64,000 nt of DNA, taken from the NCBI GenBank assembly GCA_977017575.1, contig CDRNVI010000091.1, positions 19,111 to 83,110 of the forward strand, written 5' to 3'. Shown here piece by piece: positions 1 to 64,000 of this stretch. The stretch's first letter is position 1; the number at the start of each line of letters is the position of its first letter. The notes below the pieces were generated by a model. That model saw nothing but the letters and a program-made list of their open reading frames with translations. It was not told the DNA's origin and searched no databases. The position numbers and the translations under genes were made by a program. Source of the stretch: Paramoeba atlantica. Its lineage: Eukaryota; Protista; Discosea.

Positions 1-122
1 TAAATTCGCTTTAATCTTTAAATTGCAAGTTAATATTTAAATTTTATTTAAATATTAACCTGTTTGCACATTAATATTTAAATGCAGATTAATATTTAAC
101 CCCCTCTTATACGCAATTTTTT

Positions 123-1347
123 GGCTAAACTGAAGCAAAATTCGTTTTTTTCGTTTTTTTCATAAATCCGTTCAAAAATTGCTCAAAAAATGTTGAAATA
201 TTTAAACTCACAACTTTAGACTTAAAAAGCGGACACTATACGTATACGCAAGCGCAGTGCTCTTTTAAATTTTCAAGCACGCGCAACAAAGCATCCCCCC
301 CATTACACTTCAAACTTCCGCTTCCCTGCTCTGCGTAGGCCTGCACCCGATCTTCTCTCCGGGCGGCTTTCCGGCCCAACACACCACCTTCACGCTTTGA
401 ACGCTTCTTGACGATTGAGTTCGCACATTCCACAGTGTTTGTGTGCACACCTTCCTCTGTGACCGACTGTCGACGGTGGTTGACGCTTTCCCACTTGTAG
501 TACTGCCCGAGACGAACATTGTGACGAGCGCCGTCTGTTCAAATTCTGGTACGTTCTCCTGCGGCTAGTTCTGTAATTCCGGGGACAAGAGAACCAGCAG
601 TGCGATCTGGTACTACTTGCATTAAAATTTCGGATAACTTGTTGTTTCGAGTCGTCACCGCAACCGTTTGGGCTACTTGCGTACCTTCTGCGCGCACGCG
701 CCTCGAACCGTGACTACCTCGGTGACGTTTCCGAACCGAGAAAAAAGTTTCATCACCCTGCATCGAGTGGACGCTCCCTCTTTGTCGGGCGCGTCGACGC
801 AAATGACAAGTTGCCATGATGGAATCAATCCACTGACGTAGTGATATAATTGTTTTCTCACTGAGCTCCGTCTCTGCAACAGACACCTCATGTTTATTCC
901 CCCGAACGTAAAGTACAATGTACTTCAGTGTTTGTTTAGCGCTTCGCTGCGCCCTGCCCGGCAACAGTGGACCCGTCTTCTCATATATCCCTTTGCAAGA
1001 CTTCGTGCACTTCCATTTTTCACCATTCATTTCCATAGTGTGGTCACTCGTGTGATTTCGCTTGCAACATATGACCTTTTGTGCCACTAACTTATGATCT
1101 TGTAGCCACTCCACACACTGCTTTTCAGTCCAAGTTGCAATCTTACTTATTGTCAGCTTTCGCCGACAAGAAAACCCAACACACCCCGTGCAAGGCATGG
1201 AAAGATAGACCAAGTAACTGGAAATGGCGAAAAGAATAGCGAAAAACTCAAGAAAATATGAATACGATCTCTGGAGAAGTATTTTCTACAATCAGAGAAT
1301 TTGATAGACAAAAGCTGAAAAAAACCGAATTTTGCTTCAGTTTCACC
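123..1347 (-). mobile_element. Full-length Merlin (IS1595/IS1016-like) DNA transposon
   Basis: TIRs GGCTAAACTGAAGCAAAATTCGTTTT (from 123) and the reverse complement of AAAACCGAATTTTGCTTCAGTTTCACC (to 1347). An 8-bp direct repeat AATTTTTT flanks both ends (115-122, 1348-1355). GG-starting TIRs and 8-bp TSDs are Merlin hallmarks. Encloses the transposase. Confidence 0.92.
236..1198 (-). pseudogene. Merlin DDE transposase with a single in-frame TGA at 539-541
   Basis: ORFs 539-1213 and 236-448 are in the same frame with 30 open codons between them: ...QGDETFF...RKRHRG...VPDRTAGSL...RTRI*TDG...VNH...GVHTNTVE. The D-D-E residues are intact. A polypyrimidine tract plus AG lies upstream of the ATG at 1198. 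Confidence 0.9.
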
Positions 1348-1831
1348 AATTTTTTCCACGCTTGTGCACTTCCGAGCCTCGTTCCGAGTCACTTTTTTAT
1401 TAAACGGGTTCTAAAAACTGCGTACTGTACTCGACTTTTTGATGCAATACGGAGATTAGTATACGGAGTAGTGAAAAAGACCTGTACTTTCAAAGTAACC
1501 TTAGTAGGCGATTTAGTACGCACCGTGTCTCCCTCAATAAAAGATCATAGTTACAGTGTATGTCGAATACCTCATGCAGAGGTATTGCGCTAATCTCAGG
1601 GGAATGCGCTAAAAAACGTTAATAACACAATAACAAACTTCTTTTTTTAATCCATTCTCATTTTCAACGCTCTTTTTGAGTTGAACGTTGACACAATAAT
1701 TTGTCATTCTTGAGATGGTCATTCTTATTTTCGTGACTCTCAGATGGGTGACGACAACTGTTCATCAAGGAAAGAGTATCAATTATCACGTCGTCCTCTA
1801 GCATCATATTTTACCATATCTCCTATTTTTC

Positions 1832-3076
1832 ATGAAAGCCATCGTGTTACCGAGAAAAAATCTAGCAAGCAAATACGCTACATTCCGTTTTTATACCTCT
1901 CTTGGAACGCCAAAAGAAGCATCAAAAGAACTACTTGCCGAATTCCTTCGGGAAAAACGAAACGCACTACAGGTAGAAAACATAAAACTTCTGAATTTTA
2001 TCTCTGAAGCCCGCCGTCGTTCATTGCAGCTACGAAATAACCTGAATCGCTACCCTTCCGAGAAAAAACAACCTATATCTTCAAACATTCCCACATGTGT
2101 CATAAGAAAAAGGTCCTCCCTAGTAGAGGGCAGCGCGATTGTCTCATTTACAGGTATTGTTGAATCCGTACGCAAAGGTCTGTCCCTCCAACAAGAGACT
2201 TCAAATCAAAAAAAACACAAAAATGTCCCTACCTGGGAAATCCCAGACACCTCTTGTCCATCAGCATCAAATGCTACACCTACGTCTCCAATTCGTCACA
2301 CTCTCCCCGACGAGTGTTGCATCCTTACCCTACGTATTCCCAGTTTCCTCCCTGGCTTAGGCACCCCGGACCTCACGTGTGTGCTCCAGGACGCCTACAA
2401 CACGGGTCACGAACCTCCGAGTCACGCCGTCGACTCTATTTCACATTTTTCTTCTTCATCTTCTCGCCCAAATTTTTCTTTTTCTTCTTTTTCCTTATCT
2501 TCTTCTTATGCTTCTTTCACCCCTCCCTCGTGCTACGGTCGAGCGGAGTATGAAGTAGTCCGCTACGTGGTATATACCTTTGGGGTGTGTGCCAGACTCG
2601 CACTCCAGGAGGTGCGTCGCCGGCACGTGGTGAGTGTCACCGGAAACCTTCACACGGGGATGTACGCACAAACCCACGCACGAGCCCAAGTCAACGCCTA
2701 TCGAAATTATTGCCTACAAAAGGTAAGGGAAGAAAAAGCGAAGGGGGGCCAAGAGAATCCAGGGGAAGTCTCCTCCGTGGGAAATACTATAGGAGAGGGA
2801 CACGCCCCTGCTTATTGTTTTCCAGAAACAGAGCAGGAGATACAACAACGGTTGTACTCTCTTCCTCTTGAGTATCCTAAAGAGGGTTTGCCGTTAAGTC
2901 TAACAAAAACCGGGGAATTCTACCCCGAGGGGATACAACCCTTGGATGGGGAAAGCCGCAAACCAGCTCTTCACGAGCGGCATGGTCACGTGATTGTGTC
3001 CCACCCCCAGGGATCTGTAATGGTCCTTGGAGGGGTCACGAGGGAGGAGGAACAGGAGTTAGTGGGAGAGGGTTAG
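1832..3076 (+). CDS. Hypothetical protein (414 aa)
   Basis: Long ORF in the + strand cluster. No family recognised. Confidence 0.7.
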   Translation: MKAIVLPRKNLASKYATFRFYTSLGTPKEASKELLAEFLREKRNALQVENIKLLNFISEARRRSLQLRNNLNRYPSEKKQPISSNIPTCVIRKRSSLVEGSAIVSFTGIVESVRKGLSLQQETSNQKKHKNVPTWEIPDTSCPSASNATPTSPIRHTLPDECCILTLRIPSFLPGLGTPDLTCVLQDAYNTGHEPPSHAVDSISHFSSSSSRPNFSFSSFSLSSSYASFTPPSCYGRAEYEVVRYVVYTFGVCARLALQEVRRRHVVSVTGNLHTGMYAQTHARAQVNAYRNYCLQKVREEKAKGGQENPGEVSSVGNTIGEGHAPAYCFPETEQEIQQRLYSLPLEYPKEGLPLSLTKTGEFYPEGIQPLDGESRKPALHERHGHVIVSHPQGSVMVLGGVTREEEQELVGEG

Positions 3077-3236
3077 TTATAGGGTCACGAATGGGTCATA
3101 CAATTTCCAGAGATTAGTGTCTTAAGTGGTATGTACAGTGTAGCATAGAGTATGTGTTGCTTTATTTCGCGACAGTTTCGTTTTATTTCTTGTAGCTTTT
3201 CCTTGGTAAAAAAATGAATTTTTCTCTTTCTCTCTT

Positions 3237-4139
3237 TTGAGTTTCTTTCCCGACATACATATACATGTATGTATTTCTATGTTTGTCTCGTTAAGTGTAC
3301 GTTTAACATGTGCAAAGGATCCGTTAGCCAAAGTTGATGCACTGCATCCTGCGAGGGTTCGTGGGGCTGTTCTTCCTCAAGTGTATGACATGTCTCGGCT
3401 TATCGAAAACGCTACATTTGACTCATGCCTCAACTGGAGAATAGATGTTGAAGTATGTAAGTGGGACGGCCTCCACTGCAACAGTAGGGGGGAGATATAT
3501 TCCCTTGGTTGGTCATTCAGTGATCTTGAGTATTTACATCCCGCATTGCGGTCAAGTCAAAGTCTTAAAGGCACAATGAACTTTAAGTGCCTTCCTCGAA
3601 CCCTAGAGACTGTGGACTTTCAAGAAAATCAATTAACCGGGGAAGTGTGTCTGGTAGATCTGCCACCAAACATGCAGGTTTTTGCCCTTAGTAAGAACTG
3701 TTTTACCGGTTCAATCGATTTGACGTCTCTTCCGGAGAGTTTGGAACACCTCTATCTGGACGAGAATCGTTTTTCTGGTGAAATTTGTTTGAACAAGCTT
3801 CCGGCACAAATGGATTTTCTTTGCCTTGGAGGAAACGCTTTAACGGGTCACGTTGATTTACGTTCCCTCCCGCAGGGAATGACGAGACTGAATTTGGATA
3901 GAAATCAATTTTCAGGGCCACTATTCTTGAATGATCTTCCACCTAATATGGAAGAACTTCTTCTTGACAATAACGACTTTTCTTCTATTGATTTAAGACG
4001 ACTTCCATGTAATTTGTGCACGTTCACTTTATCCAATAATAAAGAACTTCGTGGTGAGATTCAGAAATCAAATCTTCCAAGGAATTTAAAGCACCTGATG
4101 TATACTTCTTTTGGTACCAAGCTTAAATTTATCGATTAA
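3237..4139 (+). CDS. Leucine-rich repeat protein (N-cap W..C.W.G..C plus LxxLxLxxNxxxG repeats)
   Basis: VCKWDGLHCN cap, then repeated LPxxLxxLxLxxNxFSG units. Pyrimidine tract plus AG at about 3218-3241. Confidence 0.9.
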   Translation: MSFFPDIHIHVCISMFVSLSVRLTCAKDPLAKVDALHPARVRGAVLPQVYDMSRLIENATFDSCLNWRIDVEVCKWDGLHCNSRGEIYSLGWSFSDLEYLHPALRSSQSLKGTMNFKCLPRTLETVDFQENQLTGEVCLVDLPPNMQVFALSKNCFTGSIDLTSLPESLEHLYLDENRFSGEICLNKLPAQMDFLCLGGNALTGHVDLRSLPQGMTRLNLDRNQFSGPLFLNDLPPNMEELLLDNNDFSSIDLRRLPCNLCTFTLSNNKELRGEIQKSNLPRNLKHLMYTSFGTKLKFID

Positions 4140-4344
4140 CTATGACTAACCCCCCCCTCGCTTATACACTTGCTGTATATACACTTACGGTTATAAATCC
4201 CTCGACAATAATAAGGCACCCCCCCTTGTTTTACAACACTATATACACTTACACTTATATATACACATATTTGCTACCTTTGCTTGTATACACTTACACA
4301 AGTGTTTCCGGCATAAGAAAAACAAAGATACGGAGCCACACAGT

Positions 4345-5337
4345 GTGGGTCACACAGTACTTCCACCTTTCCATGTCGGATATTTTTTAATCAAACCAAG
4401 TACTCAAATGAACTCCGCAGACTCGGATGATGAGCTTGACAGCGTTTTGGATACTGCCCTTAACTCCTTTGACATCAAACAACAGGAAGAGAAGGCGAAG
4501 AGAGCACAAGCAGCGTCGCACTCCCCTTCTCCCACACTTCCCGGTGAGGAGGAAGAAATGCTTCACCTTGTGCAGCAACTTACCACACAGCTACTGCAGA
4601 ACCCCGATCAGGAACCCGCACTCAGCGCGGCGCAGGAGAAAAGGTTAGAAGCGTACGTTGCACGTGAGATGCGAAACACTCCGGAGCTTTCCAGCGTCCT
4701 TCCCACCGATGCCCCTCTTGAGCATATCTCCGAGGAGCAGCTTCTCGCCTCCTTGGAGCAGCTTCAACAAATGTGTGACGAAATGGGAGAAACAAAAACA
4801 GCGAAAGGTAAGATCTCCTCAAAGAAACCAGAGGAGGGCTCAATCAAAACTCTAGAGGGGCTACATGAAGCAGAAATGGTCTCGGGGACCGAAGACAGTC
4901 TCTCGCCTCTTCCAGACGTTTCACCTTCTATTTCAGAAGCTACAGGCTCGGCCACGAAGTCACAGTACGAACGTTTCGAAAAGAAATTACTCGAAAAAAC
5001 GATCTCCTTGGATAATTTTGCAATACCGTTTTTACGGCTTCAAAAAGCGTGTGAGCGGTGGGAGGAGACCCGTGCGGGGAGTGCATCCGAAAATGAGGTG
5101 ATCTGTGTGAATCACCACCGTACGGTGCTGACCCAATTGTGTGAGCTGCTCTCGGGATCTGCGTCCTCCGTATCGTCTCCTTGCGCAGGTAGTGAGGTAG
5201 ATGAGGCACGTGTAGCTTCGGCACTGGGGGCACATAGTCCGGAAATTTTTACTGTTTTAGAGCGACTATATGATAAGGGGGAGCCTCCATCGAGCTTGCT
5301 GGATCTTCTTCAGGAAATCGAAAAGGAGGGGCAGTAA
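4345..5337 (+). CDS. PEX19: Peroxisomal/glycosomal biogenesis factor PEX19 (likely ATG 4408)
   Basis: N-terminal DDELDSVLDTALNSFD resembles the PEX3-binding ELxxLLDxALDDF motif. The C-terminal segments LLEKTISLDNF, HRTVLTQLCELL and LYDKGEPPSSLL align with the PEX19 cargo domain. No CaaX box. Confidence 0.75.
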   Translation: MGHTVLPPFHVGYFLIKPSTQMNSADSDDELDSVLDTALNSFDIKQQEEKAKRAQAASHSPSPTLPGEEEEMLHLVQQLTTQLLQNPDQEPALSAAQEKRLEAYVAREMRNTPELSSVLPTDAPLEHISEEQLLASLEQLQQMCDEMGETKTAKGKISSKKPEEGSIKTLEGLHEAEMVSGTEDSLSPLPDVSPSISEATGSATKSQYERFEKKLLEKTISLDNFAIPFLRLQKACERWEETRAGSASENEVICVNHHRTVLTQLCELLSGSASSVSSPCAGSEVDEARVASALGAHSPEIFTVLERLYDKGEPPSSLLDLLQEIEKEGQ

Positions 5338-5504
5338 GCGTTTTTCAGAGTCAAGACGCGAACAGTATCCATGCATGGAGAGTTTATTATCGTGAAACCT
5401 TTAAATTCCATTTTTTTATGGGGAATAGAGTTTGAACCTGCTTCTTCTTCTTCTTCTTTCACCTCTTCTTTCTTCCACCTTTTCCTTCCCTCCCCCACCC
5501 CTCC

Positions 5505-6107
5505 ATGGCCTTCACCCTCCCCCCTCTCCCCTACCCCACCGACGCTCTCGTCCCCAAGGGCTTCTCCGTCGAGCAGCTCACCTTCCACTACGAAAAGCAC
5601 CACCGCGGGTACGTCACGAAGCTCAACGCCGCCGCGGCCGCCTCCCCGCCCCTGGCCGCGTTGGGCTCCGTCGAGGCCGTCATCCGGCACGAGCCCGAGG
5701 GGGGCGCGCACTACAACCTCGCGGCCCAGATCTACAACCACACGTTCTACTGGAACGGGCTGAGTCCCCGCGGCGGGGGGCTCCCGTCCGGGGCGCTCGC
5801 GGCCCGCATCGAACACGACTTCGGCTCGTTCGAGGCGTTTCGCGAGAAGTTCACCGCCGCCGCGACGAGCCACTTTGGCAGCGGATGGGCGTGGCTGGTG
5901 CAGGAGAGTGAGGGGAAGACGCTCAAGGTGGTCTCGACCCATGACGCGGGGTGTCCGCTGTCCCGGGAGGGGATGGTGCCTCTGCTGGCGTGTGATGTGT
6001 GGGAACATGCGTATTATATTGATTACCGGAATGACCGGGCGTCGTATATTGAAAGTTTTTGGAGTGCGGTGAATTGGGATTTCGTGGCGTCGAATTTGTT
6101 GAAGTAA
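5505..6107 (+). CDS. SODB: Iron superoxide dismutase
   Basis: LPPLPY, HYEKHHRGYV, AAQIYNHTFYW, FGSGWAWL and DVWEHAYYIDY motifs. No targeting extension. Confidence 0.97.
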   Translation: MAFTLPPLPYPTDALVPKGFSVEQLTFHYEKHHRGYVTKLNAAAAASPPLAALGSVEAVIRHEPEGGAHYNLAAQIYNHTFYWNGLSPRGGGLPSGALAARIEHDFGSFEAFREKFTAAATSHFGSGWAWLVQESEGKTLKVVSTHDAGCPLSREGMVPLLACDVWEHAYYIDYRNDRASYIESFWSAVNWDFVASNLLK

Positions 6108-6548
6108 GGCGAGGTGAGAGGTTGCTTTTTTTGGTGCTGTTTATACAAAGGATTCGCGGGTGAAAAGTTGGTGTTTAAAGTGGTTGATTGTGTAGCAGAG
6201 TAAGAAATTATATTTTATTCGTTTTGCCTTTGCAAAAAAGAAATAAGAACACTTTTGTTTCGTTTTTCTTTTGCCATGCTTGAAAAATAAAGTGATAATT
6301 ACATGACGTTGAATCAAGTTGCTATTTTTCTTACATTACACGCAATGAATCGATGATTTATTAAATACTTTGGCATGGATAGAGACGGAGAGAATTTTTC
6401 TTTACAGGATATAGTTTTTTCACCCAGGTGACTCAGCAGTAAAAAGGTCAATAAATTGGTCATCTAATGAATCGTTGTTTTCCACCACAAACTAAGCGAG
6501 CAACATGTAATTTTTCTGTTCAGCATTTTTTCTCTTAATACTATTTTA

Positions 6549-7193
6549 TTGTCATTGCTCCAACTCTTTCGAGCCATTACAATGTCACGCGGTGTTTCAT
6601 GCGCAGATCAATCTCCAATAGCCCTGAAACCAGGCAAAATACGTGGCACATCACTACCACAGGAGTATTACCTCTCCATTCTAATCCAGCATATGAGTGA
6701 TAATAGGTGGTTGGGCAAAGAAGGCCACGCCTGCGAATGGAATGGAGTTGGATGCAATGCTGAACGTATCATTACTGATCTGCGGTGGTCGGGATGTGGG
6801 CTGCGCGGCACTGTACCATGGGAACATATACCAGAAACCGTCCTCTCACTAGATTTCGGTAAGTCGGAATTTGAATTCGGGGAAAAATTTTCTCGTAATA
6901 ATCTACAGGGAACAGTGAATTGGGGTGCGTTCCCTCGTATGCTACGAGAACTTTCTCTGTCGCACAACAAGTTTGAGGGCGAAATTCTCTTCGCTGAGCT
7001 TCCCGCGACGTTGCGAAAACTAAATTTAAAATCCAACCGCTTCTCCGGGGTTATTTGCTTTGAAACAATTCCTAAGGATCTCGTTTTTTGTGATTTGACA
7101 AAGAACAGGGATCTGAGAGGGAAGCTCGACCAAACTAAACTCGGGGGATCTGTTCGTTTCAACGTAGCGCACACTATGATTGCTGTACTATAA
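6549..7193 (+). CDS. Leucine-rich repeat protein
   Basis: HACEWNGVGCN cap and LRELSLSHNKFEG / LRKLNLKSNRFSG repeats. Confidence 0.88.
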   Translation: MSLLQLFRAITMSRGVSCADQSPIALKPGKIRGTSLPQEYYLSILIQHMSDNRWLGKEGHACEWNGVGCNAERIITDLRWSGCGLRGTVPWEHIPETVLSLDFGKSEFEFGEKFSRNNLQGTVNWGAFPRMLRELSLSHNKFEGEILFAELPATLRKLNLKSNRFSGVICFETIPKDLVFCDLTKNRDLRGKLDQTKLGGSVRFNVAHTMIAVL

Positions 7194-8436
7194 TCTTTTT
7201 TTTACAATTTTCTTTTTCGACTTGATTTTTTTCAAAAATAGGACGCGTATACAATCTATGTATGACGCAAGAAATCAATCTTTGGGAGAAGCCTCCGAGC
7301 GTTTAGTGATAAAATCAAAAATCTTAAACAGCTCTGCGACAAATCTTGACTGAAGTACGCAATTTCTGTTTCTCTTTTTAGAACACTCTCAAAACTACAA
7401 CATTAATTTCATTTACCATACATTTTCTTTGTAAGATAGGGTTGGGCTCGTCGGGGGCTGACTCAGAATACGATGAGTCGGTCTAAAATGCTGTGCAATA
7501 TACAAATTTCGTGCACGAGGAAATATCCAAGTATTCGGGTCATAAGGGATGAATTACAAAATAGTTAAAACGTTTAAAAACATTACGGCTTCACTTATTT
7601 AAAAGAAGAAACACCGAGCTTTTTGAATGTGTGTACTATCCATTTTAATGATGTACATACACGCTGTACGCTCGTAGATTTCCGTGTTACAAAGCAAAAA
7701 ACGTATTTTGGGGGATGCTCTTCGTGCTTGATATTTACACTCAACACAATTATTAGTGTAACAAAAAACAGTAAAACAAAATTCGTGAATTTTTAATTGT
7801 ACAACATTTTTAAAAATGGAAAACTATTTATCTATTTTTTGCCCGAATTCTAAAAACAAACTGTTTTTTAACCTAAACGAGGGTCCGGTTTAGCATACCT
7901 GTGAGCTCGTACCATACCGGAGGGGGTATGGTATCGTGACCCAGGGCTGATAGCATACCCCACCTGGTTTTTAGCGGTTCTCCCTGGTTCTCTTTAGCAG
8001 TTCTGAATGGTTGTGCCTAAATCCTTTTTTTTTGTGTTTAACTTTCTTTTCAAACGTCCTTACCACACGTCCGAATACACGCACATTACTATTCATACCG
8101 AATTACCCGCATACCATTACTATTCCAAATCTATCTGTGAATGGTCTGGCTTACCAGTGACCTTCCGGAGCAATCCGGAATGATTCGGATTGGATTGGAT
8201 TTATTCATACCGCCTACATTTCATGCACTAAAGTTGTCTGTTCAATAACTACCCTCGTGCTAGTTACTATTGTACACCATACAATGTTATGGAATTGTCG
8301 CGCTTTCAATGACGCATTTATTTTTTCCATTTTATCGTGTACAACAGATCTGTTGGAATTATAGATGTTCTTTTTGCATTCTTTGTAATTCCAACTGTTT
8401 ATGGGCTTCACTGCCAAATTTTAAGGCATTGTTTTA

Positions 8437-9531
8437 ATGCAAGTGTCACCCGCATCTCAAGGTCTGATTCACATTCGCTCACGAGAACCAGGCTATGATA
8501 CAGTTCCAAATATTTTTCCTTTTGAAGGGTCGTTGTGTAATGTTGAATCGCTCCGCAACTTTATTCACAGTTCTCTTCAGCTCTCTACTCATGTGGAAGT
8601 CGTTCTGTACAACACACAGGATCAAATCCTAAGTTATAGTTCAGTTCTTTCATCCTACAGCGTGGTATCGTACGAACTTCGTCGACTAACGCCAGAGCAA
8701 TATGCATCAAAGATAGCCAACGAAAACGCTGTTGAGTTATCAGCACTACTCATACCCGATTTGGATCTTTTTGGTAGGAATCAAGAGAGACAAAGCAACT
8801 TCAAAATATTCAAAATTTCTGATGCGGCGCGTTTGCTATCAGTTATAAAGTACCAGAGTGCATCCAATTTCAAAACAGGTGAAATTGTGACAATCGCATC
8901 TGAGAAAAGTTTGGAAGACGCGTCACAACCATCAAACACGGTCAGGACATTGTTAGATAAAGATACAAAGGAAGCTAGCGAAAAAAAATTAAGTGTTCCA
9001 GATCACTTGCGATGTGAACTATGCACATTTATTTATAGCAACCCACGTAAAACAAATTGCTGCAATTTTTGCGGTTGTGATAGCTGTCTTCTTTTTAGTT
9101 TCGCATATTTTCGACGATGCCCAAAATGTGATACGAAGCAATTTGATTTAAGGTTGCAAGAAGCTCCTTCTGAGTTACAGAAGGAGTTGAAGTCCTTCAC
9201 CATTCAAAGTTCTACATGCCTTCAAGAGGACCATCCGGAAAATCTAACTATTAATGCCGCGTGCTCAAAAATCTCGAAGGATACTCAAACAACTCGGAAT
9301 AGTGTTCAAAAAGAGAGAAACGTCATCGTGTCTCGCGATTTTTTTGACAGTCTTAAATCTTTAGATTATTTGGTTGAATCGCGCAAACGAGTGCGCGCAG
9401 AGAAATCCAACTTCGATTGGTCTGCTGAAGAAACAGCATTGCTCCATCGCGTGCGACAAGCAAAGGAGGGTCGGGCACAGATGCCTGTGTTGAATGAATA
9501 TCAAAGGCGCAAGTTTTCAAAATATCTTTAA
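8437..9531 (+). CDS. DWNN-like plus RING/U-box zinc finger protein (RBBP6/Mpe1-like)
   Basis: Ubiquitin-like N-terminus (IHIRSRE...YELRRL) and VPDHLRCELC...NCC...GCDSCL...CPKC finger. No CCHC knuckle seen. Confidence 0.6.
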   Translation: MQVSPASQGLIHIRSREPGYDTVPNIFPFEGSLCNVESLRNFIHSSLQLSTHVEVVLYNTQDQILSYSSVLSSYSVVSYELRRLTPEQYASKIANENAVELSALLIPDLDLFGRNQERQSNFKIFKISDAARLLSVIKYQSASNFKTGEIVTIASEKSLEDASQPSNTVRTLLDKDTKEASEKKLSVPDHLRCELCTFIYSNPRKTNCCNFCGCDSCLLFSFAYFRRCPKCDTKQFDLRLQEAPSELQKELKSFTIQSSTCLQEDHPENLTINAACSKISKDTQTTRNSVQKERNVIVSRDFFDSLKSLDYLVESRKRVRAEKSNFDWSAEETALLHRVRQAKEGRAQMPVLNEYQRRKFSKYL

Positions 9532-9755
9532 AAAGAAAATTATTTTGAAACATCCTGAAGAAACGTACTTCCCAAGCTTTCGGCGTTCGCCACAATAAAA
9601 AAATATTTATTTATCAAAAAGTTTGATAAAGTCTTGAAATGTTAATGATTGTTTTGTCATCCGTTAAATACACATGTATTTTCGGTCTTGATATTTCTTC
9701 GGCCAGCTTCTAAATCAATCTTCATCTCTCCTTTTCTAACATCCGCACATCACCC

Positions 9756-12158
9756 ATGGGAAAAGGCCGCGACAAACAAAAGCGGCGCGAAAAAAACAAC
9801 TTAGAAAAGGCACAACAGCGGCGCGCGCGCATCGCTTCCAAAGAAGCGAAGCATCAAATGAAACGTTCGGTCTTTGATCCAAGTGAGTCACATCACAACG
9901 ATCTCTGCTCCGAAGAGCTGGACGAGCGTCGACACGAGGCGCAGGAAGCGCAAACGTTCGCTCGCAAAGTACAACGCATGCTGACGCGCACACAGGAATC
10001 GGTCGGCAAGCTCTCTGCCGTCTCTTCCACATCCTCCGTGTTACGTGTCGTTCCCTGTGCTTTCCCCTCGGCTCGGGTCTCCGCAACTCTGACACCCTAT
10101 CGCAGCCGTGAAAACGATCACCTCGTGCTCTTTGGTGGGGAGTACTGGGATGGAAAGCGCACCTCCACCTACGACGACCTTTACGTGTATACCATTTCCA
10201 CCCAGGCCTGGTCTCAGGTACTTCAGGAGACGACAACGGGTCAAGGAGCGGTGAGCGCATTTCCCCCGCCTCGAAGTGCCCATCAGGCGGTGGTCTGTGA
10301 CACATTTTTGATTGTATTCGGTGGGGAGTTCACTTCCCCCAGCCAGAGCTGTTTCTTTCACTATGGCGACACCTGGCGCCTGGGTTGTGAAACGTCCCCT
10401 TCCGTATCCGCTTCCCATGGCAAAGCGGAAACCCCCACAGACTTCATTCGTTTTACGCAATGGGAGCCCATAGCATCGAAGGTTTCCAAATCTGGAAGTC
10501 AAAAAAGTGACAAAGCAACGGAATGCGATTCCTCCTCCACGATTTCACTTCCCCTTGTCCCACTCTCCTCCACACGACATGCCCCGTCCCCTCGCAGTGG
10601 CCACCGAATGGTCTCCTGGCCTTCCCAGGATGCCGTTGTGTTGTTTGGGGGTTTCTACGACCCCTCAAGCCTACAACCCGGGGCGAAGGCCAATGCTTTA
10701 CACTCCTCCCAGGACACCCCGCTGCAGTACCTGGATGACCTCTGGGTGCTGCTCGAGGCGAACGCCGCACGCCCACAATGGCGTGAGATTCATGTTGGGA
10801 CCTTCTCCGAGAGACCCTGCGCGCGCAGTGGTCATGGTCTCGCGCTGTACCAGGATGCGCTGTGGCTGTATGGTGGGTTTAGTCTAACCCCCCAGGGGGG
10901 TTCGGTGATGCACAGTGATTTATGGCAGTTCTCGCTTACGCTTGGGCGATGGCAAAGGATAAAGTGTGAGGGGACTCCTCCTTCCCCGCGTAGTGGCATG
11001 GCTGTGGCGCAGCATGAGGGGAAAATATATTTTTTTGGCGGTGTCCGAGACGGTGACAAAGAAATGTCCACGGATGATGCTTTGCACAACTCTGTAAATG
11101 CAGAAACCCAAGAAGATCCATACAGCAACGCAACTGTGGGCCATTTCTACAACGACTTACACGTCTTCGACTGCACTTCCCAAAAATTTTACGCACTACA
11201 CATTCCCGCCGATAGCAACATGAAACGAAGCGACCCCCACACAACACCCTCTCCCACAGAACCCCAAACCTCACCTTCTCCAACCTCCCCACCGCTCACC
11301 AACCTCCCTACCCCCCACACCCTCCCCTCCAACACCCCACCCCCCCTCTCCCACAACCCTTCCCCTTCTCCCCCACACCCACCCCTCAACCCCTCCACAG
11401 AAGTGTGGTCCCATATTTGTCTTCCTTCTTCTTCTTCTTCTTTTACTTCTTCTTCTATGCTCCCTTCGGCTGCTGCTGCCGCTGCGTCCTCTCCCCCCGT
11501 ACTCCCCTGTGGCCGCATGAACCCCATGGTGGCTGTGTCCACCGCCCTCTGCCCCCTCTCCCTCTCCCTCCTCCCACGGGAGCGCCCCGCCCGTCGCCCC
11601 ACCCTCTTCCTCCTCGGCGGGTCCCGGGAGCTCACCCCCACCCGGGAGCTCACCCTCTCGGACCTCTACGCCCTGGACCTGCGACGGGTGCGGGCGTACG
11701 CGTTGCTGGGGCGGATGGACCTCAGCGCCCAGCCGTGGTGGGGGGAAGAGGAGGGGGGAGGGGGGAATGGGGACGGGGGTACGGAGGACTGGGAGACCCA
11801 GGTGTCCCAGGGAGGGGGAGACCTGAGAGAGGGGAGGGGAAGGGGGACGGGGACGGGGAAAAGGGTGGGGCAGCCTGTGGGGGGTTGTGGGGGGGAGAAG
11901 GGGGGTGGGGGGAGGGAGGGGGTGGGGGTGGACCCGAGAAGGGGGGTAGAGGTAGGGGATGGGGGTGGGGAGGGTACGGGTTCTGTGGGATCTTGTGAAG
12001 ATTTTTCTTCTGTTGAAAGGAAGGAGGAGAGCCTTTCGGAGGAGGAGTCGGATGATTCCGAGGACTGTCCAAAACTTGTGGATGCAAATACTCCTAGTGC
12101 GCTAACCCTGGAGAATTTAAACCTGAAGGCGTCTCGTGAGAGGAGGTTTTTGCGCTAA
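9756..12158 (+). CDS. KLHDC4: Kelch domain-containing protein 4 (Kel3/KLHDC4-like)
   Basis: MGKGRDK basic N-terminus, PSARVSATL...LVLFGGEYWDG, PPPRSAHQ, PSPRSGHRM and PCARSGHG kelch repeats, acidic tail. Confidence 0.85.
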   Translation: MGKGRDKQKRREKNNLEKAQQRRARIASKEAKHQMKRSVFDPSESHHNDLCSEELDERRHEAQEAQTFARKVQRMLTRTQESVGKLSAVSSTSSVLRVVPCAFPSARVSATLTPYRSRENDHLVLFGGEYWDGKRTSTYDDLYVYTISTQAWSQVLQETTTGQGAVSAFPPPRSAHQAVVCDTFLIVFGGEFTSPSQSCFFHYGDTWRLGCETSPSVSASHGKAETPTDFIRFTQWEPIASKVSKSGSQKSDKATECDSSSTISLPLVPLSSTRHAPSPRSGHRMVSWPSQDAVVLFGGFYDPSSLQPGAKANALHSSQDTPLQYLDDLWVLLEANAARPQWREIHVGTFSERPCARSGHGLALYQDALWLYGGFSLTPQGGSVMHSDLWQFSLTLGRWQRIKCEGTPPSPRSGMAVAQHEGKIYFFGGVRDGDKEMSTDDALHNSVNAETQEDPYSNATVGHFYNDLHVFDCTSQKFYALHIPADSNMKRSDPHTTPSPTEPQTSPSPTSPPLTNLPTPHTLPSNTPPPLSHNPSPSPPHPPLNPSTEVWSHICLPSSSSSFTSSSMLPSAAAAAASSPPVLPCGRMNPMVAVSTALCPLSLSLLPRERPARRPTLFLLGGSRELTPTRELTLSDLYALDLRRVRAYALLGRMDLSAQPWWGEEEGGGGNGDGGTEDWETQVSQGGGDLREGRGRGTGTGKRVGQPVGGCGGEKGGGGREGVGVDPRRGVEVGDGGGEGTGSVGSCEDFSSVERKEESLSEEESDDSEDCPKLVDANTPSALTLENLNLKASRERRFLR

Positions 12159-12269
12159 CGTTTTGGCAGGGTCGAAGGTTCCTTGTTTGGTGTTTTCTGG
12201 CTACTTTGACTCGTTCGAAATAAAAAAGAGTTACAAAAAAATAGTATGCTGTAATCCTTGGCTCAATGT

Positions 12270-12320
12270 TCACTTCACTCTTTTGTTTTCTCTTTTCGAT
12301 TGATATTTTTTTGTTGATAG
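12270..12320 (+). promoter_or_regulatory. Putative trans-splice acceptor (polypyrimidine tract plus AG)
   Basis: TTCACTTCACTCTTTTGTTTTCTCTTTTCG...TTGATAG ends 9 nt before the ATG at 12330. Similar tracts precede other genes. Confidence 0.55.
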
Positions 12321-12329
12321 TTTATTCTG

Positions 12330-15300
12330 ATGAACCGCAGCAACGTGAAGTGGAGACTACTACATGAACGGTCCGGTTATGCTGTAACCTCTCAACCCAG
12401 GAACGCCCTTTTGTCTTCTGCCGTACATGAGAGCGTTTCGCTCACAGGGGAAAAGCACATTATTTCTAGGGTGCGAAGCTGTTTAAAACTTTCTCGGCCA
12501 CGCATTGGAAGAATGATGCATTCTTTCGGGGTTTTGCGAGTGACAACGATCCCTCTTTTTCTTGCTTCTGGGCTTAATTCAAGGCAAACATTCTTGTCTT
12601 CTTCACGTCACTGTTCCTCTCATGAAGAAGGTTTCGTTTCGAAGCCTAACACCGTGAGTTCTCATCCAGTAGGGGATGCTGAAAACTCCGGCGAGGATTC
12701 AGCGCAGGGCGAAGCGTCTCGGAAAGGAGAATGTGTAGATTGCGAAACTTCTATGGCAATGATCCGAACCATCTTACAGCATCTCACTCACGGGCTTCAA
12801 AATGAAATATGCGAGACGTCAATTTTGGGTTCAAAGATGAACGAATTGAATTTCCTTAAAGAAGATAAATCGTTTTCTGGTGATATGACAGCATCGGAAC
12901 CTTTGGTGGCAGTCCGCGTTCTGCAGTCACCTCATTCTGACTCAGAAGCGTTAAAAGAGTCGGGTAATAGCGATGATTCGTCCGCACGCACAGTACTTCT
13001 TCCACTGCGAAAACTCGCACACTACCTTCTATCTTGCGTCTCAAATGTTACTTTACAAGCAAGTCGAAAAGAAATTTCTGCTACCACCGCTTCCCTACTT
13101 TCACTGATTCACCAATTGGATCCTGCAACCCTTCTCGGACATGAAAACCTTTGTACCCTAATAGAAATATTGAATGACACGGACCACTTCATGCACGCAG
13201 TTTTACCTACCACAAGTGATCCTACGATCGATCAGGAACCGAGAATACTCTCCGCCTCTCGATCCGTATTACAAACGAATGGTGAGGGCTTCCGTGCCTT
13301 GTCGCGGCTACTCACCACGAAGGCCTACCATTTGCTAAAATCGCTTCGTGTTGTGGAACGATTCGCAGAGTGCTCCGTCACTCCGGCCTCTTCCTGGGTC
13401 CCTCTCAAACACATCACTGCAGCACATATCCAGGAAGCTAGTGTTTTCATACATACAATCCGTACGCTACGTCGCCCACAGCATAATAATTTGGCCTACA
13501 GTATGAAAATAAATGACGCTCGAGATCCGTGTAGCCTACCGGATTTCGTTAACGAAGCTAACTCAGTTGCACTGGCAAAGGTTCCGCAGTTCACGCAAAT
13601 AGATTTGCTCCACTCTGCTCTAGTGGAACGACATATGATCCCATTTCTGTTTGAGAAGACTCCTTCGAATACCGCTGCACGCTCGTTTGCATATTTTCGT
13701 GCTATCATTTCCGCCCAACTACTGTCACTCTATGCGCAGTTCCCAGAACTAGGGAAAACGTCTATCCCGCTGCTTCCAAAGTGTGTGCGCGTGGAGAACT
13801 TGGTCCTCATGCGAACGCAGTTACAGGAGAGAGGTCTGGTCAAATCTGGTCAAACGGAAGAGCCAACGCTTACCAGTCACACGCTCGTCAGTGCCATTTT
13901 TTTACAATACGCATCCAATTTGGACGTCACGGAGGTGGATGCCAGTATTCTTGAAATAGTTTGGTCTCATCTTCCGTCGTTGACTTTAGGACTGTCCCGT
14001 ACTTCGGAGATAGTAGTTCCAGAGACTCTCGCTTCATTGCTTGGGGTTTCCGCTTCGTCGTTGTCCGAAGCTGTTACAAGAGCAATGGGCAATATTGGTT
14101 CTCTGGCAACCCGCTTTGCCAAGCGTATCGTGAAGTCTAGCGATTTTCCATCCAGCAATACCCTTCCTATTGTTTTTTGGCATGTGACACAAACACTTGA
14201 AGAACTCTCCGGTAGCAAACTTTTTAAAGCGGTCAATCAATCGGAATCGGAATTAACCCCTTCTCAAAACATCTTCTCCGAAAGTTTTAAACCTTTTACT
14301 CAAACTTTGTGCCGGTTTCTGTTATCTCTAACGGTATCTCTGTCGCCCATCGCCAATTCTGAATGCCCTCAACCGTCCACGTGGTTCGGCGAGTCACGTA
14401 ATGCCCTCAATTCACTTGGGGTTTCACTTCACCCTTCTCAGAAGAGTGCAGAGCTCTTTCATGTCCACCCTTCTTTGCTACAATGTATTCGAAGTATGAC
14501 CAACCTGATACAATTTCAACCCTTCTTACAGGCACTAAACGTGAAACCTGAATCGGCATCGATTGTTCTGAAACAAACGTGCGCTCATCTAAAGCGTTAT
14601 TTAGGTTACGCAAACTCTTTGCATAAGTCAAGTTCCAATTTAGAATTCATAAAGCTTTCGACCCAGATTCTCGTATCTCTTGGAAAGGCGGGAGTATGGG
14701 TGAAAAAGAATTCCGCCGAGACTTTCGACGAACTCAGTCGTCCAATGGGTGAATTGGCAGAACATATTAGCAGCTGTCTCGCGGCATCAAGCTGTGCTAA
14801 ATGCTGGTGGGCAATGACAGACACTAATGCCGACTTTAAAATTATTCTAGGAGACTTAAGCAACGTGCTTCCTGAAATACAGTCGTTATTTCTTGGAAGC
14901 AAACATGTATTCCTAAAAGATTTACAGGAACATCTTGTTGTGAGCTCTGAACCGTCCGACGAGCATTCTTTGACGCTGAATCAGGTTCTGGAATCTTTCT
15001 CCACCGATGACGCAGATGCTACTAATGAGCTCCTAGAGAAACAGTGGGCTCAGCTTCAACCACAACTTACGATACCAATGGTTCTAAAATCGAACGCGGA
15101 GGACGTCTTCTCTCTGATCACTCGACTTCAAAAAATTCACCGTGCGTTAAGTGAGACAGATGAGGGATTTCAGTCTCTCTTCCAAGGGGTGTTTTGCATT
15201 TTTCTAAGGAAAAATTTTGGTGATGTGCTTCTCACTAGTCCCCCTGAGGTTGTTTCGGAGAGCCCCTCTTCGGAGCCCGTCCTGCATCAACTTGGACATT

Positions 15301-18300
15301 TGGTGGAACTTGGAGAGTGCTGTGTTCTTTTTAGAGACCGTTCGCGTTTTCTGCGCTTTATCCTCCCCCGTGTCCTCCGTGGAGTCTCGACCATCACACT
15401 ACCGCAGGTAGAGAGCGTGCTTCGTCAGCTCTACCAGCTCGGTATCACGGACGAGGACTTTGCTGGATGCAGCACTCAAGCGTTGCTCCCCGCCTGTCTC
15501 TCCCCTGAACTCACAGAGAATATTGCTGAGAAAACCCCACAGAGTTCGCTTGTGTCCTTTTCTTCCCTTTTACAAACGCAAACCACTCAAGAGTGTAACC
15601 TCGTGTTGTGTTCCCCTTCGCTCTATCCTGGGGTGGAAGACGTGTTTTGTCAACGACTGCTGGCACTAGGGCAAAGCCTTGGACCTTCCTCGGCGCTGGG
15701 TCTTCTACTCCATTTTTGTGCGGTGTTTCACAATCGCTTAAGTCTGCCTCGAGAACGTCTGGATGTGATTGCATTGGCTGCGCTGGAAGTCGTACGTCGT
15801 CCCACCGTGTTGGACACCGCACTTGGGGTTCTTCATGAGCGTTTGTGCGCGGCTCGGTTGGGAGAAGGGGGAAAGGTGTCTGCTTCCTCGTCTGGCGGGT
15901 CCACGTCCTCGTCTGATGCTCCCTCCTCACGTGAAAAGCCGCATCAACCGAACGCAGAATTAATTCCGGAGACGGAAGCGGAGTTAGCGACGATAGCGTA
16001 TGCCAACCCTCCACGAGCGACGCTTTATGTGTTGTGTCGCGCCGCACTGTCTGATCCTACTGCACTTGCAGAACCCTTTACGGATCAAAACAGTGAAGGG
16101 ATAGAAGATAACGACACGAATTCTGCGGGTATTGCACTCTCCGAGTCTCAACTTCGGATTTTAAAAGTGGTGGAATGCGTAACACACTTCTACGTGCGTA
16201 CGGATAAGAGTCTTCTCGAAGCATTGGTGGTGAACCTCGGGGAGAGTCTGGAGGGGCTGGTCGCGGCAAGAAGGTTGGAGGCATCGTCCTTGGAAAACGC
16301 TCACAGCAAGTTTGTTCCTGCTTTGCGATGGGTACTGACTACGCTGCACGCTGTAACTCACGTCGACACCTCCGCATCTCTGCACTCCATAGCGCTCCCT
16401 GAGGACATTCCCAGTACCACTTGGATTGGATGGAACTACAGCCTCTATTCTCGAGCGCAATCTCTTCTTCCCTCTGATCTACGCGCGAGACTCCTTGGGG
16501 CGGTTCTACCTTCCCTCGCGAAGGTACTCGTGGAATTTCCTCCCAAAGACACGCACTTCGCGATAGAGACCTTGACCTCTCGTGAGTGGGTGATGCTGTG
16601 TGTGCTGCTAAACTCATACAACCCATGGGAGGCGCTTCCCACTAGAGCATCCTCGGACGACGCTCTATCAGTTTCATTACACACCTCACTGGGCCCCGTG
16701 GAGATGAGTCACTTAGCCGAGGCCACGGCGCGGAGTCTTTCTGCGTTACTTGATCGCGGCACCCAACTCACCGGAGACTCCTCCCACACCCTTTCCCACC
16801 TCCACTTTGAGCTCTCCCAGCTCGTTCAGCTCAACCCCTATCTGGCACACTCCATCCTGTACGCTCAACCCACAGGGGCTACCCAACCCGCCCACGGTGC
16901 CCCCACAACCGCGCCCTCGCTCCTCTCTTGGGCACTCTTCCTCCGAGCTCTCGGACCCTTCTACAAACCCCTCAGCAACCCTTCCTCCATTCAACCCTCC
17001 AAGCCCTTTACCAACGTGTTTCCATCCCCCCCTCCCGAGTCTTCTTCTTCCCTCTCCGCCATCGTCTCCCCGGATTTTCTGGTACGGCAACTCTGCCACC
17101 TCTCCCACCCTCCACCGGTACTCCTGGAGGTCGCCGCGCTGCTGCGTCAGGCGGTTTACGAAGTCCCCCCTCCTGTGTTACTCCACCTCGCCGCGGCACT
17201 CACCCACACAGCGCTGGAGCAACACGCCCCCGCCCTCAGCCCCTCCGGGGAGTGTCCCCAGCCGAGGAGAAAAGAAACAGAGGTGCTGGGCCGCACGGCG
17301 GGGTCAGAGGGAATGGCAAGCCCAACCGGGTCAAAGGATTCCGGGGAGACGGCATCCCGGGAGGGGCAGCTCATGGAAGAGCGATCTCCGACACAGTCCA
17401 TGTTTCGCTCTCTCACCTCCGTGGCGCTGGGTAAAACTGCGCAAGAGGATGTGCCTAAGACTGGACAATTCGCCTTTCTTGCGGGCACCGCACTGGGGTT
17501 ACTCCAGCCCGGGTCTCGTGCCACCACGCTGTTCTCGGCGTTCCTGGAGGACTGGCTTGATGTGTTTGCTTCGGTAATCGAGCCCCACCTGGAGGAACTC
17601 ACCGCAGGGGAGTTTGTCGTCTTTTTACGTGTGATGACGAGTGCACGGATGAGTGACAAGGAGTCGCTCCTTCACGCTGCTGTGAAAAGTGTGAAACGGC
17701 GGTGCCCGACGCACTACGGAGACTATTTCAGGAGAGGTTTCACTTCCAAAGACACCATTCCGGTACGACGGTACACACTTATTCCCTCGGAGCTCATTGA
17801 CGTGTTAAAGTGTCTCACAGAGTTGCGTCAGGAGTGTCATGGTTTGCTACAGACCGCACTGCCAGCGTTACGGGTGGCACTGCGACTGTCCGTTCCTTCC
17901 GAGAACAGAACGAATGTGGGCGGCGGTCCACCGTACTACGCAGCCCCCGCCCTCACCGCGCTCTCCCTGCATAACCTTGAGAGTTTGCTCTTTGTCGCGC
18001 ACTGTGCCTCGCTGCGGGATGTCTCTCTTCTGGTCACAGTGATTACCCGTGTAGGAGAGTGGCTCCAAGCTGGGGTCCCGATTGCACCTCGTCAAATTAC
18101 CTACACCCTCTGTTTGCTCGCGAGTAATGCCTCGCTACTGGCCGCATTTACGCGAAAAGTACGTGAACAATCCAACGACCCAACCCCCTCGGAAAACGAA
18201 CCCCACGAGGACGAAAAACAACCCCAGCCCGTCTCCACCCCCCTCACCCCCGAGCAACCCTACCACCCCGACGGCACCCTCGCCCCCCACCTCGCCTCCC

Positions 18301-19484
18301 AGGCCCTCCACAACCTCCAAGGCGCCATCCTCGACCTCCTGGAGTGGCTCACCGACATCGCGGACTCCCTCCAAGCCGACGAGTCCGTCCTCCTCCTCGA
18401 CGCCCTGGCCCGGCTCAGCAAAGGCATCGCCACCCTCCTCCACCTCCCCTCCCCCGCGGAGTCCACCCAGGTCATCCAAACCGCCGTCGAGGCCGTGCTG
18501 CGTCGTGTCGAGGCCCTTCTCCCCGTCCTCCCCCCCGCCCCCCTCTCCGCGATCTGCGCCGCCCTCTCCCGGCTCCACCCCCTAAGGTACGAATCCACCC
18601 TGGCCGCCCTCGCGGACCGCATCCTGGAACACCCCGAGGGCTTCGTCCGCGGGCACGACATCGTGCGCGTCCTGCACGCCTTTGGGCGGCTCCGGGTCCC
18701 CCACAAGGGGCTCTTCGCCGTCCTCGCGGACCGGCTGAGGCTGCGCGCGACCCGGGCCTCGTTGAGCCCCACCGACGCGGTGCTCGCGATCCAGGCCTTC
18801 GGGGAGGCCCGGCACCTGGATGAGCCCCGGGTCCGGGAGCTCGCCTCGGCGTGTGTGGGGGAGAGGGGGCGGCTGGGGCACGTGGACGTGTTGGTGGCAC
18901 TGACCGCGATGGCCAAGCTGCGGGTGCACCATGAGGGGTTCTTTCGGGCCATGGCGGAGAGGGTGGTGGAGCTGGTTCAGGAGTTCAGTCTGCCGCAGCT
19001 GGCACTGCTGTTGCACGCGTTCGCGAGGATGAATCTGACGCATGGGGAGATGGTGGCGGCGGTGATGGGGAGGATTACGGAGGAGATGGAGGAGATTGAT
19101 GGGAAGACGACGGCGAATGTGTTGGTGAGTCTGGGGGAGATTGAGTATGCAAGGATAGAGGTGTGGACGGCGTTGGCGGATCATATTAGTTCGTCCCCGG
19201 CGAACACCGCGACGTTGACGGTGCGGAATGTGGAGGATTTGTGTACGCTGTGTCAGCGCACGAACTGGTGCCACGAACCGCTGTTGATGAGTCTCGCAGA
19301 GCACTTGGCGAACCTTGCGGAGAATCAGCCGGAGAGCTCCTCGGGGTTGTCGAATATCGTATCCCCGGCGGTGGCGCGGCTGTTGCTCGACACGTTGGGC
19401 ATATTCTTGCTGAATCATCCCCACGCGCGTAAGGTGCTGTCCCCGCTGGCCAGTGCGGCCTCGTTAGAGAACAAGGGATTATGA
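12330..19484 (+). CDS. Giant alpha-helical repeat protein (FAST/OPR/RESC-like), probably a mitochondrial RNA-binding protein
   Basis: 2384-aa ORF. C-terminal repeats of about 37 aa ([45 protein letters not shown]). Basic/hydroxylated N-terminus resembles a transit peptide. Confidence 0.65.
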
Positions 19485-19680
19485 GTGTAAGAAAAGTGTT
19501 ATACGGTGTACACGGGTTAGTTTCAAAAATAAATGGAATGAAAAGAGAGTAAGAGGAGCGAATGTTGTCTATTAACTTTACTAACTAATCACTACTTAAA
19601 GTTTACTACGAGTGTACTTACTATGCTCAATCTTCGTCGCTTAAAGGGGGTGTACGAATTTAAATTGTGCATCTTTATTT

Positions 19681-20613
19681 GTGGAAGTGTTTCACGCGAA
19701 AATTATTTTATTCCCCCACAGACTTTTTTTAAAGTTTTTACACTGTTTTGAGCATCCTATAACCCGTATGTCAGACAATCAAACTGTGGGAAAGCATCAA
19801 CAGGATGTAAGGAGTACATCTGCTCAAAGTTTCAGTAGTCGTCGCGGAAAAGTTTCTCGAGCATCTTTTCCTCCGGAAATAGAACTTTTTCGATTTATAG
19901 AGGGCTTGACGAATACAGATCCAACTTGGAATGCATCGACGCCTGCTTGCAAATGGTCTGGAATACGTTGCTGTGATCCAACTCGACCACAGGACGTCAC
20001 AGACATCGTATGGCAGCGACTTGAGCTTTGCGGGACTCCAAATTGGAAGTATTTACCCGAATCCGTGCTTTTTCTGAACTTGTTTCGAAATGCTTTGACG
20101 GGTAACTTACCGCTTAACGTTCTCCCTAGAAATCTTGGGATTCTGTGTTGTGGTGAAAATGAACTCAATGGTGCTTTTGAAGTAGAGCACATGCCGGATC
20201 TCATGGTTCAAGCGTATTTGTTTATAAACAATTTATGTGGGACTCTGGACCTCTCTCTTTTCCCTTCAAGTCTTGAAAACCTTTCGCTATCTCAAAACCA
20301 TTTGTTCGGGCCTCTCGATTTTTCTTTGTTAGCAACGAACCTCATAGAGCTAAACTTATCTATCAACAAGTTTACGGGGACTATTGATCTAGGTCATCTC
20401 CCCTCATCCTTGGTTTCTCTCTATTTGGACAATAATCGCTTTGTGAGTATAAAGGGGCTAAATTCATTGCCCGAAGCCATGGTTGTTTTGCACCTGGCAT
20501 ACAATGAGGATCTTAAGGGGGAATTTCGTATCTCATCGTTGCCTTTATCTCTTCGTCGCCTTACAGACACAAATTTTGACATACGTGAGACACAAGTAAC
20601 GTACTTGCCTTAA
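19681..20613 (+). CDS. Leucine-rich repeat protein (likely ATG 19768)
   Basis: WNASTPACKWSGIRC cap plus about 7 LRRs. Confidence 0.9.
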   Translation: MEVFHAKIILFPHRLFLKFLHCFEHPITRMSDNQTVGKHQQDVRSTSAQSFSSRRGKVSRASFPPEIELFRFIEGLTNTDPTWNASTPACKWSGIRCCDPTRPQDVTDIVWQRLELCGTPNWKYLPESVLFLNLFRNALTGNLPLNVLPRNLGILCCGENELNGAFEVEHMPDLMVQAYLFINNLCGTLDLSLFPSSLENLSLSQNHLFGPLDFSLLATNLIELNLSINKFTGTIDLGHLPSSLVSLYLDNNRFVSIKGLNSLPEAMVVLHLAYNEDLKGEFRISSLPLSLRRLTDTNFDIRETQVTYLP

Positions 20614-20691
20614 ATGTGAGAAGACTTTTAAAGGACAGCGTGGTCTTTTTGGTGCTCTTCATGTAAATAGTGAAGTTTTCGGTTCAATCTT

Positions 20692-21465
20692 GTGCCATCC
20701 TGCACACTTGTACTCATGCACTTTTTGTTTTTTTGCGGTAGCTGTATACAAGAAAGCAATTTAATGAGTCGCATAGCAAGTGAAGTTCCGTGTGAGACAG
20801 AGAATGGCGATTTTCAAACGCATGAAAATAATTCTGAGTATTGTTGTCGAGTATGTGGCTTTATTCTTTTTACAGAGACACAAGTCGCCTCTCATTCTTA
20901 CACGTACTGTACAAAGCCACGCTCTTACACTCTGTCGAGCGAAAATAATGAGCGATTTGTTCAGTCCTCTTCTCAACCTAAAGCATTTCGACATAAACAC
21001 TATCATCAAGCCCGTGAGTACTCACCAAACTGTAGTTCCATCTTTATTTCATGGAATAATTCTCACGATGAACCTCCCCGTGCATCAGAAGACCTCCAAA
21101 TTCAGTCGGACACAGAAACAAATGGATCGACTACCGTTTCTTCAAGCAGAAACTCGGTTTTCGGTGCACCAGAAAGTGAGAACTGCGCAAATTTAGAGCC
21201 TTCAGCAATTCTTTCTTGGGTGCGAAATTACGTACACGCGCGTACCTTGAATGGACAACTTATGGGTGATTTGTACTGTCCGTCTTCAGCATGCAACTTA
21301 ATTGTCCCTACTAAAGCCGATGTAAAAAATGGACAACCAGCGCGCTCTTCCGCAGTTAAGGTGGGAAGGTACAATTTATGTGGCGCACAATGCTCCTGTG
21401 GATACTGGGTGTGTCCTGCCGTCCAGTTTACGCGCTCTCGAATTGAAAAGCGCTGCGTCACGTAG
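20692..21465 (+). CDS. Yvh1/DUSP12-type zinc-binding domain protein without a phosphatase domain (likely ATG 20764)
   Basis: YCCRVCGFILF...H...CSSIFI...W...LYCP...C...KVGRYNLCGAQCSCGYWVCPAVQFTRSRIE matches the Yvh1 C-terminal zinc-binding domain. No HCxxGxSR. Confidence 0.8.
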   Translation: MPSCTLVLMHFLFFCGSCIQESNLMSRIASEVPCETENGDFQTHENNSEYCCRVCGFILFTETQVASHSYTYCTKPRSYTLSSENNERFVQSSSQPKAFRHKHYHQAREYSPNCSSIFISWNNSHDEPPRASEDLQIQSDTETNGSTTVSSSRNSVFGAPESENCANLEPSAILSWVRNYVHARTLNGQLMGDLYCPSSACNLIVPTKADVKNGQPARSSAVKVGRYNLCGAQCSCGYWVCPAVQFTRSRIEKRCVT

Positions 21466-21743
21466 GTGCTACAGTGGAGAGACTAGCGTTCTCCTGTATA
21501 TACAATGTTGCGCGTGGAAAAATCAGACCGTCGGTCAACGAACGAGTCGTTTTATAGAACCTGCACAGCAAGAACTCTTTCCTGGGAGAACGTCATGTAT
21601 TGTGACACAGGCCTGTTTCGTGTCGCTTGTGTTGACAAAAACAACTCTCTTCAACTCTTTTAATCCGCAACCCATGAAGTTCGTTAATCGAACGTCGGCT
21701 CCAGCGCCTCAAATACTGGACTTTCCTTCGTTTTTCCTCTTCG

Positions 21744-24700
21744 TTGTATATTCTTCCTTTTCATCGCCATTTCCCTTTCTTTTCTCTCGCACTCCACTAT
21801 TCAACTCTCCTTCCTCCCACCTTTCCACACCCTCTCCCCTTCCCCCTCCCCTACCCCATGCCCTCCACCCACCCCCCTTCTCCTCCCCCCGTCCCCCTCC
21901 CCCACAACCCCTCCCCCCCTCCCCCCCACTACACCCTTCCCACCACCTCCACCCACACCCGAACCCGATCCGCCTCCTCCTCCCGTCCCACAACCACAAC
22001 CACCACCTCATCACACCGTCCCTCCCGTCCCCTATCCTCTCGTGTCGTCCCAACTCCCCCCACCACAAAACCCACCAACCACACCGTCACCTCGACCTCA
22101 CGGGCAGCAGCAACCACCACAGCAGCAACCACCACAGCAACCACCACCACAGCAGCAATCACCACCACAGCAGCAACCACCACCACAGCAGCAACCACCA
22201 CAGCAGCCACCACCACCACAGCAGCAACCACCACCACCCTACCCCCTTCCCACCCCCCTCGTTCCCTCTCCTCTCCCTCCGTCCCCCCCCCTTTCCCCTC
22301 CTCCCCCTCCTCCCCCCTCGCCCCCGACCCCCTCCCCACGGCCTACGACCGCAACACCGCCGCCCACCCCCGCCCCCCGGGCTTCACCCATCGCACCCTC
22401 CTCTTCGTCCGCCGCCACGCCCCCCGCCCCCCCCACGAGCTCCCCGCCGCGGCCTACTTCACCGGCACGGGGGTCGTCGACACCCACCCCGCCGTCCACG
22501 CCAGGGCCATGGCCCTTGTCGGGGACGTCGTGTGGGTCGCGGACCGCACCGGGGCCCTGCGCCTGTACGACTTCGCCACCGGCAACCCCCTCCGCACCAC
22601 CCCGGGGAAGCGCAGCATGTTCGTGCTGTGCCTGCTGGAGGTGGGGGTCCACGTGTGGGCGGGGTTCGCGGACGGCATGGTGCGGGTGTTCGACCGGAGC
22701 ACGCTGGAGGTGCTGAAGGAGACCCGGGAGCACGCCGAGGGAGGGGGGGTGCAGGTGATGTGCCACGCGCTGCGGGGGAGGTGTGTGTTTACGGGGAGTT
22801 TGGATTTTTTGATCACCATGTGGGATGCGGTGTCGTGTGAGCGGATGAGGATTTTGCAGGGGCATCGGGGGGCGGTGCGCGCGTTGCAGGTTCACGGGAA
22901 TGTGCTGTACAGTGGCGGGGATGACTGTAGTATTAAGCTCTGGGATCTGTTCTCCGGGTCCTGTTGTGGGAACTGGGAAGGGCATCGAGGGGCGGTGCGT
23001 GCGCTGCTCGGGAGTGGCTCCCAGCTCTGGTCCGCGAGTGAGGATGGTACGGTGCGTATTTGGGATATTGCCACCCCGGATACAGGCTCCCGCGGAGGGT
23101 GTTGTGTGCATCGCATACAGGACCCTCACACGGGGCCTGTGACAGCTCTGCTGCTGGTCGGAAGCAAGGTGTGGAGCGTGTGTCTTGCGACGGTGTTTTT
23201 GTGGGATCTGCGCACGTTTGAGCTCCAAGGCCAGTTTTGCGCCCACACCGGGTATGTCACCGTCTCCGCGGTGATTCACCAAAGTGTGTGTAGTCGGCTG
23301 TGGACCTGTGCGGCCGATGGGGAGCTTAAGGTGTGGAATGCAGAGAGTGCCTGGGGTGGAGCATTGCACGCTGCCACAGACCAACATGCTCAGGAGACGG
23401 AGCTTCATCTGGAGCAGAGTTTAGCGCAGTGCGTGGCAATGCGCGACCGTGCAGGGGAACTCGGGACCGAGCTGCAACGCGTGCGCACACAGCACGCAGC
23501 GTCAGTGGAGGCCGGTCGCCTGTTAGAGAAGGAAAGGAATGCGGCACTGGAAAAGGCAAATACTTTTCATCAAGAATTGACACTGTTGGGGGGCTTGGAG
23601 CAAAAGGCCTCGGAAGCGTTTCAAACGAAGGAGAACGAATGTAAAAGTTTACAACAGCATTTGGACCGACAACAAAAGGAATTGAAAAAGTTTCAAAGGG
23701 GAGAATTGATTTTTTCGGAGCATTCTACGCGGTGTTTTCTTGAACAAGATGAGCAGCGAGCAATGCGTCTCTGTTGGGAAGACTGGAATAACGGGCTATT
23801 GAAAAAATTATGTGATGATCAAAAATTTCACGATGCCTACGTTCGATCTGTTGAAAAGGTTAGACAACATTTGGAAGACGAAAAGCACATGAATAAGGAA
23901 CTGCACAATGTCTGTGTAACGGCGCGTTGCGAAAATACTGAACTTTTAGCAAAGATAGCCGATGCAGAGCACTCTATTGTCATAATGAAAGGTCACAAGG
24001 AGGAATGTGAAGGGGTACGTGCCGATTTGAAAAACGTTGAAAAACAATTAGAGGAAAAAAACGTTGAGGCTACCCATTTCAAACACGAATGTGAGATCTT
24101 TACTATTGAAAGGCATGAGCTTACAGATGCTATACGGAATCTAAAAAATGTTTTGGGCGAGAAACAGAGACTTTTAGATCAGCAAGAGGCTACAACATCC
24201 TCTTTTCTAAAATTAAAAATAGAGCACGGAGAGCAGGCTAGACTCTTCGATAAAACTTTAAAAGAAAATGAGGCATTGCGTGCTGAAAATACAACACTCC
24301 AAACTAAGGCAACAGATTTGCAAGAACTCACAATGACTACGAAGCAAGAATACCATGTAGAGCGGGAAATGTCTCATTCAAAGTTGATGGAGTTACAAAA
24401 AGATAATTGTACACTATCGGACACGAAGGGAGTTTTGCAATCGAGAATTAACAATCTTATTGAAGAAAATGAAGAGCAACGCACATGTATTGAAGCACTC
24501 ATGCACACAATCGATGAAGATAAAAAAGAACTCATTGCCCTGAATATAACGAAAGAATCTCAAGATGAAGCTTTGTCAACCGTTTCAAAAATCGCTGTGC
24601 AATATGTTTCTGAAATAAACTCTGGCCGAGATTCCGTTTCCAGTCGCACATTCGATGAGACTGAAGAGCCTTCCGAAGAACAAACGAAAACAAAGGAAAA

Positions 24701-27700
24701 GAAAAACAATTTTGGGGACATTGCGATACAACGTGTCACAGAGCTTGTTTCATCCCTATACCTGAGGGGAAACAGCGGCGGCCATGCACAAATTTCTCTT
24801 TCCCGAAAGAATATCTCGTCCACATCTGTCTCTATTCCTGATCATACAAATAGAATGGATCCCCTTCATACGAAAATTGATACAATGGAGACAGACGAAC
24901 AGACGCTTAATGAGTATGGCGCGCCTATAACTGTTGAATCTATAAAAAACGAACCGAGTGTCTTCGTGACTGAACAGCAACAATCCATTCTACCCAATGC
25001 GCGCATTTTCACGCAGGGCAGTATTGTTCCACAGTCAGAAATTATGTGTTCTTGTCGATTCGAATCAATCTACGACAAACCTCCAACACTTGTTTCACAG
25101 TCACATGATGGTCTGAAGGCTATATTCAAGCGTGAGAGGCACTTTGATGAATCTCCAATGGATACAAATAGATCTGAACCATCCACATCAAAGCTTACGC
25201 ATCGAACCTTTCGTCGCGTACGAAAGACGAATGTTACGTCCCTACCCGATTCAAAGGAATCACCCTCCTTGATAATCTCGGATCCCGGTTCCGAGAACAC
25301 GAACATTTCAAATGTGCAGCTGCAGGAGAATTCATCGACGAATGCGTCGATTCACGCTTCCTTACTTCAGATTCAAAATCTTCAGCACCTACTTTGCTTT
25401 GGCCTAAAGCTATGCCACGCCGAAAATAACTCTCTTTCCACATGTATTGATGCAGCGACACAAGAGGGTATGAATTCGTTGCATCACTTGACAAAAGCAC
25501 TACAGGAAGTCTTACATCCAGCTGCTACATCTTCATTACCTTTACAGTCTATTCACTCCCCTTCCGAGCTTCAGCTGCACCTTTCCGACTCCATTGACAT
25601 ACCAAAACAAGATTTGGAAGACGCGGAGGAACGTCTGGAACGTTTGAGCGCGGAGAACCAAAAACTTATCCGAACCTTAGAACAACACCGAAAGGAGTGG
25701 CGCGAAGTCTCTACCCAACGTGGCAGCGAGTCTGCTTATCTTGCACCCCAACCTAAGATTGTCTCCGAGTTGTACAAAGAAATAGAAAATCTTCGTGCGC
25801 AATGCACATCCATTGAATCATTCCTAGAAGGCACAATGAACGGAGCAACACGAAAGCTCCGCGAGGCAGAGGCTCGAGAGCGACAGTTTTGTCAGCAATT
25901 AGAAGCGGCACGCCCGAGATCAGTTTCCACAACGGAAGAGAACAGAAAATTACCATCTCCTTCGCTTGTGCCTACACAAATCGAGACTCTCTTCTCGTCG
26001 CCTCCTGACGCTTCTCAGGGCGTTGCCCTCCCCTCTGGCTTTGACTCCGTCTCCTTCACGGGTGGGAAGTGGGAAGAGCTCCTCTCTCAAGATACTTCCT
26101 ACACTTTATTGCGTGCCTTGCTAAAGGATACCGCACTACGCACCGCACACGCCAGAGAGAAGGCTACCCAAGCGGAGAATGACGTTTTGCGTACCCAACT
26201 TTCCTTGTTGGAACATTCTCACGTCAGTTCTGACGTTTCCTCTGTGTGTTTAAATGCCGCGGGCCGATGCAGACTTGTGCGAAATTGCATGTATGACCTG
26301 ACACCCCATGAGGAGAGTGAAGAAAACCTTCCCGGCTCTCCTGAGTTTATCTCTCGCGACTTGGGATTCACCACACCCGATGAGGCTCTCTCTGAAAGCA
26401 TGAAGAAAACAAATAAAATTCGTTCCTTAGCTACGCCCTCTAAAATGGAATGGGTCTCCCAGCCTGCTGCTGTCCCCTCTCTTGGGGGAAAAACCACCCA
26501 CATTTCGACTCCTCTTAAATCGCTTCACGAAAGCGATACTCACCGCGTGCTCCCGATGCTACCTGAGGCCGAAACAAGTCACGTTCCCACCCCTAACAAA
26601 CGATTTGCTACCCGACGTGCTCCCACGCGGCCCGATCTTACCCCCTCCGTGTTACAGCAACAACTCTCCGAGCTTCGGAAGGAGAATCAACGGCTAGCAC
26701 AGGAAATCGACACCCACCGAGCCGCACATGACGCGCAGCTCGCGGAACACAAACAAGCCCTGGAGCATAGCTACGAGCAACGTATTCAGTTTGTGGAGGA
26801 GCATAAAAAGGAGGAAGTTGCTGCGCTGCATAACCTCGTGTCACAGCTGGAGAAGGATTTGACCGCTCAGCGCGTGGGGTCTGAGGCGACGGCTCAGCTC
26901 GTGTCTCGCATCTCACGGATAGAACGTGAACTGCAGATTGAGCGATTTAAAGCGAGTCCAGAGGTTATCGGGGAGGTCAAGATAACGCATGGGGAACCAC
27001 ATCATAGCAAAGGGAATACGGCTGCACAATCTACTCAATCATCCAACACGAAACTTTTACCCGCCAATACGGCACATATACAGACGTTCTATCAGAATCG
27101 CGAGGCAAAGTATCAAACTCTGCTGGAGCTAAACCGTGAGTTAGTGTCGCAGCAGCAAGTACAACTCCATCAGACCTCCTTGGAGAAGACGACAAAACCT
27201 TCCCCCGCACACGCTCGCACAGCGCTCTCCAGCACAATGACCGAAACGTTGACCATGGTGAAAAAACTTCGCGCGCTGGTGTACTACTTTGAGACCCGCC
27301 CCACTTTGCTGCGTTCAATCTACGAGATTCACCAAAGTCTACGAATGCTTCCGAAGTCGCTACACGCTTTTGCACGCGTCGCCGGAGTTCGCCCTTTGAG
27401 CCGCACCGAGGCACTTTCCCAGATTCAGGAGTTCCAGACTCAGGTGGAAGGAATTCGCCAGGGCTCCTGCTGGGTTCTTGGGAATCTCTTCACGTCGTAC
27501 GAGTTGCAGCACATTGGCGCCTCCCCGGCTGTATTTCAGCCACAAGGGTTGCGCCCGACGTGGCGGGATATTACCCTCCCGGAGCGAGTATCGCGTATGG
27601 TGCATCAATCGGTGCTACCCATCGCGCAGTCGGCATCTCAGGCGCACATCTCGGCTCGGAGTGAGCGCAGTGTCAGTACTCAAAGTGTCCGTAGTCGATC

Positions 27701-27722
27701 TCACTCGAGTGCGAGGAGATAG
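21744..27722 (+). CDS. WD40-repeat plus long coiled-coil protein (1992 aa)
   Basis: GHRGAVRAL...SGGDDCSIKLWD and SASEDGTVRIWD repeats followed by heptad-rich E/K/Q segments. P/T/A low-complexity N-terminus. Confidence 0.85.
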   Translation: MYILPFHRHFPFFSLALHYSTLLPPTFPHPLPFPLPYPMPSTHPPSPPPVPLPHNPSPPPPHYTLPTTSTHTRTRSASSSRPTTTTTTSSHRPSRPLSSRVVPTPPTTKPTNHTVTSTSRAAATTTAATTTATTTTAAITTTAATTTTAATTTAATTTTAATTTTLPPSHPPRSLSSPSVPPPFPSSPSSPLAPDPLPTAYDRNTAAHPRPPGFTHRTLLFVRRHAPRPPHELPAAAYFTGTGVVDTHPAVHARAMALVGDVVWVADRTGALRLYDFATGNPLRTTPGKRSMFVLCLLEVGVHVWAGFADGMVRVFDRSTLEVLKETREHAEGGGVQVMCHALRGRCVFTGSLDFLITMWDAVSCERMRILQGHRGAVRALQVHGNVLYSGGDDCSIKLWDLFSGSCCGNWEGHRGAVRALLGSGSQLWSASEDGTVRIWDIATPDTGSRGGCCVHRIQDPHTGPVTALLLVGSKVWSVCLATVFLWDLRTFELQGQFCAHTGYVTVSAVIHQSVCSRLWTCAADGELKVWNAESAWGGALHAATDQHAQETELHLEQSLAQCVAMRDRAGELGTELQRVRTQHAASVEAGRLLEKERNAALEKANTFHQELTLLGGLEQKASEAFQTKENECKSLQQHLDRQQKELKKFQRGELIFSEHSTRCFLEQDEQRAMRLCWEDWNNGLLKKLCDDQKFHDAYVRSVEKVRQHLEDEKHMNKELHNVCVTARCENTELLAKIADAEHSIVIMKGHKEECEGVRADLKNVEKQLEEKNVEATHFKHECEIFTIERHELTDAIRNLKNVLGEKQRLLDQQEATTSSFLKLKIEHGEQARLFDKTLKENEALRAENTTLQTKATDLQELTMTTKQEYHVEREMSHSKLMELQKDNCTLSDTKGVLQSRINNLIEENEEQRTCIEALMHTIDEDKKELIALNITKESQDEALSTVSKIAVQYVSEINSGRDSVSSRTFDETEEPSEEQTKTKEKKNNFGDIAIQRVTELVSSLYLRGNSGGHAQISLSRKNISSTSVSIPDHTNRMDPLHTKIDTMETDEQTLNEYGAPITVESIKNEPSVFVTEQQQSILPNARIFTQGSIVPQSEIMCSCRFESIYDKPPTLVSQSHDGLKAIFKRERHFDESPMDTNRSEPSTSKLTHRTFRRVRKTNVTSLPDSKESPSLIISDPGSENTNISNVQLQENSSTNASIHASLLQIQNLQHLLCFGLKLCHAENNSLSTCIDAATQEGMNSLHHLTKALQEVLHPAATSSLPLQSIHSPSELQLHLSDSIDIPKQDLEDAEERLERLSAENQKLIRTLEQHRKEWREVSTQRGSESAYLAPQPKIVSELYKEIENLRAQCTSIESFLEGTMNGATRKLREAEARERQFCQQLEAARPRSVSTTEENRKLPSPSLVPTQIETLFSSPPDASQGVALPSGFDSVSFTGGKWEELLSQDTSYTLLRALLKDTALRTAHAREKATQAENDVLRTQLSLLEHSHVSSDVSSVCLNAAGRCRLVRNCMYDLTPHEESEENLPGSPEFISRDLGFTTPDEALSESMKKTNKIRSLATPSKMEWVSQPAAVPSLGGKTTHISTPLKSLHESDTHRVLPMLPEAETSHVPTPNKRFATRRAPTRPDLTPSVLQQQLSELRKENQRLAQEIDTHRAAHDAQLAEHKQALEHSYEQRIQFVEEHKKEEVAALHNLVSQLEKDLTAQRVGSEATAQLVSRISRIERELQIERFKASPEVIGEVKITHGEPHHSKGNTAAQSTQSSNTKLLPANTAHIQTFYQNREAKYQTLLELNRELVSQQQVQLHQTSLEKTTKPSPAHARTALSSTMTETLTMVKKLRALVYYFETRPTLLRSIYEIHQSLRMLPKSLHAFARVAGVRPLSRTEALSQIQEFQTQVEGIRQGSCWVLGNLFTSYELQHIGASPAVFQPQGLRPTWRDITLPERVSRMVHQSVLPIAQSASQAHISARSERSVSTQSVRSRSHSSARR

Positions 27723-28099
27723 AGGCTGCTTGGGCTTCGTATTTTTTGGGTCGCTTTTCATAATGTTCTAGCAATACGTTTTTAGCAATAGATACACATG
27801 TAGACAAGGAATAGAATAACTTTTTAGAGGCACATATTTTCCTGTGCCGTGTAGGGTCTTACTTGCGTAGAGGTCTCTTGTGATATATTACGTGGTGGTC
27901 TATCGTATAGAGTTTTACTGAATCACGTATTTGAGAAAACATGAAGTGGTACGGTTTTTTTTGACCCCCTCCATCTATTAGCGTTGCTTTTTAGCAAGAT
28001 CTGGCAACGCTAAGAGGGAAGGATGCCTCTCTTTCTTAACCTCTTCCTCCATCTTCATCTCTCGTTCTACTTATTTTTTTGTAAAATACCGCCTATCTA

Positions 28100-28858
28100 A
28101 TGCCCCTCCTTGTACGCAGCTCTGATCGCCCTCCCCGACGCTCCGCTCCCAGCCGTGTTGATCGAACGCTCCTCCCCATGGAGATACGTCTCGAGGCCCT
28201 CATCGCTCCTCTACAAACCCCCCACCCTAGCTGGAAATCAACCACCTCCAAGCTATTCTTTGGCACAGTCCCTGTTTCGATCTGCGCATGGCATGGTGTG
28301 GTTTGTGAATCCGATAAAACCCCGGTCTCCATGGATTGGAGCTTTCTGCAGCTCCAGGGGAACCTCTCTTTGGGTTACCTCCCGCTGAGCATTCATACAC
28401 TGTATCTCATGGGAAACGAGCACCTCTCCGGGGATATTCCTTGCGCGCAGCTCCCGCCCTCGCTACGGCATCTCGAGGCGGATAAGTGTGCATTCGTGGG
28501 AGAGCTCGATTTGTCGTGTCTTCCACAGTCCTTGGTGAATTTCTCCGTGGAGTGTAATTACCTCTCCGGCACGGTGGTGTTGTCCCACCTACCTGTCTCG
28601 CTTCGAAGGCTAGTGTTACGAAACAACGAGTTTCACGGTCCCATCTCCCTCGCCCATCTGCCCCCGCACCTTGAGGTTCTCCGTCTGGACACGAATCACT
28701 TCAATGGAGTGGTTGATTTGACTCCACTACTCCGTCGGGGGGCGGTGCGACGGCTTATTTATCTTCACCAGAACAACTTTGCGGGATACACCCCAGAACT
28801 AGAAGAGCTTCCGGAAGGGGTGTGTTGGAAACCTCAGACGGTGTCCATGTGTACTTGA
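28100..28858 (+). CDS. Leucine-rich repeat protein
   Basis: ICAWHGVVCE cap and LRRLVLRNNEFHG repeats. N-terminal SRVDRTLLP motif is shared loosely with the other LRRs. Confidence 0.88.
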   Translation: MPLLVRSSDRPPRRSAPSRVDRTLLPMEIRLEALIAPLQTPHPSWKSTTSKLFFGTVPVSICAWHGVVCESDKTPVSMDWSFLQLQGNLSLGYLPLSIHTLYLMGNEHLSGDIPCAQLPPSLRHLEADKCAFVGELDLSCLPQSLVNFSVECNYLSGTVVLSHLPVSLRRLVLRNNEFHGPISLAHLPPHLEVLRLDTNHFNGVVDLTPLLRRGAVRRLIYLHQNNFAGYTPELEELPEGVCWKPQTVSMCT

Positions 28859-30180
28859 CCCACAGTGTGGTCATACAAACTAGTTTAAATTGAGGGAGAT
28901 ACTACCCCCTCGCTACCGTATATTAATTCACACCCTGGGGGTAAGTGGACTTATTGTCGATGAAAGTAATCAAAGGTGCTATTGCAATAAACTAGCTTTT
29001 TGTCAAGTCTTCAACTGTTATACCTTATCCTTGATGATGATGAACTGGGCCGTTTGACTCCGAAGAGTTATGGGCCCTCGACTCTCCAAGTGGGAAGGTC
29101 CGATAAATCGGTCGAAGTCAGCCACAGCAAGCTGTGACTGGCGCTCCACTTGGAGAGGAGAAGTTCTTCCCGTAGGGAATCCAATGAACAAAGCTCGGAT
29201 AGGTGGGGTTCGCTACTCCCCAACGTGGCTCAAGAAAGTTGAACCACGACCCTGCCTAATATTTTGGCTGTGCATGGATTTTACCCTAGTTTCTTGGCGT
29301 CTTTTTTTGTTGACACCGGGTAACTCCATGCGCGGGAAATACCTCTGCCCTAGTTGTTTAGCACTTTGTTGTGTCGGTGCCGGGCAGTTTCTTTCCGCGA
29401 TATTCCTCACACCCTAGTTCTGTAGCGCCTTGTTTTATTGGCGCCGGGTGCGGGAATAAAAGGGCGGGAGGTAACACAAGGGGCGGCACAGAGAGCGCAA
29501 GAGAGGGCGGCACAGGGGGCGACGCAGGGAGCGGAAGAGAGGGCGGCACGGGGAGCGGCACAGGGGGGGGAATGTTAAAAAACGCATGTCCCATGGCGAC
29601 GTTTTAGACGGATATAGGCCACTGTGCAAGTTTACCCTCCCTGTGGGTGCCACAGGATGGCACGAAATGGCACAGGATGGCACGACGAGTCTAGTTTTAG
29701 GAATCTTCATCCTCCTAAGTAGCATTTTAAATTGGAGTAAATTTTCGGATGCTCTTTTGCACTGTAGTTTTGCATATTGTCTGATAATTCATAATTTGGG
29801 GGTGTATTTACGTCACGAGTGTGGAGTTAAGTAAGCACAATCTTCCAGCTACCCTAATCTTCTCTTGCGAAAAAAGCGCGGTTGTAGTGATGATGACCAT
29901 TTCTACTTAGACCATTTCATTGTTTATGATAAGAATTGTACGGAAAGAACGGCTTCTTCTGATTCTCTTCACCTCACTATCATGACTGAACAATGGAGAG
30001 AGTAGAATTTACAAGACTATTGTCATTTCGACCATGAAATACATATATACAACTGTATGTACAACTACAAGGCGGGATATAGAATTGGTGATACTCACAC
30101 TAAATTTTTGGACTAGCAGATAATTACACTGAACAATGTAGTAATCGGTAGTAATTTACCACATCGAATACTCCAGGGCA

Positions 30181-30593
30181 TGTAAATCCGACATTTGCGT
30201 GCGGGAAATCACTCGTAGGCATGAATGAAAGCCTACCGAACGTATTGGGTAGAGAATACGACTCCAACCGCACCATTCTTTCAACACGAAAAGGCCTTCT
30301 TCTCCTAGGGGAAAAGGTCATGATGACACAAATGGCGAAAAGCTTGGGTCCGAGCAAAGCTTCTCGCGAATGGGAAAGAGTTCATGGTACGTTTCACTCA
30401 ATTTTCTTTGTGAAATGAGTGACTAAATGAAACTTTTCTTCAATGGGCGTGTTTTTTTAGCAAACAGTAAGAATTGGCAAAGTTTGGTAAAAAAGTGAAC
30501 ATATGTTGTGGCAACATACGTTGTGTCAACAAAAGTCGTGTTAATCCCAGAAATTAACACGACTTTTGTTGACACAACTTAATTTCCCCCCTG
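30181..30593 (+). mobile_element. Chimeric repeat: fragment of the hairpin-ended element (30181-30295) plus an internally deleted copy of the pogo-like element at 53901-54774
   Basis: 30296-30395 matches the reverse complement of about 54470-54570, and 30396-30593 matches the reverse complement of 53901-54085. It ends CCCCCCTG|TA and contains a perfect 26-bp stem GTTGTGTCAACAAAAGTCGTGTTAAT with a 7-nt loop. Confidence 0.8.
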
Positions 30594-30599
30594 TATCGC

Positions 30600-31622
30600 T
30601 ATTGCGAATGTTGCACTTTCTTTGAAACAAAGAAAGGAAAGAAAAGGGCATGTGTTACCCTCAAGCACAGTGCTAGCAAGCACAAAAGTGAAGCTCAGAT
30701 TTACGAGCAATGGCAACATTGTGTTGCTAAAGAAGGTGAATTATACACCTGCAAAGAATGTGCAAAAGCGAGCATTCGGGTGGAACTGACAGTTCCCCTG
30801 ATGAAGCGGCACTTACAGGAACATTCAAAAGGATTACACACCATTTGTGAACTTTGTTCCTTTTTTCAAGAATTCATGGGAAAACCCCCCGTTTTGAGCG
30901 TACCGTATCACAACAAGTGCGTGAAACACAAGCGTGAAAAAGAAATTTTTGACGCATGGAAAAACCTTCGAATTGAAGGTGACATTGCCAATGGCTTTCG
31001 ATGCACAGCATGTGCAGGAACATATGGCGATCAAAACCCTGAGAGTCACATTTTCAAGTATGACGACATGCGTAAACATGTTTTAGAACATAGGCGCGGG
31101 GATCATTCCCATTGCAAAGAATGCTCCTTCTTCGAGGAGTTGCAAGGGAAACCTCCCATACGATGTACTCGAAATCACCTCTCTAGTAAGAATCACCTTA
31201 CCGAGAAGGCATTGTATGACATGTGGATGGACCTTGAGGTGCAAGGTACCATGTCTGCAGGCTCTCAATGCACGAAATGTGCTACAACACAGGATCGAAA
31301 CCCTTCGTCATACACGTTTATGTACGACTGCATGCGCAAACATGTTTTCGAACATGGGCGCGGAGACCACGACATTTGTGAAGCATGCTCCTTTTTCGTG
31401 GGTACGCAAGGACAACGTCCTATCTTGAAAACTCGAGATCATATTTCGAGTATCAGCCACGAACACGAACAGCAACTGTTCGAACTGTGGAACGAGCTTC
31501 CCATAGCTCACGCAAGCTCGGGCACGGAAGCCGGTTACAAGTGTCTTGCGGATGCTTGTTCCGGTGAAGTGATGAGCCTCGGCGCTGCAAGAAAGCACGT
31601 CGAAAAAAGCAGGGGTCCCTAA
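30600..31622 (+). pseudogene. 5'-truncated tandem array of about 73-aa double zinc-finger units
   Basis: The frame is open from 30600 (YCECCTFF...). Units read CxxC..Y..MRKHVxEHxxGxH..CxxCSFF...G.PP...H..S..H. The 5' end abuts a TA-flanked element end. Confidence 0.75.
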
Positions 31623-31665
31623 AACTTTAAAAACTTTATTATAGTACTTTTATAGTACTAGAAAC

Positions 31666-32128
31666 TTTTTTAGGCTCTTCGTTAAACGCGGTGGTTGTTT
31701 TCAACTTAGAAGTCACTCATGCTATGCGCTTCACGTTGAAAACTACCACCGCGTTTAACGAAGAGCCTAAAAAAGAAAAATATCCAAAAGATCATGAATA
31801 ATCTACTTTTTTGGAGGTAAAAGCTCGATTTTTCGGCAAAGATTGCGAAAATTTACACCGAATTTGGGCTATTTTGGATGCCTTCCCAGTAGGGGCAGGA
31901 GTCGAATCTGTCGATAAAAACGTCGTAGAATGGTAGCTGAGGTCCCAAACTCTTAAAATACGATTTAGGAGTCGATTTGGGAAAAATAATATTTTTACTT
32001 TTTTTGGGTCAAAAAATCTTTTGGGTCAAAAATCTTTTTTGGTCACCCTAAAAATTTCGGAATTTTTGACCTTTTCGGACCCCTCCTGCGCGTACCAGGC
32101 GGGGGGGGTACCCCCAGGGGGTATGGAA
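31666..32128 (-). repeat. Divergent-subfamily copy of the hairpin-ended element (reverse orientation)
   Basis: 121-bp-type hairpin at 31666-31780, then a diverged core that is the reverse-complement homologue of 44588-44825. GC block 32066-32128 is paralogous to the main unit. Confidence 0.8.
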
Positions 32129-33037
32129 AATTGCGGTGGTTGTAAAACTACCGCTCTACACTCGATTATTGAAAAAAAAGTGAACAAAAACAGTGAAAAT
32201 ATAAAGAGGAACACAGTAATATAATAGAAGAAAAAAATATAAAAGGGGGCTCCGGTGGTCCAAAACTGAAAAAAAAATTTGAAAAAAATGGGGGGTCCAG
32301 GGGGGGGGTCCAGGGGGGGGGTCCAGGGGGGGGGGGGCATGGTCGAGCAAATTTTTTCGAAAAAATTAGTTTTCGAAAAAAAACCGCAGAAAGGGTAGCC
32401 GGGGTCTTGGCGCGCATTTTCCACCCCCCTACCCGGGGGTGACCCCCCCGCGTATCCGCAGGACGGGTCCGCCAAGTTCGGATTTTTTCGGAAAAAATTT
32501 TTTGAAAAAAATTTCAACTTGGCGAAAAAAATGACAAAAAAAATATTTTTCCAAAATCGTTTCCCCTATTGTATTTTGATAGTTTGGGACCTACACTAGC
32601 TTTCTACGCAGTTGTTTTCGCAAGGTATCACTTCTTCGAACTGTGGTGCGCCCCCCAAAATGACCCATTTTTGACTAAAAAAGGTGAAAAAGTATTTTTC
32701 GGACCTAAAGGGGCATTTTTGTGTCGAAAGAATGGTATGGTTGGAGTCGCATTCTCTACCCAATACGTTCGGTAGGCTTTCATTCATGCCTGCGAGTGAT
32801 TTCCCACGCGCAAATGTCGGATTTAGTGCTCTGAGAGCAAAAATATGCGAAAATGACCCCATTTGTACCCGAAATTCGGCTATTTTTGGCTATAATGTTT
32901 CCGTTTTCCAGGCTAAATTTTCTTTTTTAGGCTCTTCGTTAAACGCGGTGGTGGTTTTCAACTCGGAGAGCGTAGCATGAGTGACTTCTAAGTTGAAAAC
33001 AACCACCGCGTTTAACGAAGAGCCTAAAAAAGAAAAT
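32128..33037 (+). mobile_element. Non-autonomous Helentron-like (HINE/DINE-like) element, complete copy
   Basis: 5' ATTGCGGTGGTTGTAAAACTACCGC stem-loop, (G)nTCCA microsatellite, conserved core, and a 3' 121-bp hairpin (46-bp arms, 29-nt loop) at 32917-33037. Confidence 0.75.
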
Positions 33038-33759
33038 ATTGAAACTTCCATCTTTCGATGTGTCATGTTCGACAATTTCTGTAAAACTAAGCACTCTGTG
33101 CTCTGAATTCAGATCGCCTTTGAAGGTGGTCATTGGCTGCGCGAAGTGCTGGCACAATGTACACAGGTGGACCAATGTCCTTGCTCATGTCGGTGTGCTA
33201 GCTGCTTCGTTAAAAAGCGGGGGTTGTTGTCAAACGGGGCTTCGCAAATTCCTTCCCACTAACGACGCCGGGGCCTTCGCTACTACACATGTATTGCATC
33301 TTACGCAAGCAGTGAGTGTTTCATTTTATGGAACGGTGATGTATCCCCATTTAGTGTCTTGTGTCGGGCCCTGGTTATTGCGCAGAAGCACAATCAGAGA
33401 CCGTTCATCAAACACTGGCCAAATGGTATCATTTTTAATCGGCCGTGTTGGAGGCTTGAGCCGGATCTGGCTCTTCTTGAGCTAGTTCAGCTCTTTACTT
33501 CTTTACGCTGACAATTCCTGCATAGGAGAAGAACTGCACAATCATTTTCGGTGATCATTAGATGGGCCTCTACGATACCGTTGTCGAACTCTATATCAGA
33601 GTCTTGAGATGTTTGCCAGGAACTTCATTACACCGTTCATATTGATCCATGTGAAGCTATGGCTCATGTACTCGGAGGGTTGGCCGAGACAAAAGGCAGT
33701 TGCCATTTCGATTGAAATTTCCATCTTTCGATGTGTCATGTTCGACAATTTCTGTAAAA

Positions 33760-35268
33760 CTATTCGGTAAGAAGAGTACGGATTTGCCGTTTGAAAATTC
33801 TAGTGGATCTGACAGGATACCATGGCACAAGCTCAGACCGCTTGAGAAGGTTGGCCCGCATTTCCTGCATTTTCTCGCTCTCATCATTCGTAAAGATTCT
33901 TAAATCTAGAACGTTATCGTTCATGTTTGGACTCACTGTGATCCAGTAAGTTGGCAGTCCGCATCGCCTGTATAAGTCGTAGATCTGACTTTGTGATGCC
34001 TTTCGCTTTGCTGGCGAAAAGGGTATCGTTTTTGCGCATACTTGCACAAATGGCAGAAACTTTGTTTCCAGAAGTTTCGCCTCGGAACTGTTTGGGTTCC
34101 TTATAGCCTGTTGTACAATGTGATGGAAAGCATCAGCCTTGCAAAAATTCATGAGGCTTCTGTGCGTATCTTTGTTATACTTCAGATTTTGCACTACTGC
34201 TGATGAGACTGCACGGCGCCGAAGCACATCGTAGCAGTAAAATATGAATCCAGCATTCTTTGCAAATCGGGAATCCGATTGCTCTAGAATTTCCTTGATT
34301 TCATATAGTTCAAACGTTGAACCCTTAAAAGGGTACTTTTGCATCAGCGTCGGAAATGCTCCGAGCAAGATGTTTTCCATGTCGGTATACTCATTGAGTA
34401 AACCTTCTTTTTGTTTCAGTTGCATCGCCACGGCATGCGTAATTTGCGCACCCGCCGGCGCATTGCTTACAGGGCTGTGATCAGTTACAAAAGATCGTGT
34501 GATCTCACCGCGAGGATCGCGATGTAACGTATCGGAAGCCACTGCTTGGGTGACCATACTGTTGATGGCGTTTTCACCCTCTTGGGAAACAGATCTATCC
34601 CAAAGATGTGAGACAACGTCTCTACAATGTTGCTCGGTAACAACGTTGATCTTTCCTTCCTCTTTCAGTTGAGCATACACGTGGTTATGCTCACAGAGGA
34701 AGTGTACCCAGGTGTTCGGAGTCTCTGATTTCACCCCGAATATGCCACTCAGCTGTGCAGAACATAGTCTTTGACTACGTTTCGTTCTCCGTTCGTTGGC
34801 TATCCAAACAATTTGGATGTTCTTAATCGCGCCCTCGAGATCAGGAACTCTTTCGAGTTGCAAGAGCTCAAGGGTTTCGCGTGCTGTAGCCGTCACGTGT
34901 CCAGTGAATTTCGTGTCTGGCCTTAAGGATGCGGCATATGCGCCACCTTTCCTATATACACTGATGATTGTGCAGTGTAAAAACACCTTTTGAAGAAGGA
35001 TCTCTTCTACCAGCGTGGGTATTGGAAGGTGATTTGTAGAAGGTTGTTCTACTGGACCGCGGGGAATTCTCCCTTTTTTGTCCATTATTCTTTGATCCCT
35101 TGCACAAAGTTGCGCTTCGGGATTCGGAATGTCACTTTCGAGAAGAATAACTTTACAAGAATCACAACTTGTATCACAACTTGCGATACGTTGATCGTCG
35201 TTCATTCTCTTTTTGTACCTTTTCATGCACTCTTCTTGAGCTTCCGTACTGACTGAAAAATCTTCCAA
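33760..35268 (-). pseudogene. Helitron Rep N-terminal fragment (DUF6570 plus Helitron_like_N)
   Basis: LPIPTLVEEILL, KFTGHV, WVHFLCEHNHVY, LLGAFPTL, FIFYCYDVLRRR and GLPTYWITVSPN motifs. Truncated before the HUH motif. Confidence 0.85.
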
Positions 35269-35651
35269 AGGAAGACGATCAATGTAGGAAGTCTCATAGA
35301 AGTATTTGAGTGCGTCTTTTGGATTGCGCTCAATGTCAAAACGTGTTCGACGTGAGCCATCTCCATTGACTTCGTATGTGTCAAAATTGACAATACGTTT
35401 CGCGATGCAACATCGTTCAAGCCAGCACCGAAGTTCATTGGCTGAAGATTCTTTTCATATTTCGTTTGTGTGAAAGATGGTATTTTCACACATCTAGCAT
35501 ATGCTGCACTGTCAATAGTGCTAGCATTCGTCACATTCGTGACAGTTGCAGGAGAAAAAAACGCACCTTTAGGACCACTCGAGCGCCCCCTCTTTTTTTT
35601 GCAAAGCGATTTGCAAACCCCAATTTTCCAGAGGGAACATGTTTTGACTAT

Positions 35652-35840
35652 GTAACCCAGGTCGAAGGGGACGAGGGCGATACCAATAGTGTAGGTGCGA
35701 CAGTTTCCCACAGGAAATACGGTATCTCCCTTATGGCATGAAGGCAAGGCTCCGAAAAAGGTGGAGATGCCGTTTTTCCCGAGGGAAACTGCCGCACTTG
35801 CACTATTGGTATCTCCCTCGTCCCCTTCAACCTGGGTCAC
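35652..35840. mobile_element. Small inverted-repeat insertion (MITE-like) interrupting the Helitron relic
   Basis: GTAACCCAGGTCGAAGGGGACGAGGGCGATACCAATAGTG... (35652-35712) is an imperfect inverted copy of 35779-35840. Confidence 0.7.
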
Positions 35841-37936
35841 GTTCTGTCCGTTTCGGCCAATCACGGTCTTGCGTGATAGTGTAGGCTATGGCTCCAAGGG
35901 TGAGCTCAACTTCATCGTTTCCTACTAAAGGAACTGGCGTAGTAGCCATGCTTCCAATATTGTAGACTGTTCGAATTGCCGCTATCTGTGTTTCCATAGA
36001 AGATGTGCAATTGTATGTGAACACTCGTCGTTTAGTCAGACATACCATGGCGAGAGTATCGCCATTGCCTTTGACGTAAACGACGTTATGTCCATCATGA
36101 TATCTCTGAATAGAGCATCTTTTATCTCCATCGTTTTGGAGGATTTCATCACAAACAATGTGTGAATTGATGAGAATATTCTCAATCAGTTGAAAAGATG
36201 TGAGCGTTAGCGTGGAGCATTGCTTCACACGTTCCAGCTCATCATCCTGTGATATTGCATGAACTCTGTTACGCTCAGCTTGTGTGATTCGAAGTCGGAA
36301 AGCCCGAGCTTCAGTATGCCGCGGATGACGGTAAAAATGCTTTTGAAGCCCCTTAAACGTGAACATTTGTTCGGTAGCGCACAAAGTGCACTTGAACTTG
36401 TTCTGTTCGCAGGGGAGGGCAAATTCGATCCAGTCGACTTTTGTTTGAACATAACGTGTATGCTCGCTTGATAACAAATGGTATTCATCTGCTGGGATAA
36501 TACCCGTTGTTCCCCGAATCTGTGCGAAATACGCACATACTTCGCACACAGGAACATTCGTATCAGTCGGGGGCACCTGTGAAGGGTGTCCCATACTGAG
36601 TATGTGTCGCATCATAGATTTGACACTTTGCTTACGTATGGCGTGGGGTGCACATACATACATTCAGCACGATCCAATGGAGAAACTTACGTGAAGCTCC
36701 CGTTTAGGATGCAGATACGCCATTTCCCGATGTTTCAGAGAATTCGCGTGAGTCGTATCCACCATGACTGGCGGAAATTCTTGCAAGATAGCAAAGTAAT
36801 TACAAGGAATGCATAAATGCATTCCTTGGCAATGTTGTGTTACATGCTTGGTCATAGCCTCTTTTTCAAGAGGTGTTTCGGAACACCCAGGCAGTCTTCC
36901 TTCTTCTTCTTTTTCTTCTTCTTCTTCAAAGCTAGACTTTTCCCGGTTCCGGGGCCACCGAGCAGAAACATACATTTCCGCTCGGGGTCTAGTTTTCCGT
37001 TAAATCTTCAATTTGATTTACGCACTGTTTCTGTGCTTGATTCAGTTCAATAGAACTGTTGTCTTCGCGCAATACGTAGCTGCGATCGAACGTAATCTCT
37101 TCGTATTGATTACTGCGAGCCATTGGACGATCCTCATTAAAATGAGCTCTGTCCACCGGTGCACTTGGCTCAGATTGAGCCGAAGTTGCAAGTCGTTCGT
37201 TTTGAATCATTTCAGCATAGCGCTCTCCCGAATTTATGACTGAAATATTGGACCTCGTCCTTGTCATTGCCGATGCAAGATCAACATTTCCTTCAGAGGA
37301 GTTCTCAGTAGAACCTCCTAACGCGGCCGTTAAAGTTCGCATTTGTAGTTCGTAGTGTGCATTCTGCTGAACCAATCGCTCTTCATTGACCACTGCAGTG
37401 TTCTGCTGTGCTTCAAGAGCATCTTGAAGATGGGGTTCAACCCCATCTTCAAGCTCATTCTCGCACTCCAAGCTCATTTTCGTACGCAATGTTGCGTGCT
37501 AATCTTGTTTCTTCCAGAGTGCAAGCACCTTTGCGTCGAAACAAATTTGCCGCGTTCTCTGTATTCTTCGAAGCATTTTCAAACCCTTCTAGGGTCATTT
37601 CATGGCTCGGTGAGCCTTCCTTCCATGGGGAAAGCAATACCACCATGTGTTTCGCTACTCGAAGCTGGCTTCGAGCTCGTGCCCCAGGTTCTTTTGAAGA
37701 ACTCAATATGGGAAAACCTGGTATAGCTGGCGCAGTGTGCAAAGAGCGCAACTGTTGTTCAACAATATCTCCAGGCTCAAATTCCGGGAGGCCTTCAATG
37801 TTCTCAAAGGCGTATCTCCCATTAGCACGACGTCCGCGACGACGTCTTCGATTTGTCCCGCACTCAAAATCTGAATCATGATCCGGCTCTTCTTGAGCTA
37901 GTTCAGCTCTTTACTTATTTACGCTGACAATGCCTG

Positions 37937-38097
37937 GGGTCCAGGTGGGGGGTCCAGTCATGGTCGAGCAAATTTTTTCGAAAAAATTAGTTTTCGAAAA
38001 AAAACCGCAGAAGGGGTAGCCGGGGTCTTGGCGCGCATTTTCCACCCCCCTACCCGGGGGTGACCCCCCCGCGTATCCGCAGGACGGGTCCGCCGTC
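37937..38097 (+). repeat. Partial copy of the hairpin-ended element (G-microsatellite plus GC core)
   Basis: Near-identical to about 32320-32470. Confidence 0.85.
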
Positions 38098-38099
38098 CT

Positions 38100-38665
38100 A
38101 GAGGAATATCACTAGAGGTATCGGGCAGAACATTTCCTTAAATTACTTTTACTGATGTTATGGCATGTTCGGCCCTCTTATTGGGTATGTTGATTGGGGT
38201 GTTCTTATTGGTTCTTATTGGTTGGGGTGTTCTTATCGGATGTTCCTTTCTAAGTGTCCTGATCTCTGAACTCCTGAGAAGGCCTTCGAAACCCAGTTTC
38301 ACTGCTCCCGCGTAGGTTCCCCTTCTTTGTTCCACGCATGTGAGAAGTAACTCCCGCAATTTCTGACCAAAAATCGGGACTCGTGTTCCTGCTTCTTCTG
38401 AGTTGGTATTATGCTTGCTCTTTGTGATGCATTTCACGCGTCGCTCGCATTCACTGATGAGCCCTCGGAACGCAATTCTGAATTTACTATCCTGAGTCCA
38501 CCGGCAAATCCATTTCGGACTCCGGCAAATCCAGAGTTTGTCGGTGAACAAGGGCCGATCTCACCTTTTCAAGTCTGTAGGGACTATAGTGCTCAGCAAT
38601 AATTGCCAGTACATCAATAAACCTAGACATTGTGATTTCAGATACGTGTTCTATGCTAAGTCCCT
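38100..38665 (-). pseudogene. Tyrosine recombinase relic (DIRS/VIPER/TATE or Crypton type)
   Basis: ...KVRSAL..(fs)..W...FRIAFRGL...K......A..VP...KLRELL...AVKLGFEGLLRSSEIRTLRKEH..(fs)..MFCPIPLVIFL. The GxLRxSE and CP motifs are present. The HxxR/Y half is missing. Confidence 0.75.
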
Positions 38666-38669
38666 AGTA

Positions 38670-38901
38670 GAAACTAATTTTTTCGAAAAAATTTGCTCGA
38701 CCATGTCCCCCACCCCTGGACCCCCCCCCTGGACCCCCCATTTTTTTCAATTTTTTTTTTCAGTTTTGGAGCACCGGAGCCCCCTTTTATATTTTTTTCT
38801 TCTATTATATTACTGTGTTCCCCTTTATATTTTCACTGTTTTTGTTCACTTTTTTTTCAATAATCGAGTGTAGAGCGGTAGTTTTACAACCACCGCAATT
38901 T
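38670..38901 (-). repeat. 5' half of the hairpin-ended element (reverse orientation)
   Basis: Reverse complement of 32128 to about 32370, including the 5' stem-loop. Confidence 0.85.
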
Positions 38902-39157
38902 AAGCTTCTTTAGTATCCCTCTTCGCTCAACAAAGGTGAGAAAGAATCCGCTGTGTCTTGTGCCTTCTATAAGGTCACATTCCAAATCGCCGTATCGCTC
39001 CCGATTGTTAACAATATTCGGTCGCTCCTCAATGTCGGTGTGGTTCGGAATACCGGTACGGTTGGTTCCCCGACGGCGACGTTGACCACGTCTTCCTCCA
39101 CGGTGCAGACAACTCTCCAAGTTCCCATGTTGACCATCATCCCGCTTGATAAACCCG
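38902..39157 (-). pseudogene. IS30-family transposase fragment
   Basis: YGFIKRDDGQHGNLESCLHRGGRR...GIPNHTDIEERPNIVNNRERYGDLECDLIEGTRHSGFFLTFVERR matches the IS30 signature I..RP..V..R.R.GD.E.D.+.G....++T.VER. Confidence 0.85.
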
Positions 39158-40168
39158 TATTGCGGTGGTTGTAAAACTACCGCTCTACCCTCGATTATTG
39201 CGGTGGTTGTAAAACTACCGCTTTACCCTCGATTATTGCGATGGTTGTAAAACTACCGCGCTACCCTCGATCATTGAAAAAAAGTGAACAAAAATAGTGA
39301 AACTATAAAGAGGAACACAGTAATATAATAGAAGACAAAAATATAAAAGGGGGCTCCGGTGGTTCGAAACTGAAAAAAAAAATTGAAAAAAATGGGGGGT
39401 CCATGGGGGGGGTCCAGGGGGGGGGTCCAGGGGGGGGTACAGGGGGGGGGGTCCAGGGGGGGGGGGTCCAGGGGGAGGGGTCATGGTCGAGCAAATTTTT
39501 TCGAAAAATTTAGTTTTCGAAAAAAAACCGCAGAAAGGGTAGCCGGGGTCTTGGCGCGCATTTTCCACCCCCCTACCCGGGGGTGACCCCCCCGCGTATC
39601 CGCAGGACGGGTCCGCCAAGTTCGGATTTTTTCGGAAAAAAAAATTTAACTTGGCGAAAAAAATAGCAAAAAAAATGTTTTTCCAAAATCGTTTCCCCTA
39701 TTGTATTTTGATAGTTTGGAACCTACACTAGCTTTCTACGCAGTTGTTTTCGCAAGATATCCCTTCTTCGAGCCGTGGTGCGCCCCTCAAAATGACCCAT
39801 TTTTGACTAAAAAAGGTGAAAAGTATTTTTCAGACCTAAAGGGGCATTTTTGTGTCGAAAGAATGGTATGGTTGGAGTCGCATTCTCTACCCAATACGTT
39901 CGGTAGGCTCCCATTCATGCCTACGAGAGATTTCCCACGCGCAAATGTCGGATTTAGTGCTCTGACAGCAAAAATACCCAAAAATGACCCCATTTTTACC
40001 CGAAATTCCGCTATTTTTGGCTATAATCTTTCCGTTTTCCAGGCTAAATTTTCTTTTTTAGGCTCTTCGTTAAACGCGGCGGTAGTTTTCAACGCGAAGC
40101 GCGCAGCATGAGTGACTTCTCAGTTGAAAACAACCACCGCGTTTAACGAAGAGCCTAAAAAAGAAAAT
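39158..40168 (+). mobile_element. Hairpin-ended element, complete copy with a triplicated 38-bp 5' stem-loop unit
   Basis: Three tandem ATTGCGRTGGTTGTAAAACTACCGC..TACCCTCGAT units, then core and 3' hairpin at 40048-40168. Confidence 0.85.
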
Positions 40169-40264
40169 TGCGGTGGTTGTAAAACTACCGCTCTACCCTC
40201 GATTATTGAAAAAAAAGTGAACAAAAACAGTGAAAATATAGAGAGGAACACAGTAATATAATAG

Positions 40265-43200
40265 ACTCGATCTTTACAAAAAACTCGATCTTTACAAAAA
40301 ACTCGATCTTTACAAAAAACTCGATCTTTACAAGACATTCGATCTTTACAAAACACTCGATCTTTGCTAAAAACTCGATCTTTACAAAAAACTCGATCTT
40401 TACTAAAAATTCGATCTTTACAAAACACTCGATCTTTACAACAAACTCGATCTTTACAAAACACTCGATCTTTACAAAAAGGTCGATCTTTACAAAAAAC
40501 TCGATCTTTACAAAAAACTCGATCTTTACAAAACACTCGATCTTTACAAAAAACTCGATCTTTACAAAAAGGTCGATCTTTACTAAAAACTCGATATTTA
40601 CGAAACACTCGATCTTTACAAAACACTCGATCTTTACAAAAAACTCGATCTTTGCTAAAAACTCGATCTTTACAAAATACTCGATCTTTACAAAAAGGTC
40701 GATCTTTACTAAAAACTCGATATTTACGAAACACTCGATCTTTACAAAACACTCGATCTTTACAAACAACTCGATCTTTACAAAACACTCGATCTTTACA
40801 AAAAACTCGATCTTTACAAAAAACTCGATCTTTACAAAACACTCGATCTTTACAAAAAACTCGATCTTTACAAAAAGGTCGATCTTTACTAAAAACTCGA
40901 TATTTACGAAACACTCGATCTTTACAAAACACTCGATCTTTACAAAAAGGTCGATCTTTACTAAAAACTCGATATTTACGAAACACTCGATCTTTACAAA
41001 ACACTCGATCTTTACAAAATACTCGATCTTTACAAAAAACTCGATCTTTACAAAACACTCGATCTTTACAAAAAACTCGATCTTTACAAAAAGGTCGATC
41101 TTTACTAAAAACTCGATATTTACGAAACACTCGATCTTTACAAAACACTCGATCTTTACAAACAACTCGATCTTTACAAAACACTCGATCTTTACAAAAA
41201 ACTCGATCTTTACAAAAAACTCGATCTTTACAAAACACTCGATCTTTACAAAAAGGTCGATCTTTACTAAAAACTCGATATTTACGAAACACTCGATCTT
41301 TACAAAACACTCGATCTTTACAAAATACTCGATCTTTACAAAAAACTCGATCTTTACAAAACACTCGATCTTTACAAAAAACTCGATCTTTACAAAAAGG
41401 TCGATCTTTACTAAAAACTCGATATTTACGAAACACTCGATCTTTACAAAACACTCGATCTTTACAAACAACTCGATCTTTACAAAACACTCGATCTTTA
41501 CAAAAACCTCGATCTTTACAAAACACTCGATCTTTACAAAAAACTCGATCTTTACAAAAAGGTCGATCTTTACTAAAAACTCGATCTTTACAAAAAGGTC
41601 GATCTTTACTAAAAACTCGATCTTTACAAAAAGGTCGATCTTTACTAAAAACTCGATCTTTACAAAAAATTCGATCTTTACAAAACACTCGATCTTTACA
41701 AAATACTCGATCTTTACAAAAAACTCGATCTTTACAAAACACTCGATCTTTACAAAAAACTCGATCTTTACAAAAAGGTCGATCTTTACTAAAAACTCGA
41801 TATTTACGAAACACTCGATCTTTACAAAACACTCGATCTTTACAAACAACTCGATCTTTACAAAACACTCGATCTTTACAAAAACCTCGATCTTTACAAA
41901 AAACTAGATCTTTACAACAAACTCGATCTTTACAAAAAACTCGATCTTTACAAAAAACTCGATATTTACGAAACACTCGATATTTACAAATGATTCGATC
42001 TTTACAAAAAAACTCGATATTTACGAAACACTCGATATTTACAAAATATTCGATCTTTACAAAAAACTCGATCTTTACAAGACACTCGATCTTTGCTAAA
42101 AACTCGATCTTTACAAAAAACTCGATCTTTACAAAAAACTCGATCTTTGCTAAAAACTCGATCTTTACAAAAAACTCGATCTTTACAAGACACTCGATCT
42201 TTGCTAAAAACTCGATCTTTACAAAAAACTCGATCTTTACAAGACACTCGATCTTTACAAAACACTCGATCTTTGCTAAAAACTCGATCTTTACAAAAAA
42301 CTCGATCTTTACAAAAAACTCGATCTTTACAAAAAACTGGATCTTTACAAAACACTCGATCTTTACTAAAAACTCGATCTTTACAAAAAGGTCGATCTTT
42401 ACTAAAAACTCGATCTTTACAAAAAACTCGATCTTTACAAAACACTCGATCTTTACAAAAACCATGATCTTTACAAAAAATTCGATCTTTACAAAACACT
42501 CGATCTTTACAAAATACTCGATCTTTACAAAAAACTCGATCTTTACAAAACACTCGATCTTTACAAAAAACTCGATCTTTACAAAAAGGTCGATCTTTAC
42601 TAAAAACTCGATATTTACGAAACACTCGATCTTTACAAAACACTCGATCTTTACAAACAACTCGATCTTTACAAAACACTCGATCTTTACAAAAACCTCG
42701 ATCTTTACAAAAAACTAGATCTTTACAACAAACTCGATCTTTACAAAAAACTCGATCTTTACAAAAAACTCGATATTTACGAAACACTCGATATTTACAA
42801 ATGATTCGATCTTTACAAAAAAACTCGATATTTACGAAACACTCGATATTTACAAAATATTCGATCTTTACAAAAAACTCGATCTTTACAAGACACTCGA
42901 TCTTTGCTAAAAACTCGATCTTTACAAAAAACTCGATCTTTACAAAAAACTCGATCTTTGCTAAAAACTCGATCTTTACAAAAAACTCGATCTTTACAAG
43001 ACACTCGATCTTTGCTAAAAACTCGATCTTTACAAAAAACTCGATCTTTACAAGACACTCGATCTTTACAAAACACTCCCTCTTTGCTAAAAACTCGATC
43101 TTTGCTAAAAACTCGATCTTTACAAAAAGGTCGATCTTTACAAAAAACTCGATCTTTACAAAAAACTCGATCTTTACAAAAAACTCGATCTTTACAAAAC

Positions 43201-44588
43201 ACTCGATCTTTACAAAAAACTCGATCTTTACAAAAAGGTCGATCTTTACTAAAAACTCGATATTTACGAAACACTCGATCTTTACAAAACACTCGATCTT
43301 TACAAAAAACTCGATCTTTGCTAAAAACTCGATCTTTACAAAAAATTCGATCTTTACAAAACACTCGATCTTTACAAAATACTCGATCTTTACAAAAAAC
43401 TCGATCTTTACAAACAACTCGATCTTTACAAAAAACTCGATCTTTACAAAAAGGTCGATCTTTACTAAAAACTCGATATTTACGAAACACTCGATCTTTA
43501 CAAAACACTCGATCTTTACAAACAACTCGATCTTTACAAAACACTCGATCTTTACAAAAAACTCGATCTTTACAAAAAACTCGATCTTTACAAAACACTC
43601 GATCTTTACAAAAAACTCGATCTTTACAAAAAGGTCGATCTTTACTAAAAACTCGATATTTACGAAACACTCGATCTTTACAAAACACTCGATCTTTACA
43701 AAATACTCGATCTTTACAAAAAACTCGATCTTTACAAAACACTCGATCTTTACAAAAAACTCGATCTTTACAAAAAGGTCGATCTTTACTAAAAACTCGA
43801 TATTTACGAAACACTCGATCTTTACAAAACACTCGATCTTTACAAACAACTCGATCTTTACAAAACACTCGATCTTTACAAAAACCTCGATCTTTACAAA
43901 ACACTCGATCTTTACAAAAAACTCGATCTTTACAAAAAGGTCGATCTTTACTAAAAACTCGATCTTTACAAAAAGGTCGATCTTTACTAAAAACTCGATA
44001 TTTACGAAACACTCGATCTTTACAAAACACTCGATCTTTACAAACAACTCGATCTTTACAAAACACTCGATCTTTACAAAAACCTCGATCTTTACAAAAA
44101 ACTCGATATTTACAAGAGATTCGAGCTTTACAAAAAACTAGATCTTTACAACAAACTCGATCTTTACAAAAAACTCGATCTTTACAAAAAACTCGATATT
44201 TACGAAACACTCGATATTTACAAATGATTCGATCTTTACAAAAAAACTCGATATTTACGAAACACTCGATATTTACAAAATATTCGATCTTTACAAAAAA
44301 CTCGATCTTTACAAGACACTCGATCTTTGCTAAAAACTCGATCTTTACAAAAAACTCGATCTTTACAAGACACTCGATCTTTGCTAAAAACTCGATCTTT
44401 ACAAAAAACTCGATCTTTACAAGACACTCGATCTTTGCTAAAAACTCGATCTTTACAAAAAACTCGATCTTTACAAGACACTCGATCTTTGCTAAAAACT
44501 CGATCTTTACAAAAAACTCGATCTTTACAAGACACTCGATCTTTGCTAAAAACTCGATCTTTACAAAAAACTCGATCTTTACAAAAAA
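40265..44588 (+). repeat. 18-bp satellite array, about 240 monomers (consensus ACTCGATCTTTACAAAAA)
   Basis: Read directly. Variant monomers (GGTCGA, TATTTACG, CTTTGCT, TGATTCGA) recur in higher-order blocks. Confidence 0.98.
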
Positions 44589-44890
44589 GTTTGCGCCAAA
44601 AAAAGTAAAAATATTATTTTTTCAAAATCGACTCCTAAAATGTATTTCGAGAGTTTGGGACCTCAGCTACCATTCTACGACGTTTTTTACGAAAGATTGG
44701 CTTCCTACCACTAGTGGTAAGGCATCAAAAACGGCCCAAATTCGGTTAAAAGTTCGCAATTTGTGCCGAAAAATCGCGCTTTGTCACCCAAAAGAATAAA
44801 TTTAGAATATTTATGATCTTTTGGCGAAGTCATTCATGCTGCGCGCTTCGCGTTGAAAACTACGACCGTGTTTAACGAAGAGCCTAAAAT
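44588..44890 (+). repeat. 3' part of the divergent hairpin-ended element closing the satellite
   Basis: Homologous to the reverse complement of 31785-32010. Ends in a half hairpin ...GTTTAACGAAGAGCCTAAAA. Confidence 0.8.
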
Positions 44891-45157
44891 TAAAAAATCA
44901 CTTATTAGTTACATATCACCTATTAGTTACCAAAATCCTATGTAACTAATGTGCGTGGGGGGGTTTATGAATTTTAGCGATCATATTTTTTGTATTGGAT
45001 GTATTTTTAAAGAGACCTCAAAATAGCAGGAACTTGGAGATCTTAGAATTTTGAACCAAAAAGTGGTGCCGAAACCCCCCTAAGCCTCGTTGTACAAAAA
45101 AAAGTGGGGGGTGACTTATTCGCTGTGGGGGGTTTATATTGCATTGTTGCAGTTAAA

Positions 45158-46342
45158 TTAATCAAGAAACACTTTGTCCTCTTCTTCATTTTCAGAAGGT
45201 GAGGATGATGTGTCCAGATCCCATCCCATGGACCTGTTTCCCATTTGCAAAGACATATTGTGCGTCGTGGTTGGATACTTAGGGTCCTGTGATAAGGTCC
45301 GACTATCACAATTATCAAAGCAACCAAGGCTGAGAAAATGTAGCAATGATGTGACGCCAAGATCGGTGTCATGCGAAGTGTTAATATTTGCACTAGCGCT
45401 TATAAATTTACTATGGGGTAGTGTATCTGCACATGGAGGTGGGACAGCGTGCGTTTGTTTTTGTATCTGCAACAAGAACGGAGAAGAGGTGTATTTTAAA
45501 GTTGTTTGTCCTTCCGAACCTCTTATTTCAGAAGACACGTCAGTACGGTAGGATATAGCTTCTTTGCGCAATGTTTTACGCTGAACAAGCGAAAGCTTGC
45601 GTGTAATAAAAAAGGAGAACTTAGATCCGTTCGAGAATGCACACTCAACCTGCGACGCATCATGTTTATGCTCTGCTAGAACTGAACAAGAGCGAGCCTG
45701 AGATGTTTCAGCGAAACTCGATGTGAATCCAGAGTCACCAAAGTTACGGGCGCGTCGCTTTTTTCCGCTGCTGCTGTCCTTATTAGAACGATCTGCATCC
45801 GAATTGGAGTAAGATTCCCGTACTACATCTACTTGTTCAGAGTTGCACTCGGTTTCAACATGACAGCTTTGTGTACTGAATGGAGGATGGAAGGAAGACC
45901 CATTTAAGTGAAAATTCGAGGCATCTAATGTAACATTCGTATTGCGAGATCTCACAGAGATGGGTGTTTCTTTCAGAGCCTCAGAACAACACTCAGCAGA
46001 GACCCCGGTTTGTGAAATATCATCCGATACACTTTCCAACACAACTAAGTCCCCCCGTTGTAACCAAATCACTTTGTGCAGTCGTCGAGAAAGCTTTGCG
46101 AGCGCGGTGGGAAATAATGCATCATTATTTTTTTCATATTCCTCGTCATCTGGTGAGAAATGTGTTTTTTTGGTTTCCTTTGTTGCGTTTGGGCGCCAGT
46201 ACTCCACTTTCCAGAGATTGTTTCCGCGGCACTCGAGACACCGAGCAAGACACTCTGTGGAGGAATGAAGTAAGGGGACCTGCTTTTCGTTCATTTGCTG
46301 CACTACGTGTCGGGCATGGTGATGGCGTCCCACCCCGCTCAT
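45158..46342 (-). CDS. EIF1AD: EIF1AD-like OB-fold RNA-binding protein with long insertions
   Basis: RHVVQQM...RGNNLWKVE...LAKLSRRLHKVIWLQRGDLVVLE resembles the EIF1AD pattern KHVV...GNNLHEV...IWIKRGD. Confidence 0.7.
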   Translation of the reverse strand: MSGVGRHHHARHVVQQMNEKQVPLLHSSTECLARCLECRGNNLWKVEYWRPNATKETKKTHFSPDDEEYEKNNDALFPTALAKLSRRLHKVIWLQRGDLVVLESVSDDISQTGVSAECCSEALKETPISVRSRNTNVTLDASNFHLNGSSFHPPFSTQSCHVETECNSEQVDVVRESYSNSDADRSNKDSSSGKKRRARNFGDSGFTSSFAETSQARSCSVLAEHKHDASQVECAFSNGSKFSFFITRKLSLVQRKTLRKEAISYRTDVSSEIRGSEGQTTLKYTSSPFLLQIQKQTHAVPPPCADTLPHSKFISASANINTSHDTDLGVTSLLHFLSLGCFDNCDSRTLSQDPKYPTTTHNMSLQMGNRSMGWDLDTSSSPSENEEEDKVFLD

Positions 46343-46524
46343 GGAAGACTAAGAAAAGATATGAAAGAAAGATTAGCACGTTTAGATTTTGTATGGAAGG
46401 TATTTATGCACTGTGCAGCAAAATGAGCTTTTTAAAGATTTCTAAAAATCTTTGCGTGGAAAGATGGAGAACAGTATTGAAGTGCGGAGAAATGTCGCGC
46501 GGTAAAGAAATAAAGAAGAAAGTC

Positions 46525-46995
46525 CTAAAAGCGATGTCGTGTAGCATACTGCTGCACACTTTCCACCTTTGCAAGTCCTTTTTGCGCTCCGCGGAACACG
46601 ATCTCAATCAAATCTACCATTTCTTGTGGCTCATGGATAGGGAAATGAATTCGAGAATGTACCCCACTGCCGCAATCAACTTGGATGTGACGGTTCTGAT
46701 AAAAAAACATGACGTTCACGTCATCCTCAAGCTCATACATATCAGTGAAATCCGAAATGACATCCATATCAACGGCGTAAATTTCTGCAAAATTACGTAC
46801 TAGATGAACAATTCGGCGCAGTGTTTCGTCCATTTCTGCGCAGTCCGACGTGTTTTCACGACCAAAGCGAATCACAATAACGTAAGGAATGTCTGTGTTA
46901 ATGGCCAAGTCAACAGAGTAAGGGGTATGAATTCGTGTGAGCTCACGCTGGCTGCGCTTGGCAATGTGGTACGTTTTTTTCGGATCTTCCGACAT
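46525..46995 (-). CDS. DIM1: U5 snRNP thioredoxin-like protein Dim1
   Basis: VDLAI...VIVIRFG...CAEMDETL...VRNFAEIYAVD...DFTDMYEL...VMFFYQNRHIQVDCGSG...EMVDLIEIVFRGAQKG. Confidence 0.92.
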   Translation of the reverse strand: MSEDPKKTYHIAKRSQRELTRIHTPYSVDLAINTDIPYVIVIRFGRENTSDCAEMDETLRRIVHLVRNFAEIYAVDMDVISDFTDMYELEDDVNVMFFYQNRHIQVDCGSGVHSRIHFPIHEPQEMVDLIEIVFRGAQKGLAKVESVQQYATRHRF

Positions 46996-47251
46996 ATGAA
47001 TGTGTGAAACCCTACCCGCTATTCAAGGGTAGAGGAAGAGGATGAAAATGTAACAGATAAACAAAAAATGTCTTTCTTATGGTATTTCCGGGAGATAATG
47101 ATACCGATAGAAGCCAAACAGAACGTGTAAAGAGTGAGTAACCAGAATATGCATAGAAAGTGGTTACAAAGACGAATATTAAAAACAAAAGAATGAGTCA
47201 CCTTTGCACACCGAAACCGAAGTCCTTGTCGATAACCTCCCCACCGCTCTT

Positions 47252-49207
47252 TCAATCCTTTTCGAATTCCAAATAGGACACACTCATCCCTTCTCCCCTA
47301 TCTCCTCTCCCCCCTCCCCCCTCAGACCGCATCCGAGGGTTTTGCCGGCGTAAGCGCTGCCCCATTTTCGTCACCGAGGCCACCACAGCCGCATCCCGGG
47401 CCATATCCTCCTCAGAGCCTGCCGCATTCGGGTCCAAATGCCTTCTCACCCCTAGACGACGAAAATCAACCTTATGTTGCGCATACAAATGATCGTACCG
47501 TGTCTGCGGGCTCTCCGCCATCCAATGCGCACCCCTCTCATACAAATCCGTCCGGGAAATCGTATTCTTACTCTCCATCCGGGTGTCCTTCTTTTGTTCC
47601 TCCACCTTAAACTGGTAAAACAACGAATCCGCCGGGGTACTCTCCCAGGTCTTCTTTCCCCCATGACGGCCATAATACGGTCCAATCCCGCTACTCCCTT
47701 TTTGGTCCTTTTCCTGCGGCAACCCGCGCATCCCGCCCCCACTGGTGAGCTCCAGAAGGTCATCCACATACTGCTCCGCGCGCCTCATGTTTAAAAACGA
47801 AAACTGAGACTTTGATCGCGCCCAGGCGTACTTCCTCCCCTCCGGGATACGGTAACAAATCAACGCGTCGTTGATATGAAATTTAACCACCGGAGAGAGG
47901 AATTCCGGAGGAAGACCATTTTCCCGAAGCGTATCCACCAAAAGCGGAATTTTCTTCATCTCCGCATGATTCGGTTGACCGTAATAAGCCATATCCCCGG
48001 CCAACGGGGTATAGGCCCGATCGACAATATCCCGTAGATACAGCTCCGCGGCCTCTAACGAAAGCCTCGAGGACGCGTTCGAGGCCACGCAATCCGCCCA
48101 CAGCGCATCCGCGGCCTCGGGATTTCTATTCTCCCGGTAACATTCAAACATTAAAGTAAAAAGAGTAAACGATAAATTTTCGGGGCATTTCGAGCGCAGC
48201 CAGTGGAACAGAGACTGGGCCTGGGTGAGTTCCCCACACAGGCTGAGGGCCCGGATGGTGTGAAGATAAGTAGTGAGATTCGGGCAGACCTTTTGGACCC
48301 CCAGCGCGTCGTAGGTTTGGGCAAACACACGCTGGCAGTTGGCAAAGCCCCCGGAGAGCATCACCGACATGAGCGCGTTGAAGAGATGGAGCAGCAGGGT
48401 TTTGTTGTTACTGTTTTGCAGGGAAGAAGAAGAAGAAAAAGAGGTGGAAAGCTCCGTTTTTGAAGCTTGTGAAGCTTGTAGTTTCGAGGTAGTAGAGCGA
48501 GTGGGGAGAGTACCGCTTCCTCTCTCCCTACGAAGTAAATCCATACAACACTCCACGACATAGCTGGCGTGGTCGACACGTTCGGTGCCTTGATACTCCC
48601 CCATTTTTTTAATCGCCTCCGTGGTGTCGTAGTGGCACTGGGTCTCACAAAGGTAGGTCTCGAGTTTTCGTGCGCGAAAACTTTCCACGAGGCTGGGGAA
48701 CGCGGTTAGAGGGAGTAGAGAAGACGGAGGGGCATCCCGCCCGTTGCGTAGGGGCATGAAATCACCATGGAGCGACAGAATCGCATCGAAATGGTTCATG
48801 GCGTACCCCGGGAACCCGTAATCATTGCACTCGCATAGGGAAATGTAATGCTGCCAGGCTTTTTTGGTTTTCTCCTCATGGGATACGGATGGAGGGGGTG
48901 TCTCATCGACCATGTCGTTTTCCCACCAATGTTGTTTTTCTCGGGACTCGATCGCGGATCGTTGCGCCTCGAAGGCTTTGATTTTTTCGTTCGTGCTCCG
49001 CGTGGTACGGATGTGATGTTCCAGTCGAGCTCGAGGCGACATGCGACAAGGGTAGAAAACCCCTCGCCAGTTCTCGAATCGAGATCGGCCCGGCATAAGG
49101 TACCGGTAGGTGGAGTGGGAGGGAACCGACATGGGGAAGGAGGGGAGAGGTAGAGGAGGAGAAAATAGGCTTGATTTGATGTTGAAAATAGTTGCGTGAG
49201 TCTGCAC
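47252..49207 (-). CDS. PPR-like protein, probably mitochondrial (likely ATG 49132)
   Basis: Repeats of about 35 aa: HLFNALMSVM, PNLTTYLHTIRALSLCGELTQAQSLFHWL, FTLFTLMFECYRENRNPEAADALWAD. Confidence 0.65.
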   Translation of the reverse strand: MQTHATIFNIKSSLFSPPLPLPSFPMSVPSHSTYRYLMPGRSRFENWRGVFYPCRMSPRARLEHHIRTTRSTNEKIKAFEAQRSAIESREKQHWWENDMVDETPPPSVSHEEKTKKAWQHYISLCECNDYGFPGYAMNHFDAILSLHGDFMPLRNGRDAPPSSLLPLTAFPSLVESFRARKLETYLCETQCHYDTTEAIKKMGEYQGTERVDHASYVVECCMDLLRRERGSGTLPTRSTTSKLQASQASKTELSTSFSSSSSLQNSNNKTLLLHLFNALMSVMLSGGFANCQRVFAQTYDALGVQKVCPNLTTYLHTIRALSLCGELTQAQSLFHWLRSKCPENLSFTLFTLMFECYRENRNPEAADALWADCVASNASSRLSLEAAELYLRDIVDRAYTPLAGDMAYYGQPNHAEMKKIPLLVDTLRENGLPPEFLSPVVKFHINDALICYRIPEGRKYAWARSKSQFSFLNMRRAEQYVDDLLELTSGGGMRGLPQEKDQKGSSGIGPYYGRHGGKKTWESTPADSLFYQFKVEEQKKDTRMESKNTISRTDLYERGAHWMAESPQTRYDHLYAQHKVDFRRLGVRRHLDPNAAGSEEDMARDAAVVASVTKMGQRLRRQNPRMRSEGGGGRGDRGEGMSVSYLEFEKD

Positions 49208-49441
49208 TTTGGATACGTTTGAAGTTTACGCGGTTCGTTCTGGAATTATGAAAAGAAAGTGATGTTGAATTGGGCAGAAAAAATGATAAGCAAATATGGA
49301 GAATAAGGCATTCAAATCGCCTGATTGTGGACCTCAAGCCAGACGGCTTGTCGAATGTTTCTACGCATGACAGATAAATTCACCAAATGACTTTGGTGGA
49401 AAGCTCCAACGGAAGTATTTTCACAAGAAATGGCGGCAAGT

Positions 49442-52243
49442 TTATAAATAATTCCTTTCCCCGACCAAATAATACACGTCCGAATATCCAGGCCAACTTG
49501 GGAAAGCTGTGATAATCTCCAAACTCTGGCTTGAGAGATCAACACCTGTGATGTATCCATACCCCAACACTCGGGAATTTCGCAGGCGTTGAGAAAAACC
49601 TTCGAGAGAGACCATTTTGTCTTCTCTGTCTTCACGTAAGGTGAGGTCTGTGTCAGTTCGAATCTCTGATTTCGTGGCTGAACTTTGTAACTCAGAAGAT
49701 GATGGTTTATCCATATTTTCACGTTTCTTTCGCTTGGAAGATCCTTCCTCCCGTTTTACCTGCACAAACGAGAGAATTCGTCCCATTAGATTTAAACTAA
49801 ACGCCGAGATCTCTTCTACTCCAATCGCCTCGAGCAAGGAGGTCTCACCAAGAGGAAGAATCCCCTCAATTGAATCTAACCGATGAGACGCTCCAACTCG
49901 AACCAATCGATGAGAAAAACTCGAAAGGGTACGGAGATGAGAGTGAGCACAAAATATACACGACAGAAGGCGATCAGAATCCAGATGAGACTTTTCTGTC
50001 CTAGATAACGCATGCTTTCCCTGAGAAATAAACTGTGGTTGTGATTGTTCTATTTTTGAGTCCTTTTCCACTTTGATTGTATCCTTTGCTATTTTTTTCT
50101 CTTTGCTCCATCGTAAGGTGCCGTAAAAATATTTACGAAGAAACGAGATGATGGAACTGGGATAGTAAAGTGTTCCATTCACTGTCGGGACAGTGACGAG
50201 TCCCATCGTGTCATAAATGCGAGAGAGATGAGGTTTAAGAATAGAAAGCGGAAGGACTTGTGATGGTTTCCCCGAGGGTTGAAGAGGAAGACTGGGGGGA
50301 GTAGAGGAAGCTGTCCTTCCCTCTTCCAACACAAAGGGTGAAAAAAGAGATGTGTTTTGATCCGATTCTTGCGGATACGCTCCCTCCGATGTTTTTTCAC
50401 GAACGTCACAAGGAACATGACGTCCACGAAGAGGCTCGACGGCATAAAGCGAAATATCAGTCATCCCGTTGGGATTTACGCAGTGGTCCTGATAGAGCAT
50501 ATTCTGGAGAGAAAAGTCCTCTTCCGTTTCAGGTAAAGACACGGAGGCATTGGATGCGTTTGCCGAGTCCAGAACGTTACGTACGGGTTTAGGTGAGCAT
50601 CGCTTTACCTCATGTATCAGTTGTTCATTGCCCACACAAAAAACCGTGTCAATATCAAAACTGTGAAGGACTAACGAGAGAAATGACCGCACCGTGAGGG
50701 GGGCAGAAAAGTCAATTGCTGGAGGAGACTCTTCTGTTTCGGAAATTGCCGATCTCAATCCAGAAATAGAGGAATGCTTTTCCTCATCCTCTAACGGAGT
50801 GGAAAGATCCAATGACGGAATGCGCACCACAAGACCTCCCCATCTCTCCTTTTCTTTTGCATGTTTTACAAAATATTGCCGCGTAACGGATGCCAGTCGA
50901 CGAACACACTGCACATAAAACGACCAATTTCCCTGTGGATGTGCAAATCCATAGAAAACAGAAAATGCAGGAGAATGCGTAAAAATACGACTGGGGTGAA
51001 GTGTCGCGTTAAGATGACTTACGCTCATGCTTTCGGGCAATCCTAAAAGCGGGTGGGAGGGGTCAAGGTCGACATAGGTCAAAGGATATCCCGCGCGAAC
51101 ACCGTAGTTGAGTAAAGCTTGTGAGAGGGTTCGTTTCCCGCTGCATGGACTTCCACAAATCATCACGCGTGGACCACAGAATGGAGCAGAGGATGAAGAT
51201 GCTAGATTTGTAGAAATAGAAGAAACATTCGCATTCGAGGAGATCGATCCAAAACTTGATGAAACCGTTTGCGTTACCCTTTTTCGTGTAGTTTCTTCAT
51301 TTCCTTCATCCTCCTGGTTCATCCTTTCCCTCCTGAGCACCCTTTCCTTTTGTTTTTCCCTTTCCTTTCCCACCACCGCAAATGAGGCCAGCGAAGCCAG
51401 CCCTTTTGCTTTTTCCTCCCCCTGCTGGGCGCGTCTCCGGGCACTGTGCAACACACTGTGGAGATCCACAAACACAGGCGTGTCGGAATGCGGGAGGACG
51501 GCACAAAAATTTCGTGGATCTAAGGGGTGGGTCTCTCGTTGTTGTTTTTCCCCAAAGACGGAGCGCGGGGTGGGGTAGGGGGTCGTGAGCCCTACACGCG
51601 CCACACACCCTGTCGGGGAATACACCCCAAGGTGGGAACACTCACAGGAGAAAAGATAGCGGTGTTGGAGAAACAGCTCGGCACCGAAAATTTCGGCCGT
51701 GGAGAATAAAGAAGAGCTGGGAGAGGCTGGAGAAGAAGAAACAGAAGAAGAAACCGAAGTCTTGGGGAGAGAAGAAACAGAGGCTGATCTTTCTTTTTCA
51801 TGGGGTCGTTTTTTTAATCCAGCAGCTTTGGTTTGTTGTTGGGTTGCGCAGCGTGGAGAAGAGACAGTGTCTTCGTTTTCCGCCCAGGAGGAGTAGTCAT
51901 CATCTTCTGTCGTTTTTTGGGGGTTTCCGATAGAGGATGAATGCGCACTGCGTCGTGGTTTTAGAATGGTCAGATGTAAGGCAGGGGCAATGTAATCAGC
52001 TGCATACTCTCGTAGCTCCGTGCTTCCGGAGGCAGGCGTGTTCTTTTGGAGATGTGATAAAGTTTTAACACTTTCATTTGCGGGACGATCGATTGATTTA
52101 GAGGAATTATGGCTTTGATGTGTCTCGCTTTTGTGGAATGAGAAACAGTGGGGTCCTAATGGGAGAGTATTGATGCCGCAGTGCACACGCAACTCATGGC
52201 GTGGGGGAATCAGAAAGTCAACTGTAGGTCCCGAGTGAGACAT
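49442..52243 (-). CDS. CLP1: Polyribonucleotide 5'-hydroxyl kinase Clp1
   Basis: IPPRHELRV N-terminus, PRVMICGSPCSGKRTL P-loop, TYVDLDP Walker B, C-terminal VLGYGYITGVD. Confidence 0.85.
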   Translation of the reverse strand: MSHSGPTVDFLIPPRHELRVHCGINTLPLGPHCFSFHKSETHQSHNSSKSIDRPANESVKTLSHLQKNTPASGSTELREYAADYIAPALHLTILKPRRSAHSSSIGNPQKTTEDDDYSSWAENEDTVSSPRCATQQQTKAAGLKKRPHEKERSASVSSLPKTSVSSSVSSSPASPSSSLFSTAEIFGAELFLQHRYLFSCECSHLGVYSPTGCVARVGLTTPYPTPRSVFGEKQQRETHPLDPRNFCAVLPHSDTPVFVDLHSVLHSARRRAQQGEEKAKGLASLASFAVVGKEREKQKERVLRRERMNQEDEGNEETTRKRVTQTVSSSFGSISSNANVSSISTNLASSSSAPFCGPRVMICGSPCSGKRTLSQALLNYGVRAGYPLTYVDLDPSHPLLGLPESMSVSHLNATLHPSRIFTHSPAFSVFYGFAHPQGNWSFYVQCVRRLASVTRQYFVKHAKEKERWGGLVVRIPSLDLSTPLEDEEKHSSISGLRSAISETEESPPAIDFSAPLTVRSFLSLVLHSFDIDTVFCVGNEQLIHEVKRCSPKPVRNVLDSANASNASVSLPETEEDFSLQNMLYQDHCVNPNGMTDISLYAVEPLRGRHVPCDVREKTSEGAYPQESDQNTSLFSPFVLEEGRTASSTPPSLPLQPSGKPSQVLPLSILKPHLSRIYDTMGLVTVPTVNGTLYYPSSIISFLRKYFYGTLRWSKEKKIAKDTIKVEKDSKIEQSQPQFISQGKHALSRTEKSHLDSDRLLSCIFCAHSHLRTLSSFSHRLVRVGASHRLDSIEGILPLGETSLLEAIGVEEISAFSLNLMGRILSFVQVKREEGSSKRKKRENMDKPSSSELQSSATKSEIRTDTDLTLREDREDKMVSLEGFSQRLRNSRVLGYGYITGVDLSSQSLEIITAFPSWPGYSDVYYLVGERNYL

Positions 52244-52643
52244 AATGTACGAATAAATAATCTGAAGAACAAGCCCACAAATCCCGTTACATTCGGAAGC
52301 AATATTAAAAATATTGAGAGATAGCAGGTTAAAGAGTCACAGATTAGAGTTGCATGTATTAAAATCAAAAACTCCCCTGACGGTTAGCTTTCACAAAGAC
52401 ACTTTCGTTTTTCATTGTTCACACTATTATCACCGTCTTGATCTGCGAAATCATTTCGACCCTCTTCGCCCCCTACTTAAGAGTCCTATTTACTTATGGG
52501 TTCGGTTTTGTAGATCAAAGATATTTTTTTCTTAGCTCGACCCCTCCACCCTATTTAAGAATCCAAGCGTCCATAGTCGGCGCACTCCTAAGTAGCGGAG
52601 AAGTAATTAGATAACATATCAAAAAACAAAAATGGATGTGGTG

Positions 52644-53312
52644 TTATAAACGTAATAGCGTAGTGACTCCAGCAAGTGCACCCATTGCACAGGCAAAAGT
52701 TAAACATTGCTCAGATGAAGGCTTCTTAAAAATATATGTGCCATCTAACAAAAAGACATTGAGATCCTCGGGTAACATTTTTGAATCATACAATCCGTAA
52801 AGACCTGAATTCCCTGAGAGGTTGATGCGACATAAGTGCTCGGATAGGTCATGGATATATACAATACCTTGAAACTTGTTCCCGTCTAAATACAGCGATC
52901 TTAACATTGAAGGGCACTGGGAAAACTTTAAGTTCCCTGTAAATTTATTGTTGGATAAAGTTATCGCCCGCATGTCCCGTGGGAATTCATCGAGTGATAC
53001 AGGACCGCTTAGTTTGTTAGACGACAAGTCTAGATATGCCAATTGTTGAGGAAGGTGCCTCCAAGTCAAATTGCATCCTCGTAAATTGTGGTTATTCCAA
53101 TATATGGAGCGCACATTCCCTTCGGGATTACAGACAACCCCACTCCATTTACACGGTGGACAGGAAGAGCTCCAACTGTGATGGTAGGTTCGTATTTTTT
53201 GTATGAACATCGATAGTATAATTTCGTCAGGTTGAGAATTTAGACCGACTCTTCCTAAGCGAGATTTACGAATCAGTGGGGATTCTCTGGTTAAAACGTT
53301 AAACCTCAACAT
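52644..53312 (-). CDS. Leucine-rich repeat protein with hydrophobic C-terminus (copy 1)
   Basis: PCKWSGVVCN cap, LRRs, tail CLTFACAMGALAGVTTLLRL. Confidence 0.9.
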   Translation of the reverse strand: MLRFNVLTRESPLIRKSRLGRVGLNSQPDEIILSMFIQKIRTYHHSWSSSCPPCKWSGVVCNPEGNVRSIYWNNHNLRGCNLTWRHLPQQLAYLDLSSNKLSGPVSLDEFPRDMRAITLSNNKFTGNLKFSQCPSMLRSLYLDGNKFQGIVYIHDLSEHLCRINLSGNSGLYGLYDSKMLPEDLNVFLLDGTYIFKKPSSEQCLTFACAMGALAGVTTLLRL

Positions 53313-53455
53313 AAAGGAATATAATTTGAAACTGAAAAAAATGTTACTTGCAATTTGTTGCCTTGTGTATAGGTAGTTTCAAGACCTTTGGCCATGAAAT
53401 ACTCGTAGTCCCCCACGGTAAGGGAATCGGTTTTGGGCGAAAAAGGCCAAATATA

Positions 53456-53789
53456 CAGTGCGGGATTTTGTTACGGGACACGTTAATTACGGGACAACTC
53501 AATTACGGAACACTTGGGTCTTGGAGTGAGTTTCGCTCCCACTTCCTGGAACGAAGTGTGTAGGATCGGGCTAGGCCGGCGTATTCTCCGCAAAACAGTT
53601 TTACACGCCCAAATAAGCAGTGTATAAAAATAACAAAAAATATAGCAACAGAACCTTTAGTACAATCACTCACTACATTTCACAGATCATTTCACAGGTC
53701 AAAGCTAAGGGACACTTAATTACTGGACACTTTTGACCAGAAAGGGGGTGTCCCTTAATTAAGGTGTCCCGTAATAATGTTCCGCACTG
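53456..53789. mobile_element. Tc1/mariner-type MITE (334 bp)
   Basis: TA|CAGTGCGGGATTTTGTTACGGGACAC ... GTGTCCCGTAATAATGTTCCGCACTG|TA. 26-bp TIRs, 22/26 matching. Confidence 0.85.
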
Positions 53790-53882
53790 TAAACCATGTT
53801 CCAGGATACCTACTAGGTATACCTAGTATACCTAGTAGGTATACTAAGTGGGCATGGGTATACTGTCCTGGAACATGGTTTA
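53790..53882. repeat. 93-bp palindromic element
   Basis: 17-bp inverted ends TAAACCATGTTCCAGGA / TCCTGGAACATGGTTTA around an internal TACCTACTAGGTA...TACCTAGTAGGTA palindrome. Confidence 0.8.
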
Positions 53883-53900
53883 GTTTTCTTCTATTAACTA

Positions 53901-54774
53901 CAGGGGGGAAATTAAGTTATGTCAACAAAAGTCATGTTAATTAACACGACTTATGTTGACACAACTTATGTTGCCACAACATATGTTCACTTTTTTACAA
54001 AACTTTGCCAATTCTTACTGTTTGCTAAAAAAACACGCCCATTGAAGAAAAGTTTCATTTAGTCACTCATTTCACAAAGAAAATTGCAAACTTCAAACGC
54101 AGTAAAATATTTATTAGAGCACGGGCCCATTTACAGAAGATTCCAAAAAATATATTATAATTTACAAAAGACAATTACCAATCAATCGAGTGACATTTTG
54201 TAGCGGAACTCGCGCTCTTTAGCCGCTCGGACTATCAAAGGTGACCGTTTTAAGAGTGTTGCACTTCTAGAAATTTTCTTCAGTTTTTCAATTTCTGGGT
54301 GAGATACTTTCTTACTTTTTTTCTTCGCTTTCTTACGAGCTTCTACTCAAGGTCAGTGAGTATTGTGGACCTTCCCATAGATTTTGATTTAAAGTAGCGC
54401 TCGTTTTCGGGTAGACCTTTACGTTTACTTTCGTTGTAGTGAGATAAGTATTTTGAAAAAAGGGAAACTGAATGAAACGTACCATGAACTCTTTCCGATT
54501 CGCGAGAAGCTTTGCTCGGACCCAAGCTTTTCGCCATTTGTGCCACCATGACCTTTTCCTCTAGGGAAGAAGGGTACTGCTTTGGGGTCTCTATGGAATT
54601 TAGGTCGCCCAAGACCTTTGCTTCAAGGGGGGTGAGCAAATATGCATCTATTTTATAAATAAAGAAAACAAAATCTATTTTTTAACATACTTTTGTTCCT
54701 CACCACCTTTTTCGCATTAACACGACTTTTGTTGACACAACTTTTGTTGCCACGACTTTTGTTACGATAACTTG
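53901..54774 (-). mobile_element. Decayed pogo/Tigger-like element
   Basis: TA-flanked ends with 15-bp subterminal repeats (ACAAAAGTCGTG..). The - strand encodes SLEEKVMVAQMAKSLGPSKASR...GRSTILTDLE*...FRYKMSLD*L, resembling pogo Brinker-type plus Tc5 HTH domains. Confidence 0.65.
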
Positions 54775-54816
54775 TATCTCTTACTGGGAGGGCACAGTAG
54801 CCGATTACGAATGGAG

Positions 54817-55485
54817 TCATAAACGTAATAGTGTAGTGACTCCAGCAAGTGCACCCATTGCACAGACTAAAGTTAAACATTGCCAAGATGAAGGCTTCTT
54901 AAAAATATATGTGCCATCTAACAAAAAGACATTGAGATCCTCGGGTAACCTTTTTGAATCATACCATCCGTAAAGACCTGAATTCCCTGAGAGGTTGATG
55001 CGACATAAGTGCTCGGATAGGTCATGAATATATACAATACCTTGAAACTTGTTCCCGTCTAAATACAGCGATCTTAACATTGGAGGGCACTCAGAAAACT
55101 TTAAGTTCCCTGTAAATTTATTGTTGGATAAAGTTATCGCCCGCATGTCCCGTGGGAATTCATCGAGTGATACAGGACCGCTTAGTTTGTTAGACGACAA
55201 GTCTAGATATGCCAATTGTTGAGGAAGGTGCCTCCAAGTCAAATTGCATCCTCGTAAATTGTGGTCATTCCAAAACATAGAGCGCACTTGCCCTTCGGGA
55301 TTACAGACAACCCCACTCCATTTACATGGTGAACAGGAAGATTTCCAACTGCGATGATGAGTTTCAATTTCTTGTATGAACATCGATAGCATAATTTCGT
55401 CAGGTTGAGAATTTAGACCGATTCTTCCTAAGCGAGATTTACGAATCGACAGGGATTCGCTGGTTAGAACGTTTAACCTCAACAT
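54817..55485 (-). CDS. Leucine-rich repeat protein (copy 2, close paralogue of 52644-53312)
   Basis: Same 222-aa length from ATG 55485. Only scattered substitutions. Confidence 0.9.
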   Translation of the reverse strand: MLRLNVLTSESLSIRKSRLGRIGLNSQPDEIMLSMFIQEIETHHRSWKSSCSPCKWSGVVCNPEGQVRSMFWNDHNLRGCNLTWRHLPQQLAYLDLSSNKLSGPVSLDEFPRDMRAITLSNNKFTGNLKFSECPPMLRSLYLDGNKFQGIVYIHDLSEHLCRINLSGNSGLYGWYDSKRLPEDLNVFLLDGTYIFKKPSSWQCLTLVCAMGALAGVTTLLRL

Positions 55486-55785
55486 AAAGGAATAGAGTTT
55501 GAAACTGAAAAAAAATGTTACTTGTAATTTGTTGCTTTGGGTGGTTTCAAGACCTTTGGCAATGAAATACCATAGTCCCCCATCACAAGGGAATCGTTTT
55601 TTAGCGAAAAAGGCCAAATATCGGCTATGTCTCTACTTCGTTGAACGATTCAACGAACGGGTTTTGATTTTTTTTCACCGAAATTTTCTAGGATTCTGCC
55701 AGCGAAGCCCACTTCTGGAGGCAAAAGCCCCCGTCTGAGAGCAAGGCCCAACTGTGAGCGAAGCTCACTTCTGGAGAAAGAATTC

Positions 55786-56100
55786 GTGACCCTAAAAGGG
55801 CATCATACAAACCATGCGGAGGCTGCGCATCGGACAATCAAACATTGGATAAAGCAACAACACTACAATTATGGTATGTCTTCAATGGATCTGCGCCGCA
55901 ATGCGGCCTTGAAATGCGTAAAGTACGGGTATGGGAAATCAGAGCGCAAAGAAGCACGGCAGGTGCGTTTTATTTATATACTTGAGTGCATCCGCGATTT
56001 CTACGGATGCGAGGACATTGAAATCATGAATGATCTCAGCGATAGTTTCTGCAGCTTTTCTGAAGCTAGCCAAGAAACTCTTTCCAGTGAGGAAGAGTAA
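55786..56100 (+). pseudogene. Merlin transposase C-terminal remnant
   Basis: EFVTLKGHHTNHAEAAHRTIKHWIK parallels GVHTNTVECANSIVK of the element at 123-1347. Confidence 0.7.
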
Positions 56101-56304
56101 AAAAAATTGCGTGTCATACCTGGTCTATTCTTTTTCATTTTTAACTCCTTTTATACATGTATATAGATCCGTTTGTGCATAGTGTTTTGTACATTATAGG
56201 TCAGGGACATTGTTAGATATACAGTATACTTTCGTGATCTCACAATGTTGGGGTTTAGCGACCCCCACCTTTCCGAGCTACGTCCACAGCAACGTTTTTT
56301 TATA

Positions 56305-57072
56305 CACCCCTGGGCAGCTTCATTTACGCCCCCTACAGGTCTTGCATTTTGTTCGATTTCGGAAATATTTGGTATGGGACTGTTTTTCGCTGCGATCGTC
56401 TCGAATCCGCGGTCCTTTTCATGATTGGAATAATATTTTTTTTACTAAAATGACTAGACAATTTTTGAGGGTGTACACTTTTTTTTTTGAATTTTTTTCT
56501 TGCTTTTAAATAATTTTTTACGTTTTTAAAAATGTAAATCACGCTTAGAGAACGCAAAAAAGACGCTGAATACGTATTCAATAACCAATGTGATCACCTT
56601 TCTTTTCTACCACCAATTTAAGTCGTTTGCGGAAGTCTTTAAATAGATTTCTTAATTTATCGACATGTACTCCTGATAAAACATCTTTTCAAAGTGCCGC
56701 ACCCAATATCTTACTCCATTCCTGGAGATTTTGAGCTCATTAGCTACAGCACGTAGGGATTTTAGTTCCTTGTAGCGTGCTATGATGAGAGTTCGCCTTT
56801 CTGGTGAAATACGCTGATTCGGGAGGGAAGAAGCCCGATACCGTTTGACCATTGAGGAAAAACCCGAAAAAAAGTAGATTTTTCTAGGGTGGGCAAAAAA
56901 AATTGACTTTTTGGACAAAAATTTTAAGGTCTCGGAGCAAATCAAGGTCGCTCGAGTGAAAACGACCGCGGATTCGAGACGATCGAAGCGAAAAACAGTC
57001 CCATACCAAATATTTCCGAAATCGAACAAAATACAAGACCTGTGGGGGGGTAAATGAAGCTGCCCAGGGGTG
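56305..57072 (-). mobile_element. Internally deleted Tc1/mariner-like element retaining its N-terminal HTH
   Basis: TA|CACCCCTGGGCAGC...GCTGCCCAGGGGTG|TA with TIRs of about 115 bp. ORF 56652-56852 reads ISPERRTLIIARYKELKSLRAVANELKISRNGVRYWVRHF. Confidence 0.85.
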
Positions 57073-57370
57073 TACTTTGGTCGAACTGAGTTTTTCGGTG
57101 GTTTTACTCGGTATCGTGTAAAGCCTTGGGGTACATCTCCAGGTACAGACCAGGTATGTATTATTCTACGCGCGCTATATTATATATTTACTTTCAAATA
57201 ATTTTTTAAATGCAAGTTACCAAAACAAGTGTTATCCCTTAAATAACAAAACTTTGTTTTTCCCAAAAAATCTTGCACCTAAACGGTGTTACAGGATAAC
57301 ATACCCACCGGTATGTTATCGTGTTACAGGTATGTTATGCTGTTACAGGTATGTTATGCTGTTACAGGTA

Positions 57371-58481
57371 CTGTGCCCCCCCCTACTTATTTGTCACCAC
57401 GTTTTCAAAAAAAGGACAATTAAGTGGGGGGGTCAATTTATTTGGTTAGATGAAACAAAAGTCCCAAACTTTTTTCATTATTTTCGGAATCTCCAAAGCG
57501 TTCGGATAAAGTTGGCTTTACAGAAACGGTATCTTTATCGTATGAGTAGTTTTTCTACCTTTCCTGTACTAGTAAAGTTTATAGTAGTAGTAGTTTCTTT
57601 TGTCAAACCGCTATAAGGTATGGGGTTTGATAGAGCACCGACTCGTGGGGCAGGAGGCCATATTGTAACCCAAGCATCAAGGCGGCATGGGCGAGACGAC
57701 CGGGATGGTGGTGGGAAATGACTGTTCGCAGTGAGGGAAGAAGGGAGTGGTGGTGGTGGGGAATGGTTGTTCGCAGGGAGGATTCCAAAATTTTACAGGC
57801 GTACTGGAAAGAACCAAAACCATTCTGCGAAAGTCTGAAGGCCATTTTTTTGGGAGTTGAATACGAATGGAAGAAGGACATTCTTTTTTGGCGAGTTCGT
57901 AGTGAAACGGTCTCATCGTGGGTGACACCAAAGTCTACTTATGATGACTTTACTGTTCGTACGGCAGTACGCTGGATTGCACGGCTCCTTTGGGTACTCA
58001 GAATCGCACGCAAACCGCTGTATGAAGTTGATTATGCTCTGGAACTCCTCTTCGAATGTACAAGTCAGGCGCATGCCCATAATTGGGATTCAAGATTATC
58101 TAGCGTACTTCTCTTGCAATGGAACACTGGAAAATCGGATATTTTCCGATTGGCCATAGACCGAACCTGGAACCAAGCCAGCGAACCGCGCACAACAGGA
58201 GTAACTCTTTATACTGCCACAGACGCGTCAAAACTCTGTGGAAGAGGTGGACTAAGTTTCAAAGAAAAAAAACATAGCTAGGTATAGCGTATTGTGATAT
58301 GAAAAACTTGAAGTAGAAAGTATATACAAACAATACTACTTACTGACATCGGGTTCTGATACACTGTATGTATGAGGTTCGTAGGGAAAAATTGCTCCCC
58401 CCCCCAAACTACTGCCCAGTCTCGTCAAAAAGGACAATTAAGTGGGGGGGGGACTACGACAAATAAGTGGGGGGCGCACAG
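57371..58481. mobile_element. TA-flanked TIR element carrying a retroelement fragment
   Basis: TIRs of about 24 bp, CTGTGC.CCCCC.ACTTATTTGTC. Inserted at the TA of the local repeat CAGGTATGTT, so the empty site is reconstructable. Confidence 0.82.
57718..58281 (+). pseudogene. DIRS-type reverse transcriptase thumb to RNase H start fragment
   Basis: GMVVRREDSKIL...EP...IFLGVEY...TVRTAVRWIARLL...LYTATDASKLCGRGG. TDAS..G.GG is the DIRS-type RNase H first motif. Confidence 0.62.
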
Positions 58482-58957
58482 TATGTTAACTTGTGTGCAA
58501 CTCTGTACTTGAATGCTCATGTTGATAAGAAAACAAAAAAATGATCAGTACTACACATGAGGGGCTGCGGGTACTTCCACCGAGACCGCACCGAGACCGC
58601 GGTTAGTATTTTCGGTGGGGAGAGATAGAAAAAGAGTAAAAAGTTTACATTTGTTTATTATTTTTATGTGGAATTTCCGATTCGGTGTACGCTTCTAGCT
58701 ATATTTTCCTTTGTTTCTTTGTCTGAATCATTTTCATCCTTTCTACTAACAATAGTTCGGTTCGTTTCCCACTCAGCCGCAGTATGATTTCGATTCGATT
58801 ATAAATTTAAGTTTGAAATCTAGGTGAAAGTAAAGGAAAATTCGCTTTTCTTATGACTTTTTAGCTTGACATTTTTCCTTTCGACAAAAGGACATTATCT
58901 ACGTACATAATATTGTATATGACTATTGTATACCCTTTTTCCGTTATTTTCTATGGT

Positions 58958-59340
58958 ATGCCAGGGGTGTCGGGGGTTCGCTTGTCGAAGAAAGTTCACC
59001 CTCATCCGTATATCACGCCGGACGGAAGCATAGTGCGAGCAGTGGCTTCAATGCCATGGGCTTGTCACGAGAAGGGTTTTCTGTGGAAAAAGGACACACT
59101 CATCACCAAAAGAAATGGAATTAGAGGATAGTGTGTGGCACTGTATTAAGAAATGCAAGGGTAGATTTCTAGATAGGGTGTAAAGCATTTTTTTTTGCAA
59201 AAAAGGCGAATTTTGCTTTACTTTAACCGAAATCTACAAGCGATGAAGGTGAGTGTTTATGTAGTAAAGGGTGCGGTGTAGTTGATGGTATCGAAAGCCG
59301 CAGAGAGTGGCTTAAGGAAAATATAGATGGCGTTGCCTAT
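58958..59340 (+). pseudogene. Merlin transposase N-terminal relic
   Basis: CRGFACRRKFTLIRISRRTEA*CEQWLQCHGLVTRRVFCGKRTHSSPKEMELEDSVWHCIKKCKG aligns with CVGFSCRRKLTISKIATWTEKQCVEWLQDHKLV...WKCTKSCKG at 1198-1000. Confidence 0.85.
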
Positions 59341-59359
59341 GAGCCTAAAAAATCAAATG

Positions 59360-59958
59360 CCGGTCGAGCAAAAAATTTGACATTTTTTTAATTTGGTCCT
59401 TCGAGCTCGCAAAAAAAGTCGGACCAATATTTATGTGGACCAAAATTATTGGGGCCAAATTTTTCGTGCATTGAAACAAAAAAGATATATTTTCCTGGTC
59501 TCCCTCGAGGCTTGATATCGTTATTAGATTTTTCGTTTTCCAGAAAATGAAGGACCGTACTTTTAGTTTGTTTTTGCTTTGTGTGCTATTCCAGTAGCTC
59601 ACAATACTAGCAACCTTTCGTGTCACACACAATTCACAAATTGCTATAACTTCTGCCTCACTATATGTGTTATAGTGATGACCCTACATGCGTAGAGTAA
59701 ATCTCTTGATCAAAGATTTTCTGCACCCATTCAACAGACTGAGACATTACACGAAGACTAAAAAAAGAAGTGTCGATTGAAAGAAGCAAAAATTTCTAAT
59801 GAGGAGTTCTAAATTTAGTAAACTTTGAAAACGACTGACAATAAAGTCAAAAAGTATTTTGGACAGCCGCGGAAGGAAAAATAAAGTCGGACCAAAATTT
59901 ATGTGGACCAAATTTGTTGGGGCCAAATAAAAGTGGACCAAATTTTCTGCTCGACCGG
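59360..59958. mobile_element. Inverted-repeat element (about 600 bp)
   Basis: CCGGTCGAGCA.AAAATTT inverted ends and subterminal GGACCAAA repeats near both ends. TSD unclear. Confidence 0.6.
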
Positions 59959-60765
59959 TAAGTGTGCTAAGTAATTATATTTACTTATGGGCGGGGGGAG
60001 GGGGTAGGCTTCCGGTGGGACTAGGGGGTGTACACCAAAAAGAAAAAGATTTACGTTCAAGGCTCGTGATTAATTTGTAGTTATAAATGAGTGTATCAGG
60101 GTTACCCCTTTCTTTGGTAAACTCACGCGTATATTCCTTTTAGTAGATTTGTTACTAACTGTACAGATTTGTTAATATTTGTAAAGATTTGTTAATATTT
60201 CCTCTTCAACAATGTCCGGATTCATGTAGCCTCGCCTTCGCCTTCTACGCCCCTGCCCCCACCCCCTACCCATTCCACACTTTCTGTTCTTGCACTGAGA
60301 TAAGTGCGTACGCCGCACCGAGACCGCACCGAATCCCCACCCGCAGCCCCTCATATGTAAAAAAGTCTCAATTAAGAAAAATTGTCCCCCCAACTCCAAA
60401 ATCCAGAGGGGGGGTATGTTATCCACCCCTGTTCACGATAACATACCCCCCCGGTATGTTATCGTGTTACAGGTATGTTTTCCCGGTCCCCCGTTTATAT
60501 TTTCTAATAATACACGACGTATCTAACACCATGTTTCATCCGTGCGTTTCACATTCATTCACAGGAATCTCCAAACGGGTTAAACAACAACAACAAAAAT
60601 CTACATGAGATCGACTTGCCGAAAAAGAGTTTCTAGTACCACGCGCTACCTTTGTTGCTCCGTTGAGACAATTTAAAATGTTAAAAAAATCGAACGCTCG
60701 CTCGAAAAAAAATTAAAATCCCGTTCGTTGAATATTCAACGAAGTAGAGACGTACCCCAAATATC

Positions 60766-60866
60766 TCTTACTGGGAGGGTACAGTGGCCGATTACGAATG
60801 GAGTCATAAACGTAATAGTGTAGTGACTCCAGCAAGTGCACCCATTGCACAGACTAAAGTTAAATA
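60766..60866 (-). pseudogene. 3' end of a third LRR copy, truncated by the hairpin-ended element
   Basis: Matches 54777-54880 and then switches to ATTGCGGTGG. Confidence 0.85.
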
Positions 60867-62746
60867 TTGCGGTGGTTGTAAAACTACCGCTCTACACTCG
60901 ATTATTGAAAAAAAAGTGAACAAAAACAGTGAAAATATAAAGAGGAACACAGTAATATAATAGAAGAAAAAAATATTGCGGTGGTTGTAAAACTACCGCT
61001 CTACACTCGATTATTGAAAAAAAAGTGAACAAAAACAGTGAAAATATAAAGGGGAACACAGTAATATAATAGAAGAAAAAAATATAAAAGGGGGCTCCGG
61101 TGGTCCAAAACTGAAAAAAAATTTTGAAAAAAATGGGGGGTCCATGGGGGGGGTCCAGGGGGGGGGTCCAGGGGGGGGGGGGTCCAGGGGGGGGGGTCCA
61201 GGGGGGGGGGGCATGGTCGATCAAATTTTTTCGAAAAAATTAGTTTTCGAAAAAAAACCGCAGAAAGGGTAGCCGGGGTCTTGGCGCGTATTTTCCACCC
61301 CCCTACCCGGGGGTGACCCCCCCGCGTATCCGCAGGACGGGTCCGCCAAGTTCGGATTTTTTCGGAAAAAAGTTTTTGAAAAAAATTTCAACTTGGCGAA
61401 AAAAATGACAAAAAAAATAATTTTCCAAAATCGTTTCCCCTATTGTATTTTGATAGTTTGGGACCTACACTAGCTTTCTACGCAGTTGTTTTCGCAAGGT
61501 ATCACTTCTTCGAACTGTGGTGCGCCCCCCAAAATGACCCATTTTTGACTAAAAAAGGTGAAAAAGTATTTTTCGGACCTAAAGGGGCATTTTTGTGTCG
61601 AAAAAATGGTATGGTTGGAGTCGCATTCTCTACCCAATACGTTCGGTAGGCTTTCATTCATGCCTGCGAGTGATTTCCCACGCGCAAATGTCGGATTTAG
61701 TGCTCTGAGAGCAAAAATATGCGAAAATGACCCCATTTGTACCCGAAATTTGGCTATTTTTGGCTATAATCTTTCCGTTTTCCAGGCTAAATTTTCTTTT
61801 TTAGGCTCTTCGTTAAACGCGGCGGTAGTTTTCAACGCGAAGCGCGCAGCATGAGTGACTTCTAAGTTGAAAGCAACCACCGCGTTTAACGAAGAGCCTA
61901 AAAAAGAAAATAAAAGGGGGCTCCGGTGGTCCAAAACTGAAAAAAAAATTTGAAAAAAATGGGGGGTCCATGGGGGGGGTCCAGGGGGGGGGGTCCAGGG
62001 GGGGGGTCCAGGGGGGGGGTCCAGGGGGGGGGTCCAGGGGGGGGGGCATGGTCGATCAAATTTTTTCGAAAAAATTAGTTTTCGAAAAAAAACTGCAGAA
62101 AGGGTAGCCGGGGTCTTGGCGCGCATTTTCCACCCCCCTACCCGGGGGTGACCCCCCCGCGTATCCGCAGGACGGGTCCGCCAAGTTCGGATTTTTTCGG
62201 AAAAATTTTTTTGAAAAAAAATTCAACTTGGCGAAAAAAATGACAAAAAAAATATTTTTCCAAAATCGTTTCCCCTATTGTATTTTGATAGTTTGGGACC
62301 TACACTAGCTTTCTACGCAGTTGTTTTCGCAAGGTATCACTTCTTCGAACTGTGGTGCGCCCCTCAAAATGACCCACTTTTGACTAAAAAAGGTGAAAAA
62401 GTATTTTTCGGACCTAAAGGGGCATTTTTGTGTCGAAAGAATGGTATGGTTGGAGTCGTATTCTCTACCCAATACGTTCGGTAGGCTTTCATTCATGCCT
62501 GCGAGTGATTTCCCACGCGCAAATGTCGGATTTAGTGCTCTGAGAGCAAAAATATGCGAAAATGACCCCATTTGTACCCGAAATTCGGCTATTTTTGGCT
62601 ATAATCTTTCCGTTTTCCAGGCTAAATTTTCTTTTTTAGGCTCTTCGTTAAACGCGGCGGTAGTTTTCAACGCGAAGCGCGCAGCATGAGTGACTTCTAA
62701 GTTGAAAGCAACCACCGCGTTTAACGAAGAGCCTAAAAAAGAAAAT
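60866..62746 (+). repeat. Two tandem copies of the hairpin-ended element
   Basis: Duplicated 5' module at 60866-60975. 3' hairpins at 61791-61911 and 62626-62746. Confidence 0.9.
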
Positions 62747-62839
62747 AATATTTATAAACCCCTATTATAATATATATTTAATATAAACCACCGTCCGGGT
62801 TATTATACCTAGGAGGTATAATAAGTGTCCCTAGGTATA

Positions 62840-64000
62840 ATTTTCTTTTTTAGGCTCTTCGTTAAACGCGGTGGTTGCTTTCAACTTAGAAGTCACTCAT
62901 GCTGCGCGCTTCGCGTTGAAAACTACCGCCGCGTTTAACGAAGAGCCTAAAAAAGAAAATTTAGCCTGGAAAACGGAAAGATTATAGCCAAAAATAGCCA
63001 AATTTCGGGTACAAATGGGGTCATTTTCGCATATTTTTGCTCTCAGAGCACTAAATCCGACATTTGCGCGTGGGAAATCACTCGCAGGCATGAATGAAAG
63101 CCTACCGAACGTATTGGGTAGAGAATGCGACTCCAACCATACCATTTTTTCGACACAAAAATGCCCCTTTAGGTCCGAAAAATACTTTTTCACCTTTTTT
63201 AGTCAAAAATGGGTCATTTTGGGGGGCGCACCACAGTTCGAAGAAGTGATACCTTGCGAAAACAACTGCGTAGAAAGCTAGTGTAGGTCCCAAACTATCA
63301 AAATACAATAGGGGAAACGATTTTGGAAAATTATTTTTTTTGTCATTTTTTTCGCCAAGTTGAAATTTTTTTCAAAAACTTTTTTCCGAAAAAATCCGAA
63401 CTTGGCGGACCCGTCCTGCGGATACGCGGGGGGGTCACCCCCGGGTAGGGGGGTGGAAAATACGCGCCAAGACCCCGGCTACCCTTTCTGCGGTTTTTTT
63501 TCGAAAACTAATTTTTTCGAAAAAATTTGATCGACCATGCCCCCCCCCCCCCTGGACCCCCCCCCTGGACCCCCCCCCTGGACCCCCCATTTTTTTCAAA
63601 ATTTTTTTTCAGTTTTGGACCACCGGAGCCCCCTTTTATATTTTTTTCTTCTATTATATTACTGTGTTCCCCTTTATATTTTCACTGTTTTTGTTCACTT
63701 TTTTTTCAATAATCGAGTGTAGAGCGGTAGTTTTACAACCACCGCAATTTTCTTTTTTAGGCTCTTCGTTAAACGCGGTGGTTGCTTTCAACTTAGAAGT
63801 CACTCATGCTGCGCGCTTCGCGTTGAAAACTACCGCCGCGTTTAACGAAGAGCCTAAAAAAGAAAATTTAGCCTGGAAAACGGAAAGATTATAGCCAAAA
63901 ATAGCCGAATTTCGGGTACAAATGGGGTCATTTTTGCATATTTTTGCTCTCAGAGCACTAAATCCGACATTTGCGCGTGGGAAATCACTCGCAGGCATGA
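62840..64000 (-). repeat. Tandem copies of the hairpin-ended element in inverted orientation, running off the window
   Basis: Hairpins at 62840-62960 and 63747-63867. Core is the reverse complement of 60976-61790. Confidence 0.9.

Follow-up and report, generated by a model that had tools for sequence, protein, structure and literature searches.

The window, by which we mean the whole 64,000-nt stretch of DNA that was analysed, carries repeated copies of a non-coding element of about 905 bp, interspersed with the remains of a Helitron-type gene; no tRNA genes were found within it. A BLAST comparison of one copy with the window recovered six complete or almost complete copies together with several fragments, and all ten positions at which the preliminary description had placed such elements were matched. 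The features, in window coordinates, are as follows.

29729-29821, + strand: empty site, a paralogue (97%) of the flanks of the filled copy at C37:300300-301199; insertion point A29774/T29775
30171-30296, - strand: internal fragment of the 0.9-kb element, 89% identity
30594-31611, + strand: piece of the autonomous element's gene that derives from the zinc-finger-like repeats near the N terminus; C43:153023-154848 matches at 84-88%
31665-31779, - strand: lone terminal hairpin, -48.9 kcal/mol, z -14.5; nearest to the autonomous element's 3' hairpin (94%)
31849-32013, - strand: remnant of a related second family, also non-coding; matches 44590-44754 in reverse complement at 85%
32131-33036, + strand: complete 906-bp non-autonomous copy between flanking A and T; 98% identity with the reference copy
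33091-37936, - strand: scrambled, dead relic of the autonomous gene, 91-97% to C43:155005-160556
37936-38094, + strand: internal element fragment, 94-95%
38671-38901, - strand: 5' part of the element, 97-98%
39160-39235, + strand: two 38-bp stubs of the element's 5' end, in tandem, preceding the next whole copy
39236-40167, + strand: older whole copy with 5 microsatellite units, 90%
40168-44889, + strand: satellite-bearing variant element, head-to-tail with the preceding copy
60867-60975, + strand: outer copy, 5' part (element positions 1-109), interrupted between A and T by the inner copy
60976-61910, + strand: inner whole copy, 97%; sits inside the outer copy at an A-T junction, with no target-site duplication (TSD)
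61911-62745, + strand: remainder of the outer copy, 6 microsatellite units
62841-63747, - strand: whole copy, 907 bp, used as reference
63748-64000, - strand: further copy, 3' 253 nt, joined head-to-tail without spacer to the 62841-63747 copy; stops at the window end

Both head-to-tail and inverted arrangements had been reported and both are present: spacer-free head-to-tail joins occur at 40167/40168 and 63747/63748, and the reference copy lies tail-to-tail with the outer copy (62745/62841) across a 95-bp spacer in which the outermost 23 nt on each side are inverted. The satellite-bearing variant opens with the element's first 99 nt. An 18-bp satellite of 240 units (40265-44588) follows at the place usually taken by the microsatellite, and the remainder, about 300 nt with a half-hairpin end, comes from the second family. 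A 97% twin of this variant on contig C37 shares 300 bp of flank and is therefore a segmental duplicate, and we rejected it as evidence that a satellite-carrying copy has jumped.

The element begins with a 9-bp mini-hairpin, contains a variable (G)nTCCA microsatellite and ends in a 3' hairpin of about 121 nt, an architecture that had been proposed earlier and that motif matches and folding confirmed. A 5' motif of 24 nt occurs 8 times in the window; when folded, it gives a stem of 9 bp closed by a 4-nt loop (z -5.0). The 3' hairpin (about 121-123 nt) reaches -50.1 kcal/mol (z -11.2), which none of 200 shuffled sequences equalled. Of 35 genomic copies, most have 2-4 microsatellite units; the window copies have 3-6. 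The element starts with TTGCGG and finishes with ...CCTAAAAAAGAAAA; since it begins with T and finishes with A, its boundaries can be shifted by one base. Element positions 3-12 read GCGGTGGTTG, and the inverse of this sequence lies within the right arm of the 3' hairpin, 27 nt from the 3' end, close to the 30 bp or so given in the preliminary description; CAACCACCGC is located in that arm, 27 nt from the end of the full-length element. The inverted repeat is thus asymmetric, terminal at the 5' end and 27 nt inside at the 3' end, and a comparison of the end sequences of genomic copies revealed no true terminal inverted repeats. Canonical Helitrons (HLE1) have 5'-TC and 3'-CTRR ends and a short hairpin, of some 16-20 nt, placed 10-12 nt from the end; these canonical ends are absent from the 0.9-kb element.

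Genome-wide, we found at least 45 full copies of 96-98% identity among at least 1616 candidate places, as well as arrays on other contigs with spacers of 0, 3 and 5 nt. Copies diverge from their majority sequence by only 0.7-2.2%, so that this Helitron2-type family is young in this genome, and the recent activity that had been suspected is supported. In 35 copies the final base of the 5' flank is always A, and the first base of the 3' flank is T in 34; when counted as 31 independent sites, A occupies position -1 in 31/31 and T position +1 in 30/31, while positions -3 to +4 around the insertion are 84-94% A/T. HLE2/Helitron2 elements insert between T and T, whereas a target of A followed by T is the habit of canonical Helitrons. 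The TT target expected from the preliminary description was not recovered, as only 19/31 sites can be read as T-T after a one-base shift of the boundary. Filled and empty sites could be compared in four cases, none of which had a TSD, as had been anticipated: window 29774/29775 against the filled C37 copy; L019:8917-9016, identical at 100/100 positions to the flanks of a copy on C19; an inverted duplicate of a filled copy's flanks in L047; and the nested copies of the window, with junctions at 60975/60976 and 61910/61911. Another candidate (L054 against L013) was unclean, with a 3-nt difference at the junction, and was set aside. The elements thus go in precisely between an A and a T, the AT-rich site measuring about 8 bp, and the target is not duplicated.

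A candidate for the source of the transposition enzyme lies on contig C43 (C43:151111-163956). This 12.85-kb element, which we take as autonomous, has the same 5' end as the 0.9-kb element (206 nt, 98% identical) and closes with the latter's 3' hairpin, the difference being confined to the loop. It holds an open gene of 2975 codons, apparently intact, which is predicted to encode DUF6570 (45 bits, aa 1360-1485), an HUH/Y2 Rep domain (Pfam Helitron_like_N, 77 bits) and a PIF1 helicase (90 bits), with HFH at aa 1826, YLIKY at aa 2041, Walker A at aa 2549 and about 900 aa of zinc-finger-like repeats. For the helicase, matches were obtained to structures of Pif1 as well as to Helraiser (7lcc, E 9e-8). 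The Rep part had no match in the PDB and none to Helraiser by phmmer; a word-based protein search with the DUF6570-Rep part returned no relatives either, a result that is little informative given the length limits and 5-residue word filter of the search. No Exo_endo_phos (endonuclease) match was obtained across all 2975 aa, and the Helentron label initially attached to the family therefore has to be dropped. Long elements on C52, C41 and C38 have the C43-type 5' end in different flanks, and the C43-type 3' end, checked on C43, C52 and C41, is also present on the latter two. The intact DUF6570-Rep-PIF1 reading frame with the family's own termini, which had been envisaged, was thus found on C43, with long elements on three more contigs, and since both ends are common to short and long elements, the idea of a rolling-circle family with autonomous and non-autonomous members is supported. 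No empty site was found for the 12.85-kb element.

The relic at 33091-37936 retains DUF6570 and part of Rep, and has lost HFH, YLIKY and the helicase beyond Walker A. It had been thought that element copies directly bound both of its ends, which is not the case: the relic begins 54 bp past the whole copy ending at 33036, in the opposite orientation, and its other side adjoins only a 159-bp internal element fragment, so that these neighbours are not its own termini. The relic is a dead, rearranged copy of the 12.85-kb autonomous element.

DUF6570, present in both the C43 transposase and the window relic, is a marker of HLE2 (PMC11417382). Assignment of the family to the Helitron2-like group (HLE2) is supported by this marker and by the end structure, not by a tree. 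The asymmetric subterminal inverted repeat with a 3' stem-loop, an HLE2 feature noted at the outset, holds as well, although its inverse is unusually placed inside the hairpin arm. Thus, protein and end features of HLE2 are combined in one family with the A-T target of canonical Helitrons. Among the closest parallels are FoHeli1 and FoHeli2, Helitron2 elements of Fusarium oxysporum that have a RepHel without endonuclease, hairpins at both ends, an asymmetric inverted repeat 38-51 nt inside the 3' end and a target between TNAT and T (PMC5148889). The present family shares with them the endonuclease-free RepHel, two terminal hairpins, an asymmetric inverted repeat of about 10-12 nt within a hairpin (here 27 nt from the end), an AT-rich target, non-autonomous partners with common ends and recent activity. 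It differs in its 3' hairpin of about 121 nt, which extends to the very end, in its invariant A-T target and ragged 3' end, in a gene of roughly twice the length that includes about 900 aa of zinc-finger-like repeats, and in its host, a kinetoplastid-type protist. Helraiser, an HLE1 element (PDB 7lcc), likewise has an HUH/Y2 Rep-PIF1 fusion and inserts between A and T without a TSD, and its 3' hairpin is a stop signal, the role that we propose for the hairpin here; in contrast to Helraiser, our family has no 5'-TC or 3'-CTRR, a hairpin of about 121 nt, DUF6570, and a Rep domain without phmmer-detectable similarity to that of Helraiser. DINE-1/HINE elements are non-autonomous Helentrons of insects and other animals, whose partners carry an endonuclease and use a TT target (PMC4067079). 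They resemble the 0.9-kb element as short, non-coding, high-copy passengers with a subterminal inverted repeat, a 3' stem-loop and an expandable central microsatellite or tandem core (here (G)nTCCA and, in one copy, the 4.3-kb 18-bp satellite), whereas the partner here is endonuclease-free and the target is A-T. A mixture of an HLE2-type protein with features otherwise typical of HLE1 is also known from the Proto-Helentron of Phytophthora (PMC11417382), and is shared by our family, which, unlike Proto-Helentron, carries its large hairpin 3'.

The preliminary description had taken the genome to be of kinetoplastid type, and this is supported by two full-length matches to KMP-11 (150-151 bits), with none in 14 control genomes, and by 10 sites with the spliced-leader core motif, compared with 0 for the control. 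Contigs with these markers also carry the element; one of the KMP-11 genes lies on contig C12 together with an element copy and a Helitron gene. According to published surveys, this group of protists is free of such elements: DNA transposons are reported to be absent from 57 trypanosomatid genomes, with only Merlin reported from Bodo and Perkinsela (PMC12278014). A young, abundant Helitron2-type family beside kinetoplastid marker genes therefore widens the range of hosts known for rolling-circle transposons. Counts of "host" PIF1 paralogues in this group may be affected as well, as PIF1 genes there could be Helitron-derived.

Taken together, we consider it very probable that the repeat of about 905 bp is a non-autonomous HLE2 rolling-circle transposon moved in trans by the RepHel of the 12.85-kb element, of which the Rep relic in the window is a dead, rearranged copy. 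For the arrays at 60.8-64 kb, though not for the family itself, one may also consider collapse or mis-joining of repeats during assembly, since contigs C69 and C81 begin with arrays and the inverted pair 62745/62841 has inverted flanks too. This is improbable: adjacent array copies are 1-3% divergent, with microsatellites of unequal length, and therefore are not one sequence laid down twice, the junctions of the nested pair are clean A-T junctions, and comparable arrays occur on other contigs. Less probable still, and in our view quite unlikely, is that the 0.9-kb unit is an independent repeat (a satellite or another transposon) that has piled up around Helitron genes, the apparent ends of the long elements being nested or adjacent insertions. 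In its favour, units are found nested within each other, two unit-like copies make up the opening 1.7 kb of the C43 element, its last 0.65 kb is unit-like as well, and unit arrays on C41 run directly into the long element. Yet the inner unit-like copies are 84% diverged, and are therefore old parts of the element rather than fresh insertions, and the long-element ends that recur on several contigs do so with different outer flanks and the same A-T junctions. Moreover, there is no other transposase with these ends, and TSD-free insertion between A and T is the outcome expected of an HUH enzyme. Finally, a cut-and-paste foldback/MITE-type element or a poly(A)-tailed retroposon (SINE), which the long terminal palindrome and the A-rich 3' tail of variable length might bring to mind, has a negligible chance of being correct, as the four empty-site comparisons lack a TSD, there are no terminal inverted repeats, and the tail is always the complement of the element's own upstream sequence.

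Under the rolling-circle reading, the strand-level steps can be proposed from HUH/Y2 enzyme chemistry and the Helraiser model. One tyrosine would nick the top strand between the flanking A and TTGCGG and remain on the 5' end, after which the PIF1 helicase would unpeel the strand 5' to 3'. As landmarks, the protein may use the mini-hairpin at the 5' end and the mirror image of it within the 3' hairpin, and as its stop signal the 3' hairpin. The freed strand would then be joined into a cleaved A-T target. The tail beyond the GC-rich stem would be reset at each jump, the likeliest route being that the free hairpin 3'-OH is cut back, or now and then lengthened on the left arm of the hairpin, prior to joining.

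The tail is shortened in 16/35 copies, and one copy is extended by 23 self-complementary nt. On the tree of copies, tail classes require 16 changes, compared with 15.1 for shuffled classes, and even sister copies with good support have unlike tails; tail length varies among copies and is not inherited. Because the T-runs of the hairpin's left arm are identical in 35/35 copies and tail length is independent of the tree, we rejected slippage after insertion as the cause of the ragged tail. A tentative explanation, to which we give rather less than even odds, is that the right end is made without a sequence-specific cut, a free hairpin 3'-OH being nibbled, or extended on the left arm, ahead of its joining to the T of the target. 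If so, these ragged, self-complementary, non-inherited tails would be the natural footprint of a eukaryotic rolling-circle step that has been seen only in vitro. The hundreds of fresh insertions form a natural series in which the making of a Helitron 3' end can be studied. As a separate observation, the spacer-free head-to-tail joins are compatible with a circular or single-stranded intermediate, although they are not proof of one.

The short element, a non-coding unit of about 905 bp, has an autonomous partner in the same genome. When the Pfam Helitron_like_N profile was compared with the genome, 29 matches were obtained, several of them within long open frames, and one of these, C43:152882-161806 on another contig, stays open for 2975 codons and has the following layout:

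Domains of the C43 protein
part of the frame, about 900 aa: zinc-finger-like repeats
aa 1360-1485: DUF6570
aa 1611-1831: Helitron_like_N; HFH at 1826, YLIKY at 2041
from aa 2520: PIF1; Walker A at 2549

This protein has no endonuclease domain. The first ~900 aa (C43:152882-155600, L011:4883-7600 in the fetched stretch) are built of Cys/His-rich modules in tandem, each about 100 aa long and four of them nearly identical, for which Pfam gives just a weak hint (Zn_ribbon_TiaS). The 5' end of the C43 element, at 151111, is 98% identical over 206 nt to that of the short element and is followed by two copies resembling the unit (96% and 84% identical), while its 3' end, near 163956, is the short element's hairpin with the loop as the sole difference. 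Thus, a Rep-helicase gene with the short element's termini, a search for which had been proposed in the preliminary description, exists in open form with both ends in common. Three more elements, on C52, C41 and C38, share the 5' end and inner layout of the C43 one; their flanks all differ, and the gene of each is broken at least once. All three have an A before TTGCGG, and T follows the 3' tail on C43, C52 and C41, the three long elements whose 3' ends were inspected. The Helitron_like_N genes of the genome include at least two other groups; an example is an open frame of 2130 codons with unit copies nearby (C99:13191-19580), whose match to the Pfam profile is of a different kind.

Within the window, a comparison of 62840-63750 with the whole stretch matched all ten copy places described previously:

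Short-element copies in the window
32131-33036, plus strand: whole copy
39236-40167, plus strand: whole copy, 90% identity
60976-61910, plus strand: whole copy
62841-63747, minus strand: whole copy
60867-60975 plus 61911-62745: outer copy, interrupted by the copy at 60976
63748-64000, minus strand: copy truncated by the window end
starting at 30171, 31665, 37936, 38671 and 39160: fragments

The structural description was also right in each of its parts: the 24-nt 5' motif (eight occurrences in the window) forms a stem of 9 bp (z -5.0), the 3' end a hairpin of about 123 nt (-50.1 kcal/mol, z -11.2) whose right arm holds the inverse of the 5' GCGGTGGTTG 27 nt inside the full-length 3' end, and the (G)nTCCA microsatellite varies from 2 to 6 units across copies. 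At 39160-39235, C34:19699-19740 and C82:41306-41347, whole copies are preceded by short tandem stubs, each comprising the element's first 38-42 nt and finishing in ...GATTA ahead of the next TTGCGG, which is an A|T within the element's own 5' region. Across the genome (45.7 Mb, 248 contigs), 1616 first-look candidate places yielded at least 45 full-length copies of 96-98% identity. We analysed 35 of the best-scoring copies (33 cut out with their flanks, two from the window), which are 891-918 bp long, show 0.7-2.2% divergence (on average 1.5%) from their majority sequence and differ pairwise by 2.5%; since these are the best-scoring copies, older ones certainly exist, such as that at 39236.

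The base preceding TTGCGG is A in 35/35 copies and the base after the A-rich 3' tail is T in 34/35; at the 31 independent insertion sites the figures are 31/31 and 30/31, and A or T makes up 84-94% at positions -3, -2, +2, +3 and +4 (window-wide composition: 27% A and 27% T). Because the element begins with T and finishes with A, the boundary can slide one base either way, and A|T is the only invariant reading; the TT targeting suggested earlier fits 19 of the 31 sites. Joining both flanks of each copy and matching them against all fetched sequence gave three clean empty sites:

Empty sites
window 29729-29821: matches the C37 copy's flanks at 97%; insertion point A29774|T29775
L019:8917-9016: matches the C19 copy's flanks at 100/100 bases
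about 1 kb from the C69 copy: that copy's flanks, duplicated in inverted orientation, 100/100

A fourth case is the window's nested pair: where an uninterrupted element reads ...AAATA TAAAAGG..., the outer copy breaks after ...AAATA, the inner copy (TTGCGG to GAAAA) intervenes, and the outer sequence resumes at TAAAAGG.... No target-site duplication was seen in any of these four filled/empty comparisons, as had been anticipated.

Where the right hairpin arm ends varies among copies: ...GAAAA in 19, GAAA in eight, GAA and GA in one each, A6 in four, A5 in one, TAAA in one and TAA in two, and the copy in L059 has 23 extra tail nucleotides complementary to the stretch that precedes its own left arm. 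Later slippage does not account for this variation, given that the left-arm T-runs are identical in 35/35 copies. Mapped onto a maximum-likelihood tree built from the element bodies, the tail classes require 16 changes, against 15.1 after shuffling, and starred sister pairs (L037/L044, L043/L053) have unlike tails; tail length is therefore fixed at or near each jump, not inherited. We infer that a free hairpin 3' end would be cut back as far as the GC-rich stem, or sometimes extended instead, before joining.

Canonical Helitrons (HLE1) begin in TC, finish in CTRR and target A|T. HLE2 elements, marked by DUF6570, combine T|T insertion with a 3' stem-loop and inverted repeats that are short and asymmetric, and Helentrons have an additional endonuclease (PMC11417382). 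In its protein marker and the design of its ends the present family agrees with HLE2/Helitron2, and it comes closest to FoHeli1/2 of Fusarium, which have hairpins at both ends, a TNAT|T target and an inverted repeat that lies 38-51 nt inside the 3' end and belongs to a hairpin (PMC5148889). It differs from HLE2 and FoHeli1/2 in its invariant A|T target, a 121-nt hairpin extending to the very end, a ragged 3' tail and a very long gene. Thus the original observation is confirmed and its Helitron2-type interpretation, as corrected for target, relic ends and lack of an endonuclease, is supported, making this a variant in a host group without an earlier report of such a family; for Diplonema, Helitron-like ORFs are mentioned merely in passing (PMC10161547).

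The dead gene copy at 33091-37936 (minus strand) consists of C43 gene pieces of 91-97% identity in scrambled order, spanning aa 708-1058, aa 1193-1788 and parts of aa 1966-2559; Pfam recognizes DUF6570 and Helitron_like_N, and HFH, YLIKY and the whole helicase past Walker A are missing. A second piece of the gene, at 30594-31611 (plus strand), derives from the N-terminal repeats. Short copies had been thought to bound both ends of this relic, but the left one stops 54 bp short of it in opposite orientation and the right one is an internal fragment, so that neither is the relic's own end.

Joins without a spacer occur in the window at 40167/40168 and 63747/63748, while on other contigs TTA or TATTA separates neighbouring copies. 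Since a tail A and the following TTGCGG themselves form an A|T site, arrays can arise by repeated insertion beside an existing 5' end, besides rolling-circle read-through. Simple assembly duplication is argued against by the divergence of 1-3% between neighbouring copies and by their unequal microsatellite lengths. Between the tail-to-tail copies, the outer 23 nt on each side of the 95-bp spacer (62746-62840) are mutual inverted copies, and this pair therefore looks like one insertion duplicated in inverted form with its flank, rather than two insertions.

In the copy starting at 40168 the first 99 nt are normal, and the exact usual position of the microsatellite is occupied by an 18-bp repeat arrayed in 240 units over 4.3 kb (40265-44588; consensus ACTCGATCTTTACAAAAA, 88% matches). 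About 300 nt of a second non-coding family follow, closing in half a hairpin. This copy has a 97% twin at C37:360184-366000 with flanks in common, hence a segmental duplicate. The second family (window 44589-44889 and 31849-32013; 1118 candidate places genome-wide) has a 3' hairpin related to the short element's, with both arms in most genomic members and one only in the window copy.

The nest of this family at 29-45 kb is flanked by plus-strand ORFs (1.8-28.9 kb) and minus-strand ORFs (45.2-55.6 kb), all long ORFs being plus to its left (1832-28858) and minus to its right (45158-55617), and it thus occupies a convergent strand-switch region such as is known in kinetoplastid gene clusters; no tRNA genes were found in this region. 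The genome is indeed kinetoplastid-type, as first proposed, since it has two matches to KMP-11 (Pfam PF03037; 150-151 bits), a profile without a match in 14 control genomes, and a spliced-leader core (CAGTTTCTGTACT...) at 10 dispersed sites versus 0 for the control. Contig C12 carries one KMP-11 together with a short-element copy and a Helitron gene. Three inspected leader sites (L061-L063: C3:645510, C10:202834, C14:91762) have three different downstream sequences. Copies of the leader tail (...GATACAGTTTCTGTACTTTGTTG) are dispersed over these three and seven more sites, with A-rich runs preceding two of the three inspected, and look like retro-copied, leader-carrying RNAs.
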